NCBI GenBank assembly: GCA_965199495.1
Contig: CBDASK010000003.1
Span: 4,384,001-4,448,000, forward strand
DNA: 64,000 bases
DNA from: Abditibacterium sp.
GTDB taxonomy: Bacteria; Armatimonadota; Abditibacteriia; Abditibacteriales; Abditibacteriaceae
Direction of reading: 5' to 3'
Part shown: piece after piece, positions 1-64,000 of the stretch
How the letters are laid out: every line of letters begins with the position of its first letter
Position numbering within the stretch: the stretch's first letter is position 1
Translations under genes and position numbers: made by a program
The notes under the pieces: model-generated
What the model saw: only the letters and a program-made list of their open reading frames with translations
Told to the model about the DNA's origin: nothing
Database searches by the model: none

Positions 1-1908
1 AAAGCCGTCACTGCGTGGAACGATTTGCTGGGCCAAATCGAAGTTGAAAGTAAAGACCCGAAAATCGCGCGCACGTTCTACTCGAATGTGTATCAATCGT
101 CGCTCGGCCCGGTCTTGTTCAACGATGTGGACGGCGCCTATCGCGGCGCCGACGGCCAGAATCATAGGGGCGCCGGTTTCCAGAATTACACCACGTTTTC
201 GCTGTGGGATACCTTTCGCGCGCAAAACCCGCTGATGACCATCACGCAGCCCAGTCGCGTTTCGGACATCGTCAATACTTTGGTCGCGTTCGAGAAAGAG
301 CGCGGCAAAGACGAGATGCCGGTTTGGACGTTGTGGGGCAACGAAACCAACACGATGATCGGCTACAACTCGGCGCCGGTCGTCGTTGATGCGTATCTCA
401 AAGGTTTCAAGGGTTTCGACGCCGAAGCCGCGTATCAGGCGCTCAAGCGCACGGCTTTGAACGGGCGCAACGGTCAAGACGATTTCAACAAAACCGGTTA
501 CGTCGTTTCGGGTGTGACCGGCGAATCGGTTTCGCGCTCGCTTGAATACGCCTATGACGATTGGTGCATCGCGCAGATGGCCCAGAAGTTGGGGCACACC
601 GACGATGCCAAAATGTTTTTGGCGCGCGCGGCGAACTTTACCAATTTGTTCGACAGTTCGACCGGTTTCATGCGCGGGCGCAAAGCGAGCGGCGCGTGGA
701 GCCGTCCGTTCGATCCCAAAGTTGGCAGCGGAGATTTTACCCAAGCGAATCCGTGGCAAAACACCTGGGCCGTGATGCAAGACCCGCAAAAATTGGTCTC
801 CATGATGGGCGGCGACGCGGCGTTTATCAATAAGTTGGACGGCCTGTTTAACGAAGGCGGCGAGAAATCGAACTACATCGGCGCGACTGGACTCATCGGC
901 CAATATGCGCACGGCAACGAGCCGGTGCATCACGTCGCCTATCTGTTCAATTACGCGGGCGCGCCCTTTAAAACTCAGTTTCGCGTGCGCCAGGTGATGA
1001 GTTCGTTTTACAGCGATACCGCCGCCGGTTCGCCCGGCAACAACGATGTCGGCCAGATGTCGGCGTGGTATATTTTCAGCGCATTAGGTTTTTACCCGGT
1101 CAATCCCGCGCAGGGCGTCTACGTTTTGGGTAGCCCCGCCGTGGATAAAGCGACGATTCACCTCGATCCAAAACTCTACGGTGGCAAGACTTTCACCATC
1201 ACGGCGCAGAACAATTCGCCGCAAAACGTCTATATTCAATCGGCCACGCTCGACGGCCAGCCGTTGACAAAAAGTTATATCACGCACCAGCAGTTGACCA
1301 GAGGCGGCACTTTGAATTTCGTGATGGGGCCGAATCCGAACATGAACTGGGGCAAGGCGCCCGCATCGCGCCCGCCGTCGGGGATGCCGAATAATTATGC
1401 GTATGCAGCCACTCCCGAAGGCTCGAAGCCGGTGAACGTGAATTGGAAATTGCCGATTCGCGTGGCGCCCGGTTTGGAAGAAGCGACCGATGGTTGGTTG
1501 CCCGATTTCACCGTTGATGCCGGTTCATTCAACGCCAAAGACGTGAAAGTTGATACCAATGTGCCCAACGCGGCGCCGGAAAAAATTTACCAGACCGAGC
1601 GTTACGGCAACGACGTGACCTACACTTATCCCGTGCCCAAAGGCGCGACTTACACGGTGCGTTTGCACTTCGCCGAGATTTTCTCGCCCCAACCGGGAGG
1701 CCGTTTGGAGAACATTTCGCTGAACGGAAAGGTCGTGTTGCCCAAACTCGACATCGCCGCCGAAGTTGGTCAAAACAAAGCCCTTGTGAAAGAGTTCGAT
1801 AACGTCGCGCCCGATGCCAATGGCAACGTCGTGATTCGCGTGCAAGCCGATCCAAGTAGCAAAGATCAGAACTCGAAAATTAGCGCGATTGAAATATTGA
1901 AGCCGTAG
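1..1908 (+). CDS. GH92 alpha-mannosidase with C-terminal malectin-like domain (5'-partial)
   Basis: Frame is open from base 1. GH92 motifs FSLWDTFRA, SRSLEYAYDD, GQYAHGNEP and GNNDVGQMSAW. The C-terminus (IYQTERYG..YTVRLHFAEI..ISAIEIL) is malectin-like. Confidence 0.92.
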   Translation, partial: KAVTAWNDLLGQIEVESKDPKIARTFYSNVYQSSLGPVLFNDVDGAYRGADGQNHRGAGFQNYTTFSLWDTFRAQNPLMTITQPSRVSDIVNTLVAFEKERGKDEMPVWTLWGNETNTMIGYNSAPVVVDAYLKGFKGFDAEAAYQALKRTALNGRNGQDDFNKTGYVVSGVTGESVSRSLEYAYDDWCIAQMAQKLGHTDDAKMFLARAANFTNLFDSSTGFMRGRKASGAWSRPFDPKVGSGDFTQANPWQNTWAVMQDPQKLVSMMGGDAAFINKLDGLFNEGGEKSNYIGATGLIGQYAHGNEPVHHVAYLFNYAGAPFKTQFRVRQVMSSFYSDTAAGSPGNNDVGQMSAWYIFSALGFYPVNPAQGVYVLGSPAVDKATIHLDPKLYGGKTFTITAQNNSPQNVYIQSATLDGQPLTKSYITHQQLTRGGTLNFVMGPNPNMNWGKAPASRPPSGMPNNYAYAATPEGSKPVNVNWKLPIRVAPGLEEATDGWLPDFTVDAGSFNAKDVKVDTNVPNAAPEKIYQTERYGNDVTYTYPVPKGATYTVRLHFAEIFSPQPGGRLENISLNGKVVLPKLDIAAEVGQNKALVKEFDNVAPDANGNVVIRVQADPSSKDQNSKISAIEILKP

Positions 1909-1918
1909 CCAATTCGTT

Positions 1919-1949
1919 CCGTAGAGACACCGACTTGTCGTCTCTACGG
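1919..1949. repeat. Collapsed GTAG-type REP doublet
   Basis: CCGTAGAGAC-accgacttgtc-GTCTCTACGG; same ends as the full doublets at 12416, 25331 and 48703. Confidence 0.75.
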
Positions 1950-1957
1950 GGCAAACG

Positions 1958-1993
1958 AAAAAGCCCGCCATCATCCAAATGGCGGGCTTTTTT
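1958..1993. terminator. Bidirectional intrinsic terminator
   Basis: AAAAAGCCCGCCAT...ATGGCGGGCTTTTTT between convergent genes. Confidence 0.85.
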
Positions 1994-2005
1994 ACTCACT
2001 CCAAA

Positions 2006-5000
2006 CTAACCCGCCGGAACCACGCTCAACTCAGCCAGCGTCGCCAAACCCTGTCCGCTGCGTTCGCTTTTGACCACGATTTTGAGGTAACGCGCCGTCT
2101 GGGGCGCGTCCAAACTAATTCTCTGCTGCGTGCCTTCGTTGGCCAGCGTGCCGGTTTTCACTGGTGTGCCGAAATCATCGGCATCGTTGCTCAGATACAG
2201 TTCGTAATCCCCAATGCGCCCGTTGCTGCCATCGGCGCGCGGCGTCAGCAAAACGGCTTGGATGTTCTGTGGCGTCGCCATATCCACGCTAATCCATTGC
2301 GGCAGTTCGGTTTTGTCGGGCGAATAGCGCGAATGCCAGAACGTCGTTTCGTCGCCATCGAAAATATTCGAGGGCGTTCCTTCGCCATTCTGAAAACTGC
2401 TGGCGCTCGCCTTCCACTGGCTGCGCGCGACGAACGCATCAACCGGCACGGCGCTCTCGAAACTCTGGCCGTTAGCGCCGTGGCTGCGCACGCGCACCAG
2501 TCCGCCGCTTCCGAACGCGAATGCGCGCGTGTAAGGCTGATAATCGGCGTCGCCCAGCGCGTATTCGATTTTGTCGCCGTTGGCGTCGAGCGAAATCAGA
2601 CCGCTTTTATCGCGCGTCACCAAAACCGGCCACGCGCGATTGGCCGGAGCCACCACGCGCGCCACAGCAGCCACGTCGCCCGCCTTCGTGGGCAACAGGC
2701 GCAATCCATAGGAAAACGCCGTCGCGTTGGTGCGCACCATGCACTCCGCCGTCGGGCGCGGGCCACAACTCGCCGAACCCACGCCCAGAGTTTTCGAGGC
2801 CAAATTCAACACCGTCGCGTTCGAGGGCGGCAAATCCACCTTGTATTCGATGGGGTTCATCGTCTCGTCGGTGTATGGCAACGCCGAAAACTGCAAGGGA
2901 GCGCCCTGCGATTGCACCAACAACGTCGGCATCGCGCCGCCTTTGAGTGCGACCCAGCGCGCGTCTTCGTGGTTGCCTTGCTCCATCGGTTTGGCATAGC
3001 CCGTCATCTGCTGCGCGACCGTGCTGGAATAACGCCCGACATCCGAGCCGCGCTTGCGATCAACGTAATTTTCCATTGGCCCACGCGCCAGATATTCGAC
3101 GTTATCCAGTTTTTTATCGAGCAACATTCGCACGCCCATGCGCGCCAAAACGATGTCCGGCCCGCGCGGCACGACCGCGTTATCGGCGACGATGAAGCCG
3201 TCGCCGTAAACCGAGTATTTCACCGAATGCGTCACGGCAAACCCGCTTTTGCCCGTCAGTTGTAGCGTCTCGTCCACGCTCACTTGCGACGGCGAAACCT
3301 GCACAACTTTCATATTCACCAGTTCGGTTTTCAGGTCGTTCAAATCCGTGCTGTCCCAGCCACCCGCCGCATACATATCGTCGTTGCGGTGCGGCGCGCG
3401 CCACAGGTTCAATTTCGGGCCGCCGCCTTCCAACAACAAATTGGTGCCGCCGCGCGCCAAACGCACGATTTCGCCGGATTTGTCGTCGAACGCAATTTCA
3501 AAACCGTCGCCACGAATCGTCGTTTCTCCCGCGTTTTTGGCGATTTGCAATGGCTTCATGTTCGCCGTGGCTACTACCGGCGCTGGCGCCGCCATCGGCA
3601 ATTCCATCTGCGCGCGCGCCATTTCCGTTCCCGACGGCGCCCAATTCGCGTCTTTGTCGGTTACCATCGCCACGTTGAGATGATAAACCGCGCCCGTTTT
3701 GGGCGCGAACTTTTTTATCGGAATCGTTAGCGTCGTTTCTGCGCCCGGCGCCAACTTCAGCGCGGGCAAGTTGCCGTTTCGCACGGTCTTGCCGTCTTCG
3801 GTCACCGACCAGTAACCGCGAAATCCGCTCAAATCAATGAACGCATATTTGTTCTTGATTTTGATTTGGCCTTTGCTTAAATCCACTGGAGCGAATTTAA
3901 TCCACTGGTAAACGCGCTTAACTTCGGGATAGTGCGGTTTGGGCGAACGGTCGGAGAAAACCACGCCTTTGTGGATGAAATAATGGTCGTTGGGAAACTC
4001 GCCGAAACCGCCGCCGTAGGCGATATATTGGCGGTTCGGGTCGCGCCGATTCCAGATGCCCTGATCTTCCCACTCCCAAATCGCGCCGCCCAGCAGCGAC
4101 GGATAGGCGTCGAAAACATCGTTATATTCGCCCAGCGCGCCCATCGAATTGAACATCGCGTGCGCGTATTCGCACAGATACATCGGCTTGGTGTAATCGG
4201 CATTTTGCGCGATGCCCGCGAGCGGATTGGGCTGCGTATACATCTGCGAATCAATGCCCGCCGGGTTGTTGTCGCCGATGCCGAAACCTTCGTAATGCGT
4301 CGGACGAGTCGCGTCCAATTCGCGCACTTTGGCTTCGGCGACGCGCAAATTGGGGCCGCGCCCCGATTCGTTGCCCAGCGACCAAATGATGATGGACGGA
4401 TGATTCTTGAAATTTTCGACGTTGGCGACGTTTCGATCCACGAACATCTTTTCCATGCGCGGCTCGCTCGAAAGCCGCTGGTTGCCGTGACATTCCAAAT
4501 TCGCTTCGCCGACCAGATACAAACCGTATTCGTCGCACAGCTCATACCAACGCGGATCGTCGCTGTAGTGCGACGTGCGAACGTGATTGCAGTTGGCGCG
4601 CTTGAGCAGCAAAATGTCCTGAATCATGTTTTCTTCGGTGACATAATGGCCGGTGTTGACGTTGCTTTCGTGCCGGTTGGCGCCCTTGAGCTTGATCGGT
4701 TGGCCGTTGACCAAGAACTCGCGGCCCCGAATCTCGATTTCTCGAAAACCGACGCGCTGCGACAACAATTCGGGCACGGCGCCATCTTGCGACAAACTCA
4801 AAACGGCGGTATAAAGATTGGGCGTTTCCGCCGTCCATTTGGCCGGATTCGCGACTGGCATCGCAACCGAAACCGCCGTTTCGGCGCCCGCTTCGAGCGC
4901 GGGAACGATCACTTGCACCGGCGCGCCCACGCGCTGGTTGGCTTTGTCGAAAAGCGTCACATTCAAGCGGCGCGCGCCGACCGATTGCGCGCTGTAATTG

Positions 5001-5824
5001 TGAATCTTGGCGGCGACTTTCATGGTCGCGTTGCGATATTGCGCATCCAAATCGGTGGTAATTGCAAAATCGCGCGCGTGAACATCGGGCGCACTCCATA
5101 AGGTCACATTGCGAAAAATGCCCGACAAACGCCACATATCCTGATCTTCGAGATAGGAACCGGTCGTGTAGCGATAAACCTCGACCGCCAATTTGTTGGC
5201 GCCGCCCGCGTTGAGATAGGGCGTAATATCGAACTCGGCGGCGTTGCGTGAGTTCTCGCTATAACCGACTTTGCGCCCGTTAATCCACAGAAAAAATCCG
5301 GCGTCCACGCCATCGAACGTCAGAAACGTGCGGCGCCCGTTCCAATTCGCCGGGACAGAAAAATCGCGGCGATAACTGCCGACGGGATTGCGCTCTTCGT
5401 AGGCGGTATAATTCTTGGGCGGCTCGCTCATCACGCGCGGAAAATCGTTCTGGAAGGTGTAGCCGATATTGCGATAATAGGGCGTGCCATAGCCGTGCAA
5501 CTGCCAGTTCGAGGGCACCGAAATCGTCTTCCACGCGCTGTCATCGAAATCGGTTTTGAAGAAATCAAGCGGACGCATTTCGGGGCGCGCCACATAATTA
5601 AATTTCCAATCGCCGTTCAAGCTGCGCGCCCACGACGACGCGCGGCGGTCGGCTTTGAGCGCCTCGGCTTGATCGGCATAAGGCATCAGCGTGGCGTGCC
5701 ACGGTTGTTTGTTTTCGCCGATAACCGAAGGGTCTTCGATTTCGGCGGGAATCGGCGCGTTTTGCGCCCAACTGGTCATCGGTGCGGACATAATCAGGCC
5801 GCCGAGTAACAAAAATTTGTTCAT
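2006..5824 (-). CDS. lacZ: GH2 beta-galactosidase (LacZ/EbgA type) with signal peptide and C-terminal F5/8 (discoidin/CBM32-like) domain
   Basis: Motifs GSYLEDQDMWRLSGIFRNV, VRTSHY, WSLGNES and LCEYAHAM. The C-terminus (FDGDETTFWHS..WISVDM..ARYLKIV) is F5/8-like. Confidence 0.92.
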   Translation of the reverse strand: MNKFLLLGGLIMSAPMTSWAQNAPIPAEIEDPSVIGENKQPWHATLMPYADQAEALKADRRASSWARSLNGDWKFNYVARPEMRPLDFFKTDFDDSAWKTISVPSNWQLHGYGTPYYRNIGYTFQNDFPRVMSEPPKNYTAYEERNPVGSYRRDFSVPANWNGRRTFLTFDGVDAGFFLWINGRKVGYSENSRNAAEFDITPYLNAGGANKLAVEVYRYTTGSYLEDQDMWRLSGIFRNVTLWSAPDVHARDFAITTDLDAQYRNATMKVAAKIHNYSAQSVGARRLNVTLFDKANQRVGAPVQVIVPALEAGAETAVSVAMPVANPAKWTAETPNLYTAVLSLSQDGAVPELLSQRVGFREIEIRGREFLVNGQPIKLKGANRHESNVNTGHYVTEENMIQDILLLKRANCNHVRTSHYSDDPRWYELCDEYGLYLVGEANLECHGNQRLSSEPRMEKMFVDRNVANVENFKNHPSIIIWSLGNESGRGPNLRVAEAKVRELDATRPTHYEGFGIGDNNPAGIDSQMYTQPNPLAGIAQNADYTKPMYLCEYAHAMFNSMGALGEYNDVFDAYPSLLGGAIWEWEDQGIWNRRDPNRQYIAYGGGFGEFPNDHYFIHKGVVFSDRSPKPHYPEVKRVYQWIKFAPVDLSKGQIKIKNKYAFIDLSGFRGYWSVTEDGKTVRNGNLPALKLAPGAETTLTIPIKKFAPKTGAVYHLNVAMVTDKDANWAPSGTEMARAQMELPMAAPAPVVATANMKPLQIAKNAGETTIRGDGFEIAFDDKSGEIVRLARGGTNLLLEGGGPKLNLWRAPHRNDDMYAAGGWDSTDLNDLKTELVNMKVVQVSPSQVSVDETLQLTGKSGFAVTHSVKYSVYGDGFIVADNAVVPRGPDIVLARMGVRMLLDKKLDNVEYLARGPMENYVDRKRGSDVGRYSSTVAQQMTGYAKPMEQGNHEDARWVALKGGAMPTLLVQSQGAPLQFSALPYTDETMNPIEYKVDLPPSNATVLNLASKTLGVGSASCGPRPTAECMVRTNATAFSYGLRLLPTKAGDVAAVARVVAPANRAWPVLVTRDKSGLISLDANGDKIEYALGDADYQPYTRAFAFGSGGLVRVRSHGANGQSFESAVPVDAFVARSQWKASASSFQNGEGTPSNIFDGDETTFWHSRYSPDKTELPQWISVDMATPQNIQAVLLTPRADGSNGRIGDYELYLSNDADDFGTPVKTGTLANEGTQQRISLDAPQTARYLKIVVKSERSGQGLATLAELSVVPAG

Positions 5825-5879
5825 AATTTGGGGAATTGGACAAAAGATTTAACTGAGACGACTCTTAGTTTAACAAGTT

Positions 5880-5895
5880 GCCCCGGCGTCGGGGC
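5880..5895. promoter_or_regulatory. GC-rich palindrome; candidate operator or 5' hairpin
   Basis: GCCCCGGCGTCGGGGC; its reverse complement differs by 1 nt from the copy at 19470-19485. Confidence 0.5.
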
Positions 5896-5912
5896 TTTTA
5901 AAAAAGTCTCCT

Positions 5913-5941
5913 AATGTATCGAGTGATGTGGCGACACAAAC
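5913..5941 (-). promoter_or_regulatory. Putative promoter GTTTGT-N17-TACATT for the GH2 gene
   Basis: Same GTTTG/17-nt/TAnnnT geometry as five other sites in the window. Confidence 0.45.
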
Positions 5942-6155
5942 CTCTTTATTTTTTGCTCCTGCGCTGGGGCAACGAATTAAACTATTTATAGAACTCACTT
6001 TTATCAACGCGATTGAATGCCCCAATTTTCGAGTTGCGGACACCAGCGAAAGTCATCGTGTCGGGATTTGCGCCGCATTTGGATGCGGCGTGGTTGTCCA
6101 ACGATGCGCTCGCAGAGCAACGAAATTCGTATTTCTCGTAGAAACTAAACTTCCC

Positions 6156-8315
6156 ATGCAACATTCTTTTCGTGTCTCGCGCTTTGGGCGCGTTGCCCCT
6201 CTGCTCTGCCTTTTGACGGCGCTGTTTTTCTCGGCTCAAGCGAGTTGGGCCGACGACGGTTATCGCCTGTGGATGCGCTACGACTCCCTACCCGCGCCCA
6301 ATATCGCCGTTTATCGCCAGCAGGTTTCCTCGATTGTCGTGACGGGCGATTCGCCCACGCTGACCGCGATTCGTAGCGAATTGGCGCGCGGTTGCGCCGG
6401 ATTGCTCGGCCAAAACGTGCCGCTCGCCAGCGCAGTCAACCGCAATGGCGCGCTCGTCGTAGGCACGCCGCAAAGTTCGCCCCTCATCAAAAATCTGAAA
6501 TGAGATAAACAACTCGGCGCGGCTGGGCCGCAAGGTTTTATCATGCGCTCGACGCAAATCGGGCCGCGCCGCGCGACGGTTATCGCTTCGCAAAGCGAAG
6601 TCGGCGCGCTTTATGGCGCGTTCGATTTGTTGCGCCGCATGGGCACGTTGCAGCCGATTAACGCATTGAACGTGAGCCAAAAGCCGCGTTTCGAGCTGCG
6701 GATGCTCGATCATTGGGACGATTTGGACGGCTCGGTCGGGCGCGGCTACGCGGGCAAATCGCTGTGGAAGTGGGACGAATTGCCTAAAGTGGACGCGCGC
6801 TTGTTGGATTACGCGCGTGCCAACGCGTCGTTGGGAATTAACGGCGCGGTTTTGAATAACGTCAACGCCAGCGCGCAGAGTTTGGCGCCAGATTACCTGA
6901 AAAAGACGGCGGCCATCGCCGATGCGTGGCGCCCCTACGGAATTCGGGTTTATCTGTCGGCGCGTTTTTCGTCGCCCATCGAACTGGGCGGATTGAAAAC
7001 CGCCGATCCGCTCGATCCCCAGGTCGCGGCCTGGTGGAAAGCCAAGGCTGACGAGATTTACGCGCTAATTCCCGATTTCGGCGGTTTTGTGGTCAAGGCC
7101 GACAGCGAGGGCCAGCCGGGGCCGCTCACCTACAAGCGCAGCCACGCCGATGGCGCCAATATGTTGGCCGCTGCGCTCGCGCCGCACAACGGCATCGTGA
7201 TGTGGCGCGCCTTTGTTTACGCGCCCAAACCCGGCTCCGACCGCATCGCCCAATCCTACGACGAGTTCAAGCCATTGGACGGCAAGTTCGCGCCCAACGT
7301 GCTGTTGCAGATCAAAAATGGGCCGCTCGATTTTCAGCCGCGCGAGCCGTTTCACCCGCTCTTTGGCGCCATGCCCAAAACGCAATTGATGGCCGAATTG
7401 CAAATCACCCAGGAGTATCTGGGCCACGCTTCGCAACTCGCTTTTCTGGCGCCGATGTGGCACGAATTTCTCGATTCCGATACTTACGCCAAGGGCGCCG
7501 GTTCGACGGTGAAAAAAGTGCTGGACGGCAGCTTGACCGGCCAGAAACTTACTGGCATCGCCGGAGTTTCCAACATCGGCGACGACCGCAACTGGACGGG
7601 CAGCGATCTGGCTCAGGCCAACTGGTATGCTTTTGGTCGTCTGACCTGGAACCCCGATATCTCGTCGCAGCAGATCGCCAATGAGTGGAGTATGCTGACT
7701 TTCACGCGTAATCCGCAGGCCGTCGCCACGCTGTCTCGTTTGCTGCTTCAATCGCGCGAAGCCGTGGTGGATTACATGACGCCGCTCGGTCTGACGCATA
7801 TTATGATGGTGGGCAATCATTACGGCCCGCAACCGTGGCGCGGCATGAGCGACAATGGCGATACGACCGGCACTTTTCATCGGGCCGACGCGCAGGGTTT
7901 GGGCTACGACCGCACCGCGACCGGCAGCGACGCGGTGAGTCAGTATCAAGGGAAGACGCGCGAAAAATTCGCCGATATTTCTCAGACGCCCGACGATTTG
8001 TTGCTGTGGTTTCACCATGTGCCGTGGGACGCCAAAATGCGTTCGGGGCGCACGATGTGGGACGAATTGGCGCTGCACTATCAGCGCGGCGTGGATTGGA
8101 CGCGCCAAGCCCAAAAGGAGTGGGCGACGATGAAAGGCAGCGTTGACCCGCAACGCTACGACGCCGTGGCTGCGATGTTCGCCCAGCAGGAAAAAGACGC
8201 GATGTGGTGGCGCGATGCCTGCCTGCTCTACTTCCAAACCTTCTCCAAACGCCCCTTACCAGTTGGCGTCGAGAAATCGGGGGCGACGTTGGAAGAGTTC
8301 AAAGCGCGCCAGTAA
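6156..8315 (+). pseudogene. aguA: GH67 alpha-glucuronidase split by an in-frame TGA at 6501-6503
   Basis: ORFs 5928..6503 and 6543..8315 share a frame. Signal peptide followed by DDGYRLWMRY; motifs [42 protein letters not shown] and [10 protein letters not shown]. Confidence 0.88.
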
Positions 8316-8322
8316 AGACGGG

Positions 8323-8370
8323 AAAATCGGCGGCAAACCACTTTCGGTTTGCCGCCGATTTTTCTTTTTT
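8323..8370. terminator. Intrinsic terminator between convergent genes
   Basis: AAAATCGGCGGCAAACC...GGTTTGCCGCCGATTTT followed by a T-tract. Confidence 0.85.
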
Positions 8371-8402
8371 CAAGGTTTGGCGCTTGGCTTCGATTCCGCG
8401 CT

Positions 8403-10382
8403 TTAGCCCTTCATAATGCGCGTCACGAAATCGGTATCAGCCGGAACCGCCACCGACAACATATAAACCCCGCCGCGCGCCAAATCGTAAGCTCGCTTGA
8501 AAGTTCCGGTCGTGTTGATACCGAATTCCAGCGTCGCGTAAGCCGTTTGGCCGCCGCACACGCGCTTCACACGCAAGTGGCGCCCGGCGAAAGCCGTGGT
8601 GTCGCCGCTCTTATAATCCCAGGCGTTGCCGTCAACTGTGATCGTATCTTCGGCATCGAGATAAAGCGGGATCTGCTCCGTGGCGGCTTCGCGCGTGCGC
8701 GTCGTTACTTCCACGGCGTTGTCGGTAATGCCGAAACTTTTGGAGATGCCTTTACCGTCAAAGTTGGTAGCGAATTGCAAATCGCCCGCTTCGACGGTGC
8801 CATCGGGCGTGGCTTTGTCGAATGACGCGGGCACCTTGAAGTCGAGGATGGACTTGCGGAAAGTATTCTCGTTGCCCATCTGCGTGAGGTAAGAGTTATG
8901 CGGCTCGTCGTTGCCCGAACGAATCAGGGTTCCAAAACCGGGCAACCACACCAAACCGATGCCCTTGACCTGACGGCTATCGCCCGCCCTACCCCAGTGC
9001 ATGGTGGCGTAAAAGCCCGGACGCCGCGCGAACAAATAAGCATCTTGCCCTGCCGCAACGGTGAAATAGCGCGTGAAACGTTGCTGGCTTAGCGTCGGCA
9101 ATTTAAGCATCTGCTCGCGGCGCTCGCCATCCGATTGCGTCCACATTCCCAGCGGCTCGAAATACATCGGGTAATTATGAAACGGATGGTAACCCGAAGT
9201 CATATCGCGCCCCGTCGGCCTATCTGCGGGCGGAATCGGATTCTTAAACCAGTTCGCGATGCGCGTCTCGCGCTCGGTGTCGGTCATGTTATAGCGTGTC
9301 TCGAAAGGCCGCGCTTCGGGCAAAACGCTCATGATATGGTTGTAATACCCGACCAACTCCGGCAACTTTGCGGGCGTCGTGCGCCCATTGCCAGCGACAT
9401 CCATCACGAACGTTTTGCCGTCGTTTTCCGGGACGGTATTAAGGGCGCACCATTCGTAATACTTGCGAAAAGAGTTGAGGATGCGCGGGTCACGACTCAA
9501 GATGAGCAGACGATCCATTTCCCATTCGGTGACCTGGCTGTAAGCGAAAGTTTCCACGCCGTCGCCTTCCAGCCAGAACAGCGAGGGTTGCGCATTTTCC
9601 AGCCAGTAATCGAGCCGGGTATCAAACATCGTCTTCCACTTCGCGTCGTTGGTCTGCTGCCACAGCCGATACATCGCGTAGAGCGAGCCGCAGTATTGGT
9701 TCGAGTAGTGAATGCCCTGATTGATCGCGCCCTCGTCGGTCGCCGACCAAACTACCGCTCGTTTGATCGAATCAAACAATTGCGCGCGTAGTTTCGGATC
9801 GGCGGTGCCGTCTTTGTCGAGCATCTCGCGCATATCGACCAGAAATTCCAAGACAAACGAAGTCGGCGGCAATTCTTGCGCGCCTTTGCCGCGATTCTCC
9901 GAAAAGCCGCCATCTTTGCCCTGCAAAGTCAGCCAGTAAGCGATACCCACTTCCATGCGGGCGCGCAAAATCTCGTCGTGATAGTATGGGTTCCACGGTT
10001 TGTTGAGCGTATAAGCCCACGCCAGCGTGTAAACCGGTTCCATCAAGCGCGCGTTGGTCGGCCCGCGCCCGCCATGACGGTAAAGGTTGGTTTTATACCA
10101 GCCGTAAGTCGGCGAGTTCGGATCGCCTTCCAGCCCGTTGGCCAGATCAGCCACGCCAGCCAGCGTTGCAATCAGGTTGGGCGATTGGGTGAGGGCGTCG
10201 CGCTCGATCCACGCGCGGTCGGCCAGCGTCCACTGCTCTTTTTTGAGTTCAAAGCGATTGGGCACGAGCGGCAGAACCTTGGGAGACGTGGACGTGGCTG
10301 GTGTCTGGGCGAAAGTTGGGGTTGAAGGCATCAGAGTCATAGCGCCAAGCAGAATGGCACAGGGTAAGGTGGGACGAATCAT
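8403..10382 (-). CDS. Secreted hypothetical protein (659 aa); possibly a lyase/hydrolase with an alpha/alpha toroid plus beta-sandwich
   Basis: Long ORF with a signal peptide (..PTFA|Q), a helical Trp/Tyr-rich N-terminal half and a beta-rich C-terminal half. No family motif recognised. Confidence 0.75.
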   Translation of the reverse strand: MIRPTLPCAILLGAMTLMPSTPTFAQTPATSTSPKVLPLVPNRFELKKEQWTLADRAWIERDALTQSPNLIATLAGVADLANGLEGDPNSPTYGWYKTNLYRHGGRGPTNARLMEPVYTLAWAYTLNKPWNPYYHDEILRARMEVGIAYWLTLQGKDGGFSENRGKGAQELPPTSFVLEFLVDMREMLDKDGTADPKLRAQLFDSIKRAVVWSATDEGAINQGIHYSNQYCGSLYAMYRLWQQTNDAKWKTMFDTRLDYWLENAQPSLFWLEGDGVETFAYSQVTEWEMDRLLILSRDPRILNSFRKYYEWCALNTVPENDGKTFVMDVAGNGRTTPAKLPELVGYYNHIMSVLPEARPFETRYNMTDTERETRIANWFKNPIPPADRPTGRDMTSGYHPFHNYPMYFEPLGMWTQSDGERREQMLKLPTLSQQRFTRYFTVAAGQDAYLFARRPGFYATMHWGRAGDSRQVKGIGLVWLPGFGTLIRSGNDEPHNSYLTQMGNENTFRKSILDFKVPASFDKATPDGTVEAGDLQFATNFDGKGISKSFGITDNAVEVTTRTREAATEQIPLYLDAEDTITVDGNAWDYKSGDTTAFAGRHLRVKRVCGGQTAYATLEFGINTTGTFKRAYDLARGGVYMLSVAVPADTDFVTRIMKG

Positions 10383-10863
10383 GGGTGAATCGGACGGAAG
10401 AATCTGTTTGATTTATCGTGGCGAAATCGTGTTCGCTCATCCGCGCCGTTCGCGTGTTTTGAGTTCAAGCGGGCGCGATTATGTTTTGTGAAAATTTTTC
10501 CTACCTCAGAAGTGACGACGTGCGAATGAATTCGCGCGTTTGGGGCAAAGCTAAGTTGCGAGGCGGTACGACTCTCTTACGCGCGCGGTTCACAACGGCG
10601 AACACAACCAGACCACACAAGGTGAGATTCATGTTTTAGCTGCGAAGGTTAAAATGCTCTGCGCATTGGATTCTGTCGCGGCAACACCGCGAAACAACGG
10701 CGTGGGCAAATTCGCACCGCGAACCAAATTCGCGCGCGGCCAATTCGATTTTACAAAATTTGTCCATTTTTCAAATTCAAAGTTATGAAATGAATGTAAA
10801 GGAAAGCCTCAAAACGAACAAACCGCTTTGAGGCTGAACTGAATAGAAAACCGTTACGAAGCA

Positions 10864-11082
10864 TTAATCGTGGACATGAAAAGTCGGCGAACCACCGAAA
10901 GTCGCGAAGGGAGTGTTCGCATGATAGATGAGTCCCCTGGGGCACTGGCGTTGGTTCTGGCCCATTTGACGTGCCCATCGGCGTAACAAGAAATTGGCGC
11001 CATCCAAATGCCGGTTCACGACGTCACTGGAGTAAGCGATACCCGTATTGCCCTTGGGCGGCGAACCAATGCTCGTGAGCTG
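10864..11082 (-). pseudogene. 3' relic of a DUF1559/H-X9-DG gene, paralogous to 18625..19410
   Basis: TSIGSPPKGNTGIAYSSDVVNRHLDGANFL...[20 protein letters not shown]. It carries a +1 and a -1 indel relative to the intact copy and lacks the pilin N-terminus. Downstream DNA (to about 10693, including the terminator) is also homologous. Confidence 0.9.
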
Positions 11083-11271
11083 GCCCTTTCGCAAAACATA
11101 CGCAGTCCTCAGCGAATCTGCCAGCCCATTTTGCGTTGAGAATTTGAGACGCAGCAACTTAATTTTCGAGAGCAACCCTCCTCCGCAGAAATGGGTTCAA
11201 ATCTCGTCGCTGCTTCTATGATTAACCCCGATTGAGAGCATTCTTTCAGGTAATAACGTTGTGCTTTTTGA

Positions 11272-12357
11272 TCAAGCACAATTCGCTTTCTGAGAGTCTA
11301 CAGTCGAAGCGATTTTTAGTTCGGCGGCTAAAGTCTGGACTAACTGGCTGGCGGGCAGAGAACGGGCAAGCGGGGCGCCCTGCCCTGCCCAGTGAGCGCC
11401 ATAGCCAAACTCGCCTTGGGCTGTGGCGGCGGCGTGGAGCGCCTTGCCCGCCTCATAAGCGCGGGGGTAATCGGGGCGGCGCAGGGTCGCGAGGTTTTCG
11501 CCCAACGCGGTGAAGCGGTTAGCAAGGCAACGGGCGGGTCTGCCCGATATCGCCGTTGTCATAATCGTGCGGGCCTCGCGGTTCAACACAGCCGCGCGAT
11601 AAGTGGAAGACGCGCTGCTTTCGGGGCACGCGATAAAAGCGGTTCCCAGTTGAGCAGCCACGGCGCCCAGCGACAGAACGGCGGCAATGCCGGCTCCATC
11701 CATAATTCCGCCCGCCGCAACAATGGGCAAATCCACTTCTCGAACCAACAAACGCGTCAGCGCCAAAGTCGTCAAACAATCGTCGGGCGCGCCCGAATCA
11801 AAAACGCCGCGATGCCCGCCCGCCTCGAAACCCTGCGCGATTACCGCATCCATGCCCGCAGACTTTGCCGCCAAAGCCTCTTTTAAATTGGTCGCGGACG
11901 CGAGCAACAACGCGCCCGTGGCTTTGAGCGCGGCAATACGGTCTTGGCGCGGCAAACCAAAATGAAAGCTGATGACGCGCGGCGCGGTTTCGACCAGAGT
12001 CGCCAACATCTCGTCGTCTTCGTTAAAGCTCCGGTAGATGGTTCGCAGCGATGGCGGCGGCGCGCTTCCAAAAGCCTCGAAAGCGGGCGCCAGACCCGCA
12101 AGCCAATCGGCTTCTCGAATCGCATCGGGCGCGGGCGCGGCATGAACAAAAACATTGACATTAAAGGCCCAATTTGTGCGCGCGCGAACGTCCGCGATCA
12201 TGGTTCGAGCGCGCGCCGCGTCCACTGCGCCCACGCCAATCGAACCCAGCGCGCCCGCATTGCAAACCGCCGCCGCCAGTTCGGGCGTCGAAACGCCCGC
12301 CATCGGAGCCTGAATAATCGGCAACGCGATACCAAGACGGTTTAAAAGGTTTGGCAT
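11272..12357 (-). CDS. Nitronate monooxygenase family flavoprotein (2-nitropropane dioxygenase-like)
   Basis: Motifs PIIQAPMAG, QGFEAGGHRG, PIVAAGGIMDG and AAQLGTAF. Confidence 0.92.
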   Translation of the reverse strand: MPNLLNRLGIALPIIQAPMAGVSTPELAAAVCNAGALGSIGVGAVDAARARTMIADVRARTNWAFNVNVFVHAAPAPDAIREADWLAGLAPAFEAFGSAPPPSLRTIYRSFNEDDEMLATLVETAPRVISFHFGLPRQDRIAALKATGALLLASATNLKEALAAKSAGMDAVIAQGFEAGGHRGVFDSGAPDDCLTTLALTRLLVREVDLPIVAAGGIMDGAGIAAVLSLGAVAAQLGTAFIACPESSASSTYRAAVLNREARTIMTTAISGRPARCLANRFTALGENLATLRRPDYPRAYEAGKALHAAATAQGEFGYGAHWAGQGAPLARSLPASQLVQTLAAELKIASTVDSQKANCA

Positions 12358-12394
12358 TTTGGAAAGTTTGCGAGCTGAGTAAAAATAATAATGT

Positions 12395-12532
12395 TCGACC
12401 GGGTTATTGCGTCCCGTAGAGACACCGACTTATCGTGTCTAAAACGTTGCGGTAACCGCGAACTCCGCAAGTTCATCCAACGTTTTAGACACGATAAATC
12501 GGTGTCTCTACGGGACGCAACAACCCGGTCGA
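12395..12532. repeat. GTAG-type REP doublet (REPIN-like) inside an extended inverted repeat
   Basis: GTAGAGACACCGACTTATCGTGTCTAAAACGTTG ... CAACGTTTTAGACACGATAAATCGGTGTCTCTAC (12416-12511), with 21-bp inverted flanks (1 mismatch). Confidence 0.9.
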
Positions 12533-12584
12533 GTCTCGCGTTCGGCGAACAGGTGAACGCAATGCTTTGCTCGATTTGTCTTGA

Positions 12585-14660
12585 TTAAGGCGTCGCTTCC
12601 AACTTCCATTCGCACCAATCGCTCACGGTTTTGCCGCCCTTGGTGCCGATGGCTTGCACGCGGTTTGAGCCGGGCTGTAACGGCACGTTTTCCCAGCGAA
12701 ACACCCGGACTTTATCCGGTTTGGCGACGCCAAACGAAGTCCCGTTGACTTTGAGCTCGACGGTTTCGCAATTGGAAAACACCTCGACGGGCGTAGACGC
12801 GACTTTGCGCGGCGTATTGCGCCGCGCCGCGATGTAGGTCATCGGTGCGGGATTCCAGTTCGCCTTGTAGAAAAAATACGAGTCCTTTTTCACGGTGCGG
12901 TCGTGCGAGACCAAGCCTTTGTCGTTCAAGCCGGGCGTGCTGCCTTCGTTGCGATTATCCGCCGCGAAATCGAACATCGCCCACACGAAGGTGCCCCACA
13001 AATTCGGGTTATCCATCATCTGTTCCCAGTCGCGCTGGTGAATGTAGGTCTGATACTCTTCGGGGTGAAAGGCGCCGTTCGATTGAATTCTCAATTTATC
13101 AACCGCCTCTTCGGTGTGCTGCCGGTAGTTGGCGCCCGCGCCGTATTCGCTCATGGCGATGCGCTGGCCCGCCAGTTTGGTGGTGCGTTCGATGACCGCC
13201 GTCATGTCGCTGGCTTTTCCGCCATACCAACCGGGATAGGTGTTGTAACCGATCCAATCGGGGACGCGCACCGAAGTGCCCTTTTCGCCGCCGCCATAGA
13301 CGGCGCTCACCACGGGCCGCGAGGGATCGAGTTCATGGACAATCGCCTTTTGGCGCTGCAATTGTGGCGTGCCCTCGTCCGACCATTGTTTGTTCAATTC
13401 GTTGGACAAGCCCCAAAACGCCATGCTGGGATGGTTGCCGTGCTGCAAAATCATCTCGCGCAACTGCATTTCGGCGTTGGCGGCGAACTCCGGCGTGGAA
13501 CGCATCTCGTTGACCTGCGGAATTTCCTGCCACAACAACATTCCGCCCCGGTCGCAAAGGTCTTGAAAATAGTCGCTTTGCGGGTAGTGCGCCAGTCGAA
13601 TCGCCGTCGTGCCCATGTCGGCGATGATGCGATAATCCTCCTCGTGGTCGGCGTGGCTGATGGCCCAGCCTTTATTCAGCTTTTCCTGATGCCGGTTGAC
13701 GCCGTGAATCGGATAAGGCGCGCCATTGAGCAAAAATCCGCGCTCCTGCGTGATGGCGACGGTGCGAATGCCCAGCGGCTGCACCACTTCATCGAGCAGC
13801 GTTTTTCCCCGCCAAATTCGCACGGTCGCCGAATACAAATACGGGTCTTTGCGCCCATTCCACAAATGCGGATTTTTCACGCGCAGGTTCTGAACCAGCG
13901 TTTGTGTCTCCGAAGCGGGCAACGTCACGCGCTCCGAGTTTTTCTCGACGACTTTGCCGCGCCCGTCTTTAATCTGCGTTTCCACTCGCACGGGCGACGG
14001 AGATTTAAGTCCATTGGAAAGCAGAGTTTTCGCCACAACTCTGGCTTCTCTGGCTGTAATCGCAGGCGTCGAAAGCGACACGCCGGGCGAGGCATAATTG
14101 AGCGGTGACACGCAAACGGCATCGGTGGCAAAAAGCGCGACGGGCCGGTAAATGCCGCCGAACACGGTGAAATCGCCCGCCAATGGCGCCACATCTTCGA
14201 CGCGCGCGTTGTCCACTTTCACGCGCAATTCGTCTTTGCCATCGAAGCGCAACTTCGAGGTCAGTTCAAAGCAAAACGCCCCGAACGCGCCCCGATGTTG
14301 CCCCAGCATTTGTCCATTGACATAGACATCCGAAACCAGCGAGGCGCCTTCAAAGCGCAAAAAGACGCGTTTATTTTTCCAGGCGGCGGGCACATCGAGC
14401 GCGCGCCAATACCACGCCGGGCCGCGATAATAACCTTCGGAAGTTTGCGCGGTGGCGGCTTTGCCGTTCTGCCCGTCAATGGCGTTCCAGGTGTGCGGCA
14501 CTTGAACGTTGGCCCAGGCACCCGTGTCGGCGCCGATTGCGGCATCCTGCTTCAAGAACTTCCAATTCGCCGCGAGTTCGCGCGACGGCCTTTGCGCCAA
14601 CGCGGGAACGGCCATTTGCAGCAGAACGCTCAGGGCCAACGCCCATCGAAAATTTTTCAT
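12585..14660 (-). CDS. GH2 beta-galactosidase/beta-glucuronidase-like, secreted
   Basis: Start moved to MKNFRWAL (signal peptide). Motifs VPHTWN, GDFTVFGGIYRPV, AIRLAHYPQ, WGLSNE and MSEYGAG. Confidence 0.9.
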   Translation of the reverse strand: MKNFRWALALSVLLQMAVPALAQRPSRELAANWKFLKQDAAIGADTGAWANVQVPHTWNAIDGQNGKAATAQTSEGYYRGPAWYWRALDVPAAWKNKRVFLRFEGASLVSDVYVNGQMLGQHRGAFGAFCFELTSKLRFDGKDELRVKVDNARVEDVAPLAGDFTVFGGIYRPVALFATDAVCVSPLNYASPGVSLSTPAITAREARVVAKTLLSNGLKSPSPVRVETQIKDGRGKVVEKNSERVTLPASETQTLVQNLRVKNPHLWNGRKDPYLYSATVRIWRGKTLLDEVVQPLGIRTVAITQERGFLLNGAPYPIHGVNRHQEKLNKGWAISHADHEEDYRIIADMGTTAIRLAHYPQSDYFQDLCDRGGMLLWQEIPQVNEMRSTPEFAANAEMQLREMILQHGNHPSMAFWGLSNELNKQWSDEGTPQLQRQKAIVHELDPSRPVVSAVYGGGEKGTSVRVPDWIGYNTYPGWYGGKASDMTAVIERTTKLAGQRIAMSEYGAGANYRQHTEEAVDKLRIQSNGAFHPEEYQTYIHQRDWEQMMDNPNLWGTFVWAMFDFAADNRNEGSTPGLNDKGLVSHDRTVKKDSYFFYKANWNPAPMTYIAARRNTPRKVASTPVEVFSNCETVELKVNGTSFGVAKPDKVRVFRWENVPLQPGSNRVQAIGTKGGKTVSDWCEWKLEATP

Positions 14661-14824
14661 GTGAAAGTAGATTTTTGCCAGATGCGTGAGCATTTGGGAG
14701 TCGAATGGCTTAAATAGGCCGCGCCGTGGCTGCTGTGCGCCCACCAAGGGAACGACCGCCCCAAATTTAGCGCGCTGAGGCAACAGAACTTTCGGGGCAA
14801 AACGGATTGTGATTCAAGGCGCTG

Positions 14825-16375
14825 TCAGGGCAGCGAGGCTGTTTCGGGCGCAATCGGCTGTCCGTCCAAAATCACATTTCTCACGTCTTGTTCCGCGCTT
14901 ACCAAAGGGCGAGCATCCGGTTTTCGTGGCGTGATAACGATATTGGAAAGGAAAACATTGGCGGCATGGCGCACCCAGAATCCGTAGGCTGGCGTGTCGC
15001 CAAACATGGTCGCTTCCGGGTAGCCGCCATCCTGTTCTTTCTTGGAACCTTGCACTTCGCCGCCGCCCTCGGTCGCAAGCGAGATGTTGCGAATCACCAC
15101 ATCCTCGATAATCGCGCCCGCAATGCCGACGATGCTGGAGCCGTAAGGCCCGCTCGATTCGCCAGAGATGCCATCGAAGGCGATGCGCCGGATGGCGCCG
15201 ATTTTTTTCTCCTGGCCCGGCATCATGCGGCCCCGGCTGGCCAATCGCAGAAAAATGGGGCTGCGCGTGCGCACGATGCGGATGTTCTCGCAGCGAATGT
15301 TTTCCAAAACTCCGCCGTCCACCGATTCCCACGAAACGCCCGAAATCGCCGTCCGGCGCGTTTTAGCGGGCATATCGTCGGATGGGCCGCCGACTTCGAC
15401 GTTGCGAATCAACACGTTGCGAAACCCGCCCTGCGAATCGGTGCCGAACTTGATGGCGTTGCAGGTGCTGTAAAAGCGGCAGTTCTCCACCAGCACGTTC
15501 TCCATCGTGCGCCCGCTCGCGCCCTTGAAACATAAACCGTCGTCCTCCGAGTTGACGAAACAGTTGCGCACGATGACGTTGCGGCAACCGTCGATGTCGA
15601 AACCGTCGTTGTTGTAATTGGCCTGATTTTGAACGTAGAGATTTTGCAGAATCACGTCTTCGCAGGCCAGATAATTTTGCAGCCACGACGCCGCGTCGAG
15701 CAGCCGAACGCCGTCCATAACGACCTTTTTGCATTCGACAAAGCGAATCAAAAACGGGCGACCCGGCAGCGTGCCATTGCTTTGCCCGCCCGGAAAGTTC
15801 GCTGGCACGCCGCGCCCGTTGATCTCTCCCTGACCGCGAATGCCGACGCGCTCGCAATTCTCCGCGTAGATCAGCGACATCTTGAGCTGATAATGCGAGT
15901 CCATGATCGTCGGGCGCGCGGGCACATGGTCGGGATAATCCGCCAAATTTGTGCTGGCGACCAAACGCGCGCCGCGATCGATTTGCAGCATCACGCCCGA
16001 TTTCAATTCGATGGTGCCCGAAACGTAATCGCCTTTGGAAAACGTAACTGTGCCACCGCCCGCCGCCGCACACGCGTCAATCGCTCTTTGTATGGCCGTC
16101 GTATTGACGGTCTGCCCATCGGCGAGCGCGCCGTAACTTTCAACGGCAAACGAGCGCGCCGGAACTTGCCACGGCTTGAGGTTGGCCGTTAAGTTGGCCG
16201 CCATCTGGTTGAGCGCGGCGCGTTGCGACATTTCCCAAAGCGGCGCCTTGGTTTGCGCCCGCGACGGAGCGGCGCTCGCCATGCACGCGAGAACCAAAGC
16301 CGCCAACATCCAGCGAAACTTGTTCTGAAATCCCAATTTTTGAACTGGATTCCTCTTACGAATATTGAATATCAT
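14825..16375 (-). CDS. GH28-like (parallel beta-helix) glycoside hydrolase, secreted
   Basis: Motifs YGALADGQTVNTTAIQRAIDAC, NNDGFDID, SEDDGLCFK and IKFGTDS. Start is uncertain (16375 or 16408). Confidence 0.85.
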   Translation of the reverse strand: MIFNIRKRNPVQKLGFQNKFRWMLAALVLACMASAAPSRAQTKAPLWEMSQRAALNQMAANLTANLKPWQVPARSFAVESYGALADGQTVNTTAIQRAIDACAAAGGGTVTFSKGDYVSGTIELKSGVMLQIDRGARLVASTNLADYPDHVPARPTIMDSHYQLKMSLIYAENCERVGIRGQGEINGRGVPANFPGGQSNGTLPGRPFLIRFVECKKVVMDGVRLLDAASWLQNYLACEDVILQNLYVQNQANYNNDGFDIDGCRNVIVRNCFVNSEDDGLCFKGASGRTMENVLVENCRFYSTCNAIKFGTDSQGGFRNVLIRNVEVGGPSDDMPAKTRRTAISGVSWESVDGGVLENIRCENIRIVRTRSPIFLRLASRGRMMPGQEKKIGAIRRIAFDGISGESSGPYGSSIVGIAGAIIEDVVIRNISLATEGGGEVQGSKKEQDGGYPEATMFGDTPAYGFWVRHAANVFLSNIVITPRKPDARPLVSAEQDVRNVILDGQPIAPETASLP

Positions 16376-16475
16376 CTTTATAAAGTTTTCAAAAGCCAAC
16401 CAACGCATCCAGTTGCGCAGTCGAGCGCGGAGAAATGTTGGTGGAAATCGGAGGGTTTGACCGCATCGTTATCTC

Positions 16476-16730
16476 AGTCGCGTCGCCGAGCGTTTTCCAA
16501 TTTTGCAGCACCCAGACAACTTTCTTATCCGGCGTAATTTCGACGAGTTGCGGGCCTTTGCCGTTGTTGCCGCGCGAAGTAAAAATCGTGTTGCTGTTGG
16601 CCAGCCGCGTGCAAGTCTGCGACGACGAAGCGAGCTTGTATTCTGTGGGCAAATTGTCGGTATTGAACTCCCACACCGTCTCGCTTTTGGAGTTGACCTC
16701 GCGCGCCAGATGCTCGGATTCGTCGGTAAT
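16476..16730 (-). pseudogene. Internal/3' fragment of a beta-propeller gene paralogous to 34381..35487
   Basis: ITDESEHLAREVNSKSETVWEFNTDNLPTEYKLASSSQTCTRLANSNTIFTSRG..WKTLG aligns by eye to 35174-35430. It has no start and no native C-terminus. Confidence 0.88.
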
Positions 16731-16802
16731 ATCCAGTAACGATCACCTGTCGGGGCGACGTGGCTGCTCTTCGAGTCGCACCGGCGAAACGGTGAGCGAA
16801 CA

Positions 16803-18386
16803 TCAAAATTTGCCCCCAAACAGAGCTTTTTGCTGTCTGTCTTGGCTGCCGTCCACCATGCGAACCGTCAAATCCGAGGAATTTTTGACCGCGAAAACCG
16901 GAACGCCCGCCACACGGTCGGACTTGATGCGGAAAAACTCGGCGCCCTCCACGTCATCGAGCGCGAACGGGGGGCGCGCATCGCTGGTCAGGGTGTGCAA
17001 CTGCACGTTATCAATGGAAATGTTCTTGACGTGGCGCAAATACATTCCGTAAGACGGCATCGTGCCCATGTTGTCCGGTTCGGGATAGCCCGTTTCCTGC
17101 TCTTGCGGCACAAGCGCGGCTTGTTCTTTGGTGCCGCCGCCCTTCGACCAGATTTGGATATTGCTGAGCGTAACGTCTTCGATGGCGTGACCGGGAATGC
17201 CGGTGATTAGCACGCCCGATTGCGCGGTCGAGTTATAAACCACGATGTTGCTGATATTGATGCGGCGCAGTTGGCCGATGGGCCGCCCGGCTCCAGTCAG
17301 CCACGGGCCACGCATCCGAGCCGCCAGACGCAGAAAGATCGGCGCGTTGCTGATGTCGCGCATGGTGATGTTGCTGATGGAAATGTCTTCCAAATTCCCG
17401 CCGTCCACCGTTTCGAGCGCCAAACCGCGACATTTTTCAAAGACGCAGTTGGAAATCGTGATGTTTTTGAAGCCGCCGTTCGATTCGGTGCCCAACTTGA
17501 TGCGCCCCGTCGGCGACTTGCGAAACGCTTTATCCGGGTTATAGCGGCGCGTGCCGTCGAGCAGCGCGCCCTCGTCGTAGCCGCTCACGAAACAGTTGGT
17601 GATAGTCACGTTTTCCGTGGCAATCTCTTCGCCCAGCGCGTAGGAACTTTTCAGGCAAAGCCCGTCATCGCCGGGCGAGTTGATGCTGCAATTGGAAAGG
17701 CGCACGTTGCGACAGCAGTCAATGTCCATGCCGTCGCGGTTGGTATCTATCTTCAAATTGTCGAGCGTAAAATTATCCACGCCCGTCGCTAAAATCCCGA
17801 ACCAGCCGCCCTGCCGAATCGTGAAATCGCGCAAGGTGACGTTGCGACACAATTTCAGCGCGATTGCCTTGTTGCCTTCGCCCTCGACAAATTTTCCGCC
17901 TGCGACCAGACCCTGGCCGTAGATTTCGCCCGGCCCATCAATCGTCACGTTTTCCAAACCGATGCCCCAAATGAGACTGTTCTGCCAATGGCTGTGGCCG
18001 AAGTCGGTAAATTGGGTTATCTCGTTGGGTTCTGCGGCGTCGTATTGCCGAGTCGCGGTGTTCTTCACCCCCAGCAGCACCGCGCCTTGATCGAGGTGCA
18101 AGCGAATGTTGCTTTGGAGGCGAACCGAAAGCGACAGATACGTGCCCGCAGGCAATCGCACCGTGCCGCCGCCTGCCGCCGTGGCTGCCTCAATGGCGCG
18201 GTTGATGGCCGGGCTGTCTATCGTTTGGCCGTCGCCACGCGCGCCGAAATCGCGCACGTTAAATTCGCCGTTGTGAACGGGTGCGGCGCCCAGAGCAGCC
18301 ACGGGCACGGGAGCCTGGGCTATGGCGAGAGGGACGTTGCCCAATCCCAAACCTAAAATTATGGGCGCAAGGAGAAATTTATTCAT
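16803..18386 (-). CDS. GH28 family protein, paralog A
   Basis: Signal peptide; motifs DFGHSHWQNS, TNRDGMDID, GDDGLCLKS and RIKLGTES. Confidence 0.9.
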   Translation of the reverse strand: MNKFLLAPIILGLGLGNVPLAIAQAPVPVAALGAAPVHNGEFNVRDFGARGDGQTIDSPAINRAIEAATAAGGGTVRLPAGTYLSLSVRLQSNIRLHLDQGAVLLGVKNTATRQYDAAEPNEITQFTDFGHSHWQNSLIWGIGLENVTIDGPGEIYGQGLVAGGKFVEGEGNKAIALKLCRNVTLRDFTIRQGGWFGILATGVDNFTLDNLKIDTNRDGMDIDCCRNVRLSNCSINSPGDDGLCLKSSYALGEEIATENVTITNCFVSGYDEGALLDGTRRYNPDKAFRKSPTGRIKLGTESNGGFKNITISNCVFEKCRGLALETVDGGNLEDISISNITMRDISNAPIFLRLAARMRGPWLTGAGRPIGQLRRINISNIVVYNSTAQSGVLITGIPGHAIEDVTLSNIQIWSKGGGTKEQAALVPQEQETGYPEPDNMGTMPSYGMYLRHVKNISIDNVQLHTLTSDARPPFALDDVEGAEFFRIKSDRVAGVPVFAVKNSSDLTVRMVDGSQDRQQKALFGGKF

Positions 18387-18557
18387 GTGATAGAAACTTG
18401 CCAGAGATAATTCAAACGTTCATGCGCCCTCGATTCGTCTGCGACGACATCTTGAACAACGGCGCGGGCAAACGCGTGCCGCGAACCCAAGTTCGCGCGG
18501 CAAATTCGACTCTACGAAATTTGCCCGTCTTCCAAAATGCAACGGGCTGGAATTTGT

Positions 18558-18596
18558 AAAAGAAAGCCTCAAAGCGGGCGACGCCGCTTTGAGGCT
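18558..18596 (-). terminator. Intrinsic terminator after the DUF1559 gene
   Basis: On the minus strand, AGCCTCAAAGCGG..CCGCTTTGAGGCT followed by TTCTTTT. Confidence 0.8.
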
Positions 18597-18624
18597 AAAC
18601 CAATCGAAAAACCGCTACGAAGCA

Positions 18625-19410
18625 TTAATCGTGGACGTGGAAAGTTGGCGCGCCGCCGGAAGTGGCGAAGGGAGTATTCGCATGATAGATGGCTCCTCTG
18701 GGGGCACTGGCGTTGGTTCTGGCCCATTTGACGTGCCCATCGGCGAACAAGAAATTGGTGCCATCCAAATGCCGGTTCACAATGGCACTGGAGTAGACCA
18801 ACCCCGTATTACCGCCGCCCGGCGAACCGATGCTCGTGGGATCACCGTGCGAGCTGTTGCCGTTGGTGCGGTAGGCCGCCGAGCCGTTTTTGGCTTCGCC
18901 GTCCCCGTTCATAATGGTGAGCGTGGGGTACTGAACCGAGGAAAGGCTCACCGAAGTATTGCAGTTTGAAGCAGAACCACCAGCGGGCGGGTCGCTGCTC
19001 AAGTAGGCGTTATACCAGTAATCGGTATAAGAACTCGTATTTCCAGCCGGAGTTCCTACTCTGGCTATTGGATCGGCGCTGGGCGAAATGGTATCGCTTG
19101 GGCACTGGTAAATCTGCGTGCTTTTCAGATAAGGCTGAATCGCATCAGCCCATCCCACGGGCACGCCGGGAGTCTGCGTTGCGGTGCCACCAACAATGGC
19201 CAGCGCATATTTCTCGTCGTAGTCCTGCACATACTGCAATTGACCCAAACCGATCTGCTTGAGGTTGGACGAACAAGACGAGCGACGCGCGTTTTCGCGG
19301 GCGCGGGCGAAGACGGGAAACAGAATCGCCGCGAGAATGGCGATGATGGCGATCACAACGAGAAGCTCGATAAGGGTGAATGCCGAATTTTTGCGGAAAT
19401 TTGAGATCAT
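18625..19410 (-). CDS. DUF1559 prepilin-type N-terminal cleavage/methylation protein with H-X9-DG motif
   Basis: [55 protein letters not shown] and [16 protein letters not shown]. Confidence 0.93.
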
Positions 19411-19469
19411 GGGGTTTGTTCCTTATACAGAAAATTAACTGAGCAGCTTTGAATTTTCTCCATCCTGAT

Positions 19470-19485
19470 GCCCCAACGCCGGGGC
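19470..19485. promoter_or_regulatory. GC-rich palindrome; candidate operator or 5' hairpin
   Basis: (T)GCCCCAACGCCGGGGC(A), 8 nt downstream of the predicted -10 box; near-identical to 5880-5895. Confidence 0.5.
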
Positions 19486-19493
19486 ACTTTTTA

Positions 19494-19522
19494 ATTATAC
19501 CCATTTTTCCGTGTTTCCAAAC
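19494..19522 (-). promoter_or_regulatory. Putative promoter GTTTGG-N14-GGGTATAAT for the DUF1559 gene
   Basis: The minus strand reads GTTTGGAAACACGGAAAAATGGGTATAAT; spacing is identical to four plus-strand copies. Confidence 0.65.
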
Positions 19523-19540
19523 ATTTATTCGCAAATTTTA

Positions 19541-19633
19541 TCGGCCTTGAGCGTTTCGGTCGGGTTGGCGTAAGGCATCAACGTGGCGTGCCCCTGTTGC
19601 TTATTTTCGCCGATGTTAGCGGGGTCTTCGATT
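19541..19633 (-). pseudogene. 93-bp relic of the 5' part of a LacZ-type GH2 gene
   Basis: Encodes IEDPANIGENKQQGHATLMPYANPTETLKAD, versus IEDPSVIGENKQPWHATLMPYADQAEALKAD at 5649-5741; ungapped. Confidence 0.85.
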
Positions 19634-19771
19634 ATAGACGCGCTCGCGATGAAAACGGATTTAATTTCGCAATGGTAAACGCGACTAAATTTGCCCCTGC
19701 GTTGGACTATGAATTACAATTATACAAAATTATGCGTTATTCGGTGCCATTTGAACGACGCCAAAACTCAT

Positions 19772-22700
19772 TCAGGTTTTAGTCCCCGCTTTCTGCGGCG
19801 CGTAAACGCTGATTTCCCACAACGAAAACCCGTAATCGGTCGCGCGTTTCAGACATAGAATCCGCACATAACGCGCGACGACCGGCGCAAATTTGCGCGT
19901 TTCGGTTGCGCCTTTGCCGTCGGAAACGTGCGCGGCGTCCGTCCAATTTACGCCGTCATCCGAAGTTTGAATTACATATTCGCTGGCGTAAGCCGCTTCC
20001 CAGTTGAGACGAACTTCGCCGATTTGCTGCGGCGCGCCCAGATCTATCGCGATCCACTGATTGTCCGTGCGCGCCGACGACCAACGCGTTGTGGTGCTGC
20101 CATCAACGGCGAAGTTGGCGGCGCGTTCGGGCACTTCGACGCTCGACGCCGTGGCGGCTTTGCCGCGCGCCAGATTCGCGTCGGGCACGGGCACAATACG
20201 CTCGCGCACGGGCAAGTTCTTCCAGACGCCATTTACAAACTCGCGCGGCGCGATATTCCAACCGTCAACGACGAGTTTGGTGGGAATATCGGCGCTGTAT
20301 TCAATAGAAATTGCGCGCGTTTCGCCCGGCAACAGCGAAACGAAATTATCGTCATAAAACGCCGGGCGCACCGGTTTTCCATTGGCATCTTGTAAGCGCA
20401 GCCACACCATGAACGCCAGATTTTTCGACGGATTGCTCAAATTCACGCTGTAAAAATGGCGACCGTCTCGGTCGAATTTGCGCGCGCTCGTTTGCAAATT
20501 GACCGTGGGCAACGCGTTCAATGATTCAAAACCCTCGTATTGCGGCCCGGTGAGCGTGCGTCCGCGCACATAATCGTGGTTGGAGCGCCAGTAAAACGTC
20601 TGCGCCAACGGTTTGCCGTCGCGGTCAGCGATGTCGAGGCGAATGAAGTGAACCGGCGAAACATCGGCGGGAAAATCAATCGCCATTACTTTGGGCATGA
20701 AGCGATCAGCAGCCACGTCGAGTGCCACGGTGCGCCGGAAGACTTCGCGCATATCCAAGTTCAGCACACGCGCGGTGATTTTGGCGCCGGGAAAAGCGCG
20801 CACGAGTTCATTGTTGACGCCAACTTCGTTCTTCAGAAAATCGAATTGCGCGTGCAACGGTTGGTGCGCGTTCTGCGAGAAATAAAGCGCCGCCGTCGGC
20901 TCCAGCGACCAATCCCACATTCGCCCACAGACCTGCGGGTTGGGGCTGTTGTGATACCAGAACAAAACGCCGGTCGAAAAGCGGTCGCCATAATCGAAGC
21001 GGTTGGCGTTCCAATTTTCCCAGATAGCACGATAGGCTAAGCCGCCAAACATTTGCGATTTCCACGCGTAATCTTCGATATTGGTGCTGGCGCCATACTG
21101 AGCCACGGCGTCTTTATAGGCCGTCGTCATGCGGTGAAAACCGCCGCCGTCCATATAATCCCACGTCGTTTTGTCAATCGGCCACAGCGCTTCGGGGGGC
21201 ATCATGGCGCGCAGCGAATCAATCGTCGGCAGAATCGGCGCGCCATATTCGGGACAAAACCCGTTGATTCGGCTGCCTCGATCCGACGCCGTATCTTCGT
21301 AATACCACATCGGATTCACGCTCACATACGGGCTGCCGTCGTGAATGCCATCGGTTTCCGAGCCGACCTGCCAACCGCGCGTACCGTCGAGCGAATCCAC
21401 CAAATCCTTGATCGGCACGCTGTTATTATCGCCGCGCTCGTTGGCCGTGACGTAATACGCCAAACTCGCGTGGTTGCGCAGCCGCTTGATGGTGTCAGCG
21501 ACGTTGGCGCGATACAAGTCTTTATCGAGCGGAATATCGGTATCGCCCGCCTCCCAAAACTCCGTCCAAACCATGATGCCCAGTTGGTCGCACAAATCGA
21601 AAAACTGGTCGGATTCGGGAATGCCGCCCGCCCACAAACGCAGAAAATTAACGCCCGATTGTCGCGTATAACGCAGTTCGGCCTCGGTGCGAAGCGGCGA
21701 AGTGCGCAGCATCGCTTCGGGAATCCAGTTGCTGCCCTGAATGAAAATCCGCTTTCCGTTGACATAAAATATCCGGCTTTTGTCGGGCGTGTTGCGGTCA
21801 CTGGTAATCTCGCGGATGCCGAATCGCGTGCGCATTTGGTCGGAAATTTGACCGCCGATTTGGAAGTCCAAATCGAGTTGATAAAGATATTGTTCGCCTT
21901 TGTTAAACGGCCACCACAAACGCGGATTCCGCACGTTCAACTGCGCGAACTCGTCGGACGAGAGCGTCACGACGCGCGTTTCGCCCGCCGCCAAAGTCAA
22001 GGTTTTTCGGGCAAGGATTTTGGCCGCATCAACGCGCGCGGTCAAAACGCCGGTTTGCGCGCGGTCGCTGGCGTTGGTGAGTTCGACCTGAATCGTTTCG
22101 CGCGCGCTCGACGTGGCTGGTAGCGGCAAATCGCTTTTGACAAATGGATTGCGCAACGCGACGGCACCCGTCGAGAACAATTTGATGTCGCGCCAGATGC
22201 CGGTATTGCGGTCGCGGATGCCATCGGGAAAAGTGAAATCCCAGCCCGCCGTCATCAGCATCGTGGTGTATTTGCCGATGGTGCCATCACCGCCGTTGCG
22301 GTTTTCGCCCGCCGCGCGCGGCTTGTCGCTCTTGGCGCGAAAGCCGTTGGGCACGTCAATCGGCGCAACCAAAACCGCGAGGGCGTTGGGGCCGCCGATT
22401 TTCACCGCGTCGGTGACATCGAACAAACCGCGATTGAACATTCCGGCCATATCGCCCAACTTGACGCCGTTGAGCCAAATCTGCGCGCGATAGTTGATGC
22501 CGTCGAATTGCATCCACACGCGGCGCCCGCGAAACGTGTTCGGAACCACGAATTCACGGCGAAACCAGTAGGTATAAAACGGCGTTCCGACGACCGAAAG
22601 GTCGGGAATCACGCTGGTTTCGTGGGCGTTATTCAGTCCGAAATACGGGTCGGGATAGACGCCATCGGCGACCAAGTTCGTCAAAACCGTGCCGGGCACG

Positions 22701-22978
22701 CGCGCCTTTTGCCAATCGCGCGCGCCAAACCCGGCGCGCGAAATCTGCGCGCCATCGGCATTGGCTTTCTCGGCTTGAACCATTTGCCAGCGAGATGCAG
22801 CTGCATCGGAGGCTTGCGAACTCAAAGTCACGGTTTCGCGCTGGGCAAACTCGCCATTTGTGTCATCGGCGCGCGCGGGTTTCGGCACGGCCAAGGCCAG
22901 CAACGCGCAAGCAGCCACGCCGCGTAACAGTGCGGCACCAAACGAAATTTTGTGGTGCCTTTGCGTCTTGATCTTCAT
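19772..22978 (-). CDS. GH2 exo-beta-glucosaminidase/beta-mannosidase-like, with C-terminal F5/8 domain
   Basis: Motifs VPGTVLT..YPDPYFGLNN, GWDFTFPDGIRDRNTGIW and NFLRLWAGG. The C-terminus (NLARGKAATASS..RWSS..WEAAYA) is F5/8-like. Confidence 0.88.
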   Translation of the reverse strand: MKIKTQRHHKISFGAALLRGVAACALLALAVPKPARADDTNGEFAQRETVTLSSQASDAAASRWQMVQAEKANADGAQISRAGFGARDWQKARVPGTVLTNLVADGVYPDPYFGLNNAHETSVIPDLSVVGTPFYTYWFRREFVVPNTFRGRRVWMQFDGINYRAQIWLNGVKLGDMAGMFNRGLFDVTDAVKIGGPNALAVLVAPIDVPNGFRAKSDKPRAAGENRNGGDGTIGKYTTMLMTAGWDFTFPDGIRDRNTGIWRDIKLFSTGAVALRNPFVKSDLPLPATSSARETIQVELTNASDRAQTGVLTARVDAAKILARKTLTLAAGETRVVTLSSDEFAQLNVRNPRLWWPFNKGEQYLYQLDLDFQIGGQISDQMRTRFGIREITSDRNTPDKSRIFYVNGKRIFIQGSNWIPEAMLRTSPLRTEAELRYTRQSGVNFLRLWAGGIPESDQFFDLCDQLGIMVWTEFWEAGDTDIPLDKDLYRANVADTIKRLRNHASLAYYVTANERGDNNSVPIKDLVDSLDGTRGWQVGSETDGIHDGSPYVSVNPMWYYEDTASDRGSRINGFCPEYGAPILPTIDSLRAMMPPEALWPIDKTTWDYMDGGGFHRMTTAYKDAVAQYGASTNIEDYAWKSQMFGGLAYRAIWENWNANRFDYGDRFSTGVLFWYHNSPNPQVCGRMWDWSLEPTAALYFSQNAHQPLHAQFDFLKNEVGVNNELVRAFPGAKITARVLNLDMREVFRRTVALDVAADRFMPKVMAIDFPADVSPVHFIRLDIADRDGKPLAQTFYWRSNHDYVRGRTLTGPQYEGFESLNALPTVNLQTSARKFDRDGRHFYSVNLSNPSKNLAFMVWLRLQDANGKPVRPAFYDDNFVSLLPGETRAISIEYSADIPTKLVVDGWNIAPREFVNGVWKNLPVRERIVPVPDANLARGKAATASSVEVPERAANFAVDGSTTTRWSSARTDNQWIAIDLGAPQQIGEVRLNWEAAYASEYVIQTSDDGVNWTDAAHVSDGKGATETRKFAPVVARYVRILCLKRATDYGFSLWEISVYAPQKAGTKT

Positions 22979-23198
22979 AAATTAAAAACGTTATTTTTGC
23001 CGGGAAACGCACTATCAAACTGGAGTTGCGGCTTTCAGTACGGGCGTCGAAATTCTCATTTTCTAAAACAGTCGCAACGCAGGATTACCCCAAGTCAGGA
23101 ACTGATAACGACGTGACGCTGCAAAAATGTCCGACAAACTGCGCGGAATTAATATCGTCCGCAATTGATTGTCTCTGCGTCAGAACACTGATTACAAT

Positions 23199-23220
23199 TA
23201 TACTGAACTATCGTTAGTTC
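23199..23220 (+). promoter_or_regulatory. -10-like TATACT followed by a LacI-type operator palindrome
   Basis: TATACT-GAACTATCGTTAGTTC; the 16-mer is one substitution from a perfect palindrome with a central CG. Confidence 0.6.
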
Positions 23221-23276
23221 ACGGAGCGACAAAGAACCAGTGAGATTATCGTTCTGCTTTATATGCGATCAACGCG

Positions 23277-25334
23277 ATGAAATCCCTTTCTTTTTTTACC
23301 CTGTCTGCGGGGGCCTTGATGCTTTTTCCATGCGCGGCGAATGCCGCGCAAAGCGTAAATTGGGGAGACTCGGATATTTCCAAAATCAGCGTCGGTTATG
23401 GCGCGCCGGGGCGCGACAAAAGCGTGGATGGCCAGCCGCTTTCGATTGGCGGACAAAAATTTGAGAAGGGCGTCGGCGTCCATGCGACCAGTGGCGCGAC
23501 GGTGCAACTCGACGGCAAAGCCACGCGTTTTACGGCTTCGGTTGGCGTGGATGATGAAGTCATCAAAGCCGGAGAACAACGCGGTTCAGTTGAGTTTTTG
23601 GTGGCGAGCGACGGTAAAATTTTGTGGCGTAGCGGCCAAATGAGCGCGGGCGACATCGCCAAAACCGTGGACGTGGCTTTAGTTGGCGTGCGTGAGCTTC
23701 AGTTGGTGGTTTCGTCTCTGGGCGACAACGCGTTCGATCACGCCGATTGGGCGCAGGCGAAGCTTGAATACGACGGCGCCGCGCCGCAATTGGTGGATGC
23801 GCAGCGCGAAACCGCCGTGATTTTGACGCCCCAACCCAAAGCTGTGCCGCGCATCAACGGTGCGCGCGTTTTTGGCGCGCGGCCCGGCACGCCGTTTCTT
23901 TATGCCGTCGCCGCGACCGGACAAAAACCGTTGCACTATTCCGCCCAAAATTTGCCCGCCGGACTTTCGCTTGACGCGCAAAGCGGTTTGATAACCGGAC
24001 GCTTGGCACAAAAAGGCACTTATCGCGCGACGATTTCAGTGGCCAATGCGCTGGGCCGCGACACAAAACCACTGCGCATCGAAATCGGGCAGGACATTAA
24101 TCTGACGCCGCCGATGGGCTGGAATTCGTGGTATCGTTACAGCGAATCGGTGAGCCAGCAGAACGTTTTGGAAACCGCGCGCGCCCTCAAAGAAAGCGGT
24201 TTGGCCGATCACGGTTGGAGTTACATCAACATTGACGATTGCTGGCAGGGCGAGCGGAGCGGGCCGAATCTGGCATTGCAGGCCAACGAGAAATTTCCCA
24301 ATATGAAGGCGATGTGCGATCAAATTCACGCGCTCGGACTTAAAGCCGGACTTTACTCGACGCCGTGGATTAGCAGCTACGCCGGGTTTCGCGGTGGCAG
24401 TTCGCCGGGCGCCGACGGCAGTTATCCGGTCGCCCTGCCGCCCGAAAAACGCTTGCAACCGGGCCAGATTTTCGGGCGCGCGCCGGGCTATCGTTTGGCC
24501 GGATTGAATCATATCGGCGAGCATTGGTTCTTCGACCGCGACGCGCGGCAAATCGCCGATTGGGGTTTCGATTACATCAAAATGGACTGGGCTGGCCCCG
24601 ACGTGGCGACGACGCAACGCATCGAATCCGATTTAATGAAAGTGAATCGTGATATTACGCTCAGTCTGAGCAACAGCGCGCCGCTCGATAGGGCGCCGCA
24701 ACTGAGCCAACTCGCGCAGGCGTGGCGCACGACGGGCGATATTCACGACAACTGGGCCGCAGTTTCGAGCATCGCGCAGGCGCAGCAGAAGTGGGCGCCT
24801 TTCACCAAACCGGGACATTGGAACGATCCCGATATGTTACAAGTCGGCGTTTTGGGCGTGCCCAATTCGTTCAATGCCGCTGGCAAACCAAGTGGCCTCA
24901 CGCCCAACGAACAATACAGTCAAGTCAGTTTGTGGAGCCTGTTTTCGGCGCCGTTGATTTTGTCGTGCGACATCGCCACGTTGGATGATTTCACCAAAAG
25001 TTTGCTCACCAACGACGAAGTTTTGGAAGTCAACCAAGACCCGATGGTCGCTCCGGCGAGTTTGATTTCGGACGGCGACGCGCGCATTTGGAGCAAACCA
25101 CTCGAAGATGGCAGCATCGCGGTTGGTCTGTTTAACTTCGGCGAATTGGAACAGGAAATCAGCGTGAATTTCGCCGATTTGAAATTGGATAAACCGCAAC
25201 GCGCCCGCGATTTATGGAGGCAAAGCGATTTAGGCACCCACGACAAATTTTTTGCCGCGCGCGTGCCGCGTCACGGTGTGTTGCTGGTCAAACTCTCGCC
25301 AGTTGATGGCGGCAGATTTTCATCAACCCCATAG
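23277..25334 (+). CDS. GH27 alpha-galactosidase with N-terminal NPCBM and putative Ig domains
   Basis: Motifs LTPPMGWNSW, INIDDCWQ, GFDYIKMD, WRTTGDI and WNDPDML; the NPCBM part has KGVGVHA..DHADWAQAKL. Confidence 0.92.
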   Translation: MKSLSFFTLSAGALMLFPCAANAAQSVNWGDSDISKISVGYGAPGRDKSVDGQPLSIGGQKFEKGVGVHATSGATVQLDGKATRFTASVGVDDEVIKAGEQRGSVEFLVASDGKILWRSGQMSAGDIAKTVDVALVGVRELQLVVSSLGDNAFDHADWAQAKLEYDGAAPQLVDAQRETAVILTPQPKAVPRINGARVFGARPGTPFLYAVAATGQKPLHYSAQNLPAGLSLDAQSGLITGRLAQKGTYRATISVANALGRDTKPLRIEIGQDINLTPPMGWNSWYRYSESVSQQNVLETARALKESGLADHGWSYINIDDCWQGERSGPNLALQANEKFPNMKAMCDQIHALGLKAGLYSTPWISSYAGFRGGSSPGADGSYPVALPPEKRLQPGQIFGRAPGYRLAGLNHIGEHWFFDRDARQIADWGFDYIKMDWAGPDVATTQRIESDLMKVNRDITLSLSNSAPLDRAPQLSQLAQAWRTTGDIHDNWAAVSSIAQAQQKWAPFTKPGHWNDPDMLQVGVLGVPNSFNAAGKPSGLTPNEQYSQVSLWSLFSAPLILSCDIATLDDFTKSLLTNDEVLEVNQDPMVAPASLISDGDARIWSKPLEDGSIAVGLFNFGELEQEISVNFADLKLDKPQRARDLWRQSDLGTHDKFFAARVPRHGVLLVKLSPVDGGRFSSTP

Positions 25335-25441
25335 AGACACCGATTTATCGCGTCTAAAACGTCAAAGCCACCGCCAACAAAGCGGATTCATTGAACGTTT
25401 TAGACGCGATAAATCGGTGTCTCTACGGGGTTGATGAAAAT
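25316..25441. repeat. GTAG-type REP doublet with 15-bp perfect inverted flanks, overlapping the GH27 stop codon
   Basis: ATAGAGACACCGATTTATCGCGTCTAAAACGT ... ACGTTTTAGACGCGATAAATCGGTGTCTCTAC (25331-25426). Confidence 0.9.
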
Positions 25442-25474
25442 TGCGATCCAAACGAAACCTAAAAATCATTCCCA

Positions 25475-28330
25475 ATGAATTTTTTCAAATCAAATCCCGC
25501 CAAACTCATCGTTCTGGCTGCGAGCCTAATCCTGAGCGCCGCGCCCTTACTCGCGCAGCCTTTGACGGTGCGCGAACGCGCGCAAAAGAACGATTTCGCG
25601 CTCGTCAATAACGGCAAATCTGCCGCGATTTTGCGTGATAACAGCGACGCTAAAGTCGTCCAAATCGCCGCCGATTTGCTGGCGCAAGACATCAAACGCG
25701 TCACGAATGTGAATGCCCAAACTTCGCTCGACCGCTCGCAAGCAGTGATTATCGGCACGCTGGGCGAAAGCGCGTTGGTGAGCGAAGCCCTCGCCAGCAA
25801 CAAGCTCGACGTGGCTGCACTTAGCGGGCAGTGGGAAAGCTACAAAATCGCTGTTGTCAACAATCCATTGCCCAAAACTCATCCCGAAATCAAACGCGCG
25901 CTTTTAGTTGTCGGCAGTGACCGGCGCGGCACGGCTTACGGCACGTTTGCGCTCAGCGAATCCATCGGCGTTTCGCCGTGGTACTGGTGGGCCGACGTGC
26001 CGCCAACGCGCCATGCCAATTTGTTTTTGGCATCGCAAACCATCAATCAGGGGCCGCCGTCGGTGAAGTATCGCGGACTTTTCATCAACGACGAAGATTT
26101 CGGCATGCAGCCGTGGGTCGCCAAAACGTTCGACCCAGCCACCGGCAATATCGGCCCGAAAACCTACGCTAAAGTTTTCGAGTTGCTCCTGCGATTGCGC
26201 GCCAATTTCTGCTGGCCCGCGATGCACCCGAATACGCACGCCTTCAACTTTTATCCCGACGATAAACGGGTCGCCGACGATTACGCGATTGTGATGGGCG
26301 CCTCGCACTGCGAGCCGATGCTGGTCAACAACGCGGTCAAAACCGAGTGGGACACGAAGGTGGATGGCGAGTGGAATTACGAAACCAACGCGGCGGGCAT
26401 GGGCAAAGTTTGGGATGCACGCCTTCAAACCAACGGCCAATATGAGAACGTTTATACCGTCGGGATGCGCGGCATTCACGATGCGCCGATGCCGGGCAAG
26501 GGCACGCCCACGGAAAAGGCGCGCATTTTGGAAAAAGTCATCGCCGACCAACGCGAAATTTTGCACAATCGCACCGGCAAACCCACCGACGAAGTGCCGC
26601 AGATTTTTATCCCTTACAAAGAAGTTTTGGGCATTTACCGCACCGGAATGCAGGTGCCCGATGACGTGACTTTGGTCTGGGTTGATGATAATCACGGCTA
26701 TTTGCGCCAATTGTCCAATCCGCAGGAGCAAAAACGGGCGGGCGGTTCGGGCGTTTATTATCACTTTTCCTATTGGGGCGCGCCGGAAGATTATCTGTGG
26801 ATCGCCTCGACTTCGCCGTCGCTGACCGCCTACGAAATGAACAAGGCGTATCAATATGGCGCCAATCGTTTGTGGGTTTTCAACGTCGGCGATTTGAAAC
26901 CCGCCGAAAAAGAGTTGACTTTCGCGCTCAAAATGGCGTGGGACATCAAAGAGGGCACGCCGCAAAAGGCGCTCGATTTTCCGCGCCAGTGGGCGGGCCA
27001 AACTTTTGGCGCCCAATTCGCCGCGCCGATTGGCCAAATTCTGAACGAATATTATCGTCTGGCGCAACGCGGCAAGCCGGAACACATGAATTTGGTGACG
27101 TTTTCACCCGCGCAGCGCGCGCAACGTCTGGCCGATTATCGCTCAATCGCCGCGCGTGCCAACGCGATTTATGGACAAATTCCGGCGCCACTCAAAGACG
27201 CGTATTACGAATTGGTTTTCTATCCCATCGCGGCGGCGGCGCTGCAAAACGAGAAATTTTTGCTGGCGCGCGACAGTATAGAAATGGCGGCGCAGGGCGA
27301 CCCGAACGCCCTAAAAGTCGCCGCGCAAGCGCAAGCGGCCTACGACCAAATCGCGCGTATCACCGACGTTTACAACAACGGCATCGCGGGCGGAAAATGG
27401 CGCAACATGATGAGTTGGCATCCGCGTGACATCGCGCCTTTTAAGATGCCCAAAGTCGCCACCGCCGATATGATTGGAGCCGCGAAAATCTCGGCGCCGA
27501 TTGAAATTCCGCTTGCGGCGGGCACTTTCGCGGCGCCGATGCAACTGAAAAACGGCGTATTGGGTGGCACTTCGCCCGACGTGCAAAGCGAAGCGACGGG
27601 CGGAAGCGCGACTTTTCAATTCGATTCTCCAGCAAGCGAAACGGCGCCGCTGTGGGCTTGGGTGAGCGCGCCTTCGCCCGACGAAGATTCGTGGTTTTTC
27701 GATTTCAACGGCCAAAAAACCGTCGTCAACGACAAAACGACGGGCGCGCAATGGAAATGGGTAAAATTGGGCGATTTTGATTTGAAAGCGGGCCACAACA
27801 CGCTGACAATCGGTCAACGCGAACCCAACGCGCGCATCCAAAAACTGCGTTTTGGCGGCGATGATCCGACGGCGCCAACCGACGCATTACTCCAAATCGC
27901 GGGCGCCGATTTCGTCCGCAAGACCGATACCGCGAGCGCAAAAATTACTAAATTCGCCGGTTTCGGTCAGGGCAACGGTTCGGTGACGATCCTGCCCGTC
28001 ACGGCGCCATCGGTGGCGCCCGACAAAGCGGCGAGCGCGATTTATCAAGCGCAATTACCCGCCGGAAGTCGCAGCGCGACCCTGCGATTTTTGCCGACTT
28101 CGGCGATTAACGAAACGCACGGCCTGCGCGTGGCTGTCAGTATCAACGGCGGTGCGGCGCAGATTCTCGATCTGAACGCGCAGGAATTCAGCAAAGAATG
28201 GGGCGATAACGTATTGCGCGGCTTTTCGCAGCGCGAAATGAGTTTCGAGCAAAACGCGGGGCAAAAAACCAACGTCGAAGTCAAGTTTTTGGATCCAGGT
28301 CTGGTTTTGGAAGCGATTGATTTTCGATAA
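25475..28330 (+). CDS. GH115 alpha-glucuronidase family protein
   Basis: Motifs GSDRRGTAYG, IGVSPWYWWAD, YRGLFINDED, WPAMH, GASHCEPM and GMRGIHD. Confidence 0.92.
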   Translation: MNFFKSNPAKLIVLAASLILSAAPLLAQPLTVRERAQKNDFALVNNGKSAAILRDNSDAKVVQIAADLLAQDIKRVTNVNAQTSLDRSQAVIIGTLGESALVSEALASNKLDVAALSGQWESYKIAVVNNPLPKTHPEIKRALLVVGSDRRGTAYGTFALSESIGVSPWYWWADVPPTRHANLFLASQTINQGPPSVKYRGLFINDEDFGMQPWVAKTFDPATGNIGPKTYAKVFELLLRLRANFCWPAMHPNTHAFNFYPDDKRVADDYAIVMGASHCEPMLVNNAVKTEWDTKVDGEWNYETNAAGMGKVWDARLQTNGQYENVYTVGMRGIHDAPMPGKGTPTEKARILEKVIADQREILHNRTGKPTDEVPQIFIPYKEVLGIYRTGMQVPDDVTLVWVDDNHGYLRQLSNPQEQKRAGGSGVYYHFSYWGAPEDYLWIASTSPSLTAYEMNKAYQYGANRLWVFNVGDLKPAEKELTFALKMAWDIKEGTPQKALDFPRQWAGQTFGAQFAAPIGQILNEYYRLAQRGKPEHMNLVTFSPAQRAQRLADYRSIAARANAIYGQIPAPLKDAYYELVFYPIAAAALQNEKFLLARDSIEMAAQGDPNALKVAAQAQAAYDQIARITDVYNNGIAGGKWRNMMSWHPRDIAPFKMPKVATADMIGAAKISAPIEIPLAAGTFAAPMQLKNGVLGGTSPDVQSEATGGSATFQFDSPASETAPLWAWVSAPSPDEDSWFFDFNGQKTVVNDKTTGAQWKWVKLGDFDLKAGHNTLTIGQREPNARIQKLRFGGDDPTAPTDALLQIAGADFVRKTDTASAKITKFAGFGQGNGSVTILPVTAPSVAPDKAASAIYQAQLPAGSRSATLRFLPTSAINETHGLRVAVSINGGAAQILDLNAQEFSKEWGDNVLRGFSQREMSFEQNAGQKTNVEVKFLDPGLVLEAIDFR

Positions 28331-28338
28331 TTGAAGTG

Positions 28339-28424
28339 ACAGGAGCGGGGCTGACGCACCCTTCCAATAGGATAAGTTCCTCCATAGACCGCCGATTGGA
28401 AGGGTGCGTCAGCCCCGCTCCTGT
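28339..28424. repeat. 30-bp perfect inverted repeat with 26-nt spacer; possible second REP-like family
   Basis: ACAGGAGCGGGGCTGACGCACCCTTCCAAT / ATTGGAAGGGTGCGTCAGCCCCGCTCCTGT. Confidence 0.8.
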
Positions 28425-28483
28425 AGTATCCAATTCAAGAATGGTTAGGACTTACGCAGGGGCGTTGATTTAGACTTTTTCTG

Positions 28484-29551
28484 ATGAGTTTGAGCAAACT
28501 GGATTACTGCCAATATCTTCTGAGCAGCCCGGTCAATTACACCTTGACTAACATGGCCGCTCATGTGGAAGAGCTGTCCCATGACCGTCTCAACCGCTAC
28601 CTGCGCGGGGAGAAGCTCACCCCGCGTTTGTTGTGGGAGAACGTGCGCGAAGTTTACCAGCCGTGCGCGAGTGGGTTTATCGTGTTCGACGACACGGTGT
28701 TGGACAAGAGCTTTGGCCCCTCTATCGAGACCACGCGCAGACAATGGAGCGGCAACGCTCATGGTATCGTGCGCGGTATCGGTCTGGTCTCGTGCCTCTA
28801 TGTCCATCCCGAAACCGAGCAGTTTTGGGTCATTGACTACCGCATCTTCGACCCCGATGGCGACGGCAAAAGCAAGCTCGACCATGTCGAAGAGATGCTG
28901 CAAAGCATCAAGGCGCGGGCAATTCCGTTTCAAACCGTGCTGATGGACTCGTGGTATGCCACCAAACACCTGATGTGGACAATCGAGAACTGGCACCAAA
29001 ACACCCAACAGGAGGACAGTGCCGGTGCCGGTGCCGGTGCCGGTGCCGACAAGAAGCTGTTCTACTGTCCGCTCAAAAGCAACCGCAAAGTCGATGATAG
29101 CTTTGGTGAGCGACCTTACCGCGCGGTGAGTGAGTTGGAGTGGAGCGAAGCAGAGTTACAAACGGGCAAAAAGATCAAGGTTTATGGGTTTGCTAAAGAG
29201 TTCAAGGTGCAACTGTTCCGGGTGCCGGTTTCTTCCAGCCGCACGGACTACGTCGTGACCAACGACTTGTCTCAGGATTCCACGCAAGAGACACGAAAGG
29301 TGTGTGCCGTGCGCTGGAAGATTGAGCAGTATCACCGAGAAATCAAGCAACTCACAGGCATCGAGAGCTGCCAATGCCGCAAAGCTCGCATTCAGCGTAA
29401 CCACGTCCACTGCGCGCTTTTGGTCTGGACACGATTGACCGCCATTGCTCACCGCAATCTCACAAACGTCTACCAACTCAAGCACGGCTTGCTGCGAGAC
29501 TACCTCGTTCAACAACTCAAAAGACCTACCATCAACTTGGCTTCTGCGTAA
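28484..29551 (+). CDS. IS701-like DDE transposase
   Basis: Motifs FDDTVLDK, LMDSWYA and RWKIEQYHREIKQLTG; the stop codon lies within the right inverted repeat. Confidence 0.92.
   Translation: MSLSKLDYCQYLLSSPVNYTLTNMAAHVEELSHDRLNRYLRGEKLTPRLLWENVREVYQPCASGFIVFDDTVLDKSFGPSIETTRRQWSGNAHGIVRGIGLVSCLYVHPETEQFWVIDYRIFDPDGDGKSKLDHVEEMLQSIKARAIPFQTVLMDSWYATKHLMWTIENWHQNTQQEDSAGAGAGAGADKKLFYCPLKSNRKVDDSFGERPYRAVSELEWSEAELQTGKKIKVYGFAKEFKVQLFRVPVSSSRTDYVVTNDLSQDSTQETRKVCAVRWKIEQYHREIKQLTGIESCQCRKARIQRNHVHCALLVWTRLTAIAHRNLTNVYQLKHGLLRDYLVQQLKRPTINLASA
29019..29048 (+). repeat. (GTGCCG)5 microsatellite inside the transposase, encoding AGAGAGAGA
   Basis: Read directly from the sequence. Confidence 0.9.
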
Positions 29552-29557
29552 GTCCTA

Positions 29558-31453
29558 ATGGTTATATTCCCCAAACAATTGCTCCGCACAAACCATTATC
29601 TCAACTTAATTTTGGTTGTGGTCGCGAGTCTGTTGGCACACAGCAGCCACGCCGCCGATGACGTGATGATCGGCGATTTTGAAGGCCCAAATTACGGCAA
29701 TTGGACAACGCAAGGCACGGCGTTTGGCGATGGCCCCGCGCGGGGCGCGCGGGCCGCGCACTTAGAAATTCGCGGGCAACGCGGCAATGGAGCGGCCAGC
29801 AGCGAATTAGACGGCGACGCGCCGATGGGAACTTTGACTTCGCCGCTCTTCCAAATTGAACGGCACTATATTTCTTTTGTGATTGGCGGCGGTGGCTACG
29901 AGCATGACACCTGCTTGAATTTGCTCGTCGGCGGGCGCATCGTCAAAAGTGCGACTGGTTTTTTCAGCGACAATCTCCAGCCGATGAGTTGGGATGTCAG
30001 TTCGCTAATGGGACAACGCGCGCAAATTCAAGTCGTGGATCGGGCCAGTGGCCAATGGGGACATATCAACGTGGATAACATCAAACAAACCGACGCACCA
30101 GAGCGCCTGCCCGTCGTGACACAGCCACTCTATGGAGAGACGTTTCGCCCGCAGTTTCATTTTACCGCGCGCCAGTGGACAGTTGACCGGCTCAATCCCG
30201 CGCGCCGCCAAGAAGGTTGGCTCAACGATTTGAACGGGTTGGTCTATTACGATGGCGAATATCATCTTTTCGCGCAGCGTTGGAACAAATGCTGGATTCA
30301 TGCGGTGAGCCGCGACTTAGTTCACTGGACGGAATTGCAACCTGCGTTTTGGGAAGAAGAGTTGGATAGCGGCGTGCAATCGGGCAGTTGCGTGATAGAT
30401 TACGGCAACACGTCGGGGCTTTCGCCCGACAAGAACAATCCGCCGATGGTGGCGTTTTGGTCGCGCAACGATAACCGCAGCCAGTGCCTTTCGTATAGCC
30501 TCGATTACGGGCAGACTTGGACGCATTACGCCAAAAATCCCGTTCTGCTCAAGCCGGAACGCGACCCGAAAGTCTTTCGCTACGAGCCATCGGGCGAATG
30601 GGTAATGATCATGTATGGCGAGGGCCAATATCATGTGCTGACTTCCAAGAATTTGCTGGATTGGACGGATGAAAAGAAGCCCATCGGCCACAGTTTTGAG
30701 TGCCCGGATTTTTTCGAGTTGCCCATTGACGGCAACAAAGCCAACAGCAAATGGGTCTTGGTGCGCGCGGACGGCAAATACACGCTCGGAACTTTCGATG
30801 GAACCCAGTTCAACGAGGAAACCCCGCAATACACCTCGGATGTCGGCCCCAACTTTTACGCGACACAGACGTGGGACAACACCGACAAAATTGACGGACG
30901 CCGCATTCAAGTCGCCTGGATGCGCGAAGGCATCTACCCCGAAATGCCCTTCAATCAGCAGGTGACTTTTCCGTGCCAACTGACATTGCGCACGACCGCC
31001 AACGGCCCGCGCTTGTTCCGCGAACCGATCCCGGAAATCGCGGAGCTTCACCAAGGCGAGGACAAATGGGCGAACCGCACGCTTCAGGCGGGCCAAACGT
31101 TGGACTTGAAACCCGTTGGCGATTTGTTCCACATCAAAATGCAAGTCAGCATTCCGGCGGGAACGACGCTCACGCTCAACGTTCGCGGTGTCCCCTTAGA
31201 AATGACGCATGACAGCCTCGCCAATGGCAGCGCACCAGCGACCGTTGCGGGCGAACTGCAAACCGTCGAAATACTGATTGATCGCACGTCTATCGAGGCG
31301 TTTGGAAACGCGGGCGAAGTTTCGACATCGCGCTGCTTTTTGCCGGGCGACAGCGGCTTGTCGTTGACAGCGAATGGCGGCCCGGCGACGGTTCGGTCTT
31401 TGTCCGTTTTCCGGTTGAAATCGATTTGGAATCCTCGTGTTGCCAAGCCTTAA
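29558..31453 (+). CDS. GH32 levanase/beta-fructofuranosidase-like with an extra N-terminal module
   Basis: WLNDLNGL (WMNDPNG-like), RDPKV and FECPDFF catalytic motifs; signal peptide. Confidence 0.9.
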   Translation: MVIFPKQLLRTNHYLNLILVVVASLLAHSSHAADDVMIGDFEGPNYGNWTTQGTAFGDGPARGARAAHLEIRGQRGNGAASSELDGDAPMGTLTSPLFQIERHYISFVIGGGGYEHDTCLNLLVGGRIVKSATGFFSDNLQPMSWDVSSLMGQRAQIQVVDRASGQWGHINVDNIKQTDAPERLPVVTQPLYGETFRPQFHFTARQWTVDRLNPARRQEGWLNDLNGLVYYDGEYHLFAQRWNKCWIHAVSRDLVHWTELQPAFWEEELDSGVQSGSCVIDYGNTSGLSPDKNNPPMVAFWSRNDNRSQCLSYSLDYGQTWTHYAKNPVLLKPERDPKVFRYEPSGEWVMIMYGEGQYHVLTSKNLLDWTDEKKPIGHSFECPDFFELPIDGNKANSKWVLVRADGKYTLGTFDGTQFNEETPQYTSDVGPNFYATQTWDNTDKIDGRRIQVAWMREGIYPEMPFNQQVTFPCQLTLRTTANGPRLFREPIPEIAELHQGEDKWANRTLQAGQTLDLKPVGDLFHIKMQVSIPAGTTLTLNVRGVPLEMTHDSLANGSAPATVAGELQTVEILIDRTSIEAFGNAGEVSTSRCFLPGDSGLSLTANGGPATVRSLSVFRLKSIWNPRVAKP

Positions 31454-31459
31454 AGAAAT

Positions 31460-32416
31460 ATGGGACGAATTATCGAAGGTAGCGCACCGGAATTACGCAT
31501 GGCGTGGGGCAGTCACAATGTTTGGAAGGCCGGGCAGGAACACGAAGGGCCAGTCCACGCCCACACGATTTGGTTGCTGCTTTATGGCCACGCGCAGGTC
31601 AGCGATGGCGCGCAGACATGGGACGTGTTGCCCGGCCATATTTTGCTGTGGCCTTTCGATAAGCATCGCCATATTCGTGCGTTGAGCGATTCGGCGTGGC
31701 TCTCGATTGGAATCGCGCCTAACGCGCCGGGGCAAACTGATATTCTGCGGCTTTTGCCGTTGCCCGCCACCCATTTGTTGGAAGATGACGAAAATCGTCT
31801 GCTTCGCTCATGGTTCAGTCAGATCGTTGAACTGCGAGAAGCGCAGTCGCTGGCTTTGTTGATGGACTCGCCCCATTATGGCAATCAAGACATCACGCAA
31901 ATCCTCGGCGTGCGCCATGACATCGTCTCGCAGCGCCCGCACGAAATATGGATGGAACACGTCGTCGCCGAGCGCGCTTCTTTTTATGACATCGTCGAGC
32001 AGGGACTGGCTCAAGCCATCGTGGCGTGGTGCTGGAAAATATGGGGCAAGGGCGATTTGCAGCACGCCCTACTCGATCAGTCGCCGCCGTGGCTGCAAAG
32101 CACGCTGGAGCATATCCGCGAAAATCCTACGATTTCGGTTCACGATTTAGCGAGCGTCGCGGGTTTTAGTCCGGCTCATTTTCGCCGTTTGTTCCACCTC
32201 AATATGGGCCAGTCGCCGCGCGACTATCTGCAACACCAACGCCTCGAACTCGCCAGAAAGCTGCTCGAAACTACCGCCCTGCCCGTTTCTGCTATCGCAA
32301 CCCAGACCGGATTCGCCAGCGTGTCGCACTTCACGCAAAAATGGAAAACCGCGCACGGCTCGCCGCCTCATCAATACAGAGTGTCGCGTCAGAAACATGA
32401 AAACCGTAATTTCTAA
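31460..32416 (+). CDS. AraC/XylS family regulator, copy 1
   Basis: C-terminal double HTH (LASVAGFSPAHFRRLF..IATQTGFASVSHFTQKWK) and a cupin-like N-terminus. Confidence 0.92.
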   Translation: MGRIIEGSAPELRMAWGSHNVWKAGQEHEGPVHAHTIWLLLYGHAQVSDGAQTWDVLPGHILLWPFDKHRHIRALSDSAWLSIGIAPNAPGQTDILRLLPLPATHLLEDDENRLLRSWFSQIVELREAQSLALLMDSPHYGNQDITQILGVRHDIVSQRPHEIWMEHVVAERASFYDIVEQGLAQAIVAWCWKIWGKGDLQHALLDQSPPWLQSTLEHIRENPTISVHDLASVAGFSPAHFRRLFHLNMGQSPRDYLQHQRLELARKLLETTALPVSAIATQTGFASVSHFTQKWKTAHGSPPHQYRVSRQKHENRNF

Positions 32417-32422
32417 AAAGAT

Positions 32423-32495
32423 GAGCGAAAACCACTGTTTTTTGAGCTTTCTTCGTTAAATAGCGCGTTTGAAACAGCAGGAATACGGGAATACT
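32423..32495 (+). promoter_or_regulatory. AraC-type tandem half-sites plus promoter; orphan copy of 45948-46020
   Basis: GAGC at 32423 and 32444 (21 bp apart), then GTTTGA-N14-GGGAATACT. Confidence 0.55.
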
Positions 32496-32621
32496 TAATA
32501 GCGTCATTTGAAAGCGAGGGGAGTTGTACAGTGGAAGATGAATTCCAAGTGTTGCGTAGTCCCAAGCGATTTAGTCATGAGATGAACCGACGGCAACAAG
32601 TCTCTAAAAAAATGGCGAAAT

Positions 32622-32677
32622 GTTTGAATTCCTCAACAACTGGGTAGACTATTTAAGAATGGAGTTAACGTTAGCTC
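32622..32677 (+). promoter_or_regulatory. Promoter GTTTGA-N14-GGGTAGACT plus LacI-type operator GAGTTAACGTTAGCTC
   Basis: Same geometry and operator core as 55742-55783. Confidence 0.6.
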
Positions 32678-32993
32678 AGACGAATATTCCTTTGCCGTGC
32701 GAGGCTGATTTACGGAAAATTCTGTGCTTGAGAAAGCAAAACTAAAGGGGTAAGCAAGGTGACTATACGCGTTATAATCAACGATTCTGCGGCTTAGGCC
32801 AACAATCCGGCAGGCAGCCACGAAGATGAGAATATATTTCTCGTCCTCTGTTGGAGAGATATGTCATTCGGAAGAGATCCGACAAGCGAGAGACTTTCGC
32901 TGCGCTTTCGGTGTATCTTTCCCTCTTTACTTCTTAGTTGTTCAGTCGGTAAGTCTTTTTCCGCACGATTGAAACCGAATCTATTGAAAAACC

Positions 32994-34316
32994 ATGAAAA
33001 ATTTTATGGCTCTTACGTGCGTCGGCCTTGCCGTTTTGTTCCACACGTCGTTGGCGCACAGCAAAACACTGAATGCGGTTAGCGACTACAAGGCCGACAG
33101 CACGGGGAAAACATATGCCACGGCGAACATTCAAAACGCCATTGATGCGTGCAATCCCGGCGATACGTTGCTGATACCTGACGGGACATACCTGATGAAT
33201 AGTGGTTTGGATTTAAAATCCGACATGACAGTCATCCTGTCAAAAAACGCTCTGGTTCAGGCGAATACTGTGAACGTTTGGTTGAAAAATGGAAGTCCGT
33301 TGTTTTCTGCAAACAACTTGAAGAATGTCACGATTACGGGCGGCGGAACAATTGACGGCGGCGGACTGGTTTACCCCAGAGGAAAATACTCCCTGCCCAG
33401 ACCCGGAAACGGCATTCGGTTTAACAATTGTTCCGACATGACGATTCGCAATGTGACGGTGCGAAACATTCCCGGCTTTTCCGTTGATTACGTTAATTCG
33501 ACCAATATCACGGCGGATTCCGTTACTATCCGAGGGCGGGGCTTCTTCAACCTGAAAGGATCGTCCGATGGTATGGATATAGAAGGCAGTTCGCACGTTA
33601 CGATCACGAACTGCAACATCGAAGTTGGCGATGATGCGCTTTGTATCAAGTCCAACGACATCGAGCATCCCTGCCATGACATTAGGGCGCGCCACTGCAC
33701 GTTGGCTTCCACTTGCAACGCTTTTAAAATAGGCACCAACACAAACGGCGAGGTTTATAACATTGTGGCTGACGGCGTAATCGTCAACAAACACTCGAAT
33801 CCGGGCACGGGTAATCCGGTGCCGACGGGCGATTGTATCGCCGCCATTGCTTTAGAAAGCAACGACCACAATCGCGTCCACGATGTGGTTTGCCGGAACT
33901 TTACCATCAACAGTTGCTATTGTCCGGTTTTCATTGAATTACAAAACCGGCAGTCGAGAGAGAAAGGCGATATCGGCCAGTTGGACACGATTTTAATCGA
34001 AAACGTCAACTGCCTGAAATCGGTGGCTCAACCGATCATCTTTAACTGGCAGACCGGCGAGCCGAACCAAATAAAGAACGTAACACTCAACAATGTCACC
34101 GTCCACAACTATGGAAAAGACATGGGTTCTAACCTCACTCCAATGGACGGTGGCTACCCAGACGCCAATCATAACGGAATCGCCAACGCCTACGGCATCT
34201 GGGCGCGCGGCGTGGAGGGATTGACGTTGAAAAATTGCAAGTTCACTGATGACGGCGGAAGCCAACGGGAAAAATTTGTCTTCCAAAACGTAAATGCGAG
34301 CGCGATTGGCAAATGA
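32994..34316 (+). CDS. GH28-like parallel beta-helix protein, secreted, AT-richer than its neighbours
   Basis: Motifs TANIQNAIDAC, SSDGMDIEG, GDDALCIKS and FKIGTNT. Confidence 0.85.
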   Translation: MKNFMALTCVGLAVLFHTSLAHSKTLNAVSDYKADSTGKTYATANIQNAIDACNPGDTLLIPDGTYLMNSGLDLKSDMTVILSKNALVQANTVNVWLKNGSPLFSANNLKNVTITGGGTIDGGGLVYPRGKYSLPRPGNGIRFNNCSDMTIRNVTVRNIPGFSVDYVNSTNITADSVTIRGRGFFNLKGSSDGMDIEGSSHVTITNCNIEVGDDALCIKSNDIEHPCHDIRARHCTLASTCNAFKIGTNTNGEVYNIVADGVIVNKHSNPGTGNPVPTGDCIAAIALESNDHNRVHDVVCRNFTINSCYCPVFIELQNRQSREKGDIGQLDTILIENVNCLKSVAQPIIFNWQTGEPNQIKNVTLNNVTVHNYGKDMGSNLTPMDGGYPDANHNGIANAYGIWARGVEGLTLKNCKFTDDGGSQREKFVFQNVNASAIGK

Positions 34317-34380
34317 ATGAGGCGCAATGTTACGAAGCCTCACCCCAGCCACGCCGCCAGAGTGCGGCCAAAATTGAATC

Positions 34381-35487
34381 ATGAAAAACATCAAACATAG
34401 CTTTCTTCTCGGTCTCCTACTAACGCTTCCTTCCCCCATGCTTTTTGCGCAACAGAACGCCGACGCCACCAAAACAGCCACGCCGTGCATGAATGTTCTG
34501 GGCCGCTTCACCGCACCCGATGTGCCCGCGATGGGGCCAGCCGAAGCCGAAGCGCCGATTGGCGGTTGGACGAATGGCATTACGCCGGATAATCTGCCCG
34601 GCAAAGGGTTAGGGCAACACTCGATGCTTTATGTGGGCGAGAACTACAACAAAATGTTTTTGGTTCACGACGGCAAAGTGATTTGGACGTATTCGACCGG
34701 CAAGGGCTACGAATACGACGATGTGTGGATGCTTTCCAACGGCAACATCTTGTTCACGCGGATGCAATACATTGCGGAGATTACGCCAGATAAAAAAGTC
34801 GTCTGGCGCTACGACTGCAATAACACGCCCGGCGCCACTCACACCGAAATTCATACCTGCCAGCCGCTGGGTTTGGACAGAGTAATGTTCGTCGAAAACG
34901 GCGTGCCGCCGCGCTTAAAAATCATCAACATCAAAACCGGCGCCGTCGAAGTTGACCACGAAATTCCGTTCGGCCCCGCCGGTCAACCCATCGATCCCAA
35001 TGGCATTCACGGACAGTTTCGCCGCGCGCGTGTCACGGCGCAGGGCACGTATCTGCTGTCTTATCTGACGCAAAATCAGGTCGTGGAATACGACAAAGAT
35101 TGGAAAGAGATTTGGAAATATCCTATCAAATCGCCCTGGGCGGCGCTACGCCTGAACAACGGCAACACGCTGATTACCGACGAAGGCGAACATTTGACGC
35201 GCGAAGTCAATCCCAAAGGCGAAACGGTGTGGGAATTCAATACCGACGAATTGCCCGCGCAATACAAACTCGCTTCGGCACCGCAGAGTTGCACGCGGCT
35301 GGCCAACGGCAACACAATTTTCACATCACGCGGCGGCAACGGCGAAGGCCCGCAATTCATCGAAATCACGCCAGATAAGAAAGTCGTCTGGGTGCTGCAA
35401 GATTGGAAAACGCTCGGTGGCTCCTCCGCCGTGCAGATTTTGGATGACCCCGGCATTCCCGAAATTCCCGGACAATCGGAACACTGA
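34381..35487 (+). CDS. Secreted beta-propeller protein (PQQ-like/arylsulfotransferase-like repeats)
   Basis: Signal peptide; repeated LxNGNxLxT...EITPDKKVVW blades. Confidence 0.8.
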   Translation: MKNIKHSFLLGLLLTLPSPMLFAQQNADATKTATPCMNVLGRFTAPDVPAMGPAEAEAPIGGWTNGITPDNLPGKGLGQHSMLYVGENYNKMFLVHDGKVIWTYSTGKGYEYDDVWMLSNGNILFTRMQYIAEITPDKKVVWRYDCNNTPGATHTEIHTCQPLGLDRVMFVENGVPPRLKIINIKTGAVEVDHEIPFGPAGQPIDPNGIHGQFRRARVTAQGTYLLSYLTQNQVVEYDKDWKEIWKYPIKSPWAALRLNNGNTLITDEGEHLTREVNPKGETVWEFNTDELPAQYKLASAPQSCTRLANGNTIFTSRGGNGEGPQFIEITPDKKVVWVLQDWKTLGGSSAVQILDDPGIPEIPGQSEH

Positions 35488-35512
35488 ACCAAGCAGGACA
35501 AAAAACCGGTCG

Positions 35513-35550
35513 GAAACTGCGCGACGCGTTTTCACGCGTCGCGCAGTTTC
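35513..35550. repeat. 17-bp perfect hairpin without a U-tract
   Basis: GAAACTGCGCGACGCGT-tttc-ACGCGTCGCGCAGTTTC. Confidence 0.7.
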
Positions 35551-35575
35551 GCGGCTCAAAGTGAATAGAACATCA

Positions 35576-37648
35576 ATGATATTTTCGACACGTTACGGTC
35601 GGCGCAACAGCCGTCCTTTCCCCACCTTGGCGCACTACGGCCTCGCCGTGGCTGTAGGTTTGGCGGCGCATCCGGCCATAGCCCAGACTGCCAATGTTTT
35701 AAAGTCGCATAACGATTTGGCGAACACCGGGCAGAACCTGCAAGAAACGACGCTCACTCCGGCGCTGCTGCGTTCGGGGCGTTTCGATTTGTTGTTTCGG
35801 ATTCCCGTCGATGCGAACGTTGGGCCGAACGTGGAACACAACCTGAGCGGTGTGCAGATTTACGCGCAGCCTTTGTATATGGCGGGCGTGTCGTTGCCCG
35901 ATGGCACACGGCATAATATTCTGTTTGTCGCCACCGAACACGATACGGTTTACGCTTTCGATGCCGATACCGGCGCGCAACTGTGGAAGCGCACCGATTT
36001 CTCCGATGGCGTCAAGCGCCGGGCGTTTCCGGGCAACGGCGACTTGCAGCCGGAAATCGGCATCACCGGCACGCCTGTCATTGACCCGGCGACGGGCACG
36101 CTTTACCTCGTTGCTCTGTCGCGCACTGGCGATGCGTCGAAACCCAGCGACTTTCATCAGAACCTCATCGCACTCGATTGCGCGACGGGCGCCAACAAAT
36201 TCGCTCCTAATTTCCCCCTTGAAATCACCGCGACTTCGATGGGCACCGAAGGGCGCCCCGAAACCGGGCCGATTCCGTTTCGCCCCGATTTGGCCAACCA
36301 AAGGTGCGGGCTGGTTCTCAACAACGGCAAGGTTTATATCGCGTGGGCGTCGTTTCAGGACAAAGGGCCATATCACGGCTGGGTCATGGCCTACGATGCG
36401 CGCAGTGGAGCGCAAAAAGCCGCGCTCAACATTTCGCCGAGCGTGGCGAAATATGGCGCGGGCATCTGGCAAAGCGGCGGCGCGCCCTCGATTGATGACG
36501 CCGGAAACCTTTTTATCTCGACCGGAAACGGCGTCTTCGATGCTCCGACGGGAAATTGGGGCGAATGCTTTCTCAAAATCAATGGCAACACGCTCCAGGT
36601 CACGGATTATTTTTGTCCGTATAACCACGAAAAATTGGACGAGGGCGACGCCGATTTGGGCACGAGCGGACTGCTGCTGTTGCCGGATGGCGTCGGTAGC
36701 GCGACGCACCGGCGCCTGATGTTTTCGGGCGGCAAAGTCGGGTCGCTTTATCTGGCGGATCGGGATGATCTCGGCCACTTTGACGCGACCAAAAACAACG
36801 TCGTTCAGGAGATCGAACTGACGGATAGCAACGGACGCAACAGCAAACGCGGCCACGGCCTTTATAGCGTTCCGGCCTACTTCAACGGCTCGGTTTATTA
36901 TCTGCGAACCGGCGAATATCTCAAACGCGTGCCGATTATAAACGGGCTTTTGCAAGAAGCGCAAACCGTCGTCAACGCCGCGCAGAACTTCGGATTTCCG
37001 GGCGCAACGCCCAGCATTTCGGCCAATGGCACCCGTAACGGCCTCGTGTGGGCGACGGAATCCTATGACGCATCGGGTTCCAACATGGGAGACCACGCCA
37101 ATCCGGGCCATTTGCGCCTGCACGCCTACGACGCCACGACCTTGGAAGAACTCTTCAACAGCGGCGACACCGCGCCGACCATTGACGGCACCGTTTACCG
37201 CAACTTCATGAAGTTCAACCCGCCGACGGTCACCAACGGCCACGTCTACGTGGCGACGGGCGGCGCCATCATGGTTTACGGCGTGAAATCGCCGCTGGCG
37301 GGCGCGGATGTCACGGCGCAAGTCAAAATCAAGCGCGGCAAAATCAAGCGCGACAAAGCGACGGGCCTGATGACTCAAGTCGTTACCTTGACCAACCGGA
37401 GTAAAGTGGCTCTTCCCGGCCCCGTTTCGTTGATGTTGGACGATTTAAATACGGGAGTGAGGCTTGGTCTGCAAAACGGAAGCGGTAACGGCTCCGGCGG
37501 TTCCGGCGTGTTCTACCACAATTTTCCCGCGTTAGCCCCCAAACAAAGTGTCCAAACCGTGCTGAAATTCGCGCCGTCGGCTTCAAGCACAGCGAAACCT
37601 AAAGTTGATTACACCCCGCGTATTCTCGCTGGCGGCGAAGCGCGTTAA
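35576..37648 (+). CDS. Secreted PQQ-like beta-propeller protein with a C-terminal beta-sandwich domain
   Basis: Motifs HNDLANTGQNLQET, IYAQPLY, VATEHDTVYAFDAD, GITGTPVID and GIWQSGGAP. Start moved to MIFSTR. Confidence 0.8.
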   Translation: MIFSTRYGRRNSRPFPTLAHYGLAVAVGLAAHPAIAQTANVLKSHNDLANTGQNLQETTLTPALLRSGRFDLLFRIPVDANVGPNVEHNLSGVQIYAQPLYMAGVSLPDGTRHNILFVATEHDTVYAFDADTGAQLWKRTDFSDGVKRRAFPGNGDLQPEIGITGTPVIDPATGTLYLVALSRTGDASKPSDFHQNLIALDCATGANKFAPNFPLEITATSMGTEGRPETGPIPFRPDLANQRCGLVLNNGKVYIAWASFQDKGPYHGWVMAYDARSGAQKAALNISPSVAKYGAGIWQSGGAPSIDDAGNLFISTGNGVFDAPTGNWGECFLKINGNTLQVTDYFCPYNHEKLDEGDADLGTSGLLLLPDGVGSATHRRLMFSGGKVGSLYLADRDDLGHFDATKNNVVQEIELTDSNGRNSKRGHGLYSVPAYFNGSVYYLRTGEYLKRVPIINGLLQEAQTVVNAAQNFGFPGATPSISANGTRNGLVWATESYDASGSNMGDHANPGHLRLHAYDATTLEELFNSGDTAPTIDGTVYRNFMKFNPPTVTNGHVYVATGGAIMVYGVKSPLAGADVTAQVKIKRGKIKRDKATGLMTQVVTLTNRSKVALPGPVSLMLDDLNTGVRLGLQNGSGNGSGGSGVFYHNFPALAPKQSVQTVLKFAPSASSTAKPKVDYTPRILAGGEAR

Positions 37649-37696
37649 AGTGCGATGTCAGCAAGGGCAGACAGGCCAAGAAATAAAAAGAGGAAT

Positions 37697-39247
37697 ATGA
37701 CCTTCAACCCCAATAATCTTCAATCGCTTCGTTTGCCGTTGAAGAAATCGGCAATGAACTCAACGGCGATTTGCGCTGTGCTTGTCGCCGGTTTCGGTTT
37801 TTCGTCTCCCTGTATGGCACAACCAATCAAAAGCCTCGTTCCCACAACCACGAATACGTCGCCCGATTATTTTTGCACATGGAATACTCAGGGTTATTCT
37901 ACGAGCTACGTCAAGGGAAAAGAGCAAGGCCAGATGAAGGACGCCATCCGGGAAAGCCAGATGTTTGGCCAAGGGCCTTATCAGAACTGGCTGGGCCAAT
38001 ATCCCAAAGTTCGAGGCGACCTCACTTTCTTGATGGACGAAGGTTGGGATTTGCCGGACGAGAAAATCATGATTCTGCCCGACAGGTTTCCGTCTTATGC
38101 CGCCGCGAGTCAGCCGGAAAGTTTTAAGAACCTCGCGGATGCCGTGAAGAACAAAGGCTGGCGCGGTCTGGGTTTGTGGATGCGGGCGGACAAACAGACC
38201 GATGAGTTTTGGTCGGAGCGTCTGCGCTGGATGAAAGCCAGTGGCGTGGATTACTGGAAAGTGGATTATGGCAATGACAGCCGCGACGAAGCGTGGCGCC
38301 ACCATTTGACCGATTTAGGTCGGGAAATAGACCCCGATTTGACCATCGAAACGGCGATGATTCCGCACGCGATCACCTGGGCAGACACCTACCGAACCTA
38401 TGACGTGGATGTGCCGCTCTCGATTCCGCAAACGCTCAGTCGCGTTGTTCCTCTGCTGGCGTTCAAAGCGCAGCCACCGACGACGGGCATCATTAACGTC
38501 GAGGACGAGATGAACATGGGTGCGGCTTTGGGCTGCGCCGTGGGCGTGATGCGCCACAGTTTTGCTGGCGATTTGCCCAACGGACGGCAGGATTTCGCGT
38601 TTCCGCCGGTGACGCGCGATGTCAAACGCTGCATGGATGAAGTCGTGCGCGCCGTTCGCTGGCATCGCATCGCGCCCGCGTTTGGCGTGGGCGCCAATAC
38701 CGTCGCTATTTCCACCGAGAATTTGACCGATAGTTTCCTCTTTCAAAAAGACGAATCGTGGCGCCACGCTGAAGGCAAAGTCGTATCGGAAACCGCTCCG
38801 GCGGCGATCACGCGCGGGTTGCCCTTGCCAACTGTGACGCTGGCGATTGGCGAAGTCAAACCCTTCGTCGTCGCTTCGCGCAACCCCAATGGCGCCGTGA
38901 GCGTGGCGACGTTGGGACGAACCCTTGGCTCAACCGCCGAGGCTCGCCAGTGGGTGACCGGCGCCGTGGCTGATGTCGCGCTGCCAGTCGGCGAGAATGC
39001 CGGGCCAATCGGCATCTTTGGCCGCTACCATTCTCTGACGCTCACTTTCGACAAACCCATCGCCGGACACCAGATACTGGCGCAGGATTTGGCCGGTGAA
39101 GAAGCCGAGGACATCACCAAGCTCGTTTGGATTGCGGGCAACCAAATCGTGATTCCCGGCAGCGTGATCGACCGCGTCGGTCTGAGTGCGGCCACGCCGG
39201 GCGATAACTCCGAGCCGGGTCTGGTGCTGGTTGTTCGCAACCATTGA
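37697..39247 (+). CDS. Secreted clan GH-D-like (GH27/36-related) TIM-barrel hydrolase, family unassigned
   Basis: YFCTWN, LMDEGWD, VDYWKVDY and YRTYDV parallel the clan-D motifs; AAGAGGA lies upstream of the ATG. Confidence 0.7.
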   Translation: MTFNPNNLQSLRLPLKKSAMNSTAICAVLVAGFGFSSPCMAQPIKSLVPTTTNTSPDYFCTWNTQGYSTSYVKGKEQGQMKDAIRESQMFGQGPYQNWLGQYPKVRGDLTFLMDEGWDLPDEKIMILPDRFPSYAAASQPESFKNLADAVKNKGWRGLGLWMRADKQTDEFWSERLRWMKASGVDYWKVDYGNDSRDEAWRHHLTDLGREIDPDLTIETAMIPHAITWADTYRTYDVDVPLSIPQTLSRVVPLLAFKAQPPTTGIINVEDEMNMGAALGCAVGVMRHSFAGDLPNGRQDFAFPPVTRDVKRCMDEVVRAVRWHRIAPAFGVGANTVAISTENLTDSFLFQKDESWRHAEGKVVSETAPAAITRGLPLPTVTLAIGEVKPFVVASRNPNGAVSVATLGRTLGSTAEARQWVTGAVADVALPVGENAGPIGIFGRYHSLTLTFDKPIAGHQILAQDLAGEEAEDITKLVWIAGNQIVIPGSVIDRVGLSAATPGDNSEPGLVLVVRNH

Positions 39248-39340
39248 AACGTTCCTGAGCCGCATCGCTCAGGAGAGCCAAGGCGCCATAACCGAAACAG
39301 TGACTGCGGATCAGCGTCTTAATGACTTCAGGTTAAAAAT

Positions 39341-40441
39341 ATGAAACTCAACTCTTCTTCTCATCTCCAAAAACTGGTCGCCGTGACAATTGCGTCCTCC
39401 ACCCTTTTCGCGGTCACTGACCGCGCTCATGCCTTCACCAGTGCCGATGCCGACACCGCTGTGGACGCCTATCTCAAGAATTTTGTGCGCTCGGAAGGCG
39501 AAAACTCCTTCATCAAGGGCAAACAGGACGGCGGCAATACGGGCTTCTGGCAGGAAATCGAACAAGTCGAGGGCATCGAGGACGCCAATGACCGCACCGG
39601 TGGCGCCTACAAAACTCAGGTGACCGCTCTGCTCAACGGATTCATCAAGGAACATGGCAGCAATTGGTCAAACAACGACTTCAACGATGACATCTCCTGG
39701 GCCGTCATCGCTTATGTGCGCGGCTATCGGGCGACGGGCGACAAAAAGTTCCTCAACATCGCGCAAAGCAACTTCGATATGATGTTCGCGCGCGCTTGGG
39801 ATCCGGCTAAGGGCGCGCTTTTTTGGAAGACTGACAACAAAAGCTACAACTCCTGCATCGAGTGTCCGGCGGGCATCGCCGCCTTTTTGCTCAGTCAGGA
39901 ACTCAAGGATTCGAGCTACGAAACCAGAGCGCGCAACCTCTACAACTGGAACAAAGCGAATTTGTTCGATGCCCAGACCGGCGCGGTGTTGGATTCGGTC
40001 AGCACAGCCGGCAAAATGAACACTTGGTCGAGCACCTATAATCAGGGGACATTCGTCGGTCTGGCCAACTTTCTGGGCGAAACAGCCACCGCGAAGCTGG
40101 CGGCGGACTACACCATGAACAAGATGGGCAAAGCCAACGCGAGCGGGTTTATGATCCTGCCGCAATACAACGCGGGCGGCGGCGACCTCGCGGGCTTTCA
40201 TTCCATCGGACTGCGCTGGATTTCCAAGTTCATGAAAGATAACAAGCTGGAAGCCACCTATTTGCCGTGGTTGCAGGCCAACGCCGATGCCGCATGGGAG
40301 ATGCGGCGCACTTCGGATAATCTGGGATGGAATCGCTGGCTCGAACCTACGCCCCAAAACGACGTGCTGCATTCGTGGGATGCCATCAGCACGATGGTGG
40401 CATTGCAAGTCGTGCCTACTGATAAAAAACCCCAACCTTGA
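39341..40441 (+). CDS. GH76 alpha-1,6-mannanase family protein
   Basis: Motifs FNDDISW (catalytic DD) and TYNQGTFVG; signal peptide. Confidence 0.9.
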   Translation: MKLNSSSHLQKLVAVTIASSTLFAVTDRAHAFTSADADTAVDAYLKNFVRSEGENSFIKGKQDGGNTGFWQEIEQVEGIEDANDRTGGAYKTQVTALLNGFIKEHGSNWSNNDFNDDISWAVIAYVRGYRATGDKKFLNIAQSNFDMMFARAWDPAKGALFWKTDNKSYNSCIECPAGIAAFLLSQELKDSSYETRARNLYNWNKANLFDAQTGAVLDSVSTAGKMNTWSSTYNQGTFVGLANFLGETATAKLAADYTMNKMGKANASGFMILPQYNAGGGDLAGFHSIGLRWISKFMKDNKLEATYLPWLQANADAAWEMRRTSDNLGWNRWLEPTPQNDVLHSWDAISTMVALQVVPTDKKPQP

Positions 40442-40474
40442 AGCACGACTGACCTCCGTCAACGATAACAACCT

Positions 40475-42058
40475 ATGAAAGAATTCCATTCTTTATCGGC
40501 GCTTTTGTGCCTCGGTCTGCTCGCAGCCCATGCTTGCGAGGCCGCGCCAGCCGTTTCGGTAACAGTAGCCACGGCGCCCGCCCAGAACGGCGAAACCAAC
40601 GTGCGCGCTTTCGGCGCGCGCGGCGACGGTAAAAATTTGGATTCTCCGGCCATCAATCGCGCTATCGCCGCCGCGTCGGCGGCGGGCGGTGGCACGGTGC
40701 TGTTGCCAGCAGGAACTTATCTGTCGGTTTCGATTCATCTGCAAAGCAATATCCGCTTGCATCTCGAACCCGGCGCGATTCTGCTGGCGGCACCGCGCAC
40801 CGCGACACAGCGTTACGACGCCGCAGAAGAGAACGCTTCGACCGAGTTTCAAGATTTCGGTCACAGTCACTGGCAAAACAGCTTCATCTGGGGCATCGGA
40901 TTGGAAAATGTCACCATTGACGGGCCGGGCGAAATCTATGGCAAAGGCTTGATTCGGGACGACAATGGCGCCAAGAATGATGGCGAAGGCAACAAGGCCA
41001 TTGCTCTGAAAAATTGCCGTAACGTCAACCTCAGCGACTTCACGATGCGGCACGGTGGCTGGTTCGCTATTTTAGCGACGGGCGTAGATAATTTCACAAT
41101 TGACAACCTCAAGCTCGACACCAACCGCGACGGCATGGACATAGATTGCTGTCGCAACGTGCGCGTTTCCAATTGCAGCGTCAACTCGCCCGGCGATGAC
41201 GGCATTTGTCTGAAAAGTTCGTTCGCCTTGAACGAAGCGCGCGCGACCGAAAACGTGACGGTTTCCAATTGCTTCGTGAGCGGTTATAAAGAGGGCACGC
41301 TGCTCGACGGCACGCGCGTTTATGATTACAAGCAACCCGCGACGGGCACTGGCCCCAGCCCAAACGGGCGCATCAAGTTCGGCACGGAATCCAACGGCGG
41401 CTTCAAGAACATCACGATTTCCAATTGTATTTTCGAGAAGTGTCGCGGCTTAGCCCTCGAAACCGTGGATGGCGGATTGCTGGAAGACGTGACGATCAGC
41501 AACATCACCATGCGCGATGTCAACAACGCGCCGATTTTCCTGCGTCTGGGAAGCCGGATGCGCGGCCCCAAAGATACGCCCATCGGAAAATTGCGCCGCG
41601 TTAATATCTCGAATCTGGTGGTTTACAATGCCGACAACGCTCACTCGTCCATCATTAGCGGCATTCCCGGCAACCCGATTGAAGACGTGACGCTGAGCAA
41701 TATCCAAATTTGGGGCAAAGGCGGCGGCACGAAAGAACTGGCCGCCATCGAGCCGCCCGAAATGGAAACCGGTTACCCCGAACCCTACAAAATGGGGCAG
41801 TTTCCTTCTTACGGTTTTTATCTGCGTCACATCAAAGGGCTAACAATGGATAATATCCAGATTCATTCGCTCGCGGATGACGCGCGCCCGCCGTTCGTTC
41901 TCAACGATGTGAATGACGCCGATTTCTTCCGCATCAAAGCGCAACGCGCGGCGGGAATTCCGGTTTTCGCCGTGAAAAATTCTTCCAATTTTTCCGTTCG
42001 TATGGTAAATGGAACTCAGGACAAACAATCAACGGCTCTTTACAACGGGAATTTCTAA
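40475..42058 (+). CDS. GH28 family protein, paralog B
   Basis: Motifs DFGHSHWQNS, TNRDGMDID, GDDGICLKS and RIKFGTES. Confidence 0.9.
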   Translation: MKEFHSLSALLCLGLLAAHACEAAPAVSVTVATAPAQNGETNVRAFGARGDGKNLDSPAINRAIAAASAAGGGTVLLPAGTYLSVSIHLQSNIRLHLEPGAILLAAPRTATQRYDAAEENASTEFQDFGHSHWQNSFIWGIGLENVTIDGPGEIYGKGLIRDDNGAKNDGEGNKAIALKNCRNVNLSDFTMRHGGWFAILATGVDNFTIDNLKLDTNRDGMDIDCCRNVRVSNCSVNSPGDDGICLKSSFALNEARATENVTVSNCFVSGYKEGTLLDGTRVYDYKQPATGTGPSPNGRIKFGTESNGGFKNITISNCIFEKCRGLALETVDGGLLEDVTISNITMRDVNNAPIFLRLGSRMRGPKDTPIGKLRRVNISNLVVYNADNAHSSIISGIPGNPIEDVTLSNIQIWGKGGGTKELAAIEPPEMETGYPEPYKMGQFPSYGFYLRHIKGLTMDNIQIHSLADDARPPFVLNDVNDADFFRIKAQRAAGIPVFAVKNSSNFSVRMVNGTQDKQSTALYNGNF

Positions 42059-42216
42059 TTGAGTTCGATTAATCTTGAGTTTTCAAGGTTTTGGAATCTG
42101 GCAATTCTGTAAAAACGCGTTGACAGCCTACCCAAATAGAGCGAGTCTCAATGAAATGCCGTCTTTGCTGTGAATTTGAATTTGGGCGAAGTACGCCTTA
42201 TTCTGCGAGTAAAACC

Positions 42217-42298
42217 TTACGGGCGGACGCCTACTTTGTGTCAACTATCGGTCATCAAGCAAGCGAAGAAACTGTGCAAAAGTTACCTTCGCTTTCAA
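42217..42298 (+). pseudogene. tnpA: Relic of an IS200/IS605 Y1 transposase C-terminus
   Basis: LRADAYFVSTIGHQASEETVQK, then after one extra base YLRFQ; resembles the WxxGYFVSTVG...YxxxQ pattern. Confidence 0.7.
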
Positions 42299-42325
42299 AT
42301 CTCCGTTGTCTGCGGTGGAGATGCT

Positions 42326-44455
42326 TTATTTGGTGTTGATGACCAGTTTTTTCCCTTTTACCAATTCATGATGAGGGATAAAGTAGCCGTTGATTTTCTG
42401 CTTGTCATAAGAGATTCCAGTGATTTGATCACCCGAATGATTTTTAACAATCGTGCAACTGACCTTGTCTCCCAACCTGAGTTCGACTTTGTTGAAAAGG
42501 GGGACAGAGACGATATAATCGTCGTTAGCTGGTGAAAATGGATAAATACCAATGGCATTGAAGACATACCATGAAGACATTTCACCGGCATCATCCATTC
42601 CGGCGTAAGCCAACTTGTCTTTACCCATGTCGTAGAAACGATCCATAATCTCGTTTAACAGGGCTTGAGATTTTTCCTGCTTGCCCACGAAATAATACAT
42701 GAACGGGGAGCTGTGATCGGGCTGATTTCCGTGGCAATATTGCCCAATAAAACCCGAAAGGTTGTCCGCTTCTGGCCCCGTATAAGGGATAGTAAAGAGT
42801 TGATCTAACTTTTTCTCGAAGTCATCCTTACTTTTGAAAAGCCCAATCAAGCCATTGACATCGTGAGGCGCGAAAAACGAGGATTGCCACGCATTGGCTT
42901 CCCGATACATATATTCGTAATAGGGATATTCGGGGTCGAAGTTCTTAACCCAATCGCCGTTCGCCAATCGTCCTCTCATGAATTCAGTTGATGGATCGAA
43001 CACATTTTTAAAGTTCTCCGTTCGCTTCATCAACATCTGGTAATTATCAGTGTCGTTCAGCGCCTTAGCCAGTAACGCTACTGCATAATCGTCATAAGCG
43101 TATTCCAAGGTCTTGGTAACTCCGGCATTCGCTTTTGTGGCAACAACGGGGTTTGCCAGGTCAGGCTCTGAGATATAGCCTTTCTCCATATATTCAGTGA
43201 TATGGGGGCGGGGGCCACCTTCAATGGTCGCATTCCTCAAAAGCAGGTTGTAAGCACTCTTAACATCGAACCCTCGGATTCCTCTTACATACGTCCCTGC
43301 AATGTAAGGAGCGGCATGATCCCCATGAAAGAAAGTGGGCATGAATCCCGTTTTTTCGCCTTTATCAATCAAAGACTTGATGACATCAACACTCACGGTT
43401 GGAGTCAGCATTCCCAACAAAACGAGCTTGTTTCGATAGTCATCCCACAAAGAGGGATCGGTATAATAACGGAAGCCTTTGTTGACAACTTTCCCGCTTT
43501 TATCGGTGAAATCGCCGTTGGCATCGCTTCGGAGCGCGGGCCAGAGAAAAGAGCGGTAAAAGCAGGAATAAAAGAGTCCGCGCTGGCGCTCAGTGCCACC
43601 CGTCACCTTGATTTTCGACAGCAAATTTTGCCATGTTTGGGTTGCCTCTTTTCGCACCTGAGAGAAGCTCTTTCCCAAGATTTCTCGCTTCAGGTTCTCT
43701 TCGGCATTAGCGACGCTGACGAACGAAAAGCCGATTTGTAATTCCAGAGGCTGAGGGGAATCAACGAAATTGACAACGGATATTTCTTTTTTGCTCGACT
43801 TCAATGATTCAATGTTTTTTATCTTATGATTTGAAGTCGCATAAAAATACATTGTGTCGCCGGTCTGCTGAAAACCCGTGAAAGTATTTTCCCCTTCCTG
43901 ATGGATTTCCCATTTCTTAACGCCCTCATTGGAAGTCGCCAGGTCTGCAACTAATTTTTGATCCGTCGGATTTTTGAACGTATATTTATGGAAAGCACAT
44001 CGCAACGTGGAAGTTAACTCGGCATTGATAGCGTATCTTTCCAGATAGACCTGATAATAACCGGGGTGCGCGGACTCGTTTTTATGGCTGAACGCGGAGC
44101 TAAAATCATCGGGCGCAATGTTCCCGGTCGCGGGCATCAACGGGATATTGCAGAGATTCCAGTGCCCTTTACTGGTATGGGCGAAGCCCTGAATAACGCG
44201 ATCTTCATATTGATAGCCGGAGCCACTATGAAACTTGGTGACTGGCGTGAGTTGCACCATCGCATTGGGAAGAGACGAGCCAGGGAAAACCTCTGCGCCC
44301 CAGGTTCGGTGAGTTGGCGTATAACCGATATCGGTTTTGTCCCACAAGGTCGCCGTTCCCAACAACGGATTCACATAATCTGTTGACTGTTTTTTAGCCT
44401 GTGCAGCCGTCGCTACGCACAAAAGCAAGCCAAGAGAAGCAAAAATCGGTTTCAT
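42326..44455 (-). CDS. GH92 alpha-mannosidase family protein, markedly AT-rich
   Basis: Start at MKPIFASL (signal peptide). Motifs YVNPLLGT, SLWDDYR, TKTLEYAYDD, GQYCHGNQP and DDAGEMSSW. Confidence 0.92.
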   Translation of the reverse strand: MKPIFASLGLLLCVATAAQAKKQSTDYVNPLLGTATLWDKTDIGYTPTHRTWGAEVFPGSSLPNAMVQLTPVTKFHSGSGYQYEDRVIQGFAHTSKGHWNLCNIPLMPATGNIAPDDFSSAFSHKNESAHPGYYQVYLERYAINAELTSTLRCAFHKYTFKNPTDQKLVADLATSNEGVKKWEIHQEGENTFTGFQQTGDTMYFYATSNHKIKNIESLKSSKKEISVVNFVDSPQPLELQIGFSFVSVANAEENLKREILGKSFSQVRKEATQTWQNLLSKIKVTGGTERQRGLFYSCFYRSFLWPALRSDANGDFTDKSGKVVNKGFRYYTDPSLWDDYRNKLVLLGMLTPTVSVDVIKSLIDKGEKTGFMPTFFHGDHAAPYIAGTYVRGIRGFDVKSAYNLLLRNATIEGGPRPHITEYMEKGYISEPDLANPVVATKANAGVTKTLEYAYDDYAVALLAKALNDTDNYQMLMKRTENFKNVFDPSTEFMRGRLANGDWVKNFDPEYPYYEYMYREANAWQSSFFAPHDVNGLIGLFKSKDDFEKKLDQLFTIPYTGPEADNLSGFIGQYCHGNQPDHSSPFMYYFVGKQEKSQALLNEIMDRFYDMGKDKLAYAGMDDAGEMSSWYVFNAIGIYPFSPANDDYIVSVPLFNKVELRLGDKVSCTIVKNHSGDQITGISYDKQKINGYFIPHHELVKGKKLVINTK

Positions 44456-44984
44456 AATAGGGGTGTCGTCCGTAAAAATCAGGACAAATTCAAGGCAAAA
44501 AGCTGTGACCTTGGAGCAACAGGTGAACGAACTCTTGTCGAGCTTTATTCTCAATCGGTTGACTCTCCAAATATAATTATACTTATTTTTACACACGCTT
44601 CGCTGTTCGCAAACACTCCTTGGAGATTCCGCATTGGTTGTTTAAGTCTATCCCCAACACCGCGCGGTCTTTTGAGCGTGGTGACGCTTATTCTTACCAA
44701 TCGCCGCCAGCGCAGTAGGCGTGGCCGCAACAGTCTTTGGAGCGTGGTCAGGAGTTAATTTCCTGTAAAATAAAACCTTACTTGCGGCGCTGACAATCAC
44801 GGGGCCGAGCGACAGTCAGGGCAACGCGCTCCAAACCGTTTTGTCTGATAATCTTCAACTTCATAGCGCAGGGCGCCCCGCTTTATGGCGCGATTGATTA
44901 TCAATTGATCTCTAAGATTGGTAACGGCACCTCTCGCGTCATTTTGAAGTGATATTCGATTTGCGCCGCAAGATGAGGAAAAAT

Positions 44985-45941
44985 ATGGGACGAATTATCG
45001 AAGGTAGCGCACCGGAATTACGCATGGCGTGGGGCAGTCACAATGTTTGGAAGGCCGGGCAGGAACACGAAGGGCCAGTTCATGCCCACACGATTTGGTT
45101 GCTGCTTTATGGCCACGCGCAGGTCAGCGACGGCTCACGAATATGGAAAGTGCGTTCCGACCATATTTTGTTGTGGCCCTATAATAAGCATCGCCACATT
45201 CGCGCGCTGAGCGATTCGGCGTGGCTCTCGATTGGAATCGCGCCTAACGCGCCGGGGCAAACTGATATTCTGCGGCTTTTGCCGTTGCCCGCCACCCATT
45301 TGTTGGAAGATGACGAAAATCGTCTGCTTCGCTCATGGTTCAGTCAGATCGTTGAACTGCGAGAAGCGCAGTCGCTGGCTTTGTTGATGGACTCGCCCCA
45401 TTATGGCAATCAAGACATCACGCAAATCCTCGGCGTGCGCCATGACATCGTCTCGCAGCGCCCGCACGAAATATGGATGGAACACGTCGTCGCCGAGCGC
45501 GCTTCTTTTTATGACATCGTCGAGCAGGGACTGGCTCAAGCCATCGTGGCGTGGTGCTGGAAAATATGGGGCAAGGGCGATTTGCAGCACGCCCTGCTCA
45601 GTCAGTTTCCGCCGTGGCTGCAAAGCACGCTGGAACGTATCGGCGAAAACCCCACGCTTTCAGTTCACGATTTAGCGCGCATCGCGGGCTTTAGCCCCGC
45701 CCATTTTCGCCGTTTGTTCCACCTCAATATGGGCCAGTCGCCGCGCGACTATCTGCAACACCAACGCCTCGAACTCGCCAGAAAGCTGCTCGAAACAACT
45801 TCGCTCCCGATTTCCGCCATCGCAACCCAGACCGGTTTTGCCAGCGTGCCGCACTTCACGCAAAAATGGAAAACGGCGCACGGCTCGCCGCCGCATCAAT
45901 ATCGTTTGTCGCATCACAGAGCAGAAACACGGAATTTCTAA
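44985..45941 (+). CDS. AraC/XylS family regulator, copy 2
   Basis: Near-identical to 31460..32416 and the same length (318 aa); GAGGA lies upstream of the ATG. Confidence 0.92.
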   Translation: MGRIIEGSAPELRMAWGSHNVWKAGQEHEGPVHAHTIWLLLYGHAQVSDGSRIWKVRSDHILLWPYNKHRHIRALSDSAWLSIGIAPNAPGQTDILRLLPLPATHLLEDDENRLLRSWFSQIVELREAQSLALLMDSPHYGNQDITQILGVRHDIVSQRPHEIWMEHVVAERASFYDIVEQGLAQAIVAWCWKIWGKGDLQHALLSQFPPWLQSTLERIGENPTLSVHDLARIAGFSPAHFRRLFHLNMGQSPRDYLQHQRLELARKLLETTSLPISAIATQTGFASVPHFTQKWKTAHGSPPHQYRLSHHRAETRNF

Positions 45942-45947
45942 AACGAA

Positions 45948-46020
45948 GAGCGAAAACCGTTATTTCATGAGCTTTACCCGTTAAATAGCGCGTTTGAAAT
46001 AACGGTATTGAGGGAATACT
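45948..46020 (+). promoter_or_regulatory. AraC-type tandem half-sites plus promoter for the DUF1559 gene
   Basis: GAGC at 45948 and 45969 (21 bp apart); GTTTGA at 45992, then N14 and GGGAATACT. Confidence 0.6.
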
Positions 46021-46051
46021 TAATAAAGCATTCTGGCTTAGAGGCATTTCC

Positions 46052-46870
46052 ATGCAATATACACAACAATCTCAAATTCTGCAACGTGATAGAAGAAATT
46101 TTTCAGCCTTCACACTTATCGAGCTTCTCGTTGTGATCGCGATCATCGCCATTCTCGCGGCGATTCTGTTTCCTGTTTTCGCGCGTGCCCGTGAAAACGC
46201 ACGGCGCAGTTCGTGCCAATCGAACTTGAAGCAAGTTGGGCTGGCATTTTTGCAATATAGCCAAGATTACGACGAATATTGTGTTCCGATTCGCAATGGC
46301 GGTGGCAGCACTTCTTTTCACTGGGCTTGGCATATCATCATGCAGCCTTATGTCAAGAGCCGTCAGATTTTCGTGTGCCCCAGCAATACTACGGATGCTC
46401 TTGGTCAACCAAGCCTGTTGTCTTACACTTATAACCTGCACGCGGGTGGCCCCAATGCTCCAAGAACTCTGGCTTCGATTGTCAACAGCGCGCAAATGCC
46501 TGTGGTGATCGATGCTTCTGGAACTTCCCTTCCTAATCGGGCGCACTTGGTAAACGTTCTGGATGCGAACAGACAACGCGGACGCAAAACCGACTGCGAC
46601 AACGAGGGACAATGCCCTGGCGGAGCTGGCGATTCCCTCGGCGCCACCATTAAAGCTTTGACGCACTTCGATGGCGCGAATTACCTTTTTGTGGACGGCC
46701 ACGTCAAGTTTTTTCGTGCCGTCGTTGGAACTACGACGGCACCACTGCCTTATGTTGGTGGTGTGCCTGCAACTTCCAGCCCCCAATTTCTCGCTTCACC
46801 GCCGAGACTCGGCATAGATTGGGATGGCGATGGCATTGTTGGTGACAGTTCGGATAACATTTGGAAGTAA
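46052..46870 (+). CDS. DUF1559 prepilin-type protein with H-X9-DG motif
   Basis: [15 protein letters not shown].., YSQDYDE, CPSN and [16 protein letters not shown]. Confidence 0.93.
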
Positions 46871-46956
46871 TAGACCGAGCCAGCACCCCCGGCCTTTATT
46901 GGGTCGGTGCCCCTTGAGTTACGGCATGACTCTGCTGTGATTCGGGTGACAACCGT

Positions 46957-46979
46957 TATGATAGCCGCACTAACGTTAA
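46957..46979 (+). promoter_or_regulatory. TATGAT plus LacI-type operator core CTAACGTTAA upstream of the MFS gene
   Basis: Core differs by 1 nt from CTAACGTTAG at 55774. Confidence 0.5.
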
Positions 46980-47014
46980 TCTTGATAACCTTTTAGGGAA
47001 TTTCCACCTCACTT

Positions 47015-48706
47015 ATGTCATCAGTCCAACCCTCCACGCAACCAAGTGACGCGATTAACGACTCCGCATCACCAAAAGGACGTTTGGCTTCGGTGGGCCG
47101 TTATCGCTGGGTTATCTGCGCGCTGTTATTTTTCGCCACCACGATCAACTATGTTGACCGTCAGGTGCTGGGCATTATCGCGCCGACTCTGCAAAACGGC
47201 CCCGCGCTGTTCACGCCCGCGATGATTGACGACGCGCCCGCGTTGGCGAGCGCGCTGCAAACACCAGCCACGCCGACTGCGCGTTTAATCCAGTCGCGGC
47301 TTTCGCCTGCGACAATTGCGGCCTTGGGCAACAGTCAGGGCGACGCGCTCAAGACCGCGTTATCCGACGATCTCAACCGCATCGCGGCAGGCGCGCCGCT
47401 TTATAGTGCGGCGAGTTTCGACCGCGCGCAGTTTTCGGCGCATTTGCAGGGACAGCTCGAAAAGTATCAGAAAAAACCGCCCAAAGGCGAAGAAGCCACG
47501 CGCATCAATCACTGGATTATCGAGGAATCGTTCCCCAAAGCTATCGTCACCAGTCTGCGCTGGAGCGACGTGGAATACGGCTATATCAATTCGGCGTTCT
47601 CCTTCGCTTATGCCATTGGAATGCTGCTCGTCGGCGGATTGTTGGATCGGTTCGGCGTGCGCATGGGCTATGCTGCGGCGCTTGTCGTGTGGAGTCTGGC
47701 GGCGATGGGACACGCGTTCGCGGGTTCGGCGTTTAGTTTTGGCGTGGCGCGTTTTGCTCTCGGTCTGGGCGAATCGGCCAACTTTCCCGCCGCGATTAAA
47801 ACCGTCGCCGAGTGGTTTCCCAAGAAAGAACGCGCGCTCACGACCGGCATTTTCAATTCCGGCTCCAATATCGGCGCCATCGTCGCGCCGGTCGCCGTTC
47901 CGGTTATCGCGCTGGCTTACGGCTGGCGCGAGGCGTTCGTTATCACCGGTTTGTTGGGATTGTTGTGGCTCTTTTTCTGGCTGCCGATTTACCGCGAACC
48001 CGAAGAGCATCCCAAAGTTTCGCCCGCAGAACTCGCTTACATTCGCAGCGATCCGGCTGACCCGCAGGAGAAGATTGGGTGGGGACAATTGTTGGGTTAT
48101 CGCCAGACGTGGGCGATTCTGGTGGGCCGCATGATGACCGAGATTCCGTGGTGGTTTTATCTGTTCTGGGGCGCGAAATTTCTCGATACGCAATTCGGCG
48201 TCAGCCTGAAACAGGTCGGCTTGCCGCTCATCGTGATTTACGTGATGGCCGATGTCGGCAGCATCGGCGGCGGCTGGCTGTCATCGGCACTGCTCAAGCG
48301 CGGTTGGAACGTCAACGCCGCGCGCAAAACCGCGCTTTTGGTGTGCGCGCTGTGCGTGTTGCCGGTGACGTTCGCGCCTAAAGTCGGCAGTCTGTGGGGC
48401 GCCGTGGCTCTGATCGCGCTGGCGGCGGCGGCGCATCAAGGTTGGTCGGCGAACTATTTCACGCTCGCTTCGGATATGTTCCCGCGCCGCGCGGTGGCTT
48501 CAATTGTCGGCATCAGCGGCTTTTTCGGCGCGATGTCGAATGTCGTCGGCCAAGCGGCGATTGGTAACGTGTTGGACAAAAACGGTGGCAACTACACGCC
48601 GATTTTCGCGCTGTGCGGCATCGCGTATCTGGCGGCAGTAGGCGTGGTGCATTTTATGGCGCCCAAACTCGAACCCGCGCAAGTGCGGGCAGTTCGCGAT
48701 TCGTAG
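47015..48706 (+). CDS. exuT: MFS hexuronate transporter (ExuT-like) with a ~118-aa insertion after TM1
   Basis: Motifs RYRWVICALLFFATTINYVDRQ, GESANFPAAIKTVAEWFPKKERA and AAHQGWSAN. Confidence 0.88.
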   Translation: MSSVQPSTQPSDAINDSASPKGRLASVGRYRWVICALLFFATTINYVDRQVLGIIAPTLQNGPALFTPAMIDDAPALASALQTPATPTARLIQSRLSPATIAALGNSQGDALKTALSDDLNRIAAGAPLYSAASFDRAQFSAHLQGQLEKYQKKPPKGEEATRINHWIIEESFPKAIVTSLRWSDVEYGYINSAFSFAYAIGMLLVGGLLDRFGVRMGYAAALVVWSLAAMGHAFAGSAFSFGVARFALGLGESANFPAAIKTVAEWFPKKERALTTGIFNSGSNIGAIVAPVAVPVIALAYGWREAFVITGLLGLLWLFFWLPIYREPEEHPKVSPAELAYIRSDPADPQEKIGWGQLLGYRQTWAILVGRMMTEIPWWFYLFWGAKFLDTQFGVSLKQVGLPLIVIYVMADVGSIGGGWLSSALLKRGWNVNAARKTALLVCALCVLPVTFAPKVGSLWGAVALIALAAAAHQGWSANYFTLASDMFPRRAVASIVGISGFFGAMSNVVGQAAIGNVLDKNGGNYTPIFALCGIAYLAAVGVVHFMAPKLEPAQVRAVRDS

Positions 48707-48796
48707 AGACACCGATTTATCGTGTCTAAAACGTAAATGAACTCGTAAATTTAGTGGGGTATGAACGTTTTAGACACGATAAATCGGTGTCTCTAC
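48703..48796. repeat. GTAG-type REP doublet whose GTAG supplies the MFS stop codon
   Basis: GTAGAGACACCGATTTATCGTGTCTAAAACGT ... ACGTTTTAGACACGATAAATCGGTGTCTCTAC. Confidence 0.9.
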
Positions 48797-48825
48797 AACA
48801 GCAAATTCCCATCTATAAAAAAACC

Positions 48826-51615
48826 ATGCGATTTTTATCAACCCTAATACTTTTATTGACCGTTATCGCCACTGCGCTGGCCGCTCCGACGCAACGGCAA
48901 TATCTGTCGGGCACCGACAAAGATCACACAGTCGCGTGGCAATTTTCGGTTTCGACGGGCCGTAATAGCGGTCAGTGGAGCACGATTCCCGTTCCGTCGA
49001 ACTGGGAAACCAAAGGTTTCGGCAATTACACTTCGGGCGACCGGCCCAAAAATCCCGAAACCGGGCTTTATAAAACCAATTTTACCGTGCCGAATTCGTG
49101 GCGCGGCCAGCACATTGACATCGTTTTCGAGGGCGCCATGACCGACACTTCGGTGAAAATCAACGGAGCCACGGCGGGGCCGACGCATCAGGGCGGGTTT
49201 TACCGGTTTCACTACGACATCACTCCGCTCATCAAATTCGGGCAATTGAATACGCTCGAAGCGACGGTGGATAAAGTTTCCGCCGATAACTCGGTCAATC
49301 GCGCCGAGCAGCAGGGCGACTATTGGAGTTTCGGCGGCATTTATCGCCCGGTTTATCTGGCGGCGCGGCCCGCCCAATCTATCGAACGCGTGGCGATTAA
49401 CGCGCAGGCCGATGGCACTTTTGCGGCGGATGTGACGCTCGATGGCGTCACGGACGCCGACGTTTTGGCGGCGCAAGTGCAAACCTTAGAGGGCAAACCG
49501 GTCGGCGTGGCTGTATCGGCGCGCGTTACGCCCGGCCAGACGAGCGCAACGCTTAACGCGAAGATTAATGCGCCTTTACAGTGGACTGCCGAAACGCCGA
49601 ATTTGTATCAAGCCGTGATTCAACTGGGGCGCGGCAAACGCGAAATTCATCGCATAACGCAGCGCTTCGGCTTTCGCACCATCGAAGTGCGCGAGGGCGA
49701 TGGCATTTACGTCAACGGGCGCAAGATTATGTTGAAAGGATCGGATCGGCATTCGTTCTGGCCCGAAAGCGGGCGCACGACCAGCGCGACGATTAACCGC
49801 GACGACATTCTGCTGATGAAGCAGATGAACATGAACGCGGTGCGGATGTCGCACTACCCGCCCGACGTTGATTTTCTCGATTCGTGCGACGAGTTGGGAC
49901 TTTACGTTTTGGATGAAATCGCGGGCTGGCAGAAAAAATATGACACGCCCATCGGTAAAAAAATCGTCAGAGAAACCGTGTTGCGCGACGTGAATCATCC
50001 GTCCATTTTGTTCTGGGACAACGGCAACGAAGGCGGCTGGAACACCGAGTTGGACGACGATTACGCGCTCTACGACCCGCAGAAACGCCATGTTCTGCAT
50101 CCGTGGATGCTGTTTCGCGGCATTGATACCGGACATTACAAAACGTATAACGGCACGCGCGATTTGCTCGATAAAAACAACATCGTGATGCCGACCGAGT
50201 TTTTGCACGGCCTTTACGACGGCGGCGCGGGCGCGGGTCTGGACGATTACTGGAACTTGATGCAGAGCCGTCCTCTGGCGGCGGGCGGTTTCATCTGGGC
50301 GTTTTTGGACGAGGGTTTGGTGCGCGACGACCAAAACGGCGCCATTGACGTTTTCGGCAATCGCTATCCCGACGGCATTCTGGGGCCTCACCGCGAGAAA
50401 GAAGGCAGCTTTTACACCATCAAAGACGTTTGGTCGCCGATTCAAATCGGCAGCCGCGATTATTACGAAAAGCAGTTTCCCGATGCTTTCAATGGCGAGG
50501 TTTCGCTCGATAATCATTATTCGTTTACCAACGCCAGCCAGTGCAGTTTCGCTTGGAAATTGGTGAATTTTCCGGCGCCCGATGGCAAGAGTTCGGCAAA
50601 TATCGTCGTGGCGCAGGGCCGCGCGCCCAGCCCACAAATCGCGCCGGGCGCGAGCGGCAAGTTGAGCCTGAATTTGCCCGCCAACTGGCGCAATTCCGAT
50701 GCGCTTCAATTGAGCGCGAGCGATCCGACTGGGCACGAACTCAACCGCTGGATGTGGCCGATCAAGCGCGCGTCAGATTTTGAGAGTCGCATCGTCGCCC
50801 GCTCCAATGCAGCCACGGCGCCCGTGGCTGCGACGCAGGACGCGGATAACTTCGTTTTGACGGCGGGCCAAACCGTCGTCAGCATTAGTAAAAGCACGGG
50901 ATTAATTGCGCAAGTGCAACGCGGCGGAACGGCTGTCGGGCTGGACAACGGGCCAACGCTTGCGGCTTCGTCGCCGACGCAAAACGAATTGAAAAGCGTG
51001 ACGAACCAAACCGACGGCAGTGCGCAAGTTGTCGAGGCGACGTTTAGCGGAAATATGAACTCGATTCGCTACGAGTTGCAGCCAAACGGTTGGCTTGGGG
51101 TGAGTTACAAATATAATCTCACAGGCGCGCAGGATTACATGGGCGTGAGTTTCGACTTGCCCGAAAAGCAGGTTCAGGGCATCAAATGGCTGGGTGTGGG
51201 GCCATACCGCGTGTGGAAAAACCGGATGCGGGGCGGCGAAATCGGCGTGTGGTCGAAGGCTTACAACGACACCGCGACCGGCGCCGACACCTGGAATTAT
51301 CCCGAATTTAAGGGCTATTACGCGCGCACTTACTGGGCGAAATTGCAAACCACAAACGGGCCAATTACGGTCGTGACGCCCGACGAAAACCTGTTTTTGC
51401 GGCTTTACACGCCGCGCAACGGCCCCGATCCCAAAGGCGCGGAAGCGAAATTTCCTGCGGGCGACATCTCGTTCTTGGACGGCATCGCGCCCATTGGCAA
51501 CAAGTTTCACAGCGCCGACGCGACCGGGCCACAGGGGGCGCCCAACGACGCCAAAGGCGATACCGCGCACACGCTTTTCTTCTATTTTGGCGAGCCAACT
51601 TCCGCGCCACGATAG
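48826..51615 (+). CDS. GH2 beta-galactosidase-like, secreted
   Basis: Start at MRFLSTLI. Motifs DYWSFGGIYRPV, NAVRMSHYPP, WDNGNEGG and PTEFLHG. Confidence 0.9.
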   Translation: MRFLSTLILLLTVIATALAAPTQRQYLSGTDKDHTVAWQFSVSTGRNSGQWSTIPVPSNWETKGFGNYTSGDRPKNPETGLYKTNFTVPNSWRGQHIDIVFEGAMTDTSVKINGATAGPTHQGGFYRFHYDITPLIKFGQLNTLEATVDKVSADNSVNRAEQQGDYWSFGGIYRPVYLAARPAQSIERVAINAQADGTFAADVTLDGVTDADVLAAQVQTLEGKPVGVAVSARVTPGQTSATLNAKINAPLQWTAETPNLYQAVIQLGRGKREIHRITQRFGFRTIEVREGDGIYVNGRKIMLKGSDRHSFWPESGRTTSATINRDDILLMKQMNMNAVRMSHYPPDVDFLDSCDELGLYVLDEIAGWQKKYDTPIGKKIVRETVLRDVNHPSILFWDNGNEGGWNTELDDDYALYDPQKRHVLHPWMLFRGIDTGHYKTYNGTRDLLDKNNIVMPTEFLHGLYDGGAGAGLDDYWNLMQSRPLAAGGFIWAFLDEGLVRDDQNGAIDVFGNRYPDGILGPHREKEGSFYTIKDVWSPIQIGSRDYYEKQFPDAFNGEVSLDNHYSFTNASQCSFAWKLVNFPAPDGKSSANIVVAQGRAPSPQIAPGASGKLSLNLPANWRNSDALQLSASDPTGHELNRWMWPIKRASDFESRIVARSNAATAPVAATQDADNFVLTAGQTVVSISKSTGLIAQVQRGGTAVGLDNGPTLAASSPTQNELKSVTNQTDGSAQVVEATFSGNMNSIRYELQPNGWLGVSYKYNLTGAQDYMGVSFDLPEKQVQGIKWLGVGPYRVWKNRMRGGEIGVWSKAYNDTATGADTWNYPEFKGYYARTYWAKLQTTNGPITVVTPDENLFLRLYTPRNGPDPKGAEAKFPAGDISFLDGIAPIGNKFHSADATGPQGAPNDAKGDTAHTLFFYFGEPTSAPR

Positions 51616-51653
51616 CGCGCGGAAACTCGCACATCGCATTAGTTACAGTTACA

Positions 51654-51737
51654 TAACTCTCTTTGCTTGTCATTCTGAGCGTTCGTGCCTTCTGCCCAGA
51701 GGGCGCCCACGCTCAGAATGACAAGCAAAGAGAGTTA
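51654..51737. repeat. 29-bp perfect inverted repeat with GTCATTCTGAGCG/CGCTCAGAATGAC core
   Basis: TAACTCTCTTTGCTTGTCATTCTGAGCGT / ACGCTCAGAATGACAAGCAAAGAGAGTTA. Confidence 0.8.
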
Positions 51738-51744
51738 CCTTTTT

Positions 51745-53337
51745 ATGAAACGTTCTTCCCGATTTCGATTCGCGCCCGCGCTGTTGGCGGGCGCCGTGGC
51801 TGTTATGGGCTGCGGCCTCTTAACCCCGATTTTCGCGCAAACGACGGCGCCGCCTGCGGCGACGGCGAATCTTGCCCTGAGCGGCGAATATAATGTGCGC
51901 GCGTTTGGCGCGCGCGGCGATGGCAAAGCGCTCGATACTGACGCGATTAACCGCGCGATGGCGACGGCTTCGGCGGCGGGCGGCGGCACAGTTCTGGTGC
52001 CCGCCGGAACTTATCCGTGTTTGTCGTTGCACCTCAAAAGCAATATCCGCCTGCATCTCGACGCGGGCGCCGTGCTTTTGGCCGCCGAGCGTACCGAAAC
52101 GCAGCGCTACGACGCGCCCGAACCCAATGCCTCGACCAAATTTCAGGACTTCGGGCACAGCCACTGGCAGGACGGCTTTTTGTGGGGCGAGAATCTGGAA
52201 AACCTCACCATAGATGGGCCGGGCGAAATTTATGGCAAAGGCTTGGTCAAGGGCGACTCGAAGTTAGAGGGCACCGGCAATAAAGCGATTGCTCTGAAAA
52301 ATTGCCGCAACGTCAACTTCAGCGACTTCACGATTCGGCACGGTGGTTGGTTCGGTATTCTGGCGACGGGCGTGGACAATTTCACGCTCGACAATTTGAA
52401 GATTGACACCAATCGCGACGGCATGGACATTGACTGTTGCCGCAACGTGCGCCTTTCCAATTGCAGCATCAACTCGCCCAACGATGACGGGCTGTGCCTG
52501 AAAAGTTCCTACGGATTGAACGAGGCGCGCGCGACCGAGAACGTGACTATTACGAACTGCTTCGTAAGCGGCTACGACGAAGGCACGGTTTTGGACGGCA
52601 CGCGGCAATATCATCCCGAACGGGCGCCGAGCGGTTCGCCGCAGGGTCGCATCAAGTTCGGTACGGAATCGAACGGTGGTTTCAAGAACATCACGATTTC
52701 CAACTGTATCTTCGATCATTGTCGCGGTCTGGCGCTCGAAACCGTGGACGGCGGATTATTGGAAGACGTGACGATCAGCAACATTACCATGCGCGACATC
52801 AGCAACGCGCCGATTTATCTGCGTCTGGGCCGCCGGATGCGCGGGCCAGACGGCGCGGCTGTCGGCGAGCTGCGGCGCGTCAATATCTCGAACATCGTGG
52901 CTTATAACGTCGATCCCAAATCGTGCGTCATCATCAGCGGCATTCCCGATCACCATATCGAAGACGTTACGCTTTCCAACATTCAGATTTGGTATCAAGG
53001 CGGCGGCACGGCAGAGCAAGCCAACCTCGTGCCCAAGGAAGACGAAAGAGGTTATCCCGAACCGGAATTTTTGGGCATCATGCCCGCTTACGGATTTTAT
53101 CTGCGCCACATCAAAGGCATTACGCTTGATAATATCCAGTTGCATACTTTGTCCGCCGATGCGCGCCCGCCGCTTGCGCTGAGCGACGTGGTGGGCGCCG
53201 AATTCTTCCGCGTCAAAGCCGATAAAGCCGAGCAAACGCCGGTTTTCGCCATCAAAGATTCGTCGGATTTGACGATTCGCATGGTCAAAGGTGCGCAGGA
53301 TAAAGAGCAAAAAGAGCTTTATCAGGACAACTTTTGA
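51745..53337 (+). CDS. GH28 family protein, paralog C
   Basis: Start at MKRSSRF. Motifs DFGHSHWQ, TNRDGMDID, NDDGLCLKS and RIKFGTES. Confidence 0.9.
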   Translation: MKRSSRFRFAPALLAGAVAVMGCGLLTPIFAQTTAPPAATANLALSGEYNVRAFGARGDGKALDTDAINRAMATASAAGGGTVLVPAGTYPCLSLHLKSNIRLHLDAGAVLLAAERTETQRYDAPEPNASTKFQDFGHSHWQDGFLWGENLENLTIDGPGEIYGKGLVKGDSKLEGTGNKAIALKNCRNVNFSDFTIRHGGWFGILATGVDNFTLDNLKIDTNRDGMDIDCCRNVRLSNCSINSPNDDGLCLKSSYGLNEARATENVTITNCFVSGYDEGTVLDGTRQYHPERAPSGSPQGRIKFGTESNGGFKNITISNCIFDHCRGLALETVDGGLLEDVTISNITMRDISNAPIYLRLGRRMRGPDGAAVGELRRVNISNIVAYNVDPKSCVIISGIPDHHIEDVTLSNIQIWYQGGGTAEQANLVPKEDERGYPEPEFLGIMPAYGFYLRHIKGITLDNIQLHTLSADARPPLALSDVVGAEFFRVKADKAEQTPVFAIKDSSDLTIRMVKGAQDKEQKELYQDNF

Positions 53338-53388
53338 TTTCCGGCACTGCCAAAAATCTTGCGAGCGCGCCGATTGCTCCCGAACATT

Positions 53389-54420
53389 ATGACTTCCAAA
53401 AGGAACCTATCGCCCAATCTCAAAACTCCCAAACGGGTGACGATGCAAGACATCGCCGACCGGGCGGGCGTCGGGAAAATGCTGGTTTCCAACGCGCTCA
53501 ACGGCAGGGGCAAAGTGGCGCCCGCGACCAGAGAGAAAATTTTGGGCATCGCCAGCGAGTTGAATTATATTCCCAACTTCGCGGCGCGCGCTCTGGCCGC
53601 CGGGCGCACCGGCATCATCGCCATCATTAGCGGCCCCATCAACGAACCGTATTATGGCGCGATAGTTCATCTGCTGGAACATCATCTTAGCGCCGAAGAT
53701 TTCCACTTGATGCTGCTGGGCACGCCCCGCGAAGTCGAAGAACTGGTGACTGGCAACCTCGCGGTGGACGGCGCCATCGTGATTGATATGCTGGGTTTGG
53801 TCAGCGAATTTCACTCTCATCCGACGATTCCCTGCGTTTCGGTCAGCACAACGCAACAAACTTTTGTGGATAGCGTTTTCGTAGACCTGAGCGCCAGCAT
53901 CGAGGAGGCGTTGCATCGGATGCTCCAAAGTGGGCGCCAACGCATCGCTTTTTTCATCACCTCCGACAGCATGGCCTTGCCGCGCGAGGTGCGCGCGCGC
54001 ACGTATGACGAAACCATGAAGCGCGCCGGACGCGAGCCAGAAATCATCAACGTCGCCACCGATGACGTTGACGAGGTTTACCTTAACTTCAAAGCGCATA
54101 TCGAAGCGCATGGTTGCCCCGACGCGTTGCTGTGCCAAAACGACGAAACCGCGATGTGCGCTTACGGCGTTTTGCGCAAGTTGGGCTATGCCGTGCCCGC
54201 CGACGTGATGTTGGTGGGTTGCGACGGGCAACACACCATGAAATATTTCGATCCGCCACTTAGCACCATCGCGCAACCGATGGAAGAGATTTGCGAGTTG
54301 GCGTGGAAATTTCTGCGGCAACGCATCGCCACGCCCAACTTGCCGCATCAAGCGGCGACGGTGCAGGGTACGCTAATCGTCCGAGAATCGCTGCTCGACA
54401 GCGCGGACTCTGCCGCTTGA
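53389..54420 (+). CDS. LacI family repressor
   Basis: HTH and hinge VTMQDIADRAGVGKMLVSNALNG..NYIPNFAARALAAGRT, followed by a sugar-binding fold. Confidence 0.92.
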   Translation: MTSKRNLSPNLKTPKRVTMQDIADRAGVGKMLVSNALNGRGKVAPATREKILGIASELNYIPNFAARALAAGRTGIIAIISGPINEPYYGAIVHLLEHHLSAEDFHLMLLGTPREVEELVTGNLAVDGAIVIDMLGLVSEFHSHPTIPCVSVSTTQQTFVDSVFVDLSASIEEALHRMLQSGRQRIAFFITSDSMALPREVRARTYDETMKRAGREPEIINVATDDVDEVYLNFKAHIEAHGCPDALLCQNDETAMCAYGVLRKLGYAVPADVMLVGCDGQHTMKYFDPPLSTIAQPMEEICELAWKFLRQRIATPNLPHQAATVQGTLIVRESLLDSADSAA

Positions 54421-54504
54421 AATCGGCAGATTTTTGATGAGATCGAGATATTGATGATATAATTTTCGGTGGAGCCAAATACCGGTATCTTAGCTTTTTG
54501 GATT

Positions 54505-55569
54505 ATGAATGAGAGCAAAACCCTGATGCCCAAAGCGCGCGCCCGGCGGCGCAAAAGCGAGAGCGTGACGCTTCAAAATATCGCGGATCGCGTGGGCGTT
54601 CATGTGATGACGGTTTCGCACGCGCTCAAGGGCACCGGGCGCGTGGCTGATGCCACGCGCACGACAATTCTGGGCGTCGCCGCCGAGATGAACTACAAGC
54701 CCAATCGCGCCGCGCGCGCTCTGGTCACTGGCAGAACCGGCGCCGTCGCCGTGCTGACCGGCCCGGTTAGCGAGCATTTTTACGCGCACGCCCTGCACCT
54801 GTTGGAACACGAATTGGAAGCCGACCAAATCCAGATGGTTTTTACGCGCGCCCGCGACGGTCAGGGCGACTTTGAAACGATGCTGCAATCGGGCATGGTG
54901 GACGGCGTGATCGCCATTGACGCCTTTTCGGAACTGCGCGCGCTTTCCAAAATTTCGAGTTTCGCTCTGCCCTGCGTTTACGCGGGCGTTTTGCGCCCGG
55001 AACTCGCGCCCTCGCTGTCGGTGGACAGCATCGCCATTGACCTGAGCGGCGCCGCGCGCGAAGCCGCGCAATCGCTTCTTGATCTGGGTTGCGCGCGCAT
55101 CGCTTATCTGATTTCTAACGAAGGCATGAGCAATCCCGAAGATGTGCGCGCGCGCACCTACCTCGACACGCTGCAAAACGCGGGACGAACGCTGGAAATC
55201 ATCAACGTGAACATCGGCACCGATACTTCATGCCGCGAACTGACGCGCAGTCGTTTGCGAGATTACATCCAGCGTAGCGGCGCGCCCGACGGTTTACTGT
55301 GCCAAAACGACGAAATGGCCATCGCCGCTTACCGCGCGCTCCGCGACCTGAACCTGCGCGTGCCCGAAGACGTGCGCCTCATCGGTTGTGACGGACTGGA
55401 CGACATGGAGTATTTCGATCCGCCGATCTCGACGCTGGTGCAGCCGATAGAGGAAACCTGCGCGCTCGCGTGGAGATTTCTGCAACGCCGCCTTGCTAAT
55501 CCCGATTTGCCGCTGCAACACGCCGTTTTGCAAGCCCAACTGCGAAAACGCCCCTCGATGGCGCGCTAA
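54505..55569 (+). CDS. LacI family repressor
   Basis: VTLQNIADRVGVHVMTVSHALKG..NYKPNRAARALVTGRT. Confidence 0.92.
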   Translation: MNESKTLMPKARARRRKSESVTLQNIADRVGVHVMTVSHALKGTGRVADATRTTILGVAAEMNYKPNRAARALVTGRTGAVAVLTGPVSEHFYAHALHLLEHELEADQIQMVFTRARDGQGDFETMLQSGMVDGVIAIDAFSELRALSKISSFALPCVYAGVLRPELAPSLSVDSIAIDLSGAAREAAQSLLDLGCARIAYLISNEGMSNPEDVRARTYLDTLQNAGRTLEIINVNIGTDTSCRELTRSRLRDYIQRSGAPDGLLCQNDEMAIAAYRALRDLNLRVPEDVRLIGCDGLDDMEYFDPPISTLVQPIEETCALAWRFLQRRLANPDLPLQHAVLQAQLRKRPSMAR

Positions 55570-55741
55570 ATTCATGCGCCCTTTATAACGCGCGCGAACA
55601 GAGCAGCCACCGCCATAGACCACGGGCATAGACGCATTGACTTGGCGGTGTTTTCTGAGCAAAAGCGCGTTGTCATGTGCTTCATTTCGATTTCCGGCGC
55701 GGCGGCATACCCGCGCACCTAATAATTTTTTTCTATTTAAT

Positions 55742-55783
55742 GTTTGAAAACCAGTCGAGTTGGGTATACTAATCTAACGTTAG
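55742..55783 (+). promoter_or_regulatory. Promoter GTTTGA-N14-GGGTATACT plus perfect LacI-type palindrome CTAACGTTAG
   Basis: Lies between the two LacI genes and the DUF1559 gene; the palindrome starts 3 nt after the -10 box. Confidence 0.7.
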
Positions 55784-55826
55784 CGCAAATGAGTGTAAAT
55801 AGGATTTTCGGCGCCAGCGTATCACC

Positions 55827-56642
55827 ATGAAAAATATCCACACACACAACCAAAAAGCAAATCAAGCCTTCACGCTTATCGAGTTGTTGGTCGTCATCGC
55901 GATTATTGCTATCTTAGCGGCCATCTTGTTTCCGGTTTTCGCTCGTGCCCGCGAAAACGCGCGCCGTTCGAGCTGCATGAGCAACTTGAAGCAGTTGGGT
56001 TTGGGCATGATGCAATACACGCAAGATTACGACGAGAAATATCCTTGCCCCGGCGAAACCAGCTACAATGGCGAAAATCGCAATAACGATGGTTCGGCCA
56101 AGCAAGCTTCGTGGCGCCAGAAGATTTATCCTTACGTCAAAAGCACGCAACTTTTTTCCTGTCCGTCCAATACCCATAATGCCGACATCGCTGATGTTGG
56201 TGCGCCGGGAGTTGCGGGTTCGCCCGTGCCTCAAATGCCGGTGTCTTATATGATCAATTATAACCTCTATGTATCGCCGGGTGGTTATCAAGGATTGAGC
56301 ATGGCTCAGATCGATCAAGCCTCAACGCGCATCGCTATTGCCGAGGGCGGCGCCGACGGTTGGAATTGGACGGCATTCTCTCCGGGTTGGGGCACAAACA
56401 TCGCTGGTCGCGCTTTCGCCGGACATTTGGGCACGTTCTGTCTGGTTTATGCCGACGGACACGCCAAGGCCAAGCGCCCCGCCACAACTGCGCTTCCCTT
56501 AAACGAGTGGGGGCGCGGCGTTCTCTACAGCAACGACGGAAGCTGTGACGCCTATATCGCTGCCAATGCAATAAACTGCGCGAACCCAACGCCCACCGTT
56601 ACGGCGTATATGCAGGCAGTGGAACAGAAATATCCCGCGTAA
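55827..56642 (+). CDS. DUF1559 prepilin-type protein with H-X9-DG motif
   Basis: [15 protein letters not shown].., YTQDYDE, CPSN and [15 protein letters not shown]. Confidence 0.93.
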
Positions 56643-56656
56643 TCTCTCTCGGTTGC

Positions 56657-56700
56657 CGCGCAAAGTCGGCGCTCTGTTTCAGAGTCGCCGACTTTGCGCG
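56657..56700 (+). terminator. Long hairpin after the DUF1559 gene (weak terminator or mRNA stabiliser)
   Basis: CGCGCAAAGTCGGCG...CGCCGACTTTGCGCG, with a poor U-tract. Confidence 0.65.
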
Positions 56701-56750
56701 CTTCCATTGCTTTTCATCCTCCTCGCGATTCAATCTTTAGTTTTCATTTT

Positions 56751-58616
56751 ATGCCAATTCCATCCATTCGATCTTTTCCCCAAATTTCTCCCCTGTTCGC
56801 CGTGGCTGTTGCCACGGCGCTGACTATTTCTGCGGCGCGAGCGCAAGAAGTCGCCGTCGCCAGTCCCGACGGTCACATTCGCGCGTTGATTAATTCGACA
56901 GCCAACGGCATTAACTATCGCGTGACCAACGATCAACGCGCCGTGATTTTGCCGTCGCCCTTGGGCATCAGCGTGGACGGGCGTAATTTGGCGACCGGCG
57001 CGACTTTGCAGGCCGGAGCATCGCGCCAATTCCGCGAAAATTATCCCGTTCGGGGCGTTCATAACACCGCGCTCAATTTTTACAACGAAACGATTTTCGC
57101 GGCGCGTAGCGGAGCCAACCAAACGCCGTGGCAACTCGAAGTGCGCGCCTTCAATGATGGCGTGGCGATGCGCTATCGCGTGCCCGGAACGGGACAACAC
57201 CATGTTGACGGCGAAAGCACCGGCTGGCAGTTGCCATCCGGCAGCGTGACCTGGGCGCAAAGTAGCACCGATTCCTACGAACGTCCCTACCTCGAACAAA
57301 CGGTGGATACGCTCGCCCCGAACTCAAAGATTGCGGCGCCGCTCGTGGCCAAACTCCCCGGCGGCGCTGGTTACGCGTTTGTCAGCGAAGCCAATTTGGT
57401 CAATTACAGCGACATGGCGCTTCGCGTGGGCGAAAGAGGCGCGGTCAGCGCTCAGTTCGATAAAAACCCCAACGGCTGGGATACCACTGGCGAAATCGTC
57501 TCGCCGTGGCGAGTGACGATGCTGGTGCCCAATTTAACCGCGCTGGTCAATTCGGATCTCCTGCGCAACCTGTGTCCGCCGCCCGCGCCCGAACTGCGTA
57601 ATGCTGCGTGGATTCAACCGGGCCGCAGCACTTGGCACTGGATCGTGACGGGGCACCCGCAGTTTTCGCAACAGCACCGGTGGGTAGATTGGACGCAGCA
57701 ACTGGGCTTTGAATACTACTTGATTGACGACGGCTGGCGCGACTGGCGCGAGGGCGACAAAGGCCAATGGCCCTTGATGAAAGAGGTGGTGGATTATGCG
57801 CGCACCAAAAACGTGAAAATTTGGGCGTGGGTCAATTCGCACGAGGTTTTTAAGCCCGAAGACCGCCTCGCTTACTTCCAAAAAGCCAAAGACGCCGGTT
57901 TGGTGGGACTGAAAATTGACTTTCCCGAAAAGCCCGATGTCGAGTGGGTCAACTGGTATGACGACGTGTTGCGCGATGCAGCCACGGCGCATTTGATGAT
58001 TGATTTTCATGGCGCGGTCAAGCCGACGGGCCGCGACCGCACCTGGCCCAATGAATTGACGCGCGAAGCCGTTCTGGGGCGCGAAAGCGGCAAATTGCCC
58101 GCGCTTCACGATACGTCTTTGCCGTTCACGCGTATGGTGCAGGGCAACGCCGATTACACGCCCACCGATTTCAGACCTGGCCGACTCGGTGGCTCCAGTT
58201 GGGCGCGCGAATTGGCGCAGGCCGTCGTTTATACCTCGCCGTTTTTGTGCTACGGCGGCAGCCCGGAAAATTATCTGCAAAACCCGGCGGTTGACGTGCT
58301 GAAATCCATTCCATCAACTTGGGACGAAACCATCGTTTTGCCCGACAGCGAAATCGGTCGCACCGCCGCCTTCGCGCGGCGCAAAGGCAACGACTGGTTC
58401 ATCGGCGTTGTCAACGGCAACGACGCGCGTCCGCTCAAAGTCAACCTCGGTTTTCTGGGCGCGGGCCGCTATAACGCCGTGTTGCTGGGCGATGACACCA
58501 CGCGCAACGACGCATGGAAACGCGAAGAACATATCGCAACCAACAAAGACACCCTGACTCTCGACCTACGCCGCGAAGGTGGTTTCGTGGCGCGCTTCAC
58601 CAAAATCAATCCTTAA
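56751..58616 (+). CDS. GH97 alpha-glucosidase/alpha-galactosidase family protein
   Basis: Motifs VASPDG, RAFNDGVAMRY, WIQPGRSTW, YYLIDDGW, GLKIDF, DFHGAVKPTG and DYTP. Confidence 0.92.
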   Translation: MPIPSIRSFPQISPLFAVAVATALTISAARAQEVAVASPDGHIRALINSTANGINYRVTNDQRAVILPSPLGISVDGRNLATGATLQAGASRQFRENYPVRGVHNTALNFYNETIFAARSGANQTPWQLEVRAFNDGVAMRYRVPGTGQHHVDGESTGWQLPSGSVTWAQSSTDSYERPYLEQTVDTLAPNSKIAAPLVAKLPGGAGYAFVSEANLVNYSDMALRVGERGAVSAQFDKNPNGWDTTGEIVSPWRVTMLVPNLTALVNSDLLRNLCPPPAPELRNAAWIQPGRSTWHWIVTGHPQFSQQHRWVDWTQQLGFEYYLIDDGWRDWREGDKGQWPLMKEVVDYARTKNVKIWAWVNSHEVFKPEDRLAYFQKAKDAGLVGLKIDFPEKPDVEWVNWYDDVLRDAATAHLMIDFHGAVKPTGRDRTWPNELTREAVLGRESGKLPALHDTSLPFTRMVQGNADYTPTDFRPGRLGGSSWARELAQAVVYTSPFLCYGGSPENYLQNPAVDVLKSIPSTWDETIVLPDSEIGRTAAFARRKGNDWFIGVVNGNDARPLKVNLGFLGAGRYNAVLLGDDTTRNDAWKREEHIATNKDTLTLDLRREGGFVARFTKINP

Positions 58617-58619
58617 CCA

Positions 58620-60614
58620 ATGAATAAATTTCGTTTTCTTACCCTCGCCTTGGCCATCGGCGGCGCCGCTCTGGTGGCGCCGCGTGTGGCGCAGGCCCAA
58701 AATCAAGTTCAGGCGAACCAAACGCAAAGCGCGACGCTACTCGATTCGCTGTTTTCCGATGACGGCATTTTGCAGCGCGACCGCGCCATCCCGATTTGGG
58801 GCCAGGCCGCGCCCGGCGAAACCGTGACGGTCAAACTCGACGACCAGACTTTGACCGCACGCGCTGATGCTTCGGGCCAGTGGATGGTGCGCGTCGGGCC
58901 GCTCCCCGCATCAGCCACGCCGCACACATTGTCGGTTTCAACTCCGACGCAAGTCGTGACGCGCCGCAACATCGTTTATGGCGATGTGTGGATTTGTTCG
59001 GGACAATCGAACATGGAATGGGGCGTCGGCAATTTGCCCAACGCCAAAGAGGAAATCGCTGCCGCCAATTATCCCAATATTCGGCTGTTCACCGTAGCGC
59101 ACAAAGTGGCGTTCACGCCGCAAACCGACCTGGGTTCTTCGCGCTGGCTGGTGTGCAATCCGCAAAACGTGGCGGCCAACGGCTGGAACGGGTTTTCGGC
59201 GGTGGGCTACTTTTTCGGGCGCAAACTGAATCAGGAATTGAACGTTCCGATTGGCCTGATTAACTCCTCGGTGAGCGGAACCGTGGCCGAAGCGTGGGTG
59301 AGCCAATCGGCGCTGGGCACGATTCCCGATTTTCGCCCGGAATTGGCGCGCGTTGCGCAAGCTGTGCGCGACCAAAACGTGCCTTTGGAGCAGAGAACCG
59401 AGGCGTGGCTGCGTCAAAGTTCGCCGAATTATCAGTCCGATTGGACCACAGCGGACGCCGCTGTTTCCAAGTGGAAAACGGCTCCGGTGCCGGGTAGCTG
59501 GGGCGGCTTAGGCATCGCTGAGCTGAATGACGACTCCAACGTCGTGCTGTTTCGCCGCGAAGTCGAAGTGCCCGCAGACTGGGCCGGTCACGATTTGCAA
59601 CTGCAACTCGGCCCCATCGACGACCGCGACACGACCTATTGGAACGGCGTCGCGGTGGGCAACACCAGCGGTTGGGACACGCCGCGCAACTATACGATTC
59701 CTGCGGCTCAGGTTAAAGCGGGGCGCAATATTCTCGCGGTGCGCGTGACCAATGACAGCGGCAGTGGCGGTTTCGGCGGCGCCCCTTCGGCGCTGCGTTT
59801 GACGCGCGACGCGAACACGTCTTTGCCTCTGGCGGGCGATTGGAAGTTTTTGTTGGTCACCACGCAGGCGCAATTGGCCACGGCGCCGATTAGCGCCGAC
59901 CAGGGAAATGCAAACGTGACGAGCGCGCTTTATAACGGCATGATCGCGCCGCTCGTGACCTTCGGTATCAAAGGAGCGATCTGGTATCAGGGCGAACAGA
60001 ACGCCTCACGCGCCGCGCAATACGAGCAACTTTTGCCCACGCTCATTCGCGATTGGCGCAGCAAGTTCGGCGAGCCGATGCCGTTTTACATCGCGCAACT
60101 GGCGGGTTATATGGCGCCCGACGACTCGCCTAAAAACGACGATTGGCCGCAACTGCGCGCCGCACAGATGAAAACCGCGCTCACGGTTCCAAATACCGGC
60201 ATCGCCATCACCACCGACATTGGCGACGAAAAAGATATTCACCCGAAAGACAAACAAGATGTCGGTTTGCGCTTGGCATTGGCGGCTTTGTCCGGGACTT
60301 ACGGCAAAAAAGTCGAAAGCTCTGGCCCGACGCTGCAAGCCGTCAAACCCGACGGCGCCAATTTGCGTTTGACGTTTTCGCATGCCGACGGCGGCCTGGC
60401 GCTGAAGGGCGATACCAGCCGCGTGTTCGCCGTGGCTGGTGCTGACCGCAACTGGTTCTGGGCCACGCCGCGCGTCGAAGGCAACACCATCGTTTTGAGT
60501 TCGCCAGTTGTCGCCCATCCCGTCGCGGCGCGCTTCGGTTGGTCGAATCTGCCACGCGCCGCGCTTTACAACGGCGCCCAATTGCCCGCCGCGCCGTTCT
60601 CGACACTTCCTTAA
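58620..60614 (+). CDS. Sialate O-acetylesterase-like SGNH esterase with an inserted beta-sandwich
   Basis: Motifs GDVWICSGQSNME, FSAVGYFFG, AIWYQGE and DIHPKDK. Confidence 0.92.
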   Translation: MNKFRFLTLALAIGGAALVAPRVAQAQNQVQANQTQSATLLDSLFSDDGILQRDRAIPIWGQAAPGETVTVKLDDQTLTARADASGQWMVRVGPLPASATPHTLSVSTPTQVVTRRNIVYGDVWICSGQSNMEWGVGNLPNAKEEIAAANYPNIRLFTVAHKVAFTPQTDLGSSRWLVCNPQNVAANGWNGFSAVGYFFGRKLNQELNVPIGLINSSVSGTVAEAWVSQSALGTIPDFRPELARVAQAVRDQNVPLEQRTEAWLRQSSPNYQSDWTTADAAVSKWKTAPVPGSWGGLGIAELNDDSNVVLFRREVEVPADWAGHDLQLQLGPIDDRDTTYWNGVAVGNTSGWDTPRNYTIPAAQVKAGRNILAVRVTNDSGSGGFGGAPSALRLTRDANTSLPLAGDWKFLLVTTQAQLATAPISADQGNANVTSALYNGMIAPLVTFGIKGAIWYQGEQNASRAAQYEQLLPTLIRDWRSKFGEPMPFYIAQLAGYMAPDDSPKNDDWPQLRAAQMKTALTVPNTGIAITTDIGDEKDIHPKDKQDVGLRLALAALSGTYGKKVESSGPTLQAVKPDGANLRLTFSHADGGLALKGDTSRVFAVAGADRNWFWATPRVEGNTIVLSSPVVAHPVAARFGWSNLPRAALYNGAQLPAAPFSTLP

Positions 60615-60634
60615 ATCGGAGGAATTTGAATGTT

Positions 60635-60678
60635 ACAAAACCCGCCTTTGCCACCAAACAAAGGCGGGTTTTGTTTTC
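60635..60678 (+). terminator. Intrinsic terminator
   Basis: ACAAAACCCGCCTTTG...CAAAGGCGGGTTTTGTTTT. Confidence 0.85.
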
Positions 60679-60781
60679 AAATACACGGTTCTAACCCTCA
60701 AGGGCAGGAAAATATCTGTTAGAAAAAGAACCTTATTGCTTATGAAGAGAGGTTAATCATACGTCAGTTTCGCATAAGTTA

Positions 60782-60847
60782 TAGAACTTACGCAGTTGAT
60801 TCTAATATTCCTCCGTAGTTTTCAAACTACGAAATGCGTAAGTCCTA
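60782..60847. mobile_element. 66-bp MITE sharing ends with the IS701-like element
   Basis: TAGAACTTACGCA...TGCGTAAGTCCTA, flanked by the direct repeat AAGTTA (60776-60781 and 60848-60853). Confidence 0.82.
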
Positions 60848-60852
60848 AAGTT

Positions 60853-60895
60853 AAAACAAATCCCGCGTTGCAAGTTGCAAGGCGGGATTTGTTTT
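60853..60895 (-). terminator. Intrinsic terminator (minus strand or bidirectional)
   Basis: AAAACAAATCCCGC..GCGGGATTTGTTTT. Confidence 0.8.
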
Positions 60896-60908
60896 CAATC
60901 AATTATCA

Positions 60909-60971
60909 TTACTGTCCGTCGTTGCGAAACGGCCAGGAAGTCAAAGCGGCGTCATTATAAAGCGTGGCACC
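60909..60971 (-). pseudogene. 3' relic of a sialate O-acetylesterase-like gene
   Basis: Encodes GATLYNDAALTSWPFRNDGQ*, resembling the family C-terminus (compare AALYNGAQLPAAPFSTLP in the neighbouring gene). Confidence 0.6.
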
Positions 60972-61041
60972 ATCGTTCCCTAAAGTCAATAATCTTGGCG
61001 ATGACAAAAGATAACTTGTGATTTCCCAGAACGCTATCATA

Positions 61042-61082
61042 CGGGCGTTTTTTGCAAAGTCACCGGGCCGAGCAAGCCCGAC
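61042..61082. repeat. 41-bp exact direct repeat of the GH106 3' end (other copy at 61730-61770)
   Basis: CGGGCGTTTTTTGCAAAGTCACCGGGCCGAGCAAGCCCGAC occurs at both positions. Confidence 0.95.
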
Positions 61083-61224
61083 TGAGCGATTGCGCCCACG
61101 ACGATTGATAGCGATCCGCTACGAGCGCCTCGTCTGGGGTGGAGATGCCTAAAGCGTATCTCAGTAGCAGTGCATCGTAGGAGCATGGCTTGCCATACCG
61201 CTATTAAGACATAAGTTCTTGGCG

Positions 61225-61629
61225 TCACCTCGCAAATTTAGCAATGGCCTCAGCCGTCACCGGGGTGAACAGGTTGACCAAATTACCGTCCGGGTCGCGG
61301 AAAAGAAGCGAGCGGTTGCCCCAGGGCATCGTCGTCGGTTCCTGCACCAGCCCGTCGCCGATCAGGTCAACGAGTTGCCGATAGTCCGCGTCAACGTCGT
61401 CCACCTGAAACTCGAGGATCGCGCTGCTGTTCGCGGCAGGCGAGGCGACATCGGTGCCACCGAATGGTTGCAAGGTTTCGACGCTGCCGATAGCCAGGGT
61501 CGCAACCCCGGTGCGGAACTCCGCGAATGTGGGCACAGGCCGGTCGGCGCTCGTCCCTGTCACGCGCTCGTAGAAGGCGACCATGCCATTGATGTCGTTG
61601 GTGATAATTCTGACTGATATGAAATTCAT
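61225..61629 (-). CDS. VOC/glyoxalase family protein
   Basis: MNFISVRIITND..EFQVDDVDADY..EPTTMPWGNRSLLFRDPDGNLVNLF. Confidence 0.92.
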   Translation of the reverse strand: MNFISVRIITNDINGMVAFYERVTGTSADRPVPTFAEFRTGVATLAIGSVETLQPFGGTDVASPAANSSAILEFQVDDVDADYRQLVDLIGDGLVQEPTTMPWGNRSLLFRDPDGNLVNLFTPVTAEAIAKFAR

Positions 61630-61724
61630 GAGGGTTTCTGTTGAGTGGGCTTTGCTTACGTTCCCACGCCTGCCATTACGGTGCGCCGTGATGCACACGA
61701 TGTGAGACAATATCCAAGTTTCCA

Positions 61725-64000
61725 TTACGCGGGCGTTTTTTGCAAAGTCACCGGGCCGAGCAAGCCCGACGGTTGTATGTCTTTTTCGGACAAGACGTTT
61801 CCAACCGTCGTGGAAGTGAAACGTTTGTCGGCGGGCTTATCGTTGTCGCCGATGAGCCGGTTCAGCCACAGGTTGGCGACGGTGACTTCCAGTTGGTTGC
61901 CCGTTGGCTTGAGCAAGCCCGCAGGAATGTTCACGCTCCAGGGCGCGCACCACACGCTGCCCAAATCGCGTCCGTTGATGCGCACCGAAGCCAGATTTTT
62001 GACGCTACCCAGCGACAGACTGTAAGTGCCGGGCGCCGTCGGTGCAGCCACGTCGAACGACGTGCGGTAAACGGCTTTGCCAGAATAATATTTGATGCCT
62101 TCTGAGGCGTTCTGGCTCCAATCGGTGAGCGTCGGAAAAGTGATGTTGGCCGGGCCGCCCCACTTGGGATCGAACGAAACGTCCCACGGACGCGAAAATG
62201 TCAGCAGCGTTTGGGGCTGGGGAAAGTTCTGTTTTGCCGCCACTTTTGTGGCGGTCGGCTTGCGGAAAACCACGAAGCCGCTCTCCTGCCCCGTAAGGCG
62301 CAACGGAACTTTGGTCACGCCGCCAGCGACAGAGTATTCGGGCAGCGCGCGCGTTTCGCCGTTGATCGGATTCCACCATTGCGGCGCCAAACCGGTCACC
62401 CGAAAACTGGCGACGGTTTGAATCGGTTGATCGCTTTTGTTGGCGATGAAATACAATTCGCCATTGCTCAAATGCCGGTGAATGGCGCGCATCGGAACGG
62501 TCGCCGCGAAATCGGGCGCCACGCCCATGCCCGACAGCACCGCCGCCGTGGCTGCATAGGGTTGGTAAATCGGTGCGAGTGGCGTCGCCAAATTCCACGG
62601 CCCGGTTTTGGATTCGCCCAAATCCGCAGCCGCGCTTTGCGGCCCGTCGGCGGTTTGCGAGGCTTGCCACGACGCGCCGGTCGTGTAATTTTTGCGGGTG
62701 CCATCGGTGTAGAAAACGCGGATCGCGCCGATGATTCCGGCGGGGTTGGGCGTGTCGCCGGTGGGCGTATCGCTGTCGTTGACGGCTTCGACGCGCACTT
62801 GATTGGTTCCCGCGCGCAAGTAGCTTTTCGCATCGAAACTGTCGATGTTGTGAAAATTATTGCCAGCGCCGACGAGTTTGTCGTTGATGAACAACCGAAA
62901 CGAGTTGTCGCCCGTCATTAAAGCGACCGCATCTTGTATTTTGCGGTTCGCATCCACTTCGATTGTGGTGCGAAAGTAACGTGTTCCAACCGGCGCGCTC
63001 GACGCGGGATTGCCTTCGGCATACCAAATCCAACGGGCGTCTTCCAGCGAAGGGCCGCTGTTGGCACCCGACATGGACGAAAGCACGACGCGGCCCTTGC
63101 CGACTTTGCGCGAGCTTCCCGTTCCCCACAGTTGAGCTGCCAAAGCGCGCACCTGAGCATCGGCGGCGGGAAAGTTGGTCAGGCTCGGCGATGCCGAGGG
63201 CGGGCTGCCGATAATGGTCGCGCCCGCTTGCGCCAATTCGTTGAGTTTGCGCAGCAGTTGCGGCGTCATGGTTGGCCACTGCGGCAGCACCAACACGCGA
63301 TAACTTGCGCCGCCGGGAAAGGCGATTTGGCCGTTCTTGACCGTCGCGTTACGCATCAAGGTGCGCGGCGAGCAGCCATCGAAACCGTAGCCTTTGCGGT
63401 CGGGCAACTCGTCGGTGAGCGCGTCGGCGGGCGGCGTAAAAACGTCGGGCGCGCCTTCGGGCGTCAGGTAGAGAATGTCGGCGACCGGCGCGCCCTGGCG
63501 CAGCATCTCGCTGGAACGCGAAATGTATTGGTGAAAAGCGGGCACCATGTCCCACCAAGTCTCGTGGCTATCCCAATGCACGCCATAACGTTCCATCGTC
63601 ATGCCGGGAAACCTGTTGACATCGGGCTGATGCTGGTAGGTGTGAAACACGATTTTGTTCAGCCCCGCGCACAGCGCCCAGTCGAGTTGGGCCTTCATCA
63701 CACCGGGATATAAGCGCCAGTAATCGCCCGAAGCGGTGAACGATTCGGCGCCGATGATATTTTTGCCGTTGGTATGACCGACCGAAACCGCTTCGTAAAC
63801 GCTGAAGTTGGCATCGTAGCCGTAGCCGCGCGCCCAAAACTCGCCCATCGGCAAATCGGCTGTCGAACCCAGATCGAGGTCGCCCGCCGGATTCATATCG
63901 TAAGGCTCGACCGAAAACTTCAGGCCGCGCCCGTGCGCGTAGGCTTTGAGGGGCAGCGCGTGGTTTTCGATGACTAACTCGGAAGCCGTTTGGCGCAAAT
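61725..64000 (-). CDS. GH106 alpha-L-rhamnosidase-like protein (5'-partial)
   Basis: Motifs DLPMGEFW, IGAESFT, IVFHTYQHQP, IKYYSGKAVY, LEVTVANLWLNRLIGD and SGLLGPV; the frame runs off the window end. Confidence 0.88.
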   Translation of the reverse strand, partial: LRQTASELVIENHALPLKAYAHGRGLKFSVEPYDMNPAGDLDLGSTADLPMGEFWARGYGYDANFSVYEAVSVGHTNGKNIIGAESFTASGDYWRLYPGVMKAQLDWALCAGLNKIVFHTYQHQPDVNRFPGMTMERYGVHWDSHETWWDMVPAFHQYISRSSEMLRQGAPVADILYLTPEGAPDVFTPPADALTDELPDRKGYGFDGCSPRTLMRNATVKNGQIAFPGGASYRVLVLPQWPTMTPQLLRKLNELAQAGATIIGSPPSASPSLTNFPAADAQVRALAAQLWGTGSSRKVGKGRVVLSSMSGANSGPSLEDARWIWYAEGNPASSAPVGTRYFRTTIEVDANRKIQDAVALMTGDNSFRLFINDKLVGAGNNFHNIDSFDAKSYLRAGTNQVRVEAVNDSDTPTGDTPNPAGIIGAIRVFYTDGTRKNYTTGASWQASQTADGPQSAAADLGESKTGPWNLATPLAPIYQPYAATAAVLSGMGVAPDFAATVPMRAIHRHLSNGELYFIANKSDQPIQTVASFRVTGLAPQWWNPINGETRALPEYSVAGGVTKVPLRLTGQESGFVVFRKPTATKVAAKQNFPQPQTLLTFSRPWDVSFDPKWGGPANITFPTLTDWSQNASEGIKYYSGKAVYRTSFDVAAPTAPGTYSLSLGSVKNLASVRINGRDLGSVWCAPWSVNIPAGLLKPTGNQLEVTVANLWLNRLIGDNDKPADKRFTSTTVGNVLSEKDIQPSGLLGPVTLQKTPA

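Follow-up and report, generated by a model that had tools for sequence, protein, structure and literature searches.

A subset of the prepilin-type DUF1559 genes in this Abditibacterium genome occur in a characteristic layout, in which a predicted promoter of a distinct class is followed by an optional LacI or AraC gene, the pilin gene, a hairpin, and then genes for enzymes or transporters. Judged from sequence and a predicted fold, the operon-heading subset of the family would best be explained as swappable, sugar-induced pilins that likely help the cell hold its polysaccharide, a tentative reading to which we give a little less than even weight.

The window, the whole stretch of 64,000 nucleotides that was analyzed, contains three intact prepilin-type genes, as an earlier note on this DNA had recorded: gene 1 at 18625..19410 on the minus strand, and genes 2 and 3 at 46052..46870 and 55827..56642 on the plus strand. 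All three exceed the Pfam cut-offs for N_methyl (PF07963; 33.5–34.8 bits, cut-off 21.2) and SBP_bac_10/DUF1559 (PF07596; 50.2–51.4 bits, cut-off 23.3). The N-terminal part and the motif that they were said to share are present in each, as an A|FTLIE class III signal (G/A at −1, F at +1, E at +5, and a hydrophobic stretch) and a C-terminal H-X9-DG(H). Gene 1 heads two GH28-like genes, a GH2 gene, and a nitronate monooxygenase gene. Gene 2 heads an MFS transporter of the D-galactonate/hexuronate type with GH2 and GH28-like genes (47015..53337, plus strand) and two LacI genes, and gene 3 is followed by GH97 and SASA-type acetylesterase genes (56694..60614, plus strand), which are syntenic with the pilin in loci L166–L168. 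A GH106 gene (61725..64000, minus strand) is headed by a further DUF1559 pilin outside the window (C3:4449790-4450527), with a divergent AraC gene. The reported pilin relic is real; it occupies 10649..11077 on the minus strand and, by sequence identity, is a duplicate of the 3′ third of pilin 1 with a hairpin and leader, 83% identical to 18411-18838 (351 of 421 aligned bases). The copy lacks a signal peptide and is thrown out of frame by a single additional base at the DG motif. Contigs of run X1, which may be the source sample, have no indels across 5700-11500, with a contig break at the relic frameshift. An Rfam scan of the window returned no matches.

A promoter-like motif shared by the three pilins had been noted and is present at 19494..19522 (minus strand), 45992..46020, and 55742..55770 (both plus strand). 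What had been missed is that the motif is a distinct, family-wide promoter class, predicted as GTTTRA-N14-GGG-TATAMT, with a GTTT-type −35 element, GGG, and a TATAAT −10 element. The class differs from tRNA promoters, and a generic −10 logo of non-pilin genes gave no −35 signal. The pilins had also been described as the first genes after this promoter. Each does have its own promoter directly ahead, but a co-oriented GH2, AraC, or LacI gene precedes it. A fourth predicted promoter of the class (32467..32495, plus strand) lies behind a duplicated AraC gene (31460-32416) and is followed not by a pilin but by a GH28 gene at 32994.

Contig C3 has 32 matches to the class promoter, compared with one and none in two shuffles, and the genes directly after them include 16 pilin, five LacI/GntR-type, three CAZyme, and one ABC binder gene, although these own-genome counts are partly circular because the sequences upstream of pilin genes had been used to define the pattern. 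One spacer is common to 30 of the 32 sites. The class recurs in all 12 same-genus relatives, with 3–49 sites each and 0–1 in the reversed control. In the held-out genomes G012 and G015, a pilin is the first or second gene at 26/40 and 22/30 sites, respectively, and 15 of 37 cargo genes in G012 are named GH/PL/CBM, with six more likely glycan-active. A pilin comes first at 11 of 16 variant sites, picked by hand, in G016, where TATAAT is constant and the third G of the motif varies, GGT or GGA replacing GGG in 10 of the 11 pilin-linked sites. None of four relaxed-pattern sites in G023 is followed by a pilin, and the strict motif was not found in G014 and G018, in which H-X9-DG genes are present. 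An AAT/ACT tail is preferred among relaxed intergenic matches (31/78). A CRP/FNR-like activator model for the motif was rejected, as an alignment of 102 sites shows no second half-site, only A-rich tracts in phase near −41 and −52. In other genomes, the promoter class predicts pilin, regulator, and CAZyme genes, which provides a second line of evidence for a link to glycans.

The motif, read as GTTTRA-N14-GGGTAT, is reminiscent of Bacillus SigB promoters, for which an excerpt of the literature gives GTTTAA-N15(±2)-GGGTAT (PMC9847131), and Synechocystis SigF is described in a similarly partial source as driving pilA1 (PMC2532724). The SigB/SigF consensus GTTTAA-N13-17-GGGTAT, in which GGG is required, was matched in G000, G012, and G015, in contrast to the G016 sites with GGT or GGA. 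As in SigB/SigF systems, the genome encodes a SigB/F/G-family sigma factor with RsbV/RsbW-like neighbors; unlike in the SigB regulon, the targets here are pilin, LacI, and CAZyme or other sugar genes rather than stress genes. The class motif was not found upstream of the rsbV-like gene, and there is hence no sign of autoregulation. Assignment of a sigma factor by presence and absence was discarded, given that an RpoD orthologue and a SigB-like sigma factor each occur in 28 of 31 genomes, including motif-less ones. A comparison of sigma factor residues is suggestive at most, with 6 of 20 sigma loci lacking usable sequence. Candidate sigma genes are located at C3:4551974, 1593243, and 2889327.

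Each window pilin had been assigned a different candidate operator, and two of the three assignments are strengthened by recurrence. A TGCCCC-N6-GGGGCA palindrome (19469..19486), just after the −10 element of the pilin 1 promoter, occurs three times in C3, two copies, like the window site, being directly after a class promoter; the other copies are at C3:4457649 and 4461379, the latter adjoining a LacI gene. A LacI regulator lies directly 5′ of pilin 3 (54469..55569, plus strand), a position kept in three of three orthologous loci. The predicted LacI-type operator of this pilin, the palindrome CTAACGTTAG at 55774..55783, covers the predicted start site and is conserved in L166–L168, where the palindrome ATGCTAACGTTAGCAT is retained upstream of the orthologous pilin. 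Less secure is the candidate AraC site of pilin 2, a pair of GAGC direct repeats 21 bp apart (45948..45977, plus strand) next to an AraC regulator (44985..45941, plus strand), for which the one supporting comparison is a 93% identical duplicate. The hairpin reported behind each intact pilin is present in all cases, as a terminator-like hairpin after pilin 1 (18565..18596, minus strand), two hairpins after pilin 2 (46884..46947, plus strand), and a strong one after pilin 3 (56658..56699, plus strand). Genome-wide, the median for downstream hairpins is −22.2 kcal/mol for 28 pilins versus −12.9 for 200 controls (p=0.013).

The genome contains 47 prepilin-DUF1559 genes in 39 loci. The next co-oriented gene encodes a CAZyme, sulfatase, or esterase at 13/39 loci versus 0/40 controls (p=3e-5), the control rate being lowered because control loci omitted pilin neighbors and the window. 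The suggested genome-wide check thus revealed enrichment at the first position of CAZyme operons, and the next-gene result persists outside the island at 4.36–4.48 Mb (7/29 versus 0/40, p=0.0014); a test for any CAZyme neighbor without the island was not significant (8/29 versus 4/40, p=0.10). A LacI/AraC/XylR-type regulator is the upstream neighbor at 11/39 loci and at none of the 40 controls. The statement that DUF1559 genes lead CAZyme operons can be kept in part. It applies to the 13 loci, and relatives behave likewise, but no CAZyme-type gene is found among three neighbors at 21/39 loci, and by our own count a pilin is missing from the head of 7 of the 12 CAZyme-type units in the window. 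Because more than half of its loci lack a CAZyme neighbor, the DUF1559 family cannot be regarded as a glycan module throughout. Some of the non-CAZyme loci adjoin housekeeping genes, a PepSY-TM gene, or CusF/DJ-1 genes.

An AlphaFold model of pilin 3 (pLDDT 93.6) predicts a 51-residue N-terminal helix (residues 17-67) and a small alpha/beta head, with the H-X9-DG region forming a two-strand hairpin (residues 203-216). In a VIA structural search, the top 12 matches were all type IV pilins or pseudopilins, with EpsG, PulG, and ComP among the structural matches; the best match, 6xxd, aligned over 122 residues with a Z of 5.2 and an rmsd of 3.5, and every Z was below 8. No lectin or CBM fold was among the VIA matches listed, Foldseek returned nothing at E ≤ 0.001, matches in the ESM Atlas were look-alikes without names only, and the best PDB sequence matches were to pilin N-termini. 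The predicted fold is consistent with the pilus- or pseudopilus-type subunit proposed previously.

ABC binding-protein genes are typically first in their operon with a hairpin behind, and a similar order would be expected if the DUF1559 proteins were single subunits anchored in the inner membrane that serve as periplasmic binders or sensors of oligosaccharides and other solutes and form no filament. Several pilins head arabinose isomerase, MFS, or ABC operons, and others copper or PepSY-TM operons; of the 40 heads measured, the most Met-rich (5.3%) belongs to one of two pilins beside CusF. Eight Sec- or TM-anchored proteins have the same core and no prepilin signal, which indicates that the domain does not need a pilus to function, and the available part of one source records that it was once called a solute-binding family (PMC2754498). 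Such a binder nevertheless appears unlikely, since identity over the first 56 residues is ~91% even between distantly related paralogues, as expected for packing in one filament, the fold is like that of pilins and not of binding proteins, and the 48 N_methyl matches in the genome did not reveal a short major pilin distinct from the family.

The middle region had been called hypervariable, which is true between paralogues but not between orthologues: at residues 116-199, six orthologues of the 55827 gene are 58–80% identical, compared with a median of 24% for distant matches. The LacI-pilin-GH97-esterase module is retained in three orthologous loci (L166–L168), and the pilin 3 orthologues, at 74–77% and 58% identity, compare with 55–66% for neighbor genes. 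That orthologous heads are conserved as well as or better than adjacent enzymes argues against general surface pilin variants, used in adhesion or in escape from phage or predators, that have their own strong promoter and heads free of glycan specificity, with enzymes gathering behind them because the promoter would suit secreted proteins. This explanation, about as improbable as the preceding one, gains from the CAZyme-free loci and from a comparison between G012 and this genome, in which the pairing of pilin and cargo held for L100, L105, and L111 and failed for L102, L119, and L126. It is also favored by 10 label changes for CAZyme-linked pilins on a quick tree of 49 pilins, of which 23/46 inner branches are open, and by the composition of the heads, as Trp+Tyr is not higher in the CAZyme-linked ones (5.8% versus 7.0%, p=0.09; 40 pilins, 7 of 47 having been dropped for want of an anchor motif). 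It does not account for conserved sugar-type candidate operators on the pilin promoters themselves, or for a promoter class that also precedes LacI and CAZyme genes without a pilin.

Type IVa machinery is encoded elsewhere in the genome, where the earlier note had proposed to look for it. PilB, PilT, PilC, and PilD lie with four pilin-like genes at C3:861101-871xxx, and PilM with a secretin at C3:2697947-2706842; the genes in the PilN/O/P positions gave no Pfam match. Of the genome's N_methyl matches, 44/48 belong to the DUF1559 pilin family and the other four to the PilB/T/C/D operon. The family profile aligns with one of these four over positions 3-214, and the real major pilin may be the product of the operon gene at C3:867671. 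The least probable alternative, in which type II secretion-style pseudopilins act as cargo adaptors exporting the co-encoded enzymes through a secretin, draws on signal-peptide-like N-termini, read by eye, on most downstream enzymes, on the presence of six or more secretin genes, three of which form a tandem with no other machinery genes, and of second copies of PilB and PilC, and on EpsG and PulG among the structural matches, but behind several pilins the cargo is cytoplasmic or located in the inner membrane (arabinose isomerase, MFS, ABC), many of the secreted CAZymes lack a pilin, and three PilT-like ATPases point to retraction.

SusD (PF07980) had no matches in the 95% complete genome, with a positive control, and none of the three TonB receptors adjoins a CAZyme gene; relatives have 0–6 TonB receptors versus 14–150 H-X9-DG family matches. 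The claim of a system without SusCD is supported, as is the absence of TonB receptors, SusD, and ABC binding proteins among the 36 window proteins scanned. The claimed lack of ABC importers is not supported, given two ABC sugar importers at C3:4475975-4485117, 28–37 kb past the window end and directly behind another DUF1559 pilin. One consists of a periplasmic binder, ATPase, and permease, the other of an SBP_bac_1-permease fusion and a permease.

For swappable, sugar-induced pilins, a simple model would have a dedicated group 1/2 sigma factor read the class promoter and a local regulator add sugar specificity, while the hairpin would cause pilin transcripts to greatly outnumber those of the enzymes. 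From family knowledge, PilD would cleave the prepilin, and PilB, PilT, PilC, PilM, and the secretin would build a retractile filament. Hypothetically, the pilin head would bind glycan and retraction would carry it to secreted enzymes, whose products would cross the inner membrane via MFS and ABC importers. By analogy, the model could be extended to Abditibacteriaceae that forage with a retractile type IV pilus, sigma and sugar regulators picking a glycan-specific DUF1559 pilin and retraction to or through the secretin replacing SusC/SusD, much as pili take the place of a DNA receptor in DNA uptake; in this full form we consider the proposal doubtful. More generally, the results bear on polysaccharide handling in diderm bacteria with few TonB receptors, and the promoter motif is a practical tool for finding uncharacterized glycan enzymes in Abditibacteriaceae.

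DUF1559 is a very large family, with at least 7997 database matches for one query. In excerpts from the literature on planctomycetes, Planctopirus has 68 paralogues of unknown function (PMC10632474), Tuwongella has 91 genes, evenly spread and often with signal-peptide genes alongside, and N_methyl+SBP_bac_10 proteins of one planctomycete occur in both SDS-soluble and Triton fractions (PMC8567305). The Abditibacterium proteins have the same domains as the PVC DUF1559/SBP_bac_10 (PF07596) H-X9-DG (TIGR04294) families and likewise form a large paralogous set. Unlike those of Planctopirus and Tuwongella, they occur outside the PVC phyla, are concentrated in a CAZyme island, and are associated with regulators of sugar use and with a promoter class of their own type. 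No link to CAZyme operons was found in the portions of the DUF1559 literature available, and literature searches did not find a pilin-led CAZyme operon module. A family of unknown function is here tied to glycan use in a non-PVC lineage.

Bacteroidota PULs, built around SusC/SusD, combine a regulator, a variable first-position envelope protein, and enzymes for each glycan. The operons described here have the same plan, with CAZymes co-located with a sugar-sensing regulator; unlike SusC, a pilin is no channel, and neither SusD nor a CAZyme-linked TonB receptor was found. Type IVa pili may carry ligand-binding pilins, such as ComP in DNA uptake. The prepilin signal, the long helix with a small head, and the PilB/PilT/PilC/PilD/PilM/secretin genes are shared with them, whereas one major and few minor pilins contrast with ~45 interchangeable, separately regulated subunits of 200-280 aa. 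In the part of the source available, the Akkermansiaceae MUL2 locus is described as type IV-like, with pilin-like proteins proposed for attachment to complex glycans (PMC13174399), which resembles the present proposal. MUL2 is a single four-gene locus with one pilin, MUL2A, similar to an archaeal pilin, and PilM; unlike MUL2, the Abditibacterium genome encodes dozens of DUF1559 pilins, one per operon and away from the machine.

The three intact prepilin-DUF1559 genes with the H-X9-DG motif (pilin 1, 18625-19410, minus strand; pilin 2, 46052-46870, plus strand; pilin 3, 55827-56642, plus strand), a relic (10649-11077, minus strand), the promoter-like motif, the operators, and the hairpins were all found where the earlier note had placed them. 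The window (contig C3, 4384001-4448000) lies within a CAZyme island (approximately 4.35-4.49 Mb; GH2, 27, 28-like, 32, 67, 92, 97, 106, and 115 genes) of a 4.81-Mb genome that is 95% complete and whose close homologues are labeled Abditibacteriota, Abditibacteriaceae, or Abditibacterium. By our count, a pilin heads 4 of the 12 CAZyme-type units in the window, with the pilin of one unit lying just beyond the window's end; 1 unit starts at the relic and 7 at neither. The relic duplicates the 3' third of the pilin 1 gene and the DNA that follows it, with 83% identity across 421 bases. An AraC gene likewise exists in duplicate with its promoter (93% over 1041 bases); the copy at 31460 retains the promoter, but no pilin follows it.

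Several further features were observed in this region. The GH67 gene (5928-8315) is split into two ORFs, an N-terminal domain (5928-6503) and the remainder (6543-8315), and contigs from sequencing run X1, possibly the source sample, match the window there. Between GH115 and GH32 lies a DDE transposase (28484-29551). Another three proteins (8403-10382, 37655-39247, and 39341-40441), probably secreted and without a Pfam match, are candidate new glycan enzymes. A further TGCCCC...GGGGC palindrome (5879-5896) in the region separating the divergently oriented GH2 and GH67 genes suggests that this pair may share a regulon with pilin 1.

Genes were called genome-wide with our own dicodon model (4022 genes), and a profile search placed 47 prepilin-DUF1559 genes at 39 loci. 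It also retrieved 8 proteins in which the DUF1559 core comes without a prepilin signal, and 2 related pilins encoded in the pilus operon. For each locus, one upstream and two downstream genes (at least 90 aa) were Pfam-scanned and counted by hand against 40 random control genes, which left out the window and pilin neighbors and so favor the contrast. At least one of the three neighbors encoded a CAZyme, sulfatase, or esterase at 18/39 pilin loci compared to 4/40 controls (p=4e-4), at 15/36 without the window loci (p=0.003), and, no longer significantly, at 8/29 without the island loci (p=0.10). Such a gene was the first co-oriented downstream gene at 13/39 loci compared to 0/40 (p=3e-5), and at 7/29 once the island loci were removed (p=0.0014). 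The upstream neighbor was a LacI/AraC/XylR-type regulator at 11/39 compared to 0/40. The expectation that DUF1559 genes come first in CAZyme operons is therefore borne out as an enrichment, whereas 21 loci have no CAZyme neighbor and adjoin, among others, sugar-catabolic, PepSY-TM, CusF/DJ-1, and housekeeping genes. These counts tie a third to half of the family to glycan genes, not the whole family.

Other arrangements of the family were also seen. In the eight DUF1559-core proteins (C3:244767, 384773, 404099, 404725, 1085997, 1275809, 1922914, and 1927235, on contig C3), the core is preceded by either a Sec-like signal or a simple membrane anchor, and in some of them an additional N-terminal domain is present. 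Five short, diverged DUF1559 pilins are arrayed behind one class promoter at C3:2965445-2968400. At C3:4606847-4608378 (L041), two pilins head DJ-1/YHS and CusF genes; one of their heads has the highest Met content among 40 measured, which hints at copper binding, and the pilin and DJ-1/YHS pair recurs in the related genome G012 (L100). Three pilins precede a PepSY-TM gene at C3:2782109-2785800 (L029), a place often taken by TonB receptor genes.

The predicted class promoter, the promoter-like motif shared by the three pilins, reads GTTT[ACG][ACG]R-N13-GGGWAWAMT, which amounts to a -35 box (GTTTRA) and a -10 box (TATAMT) 17 bp apart, the latter with GGG before it; tRNA promoters read CTTGAC-N17-TAWAAT instead. 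Contig C3 holds 32 copies, 30 with an identical spacer, compared to 1 and 0 in two shuffles. Sixteen lie immediately before pilins, 5 before LacI/GntR-type regulators, 3 before CAZymes, 1 before an ABC binder, 1 before a pilin at 734 nt, and 6 before other genes. Because the pattern was derived from the pilin upstream regions of this genome, it was tested on others: it is present in 12/12 same-genus relatives and 15/18 family members (reversed controls, 0-1 sites), and 12 genomes beyond the family have 0-4 sites each.

For G012, 40 of 43 sites were taken, leaving out one at a contig start and two inside other fetched stretches; two of the loci (L098 and L099) serve one unit. A pilin came first at 17, after LacI at 8, and after an esterase at 1; 5 had LacI without a pilin among the first three ORFs, and 9 had other genes. 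The 37 cargo genes of G012 included 15 named GH/PL/CBM genes, 6 more that are likely glycan-active by our reading, and 4 TPR proteins. In G015, from another genus, the pilin was first at 13 and second at 9 of the first 30 of 60 sites (1.5-kb flanks). The strict motif is absent from G016, from a third genus, which carries a GG[T/A]TATAAT variant with a pilin directly behind 11 of 16 sites hand-picked from 26. Across 19 family genomes, site counts followed H-X9-DG counts (Spearman 0.81; 0.68 per Mb), although kin are not independent; orthologous loci from the homologue search were not counted as independent, since their source genomes may overlap those searched here. The pilin-led design is real and recurrent, narrower than had been claimed for the family, and under wider regulation through a shared promoter class. 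The class promoter also precedes the gene of a zinc-ribbon, single-transmembrane protein (C3:313393-314190, minus strand; L118, L147, and L233) in four genomes that span three genera, which makes this protein a conserved regulon member and a candidate feedback regulator.

The class promoter literally matches the Bacillus SigB consensus, GTTTAA-N15(+/-2)-GGGTAT in the accessible text of PMC9847131. The genome encodes a SigB/F/G-family sigma with RsbV/W-like neighbors, and Synechocystis pilA1 is driven by a group 3 sigma, according to the accessible part of PMC2532724. A group 1/2 sigma is nonetheless favored as the probable reader, because TATAMT is fixed, the G016 variant exists, and no class promoter was found upstream of the rsbV-like gene; a SigB-like reader seems rather unlikely, and any other quite improbable. 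No second half-site, as would point to an activator, occurs in the aligned sites. The family has two group 1/2 sigmas, a strongly diverged RpoD orthologue (C3:4551974-4553230, L086; regions 2.4, 3.0, and 4.2) and a shorter protein whose region 4.2 is canonical (C3:1593243-1594130, L088). The shorter sigma keeps canonical residues, is near-identical between two genera, and may have taken over the housekeeping role. A SigB/F-like sigma with a 200-aa C-terminal extension is encoded at C3:3358904-3360382 (L083).

The predicted model of the pilin 3 protein (pLDDT 93.6, pTM 0.86; 120-sequence alignment) consists of a helix (17-67) and a small alpha/beta head. All of its best 12 VIA matches were to pilins or pseudopilins, with modest Z scores between 5.2 and 3.4, and Foldseek gave no match at E <= 0.001. 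Residues 15-70 keep 91% identity even among distant paralogues. The middle, described earlier as hypervariable, is so among distant hits (24% identity) but not among six orthologues (58-80%, residues 116-199). The LacI-pilin-GH97-esterase module and its operator are retained in three other loci (L166-L168), with pilin conservation equal to or above that of the enzymes. Such conservation is more in line with a head specific for a partner than with antigenic drift. On the other side, pilin-cargo pairing held in three G012 comparisons and failed in three, and CAZyme-linked heads are not aromatic-rich. That the proteins are non-specific pilin variants is considered unlikely.

Pilus machinery, sought elsewhere in the genome, was located: the genes for PilB, PilT, PilC, and PilD share one operon with four pilin-like genes and two PilX-like giants, and a second operon runs from PilM through a secretin. 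Beyond these, the genome carries further genes for PilB, PilC, PilT-like proteins, and secretins, as well as two Tad-like loci. The 48 N_methyl hits comprise 44 DUF1559 genes and 4 from the pilus operon, with no short classical major pilin among them; the filament would therefore be built from DUF1559 proteins or from the 291-aa operon gene. That DUF1559 proteins are instead unassembled binders or sensors is likewise unlikely, and that they are secretion adaptors is less probable still. Three tandem secretin genes (C3:931419-936789, L198) have no other pilus or secretion genes nearby, and at C3:1314920-1319674 a pilin with a class promoter is followed, three genes further on and in the same orientation, by a second PilB-like ATPase.

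By its gene content (LpxC, secretins, and TonB receptors), the cell is diderm. SusD was not found in the genome, with a positive control, and its three TonB receptors adjoin TonB-ExbBD, a VIT1 iron gene, and unrelated genes. The proposed lack of ABC importers is not supported, as the right end of the island carries two ABC sugar importers, preceded by a pilin and a class promoter; an MFS transporter lies within the window. These importers account for the inner membrane only, not for outer-membrane passage.

Our tentative preference is for DUF1559 proteins as putative swappable pilins for polysaccharide capture. The data show the operon layout, its enrichment, the promoter class, and the conserved operators, together with the pilin signal and the pilus machinery. 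In the proposed mechanism, an alternative sigma would control the pilin-led operons, the hairpin would give pilin excess, and PilD would process the prepilins, which would then assemble; both glycan binding by the head and a role in import are putative.

DUF1559 is described as an expanded family of unknown function in the accessible portions of PMC10632474, PMC2754498, PMC5352709, and PMC8567305, and the word pilin is not used in those of two planctomycete polysaccharide papers (PMC11685898 and PMC11131199). A literature search, mainly of the main text of open-access papers, returned nothing on pilin-headed CAZyme operons or on the class promoter. The closest precedent, from the accessible part of its description, is the MUL2 pilus of Akkermansiaceae (PMC13174399).
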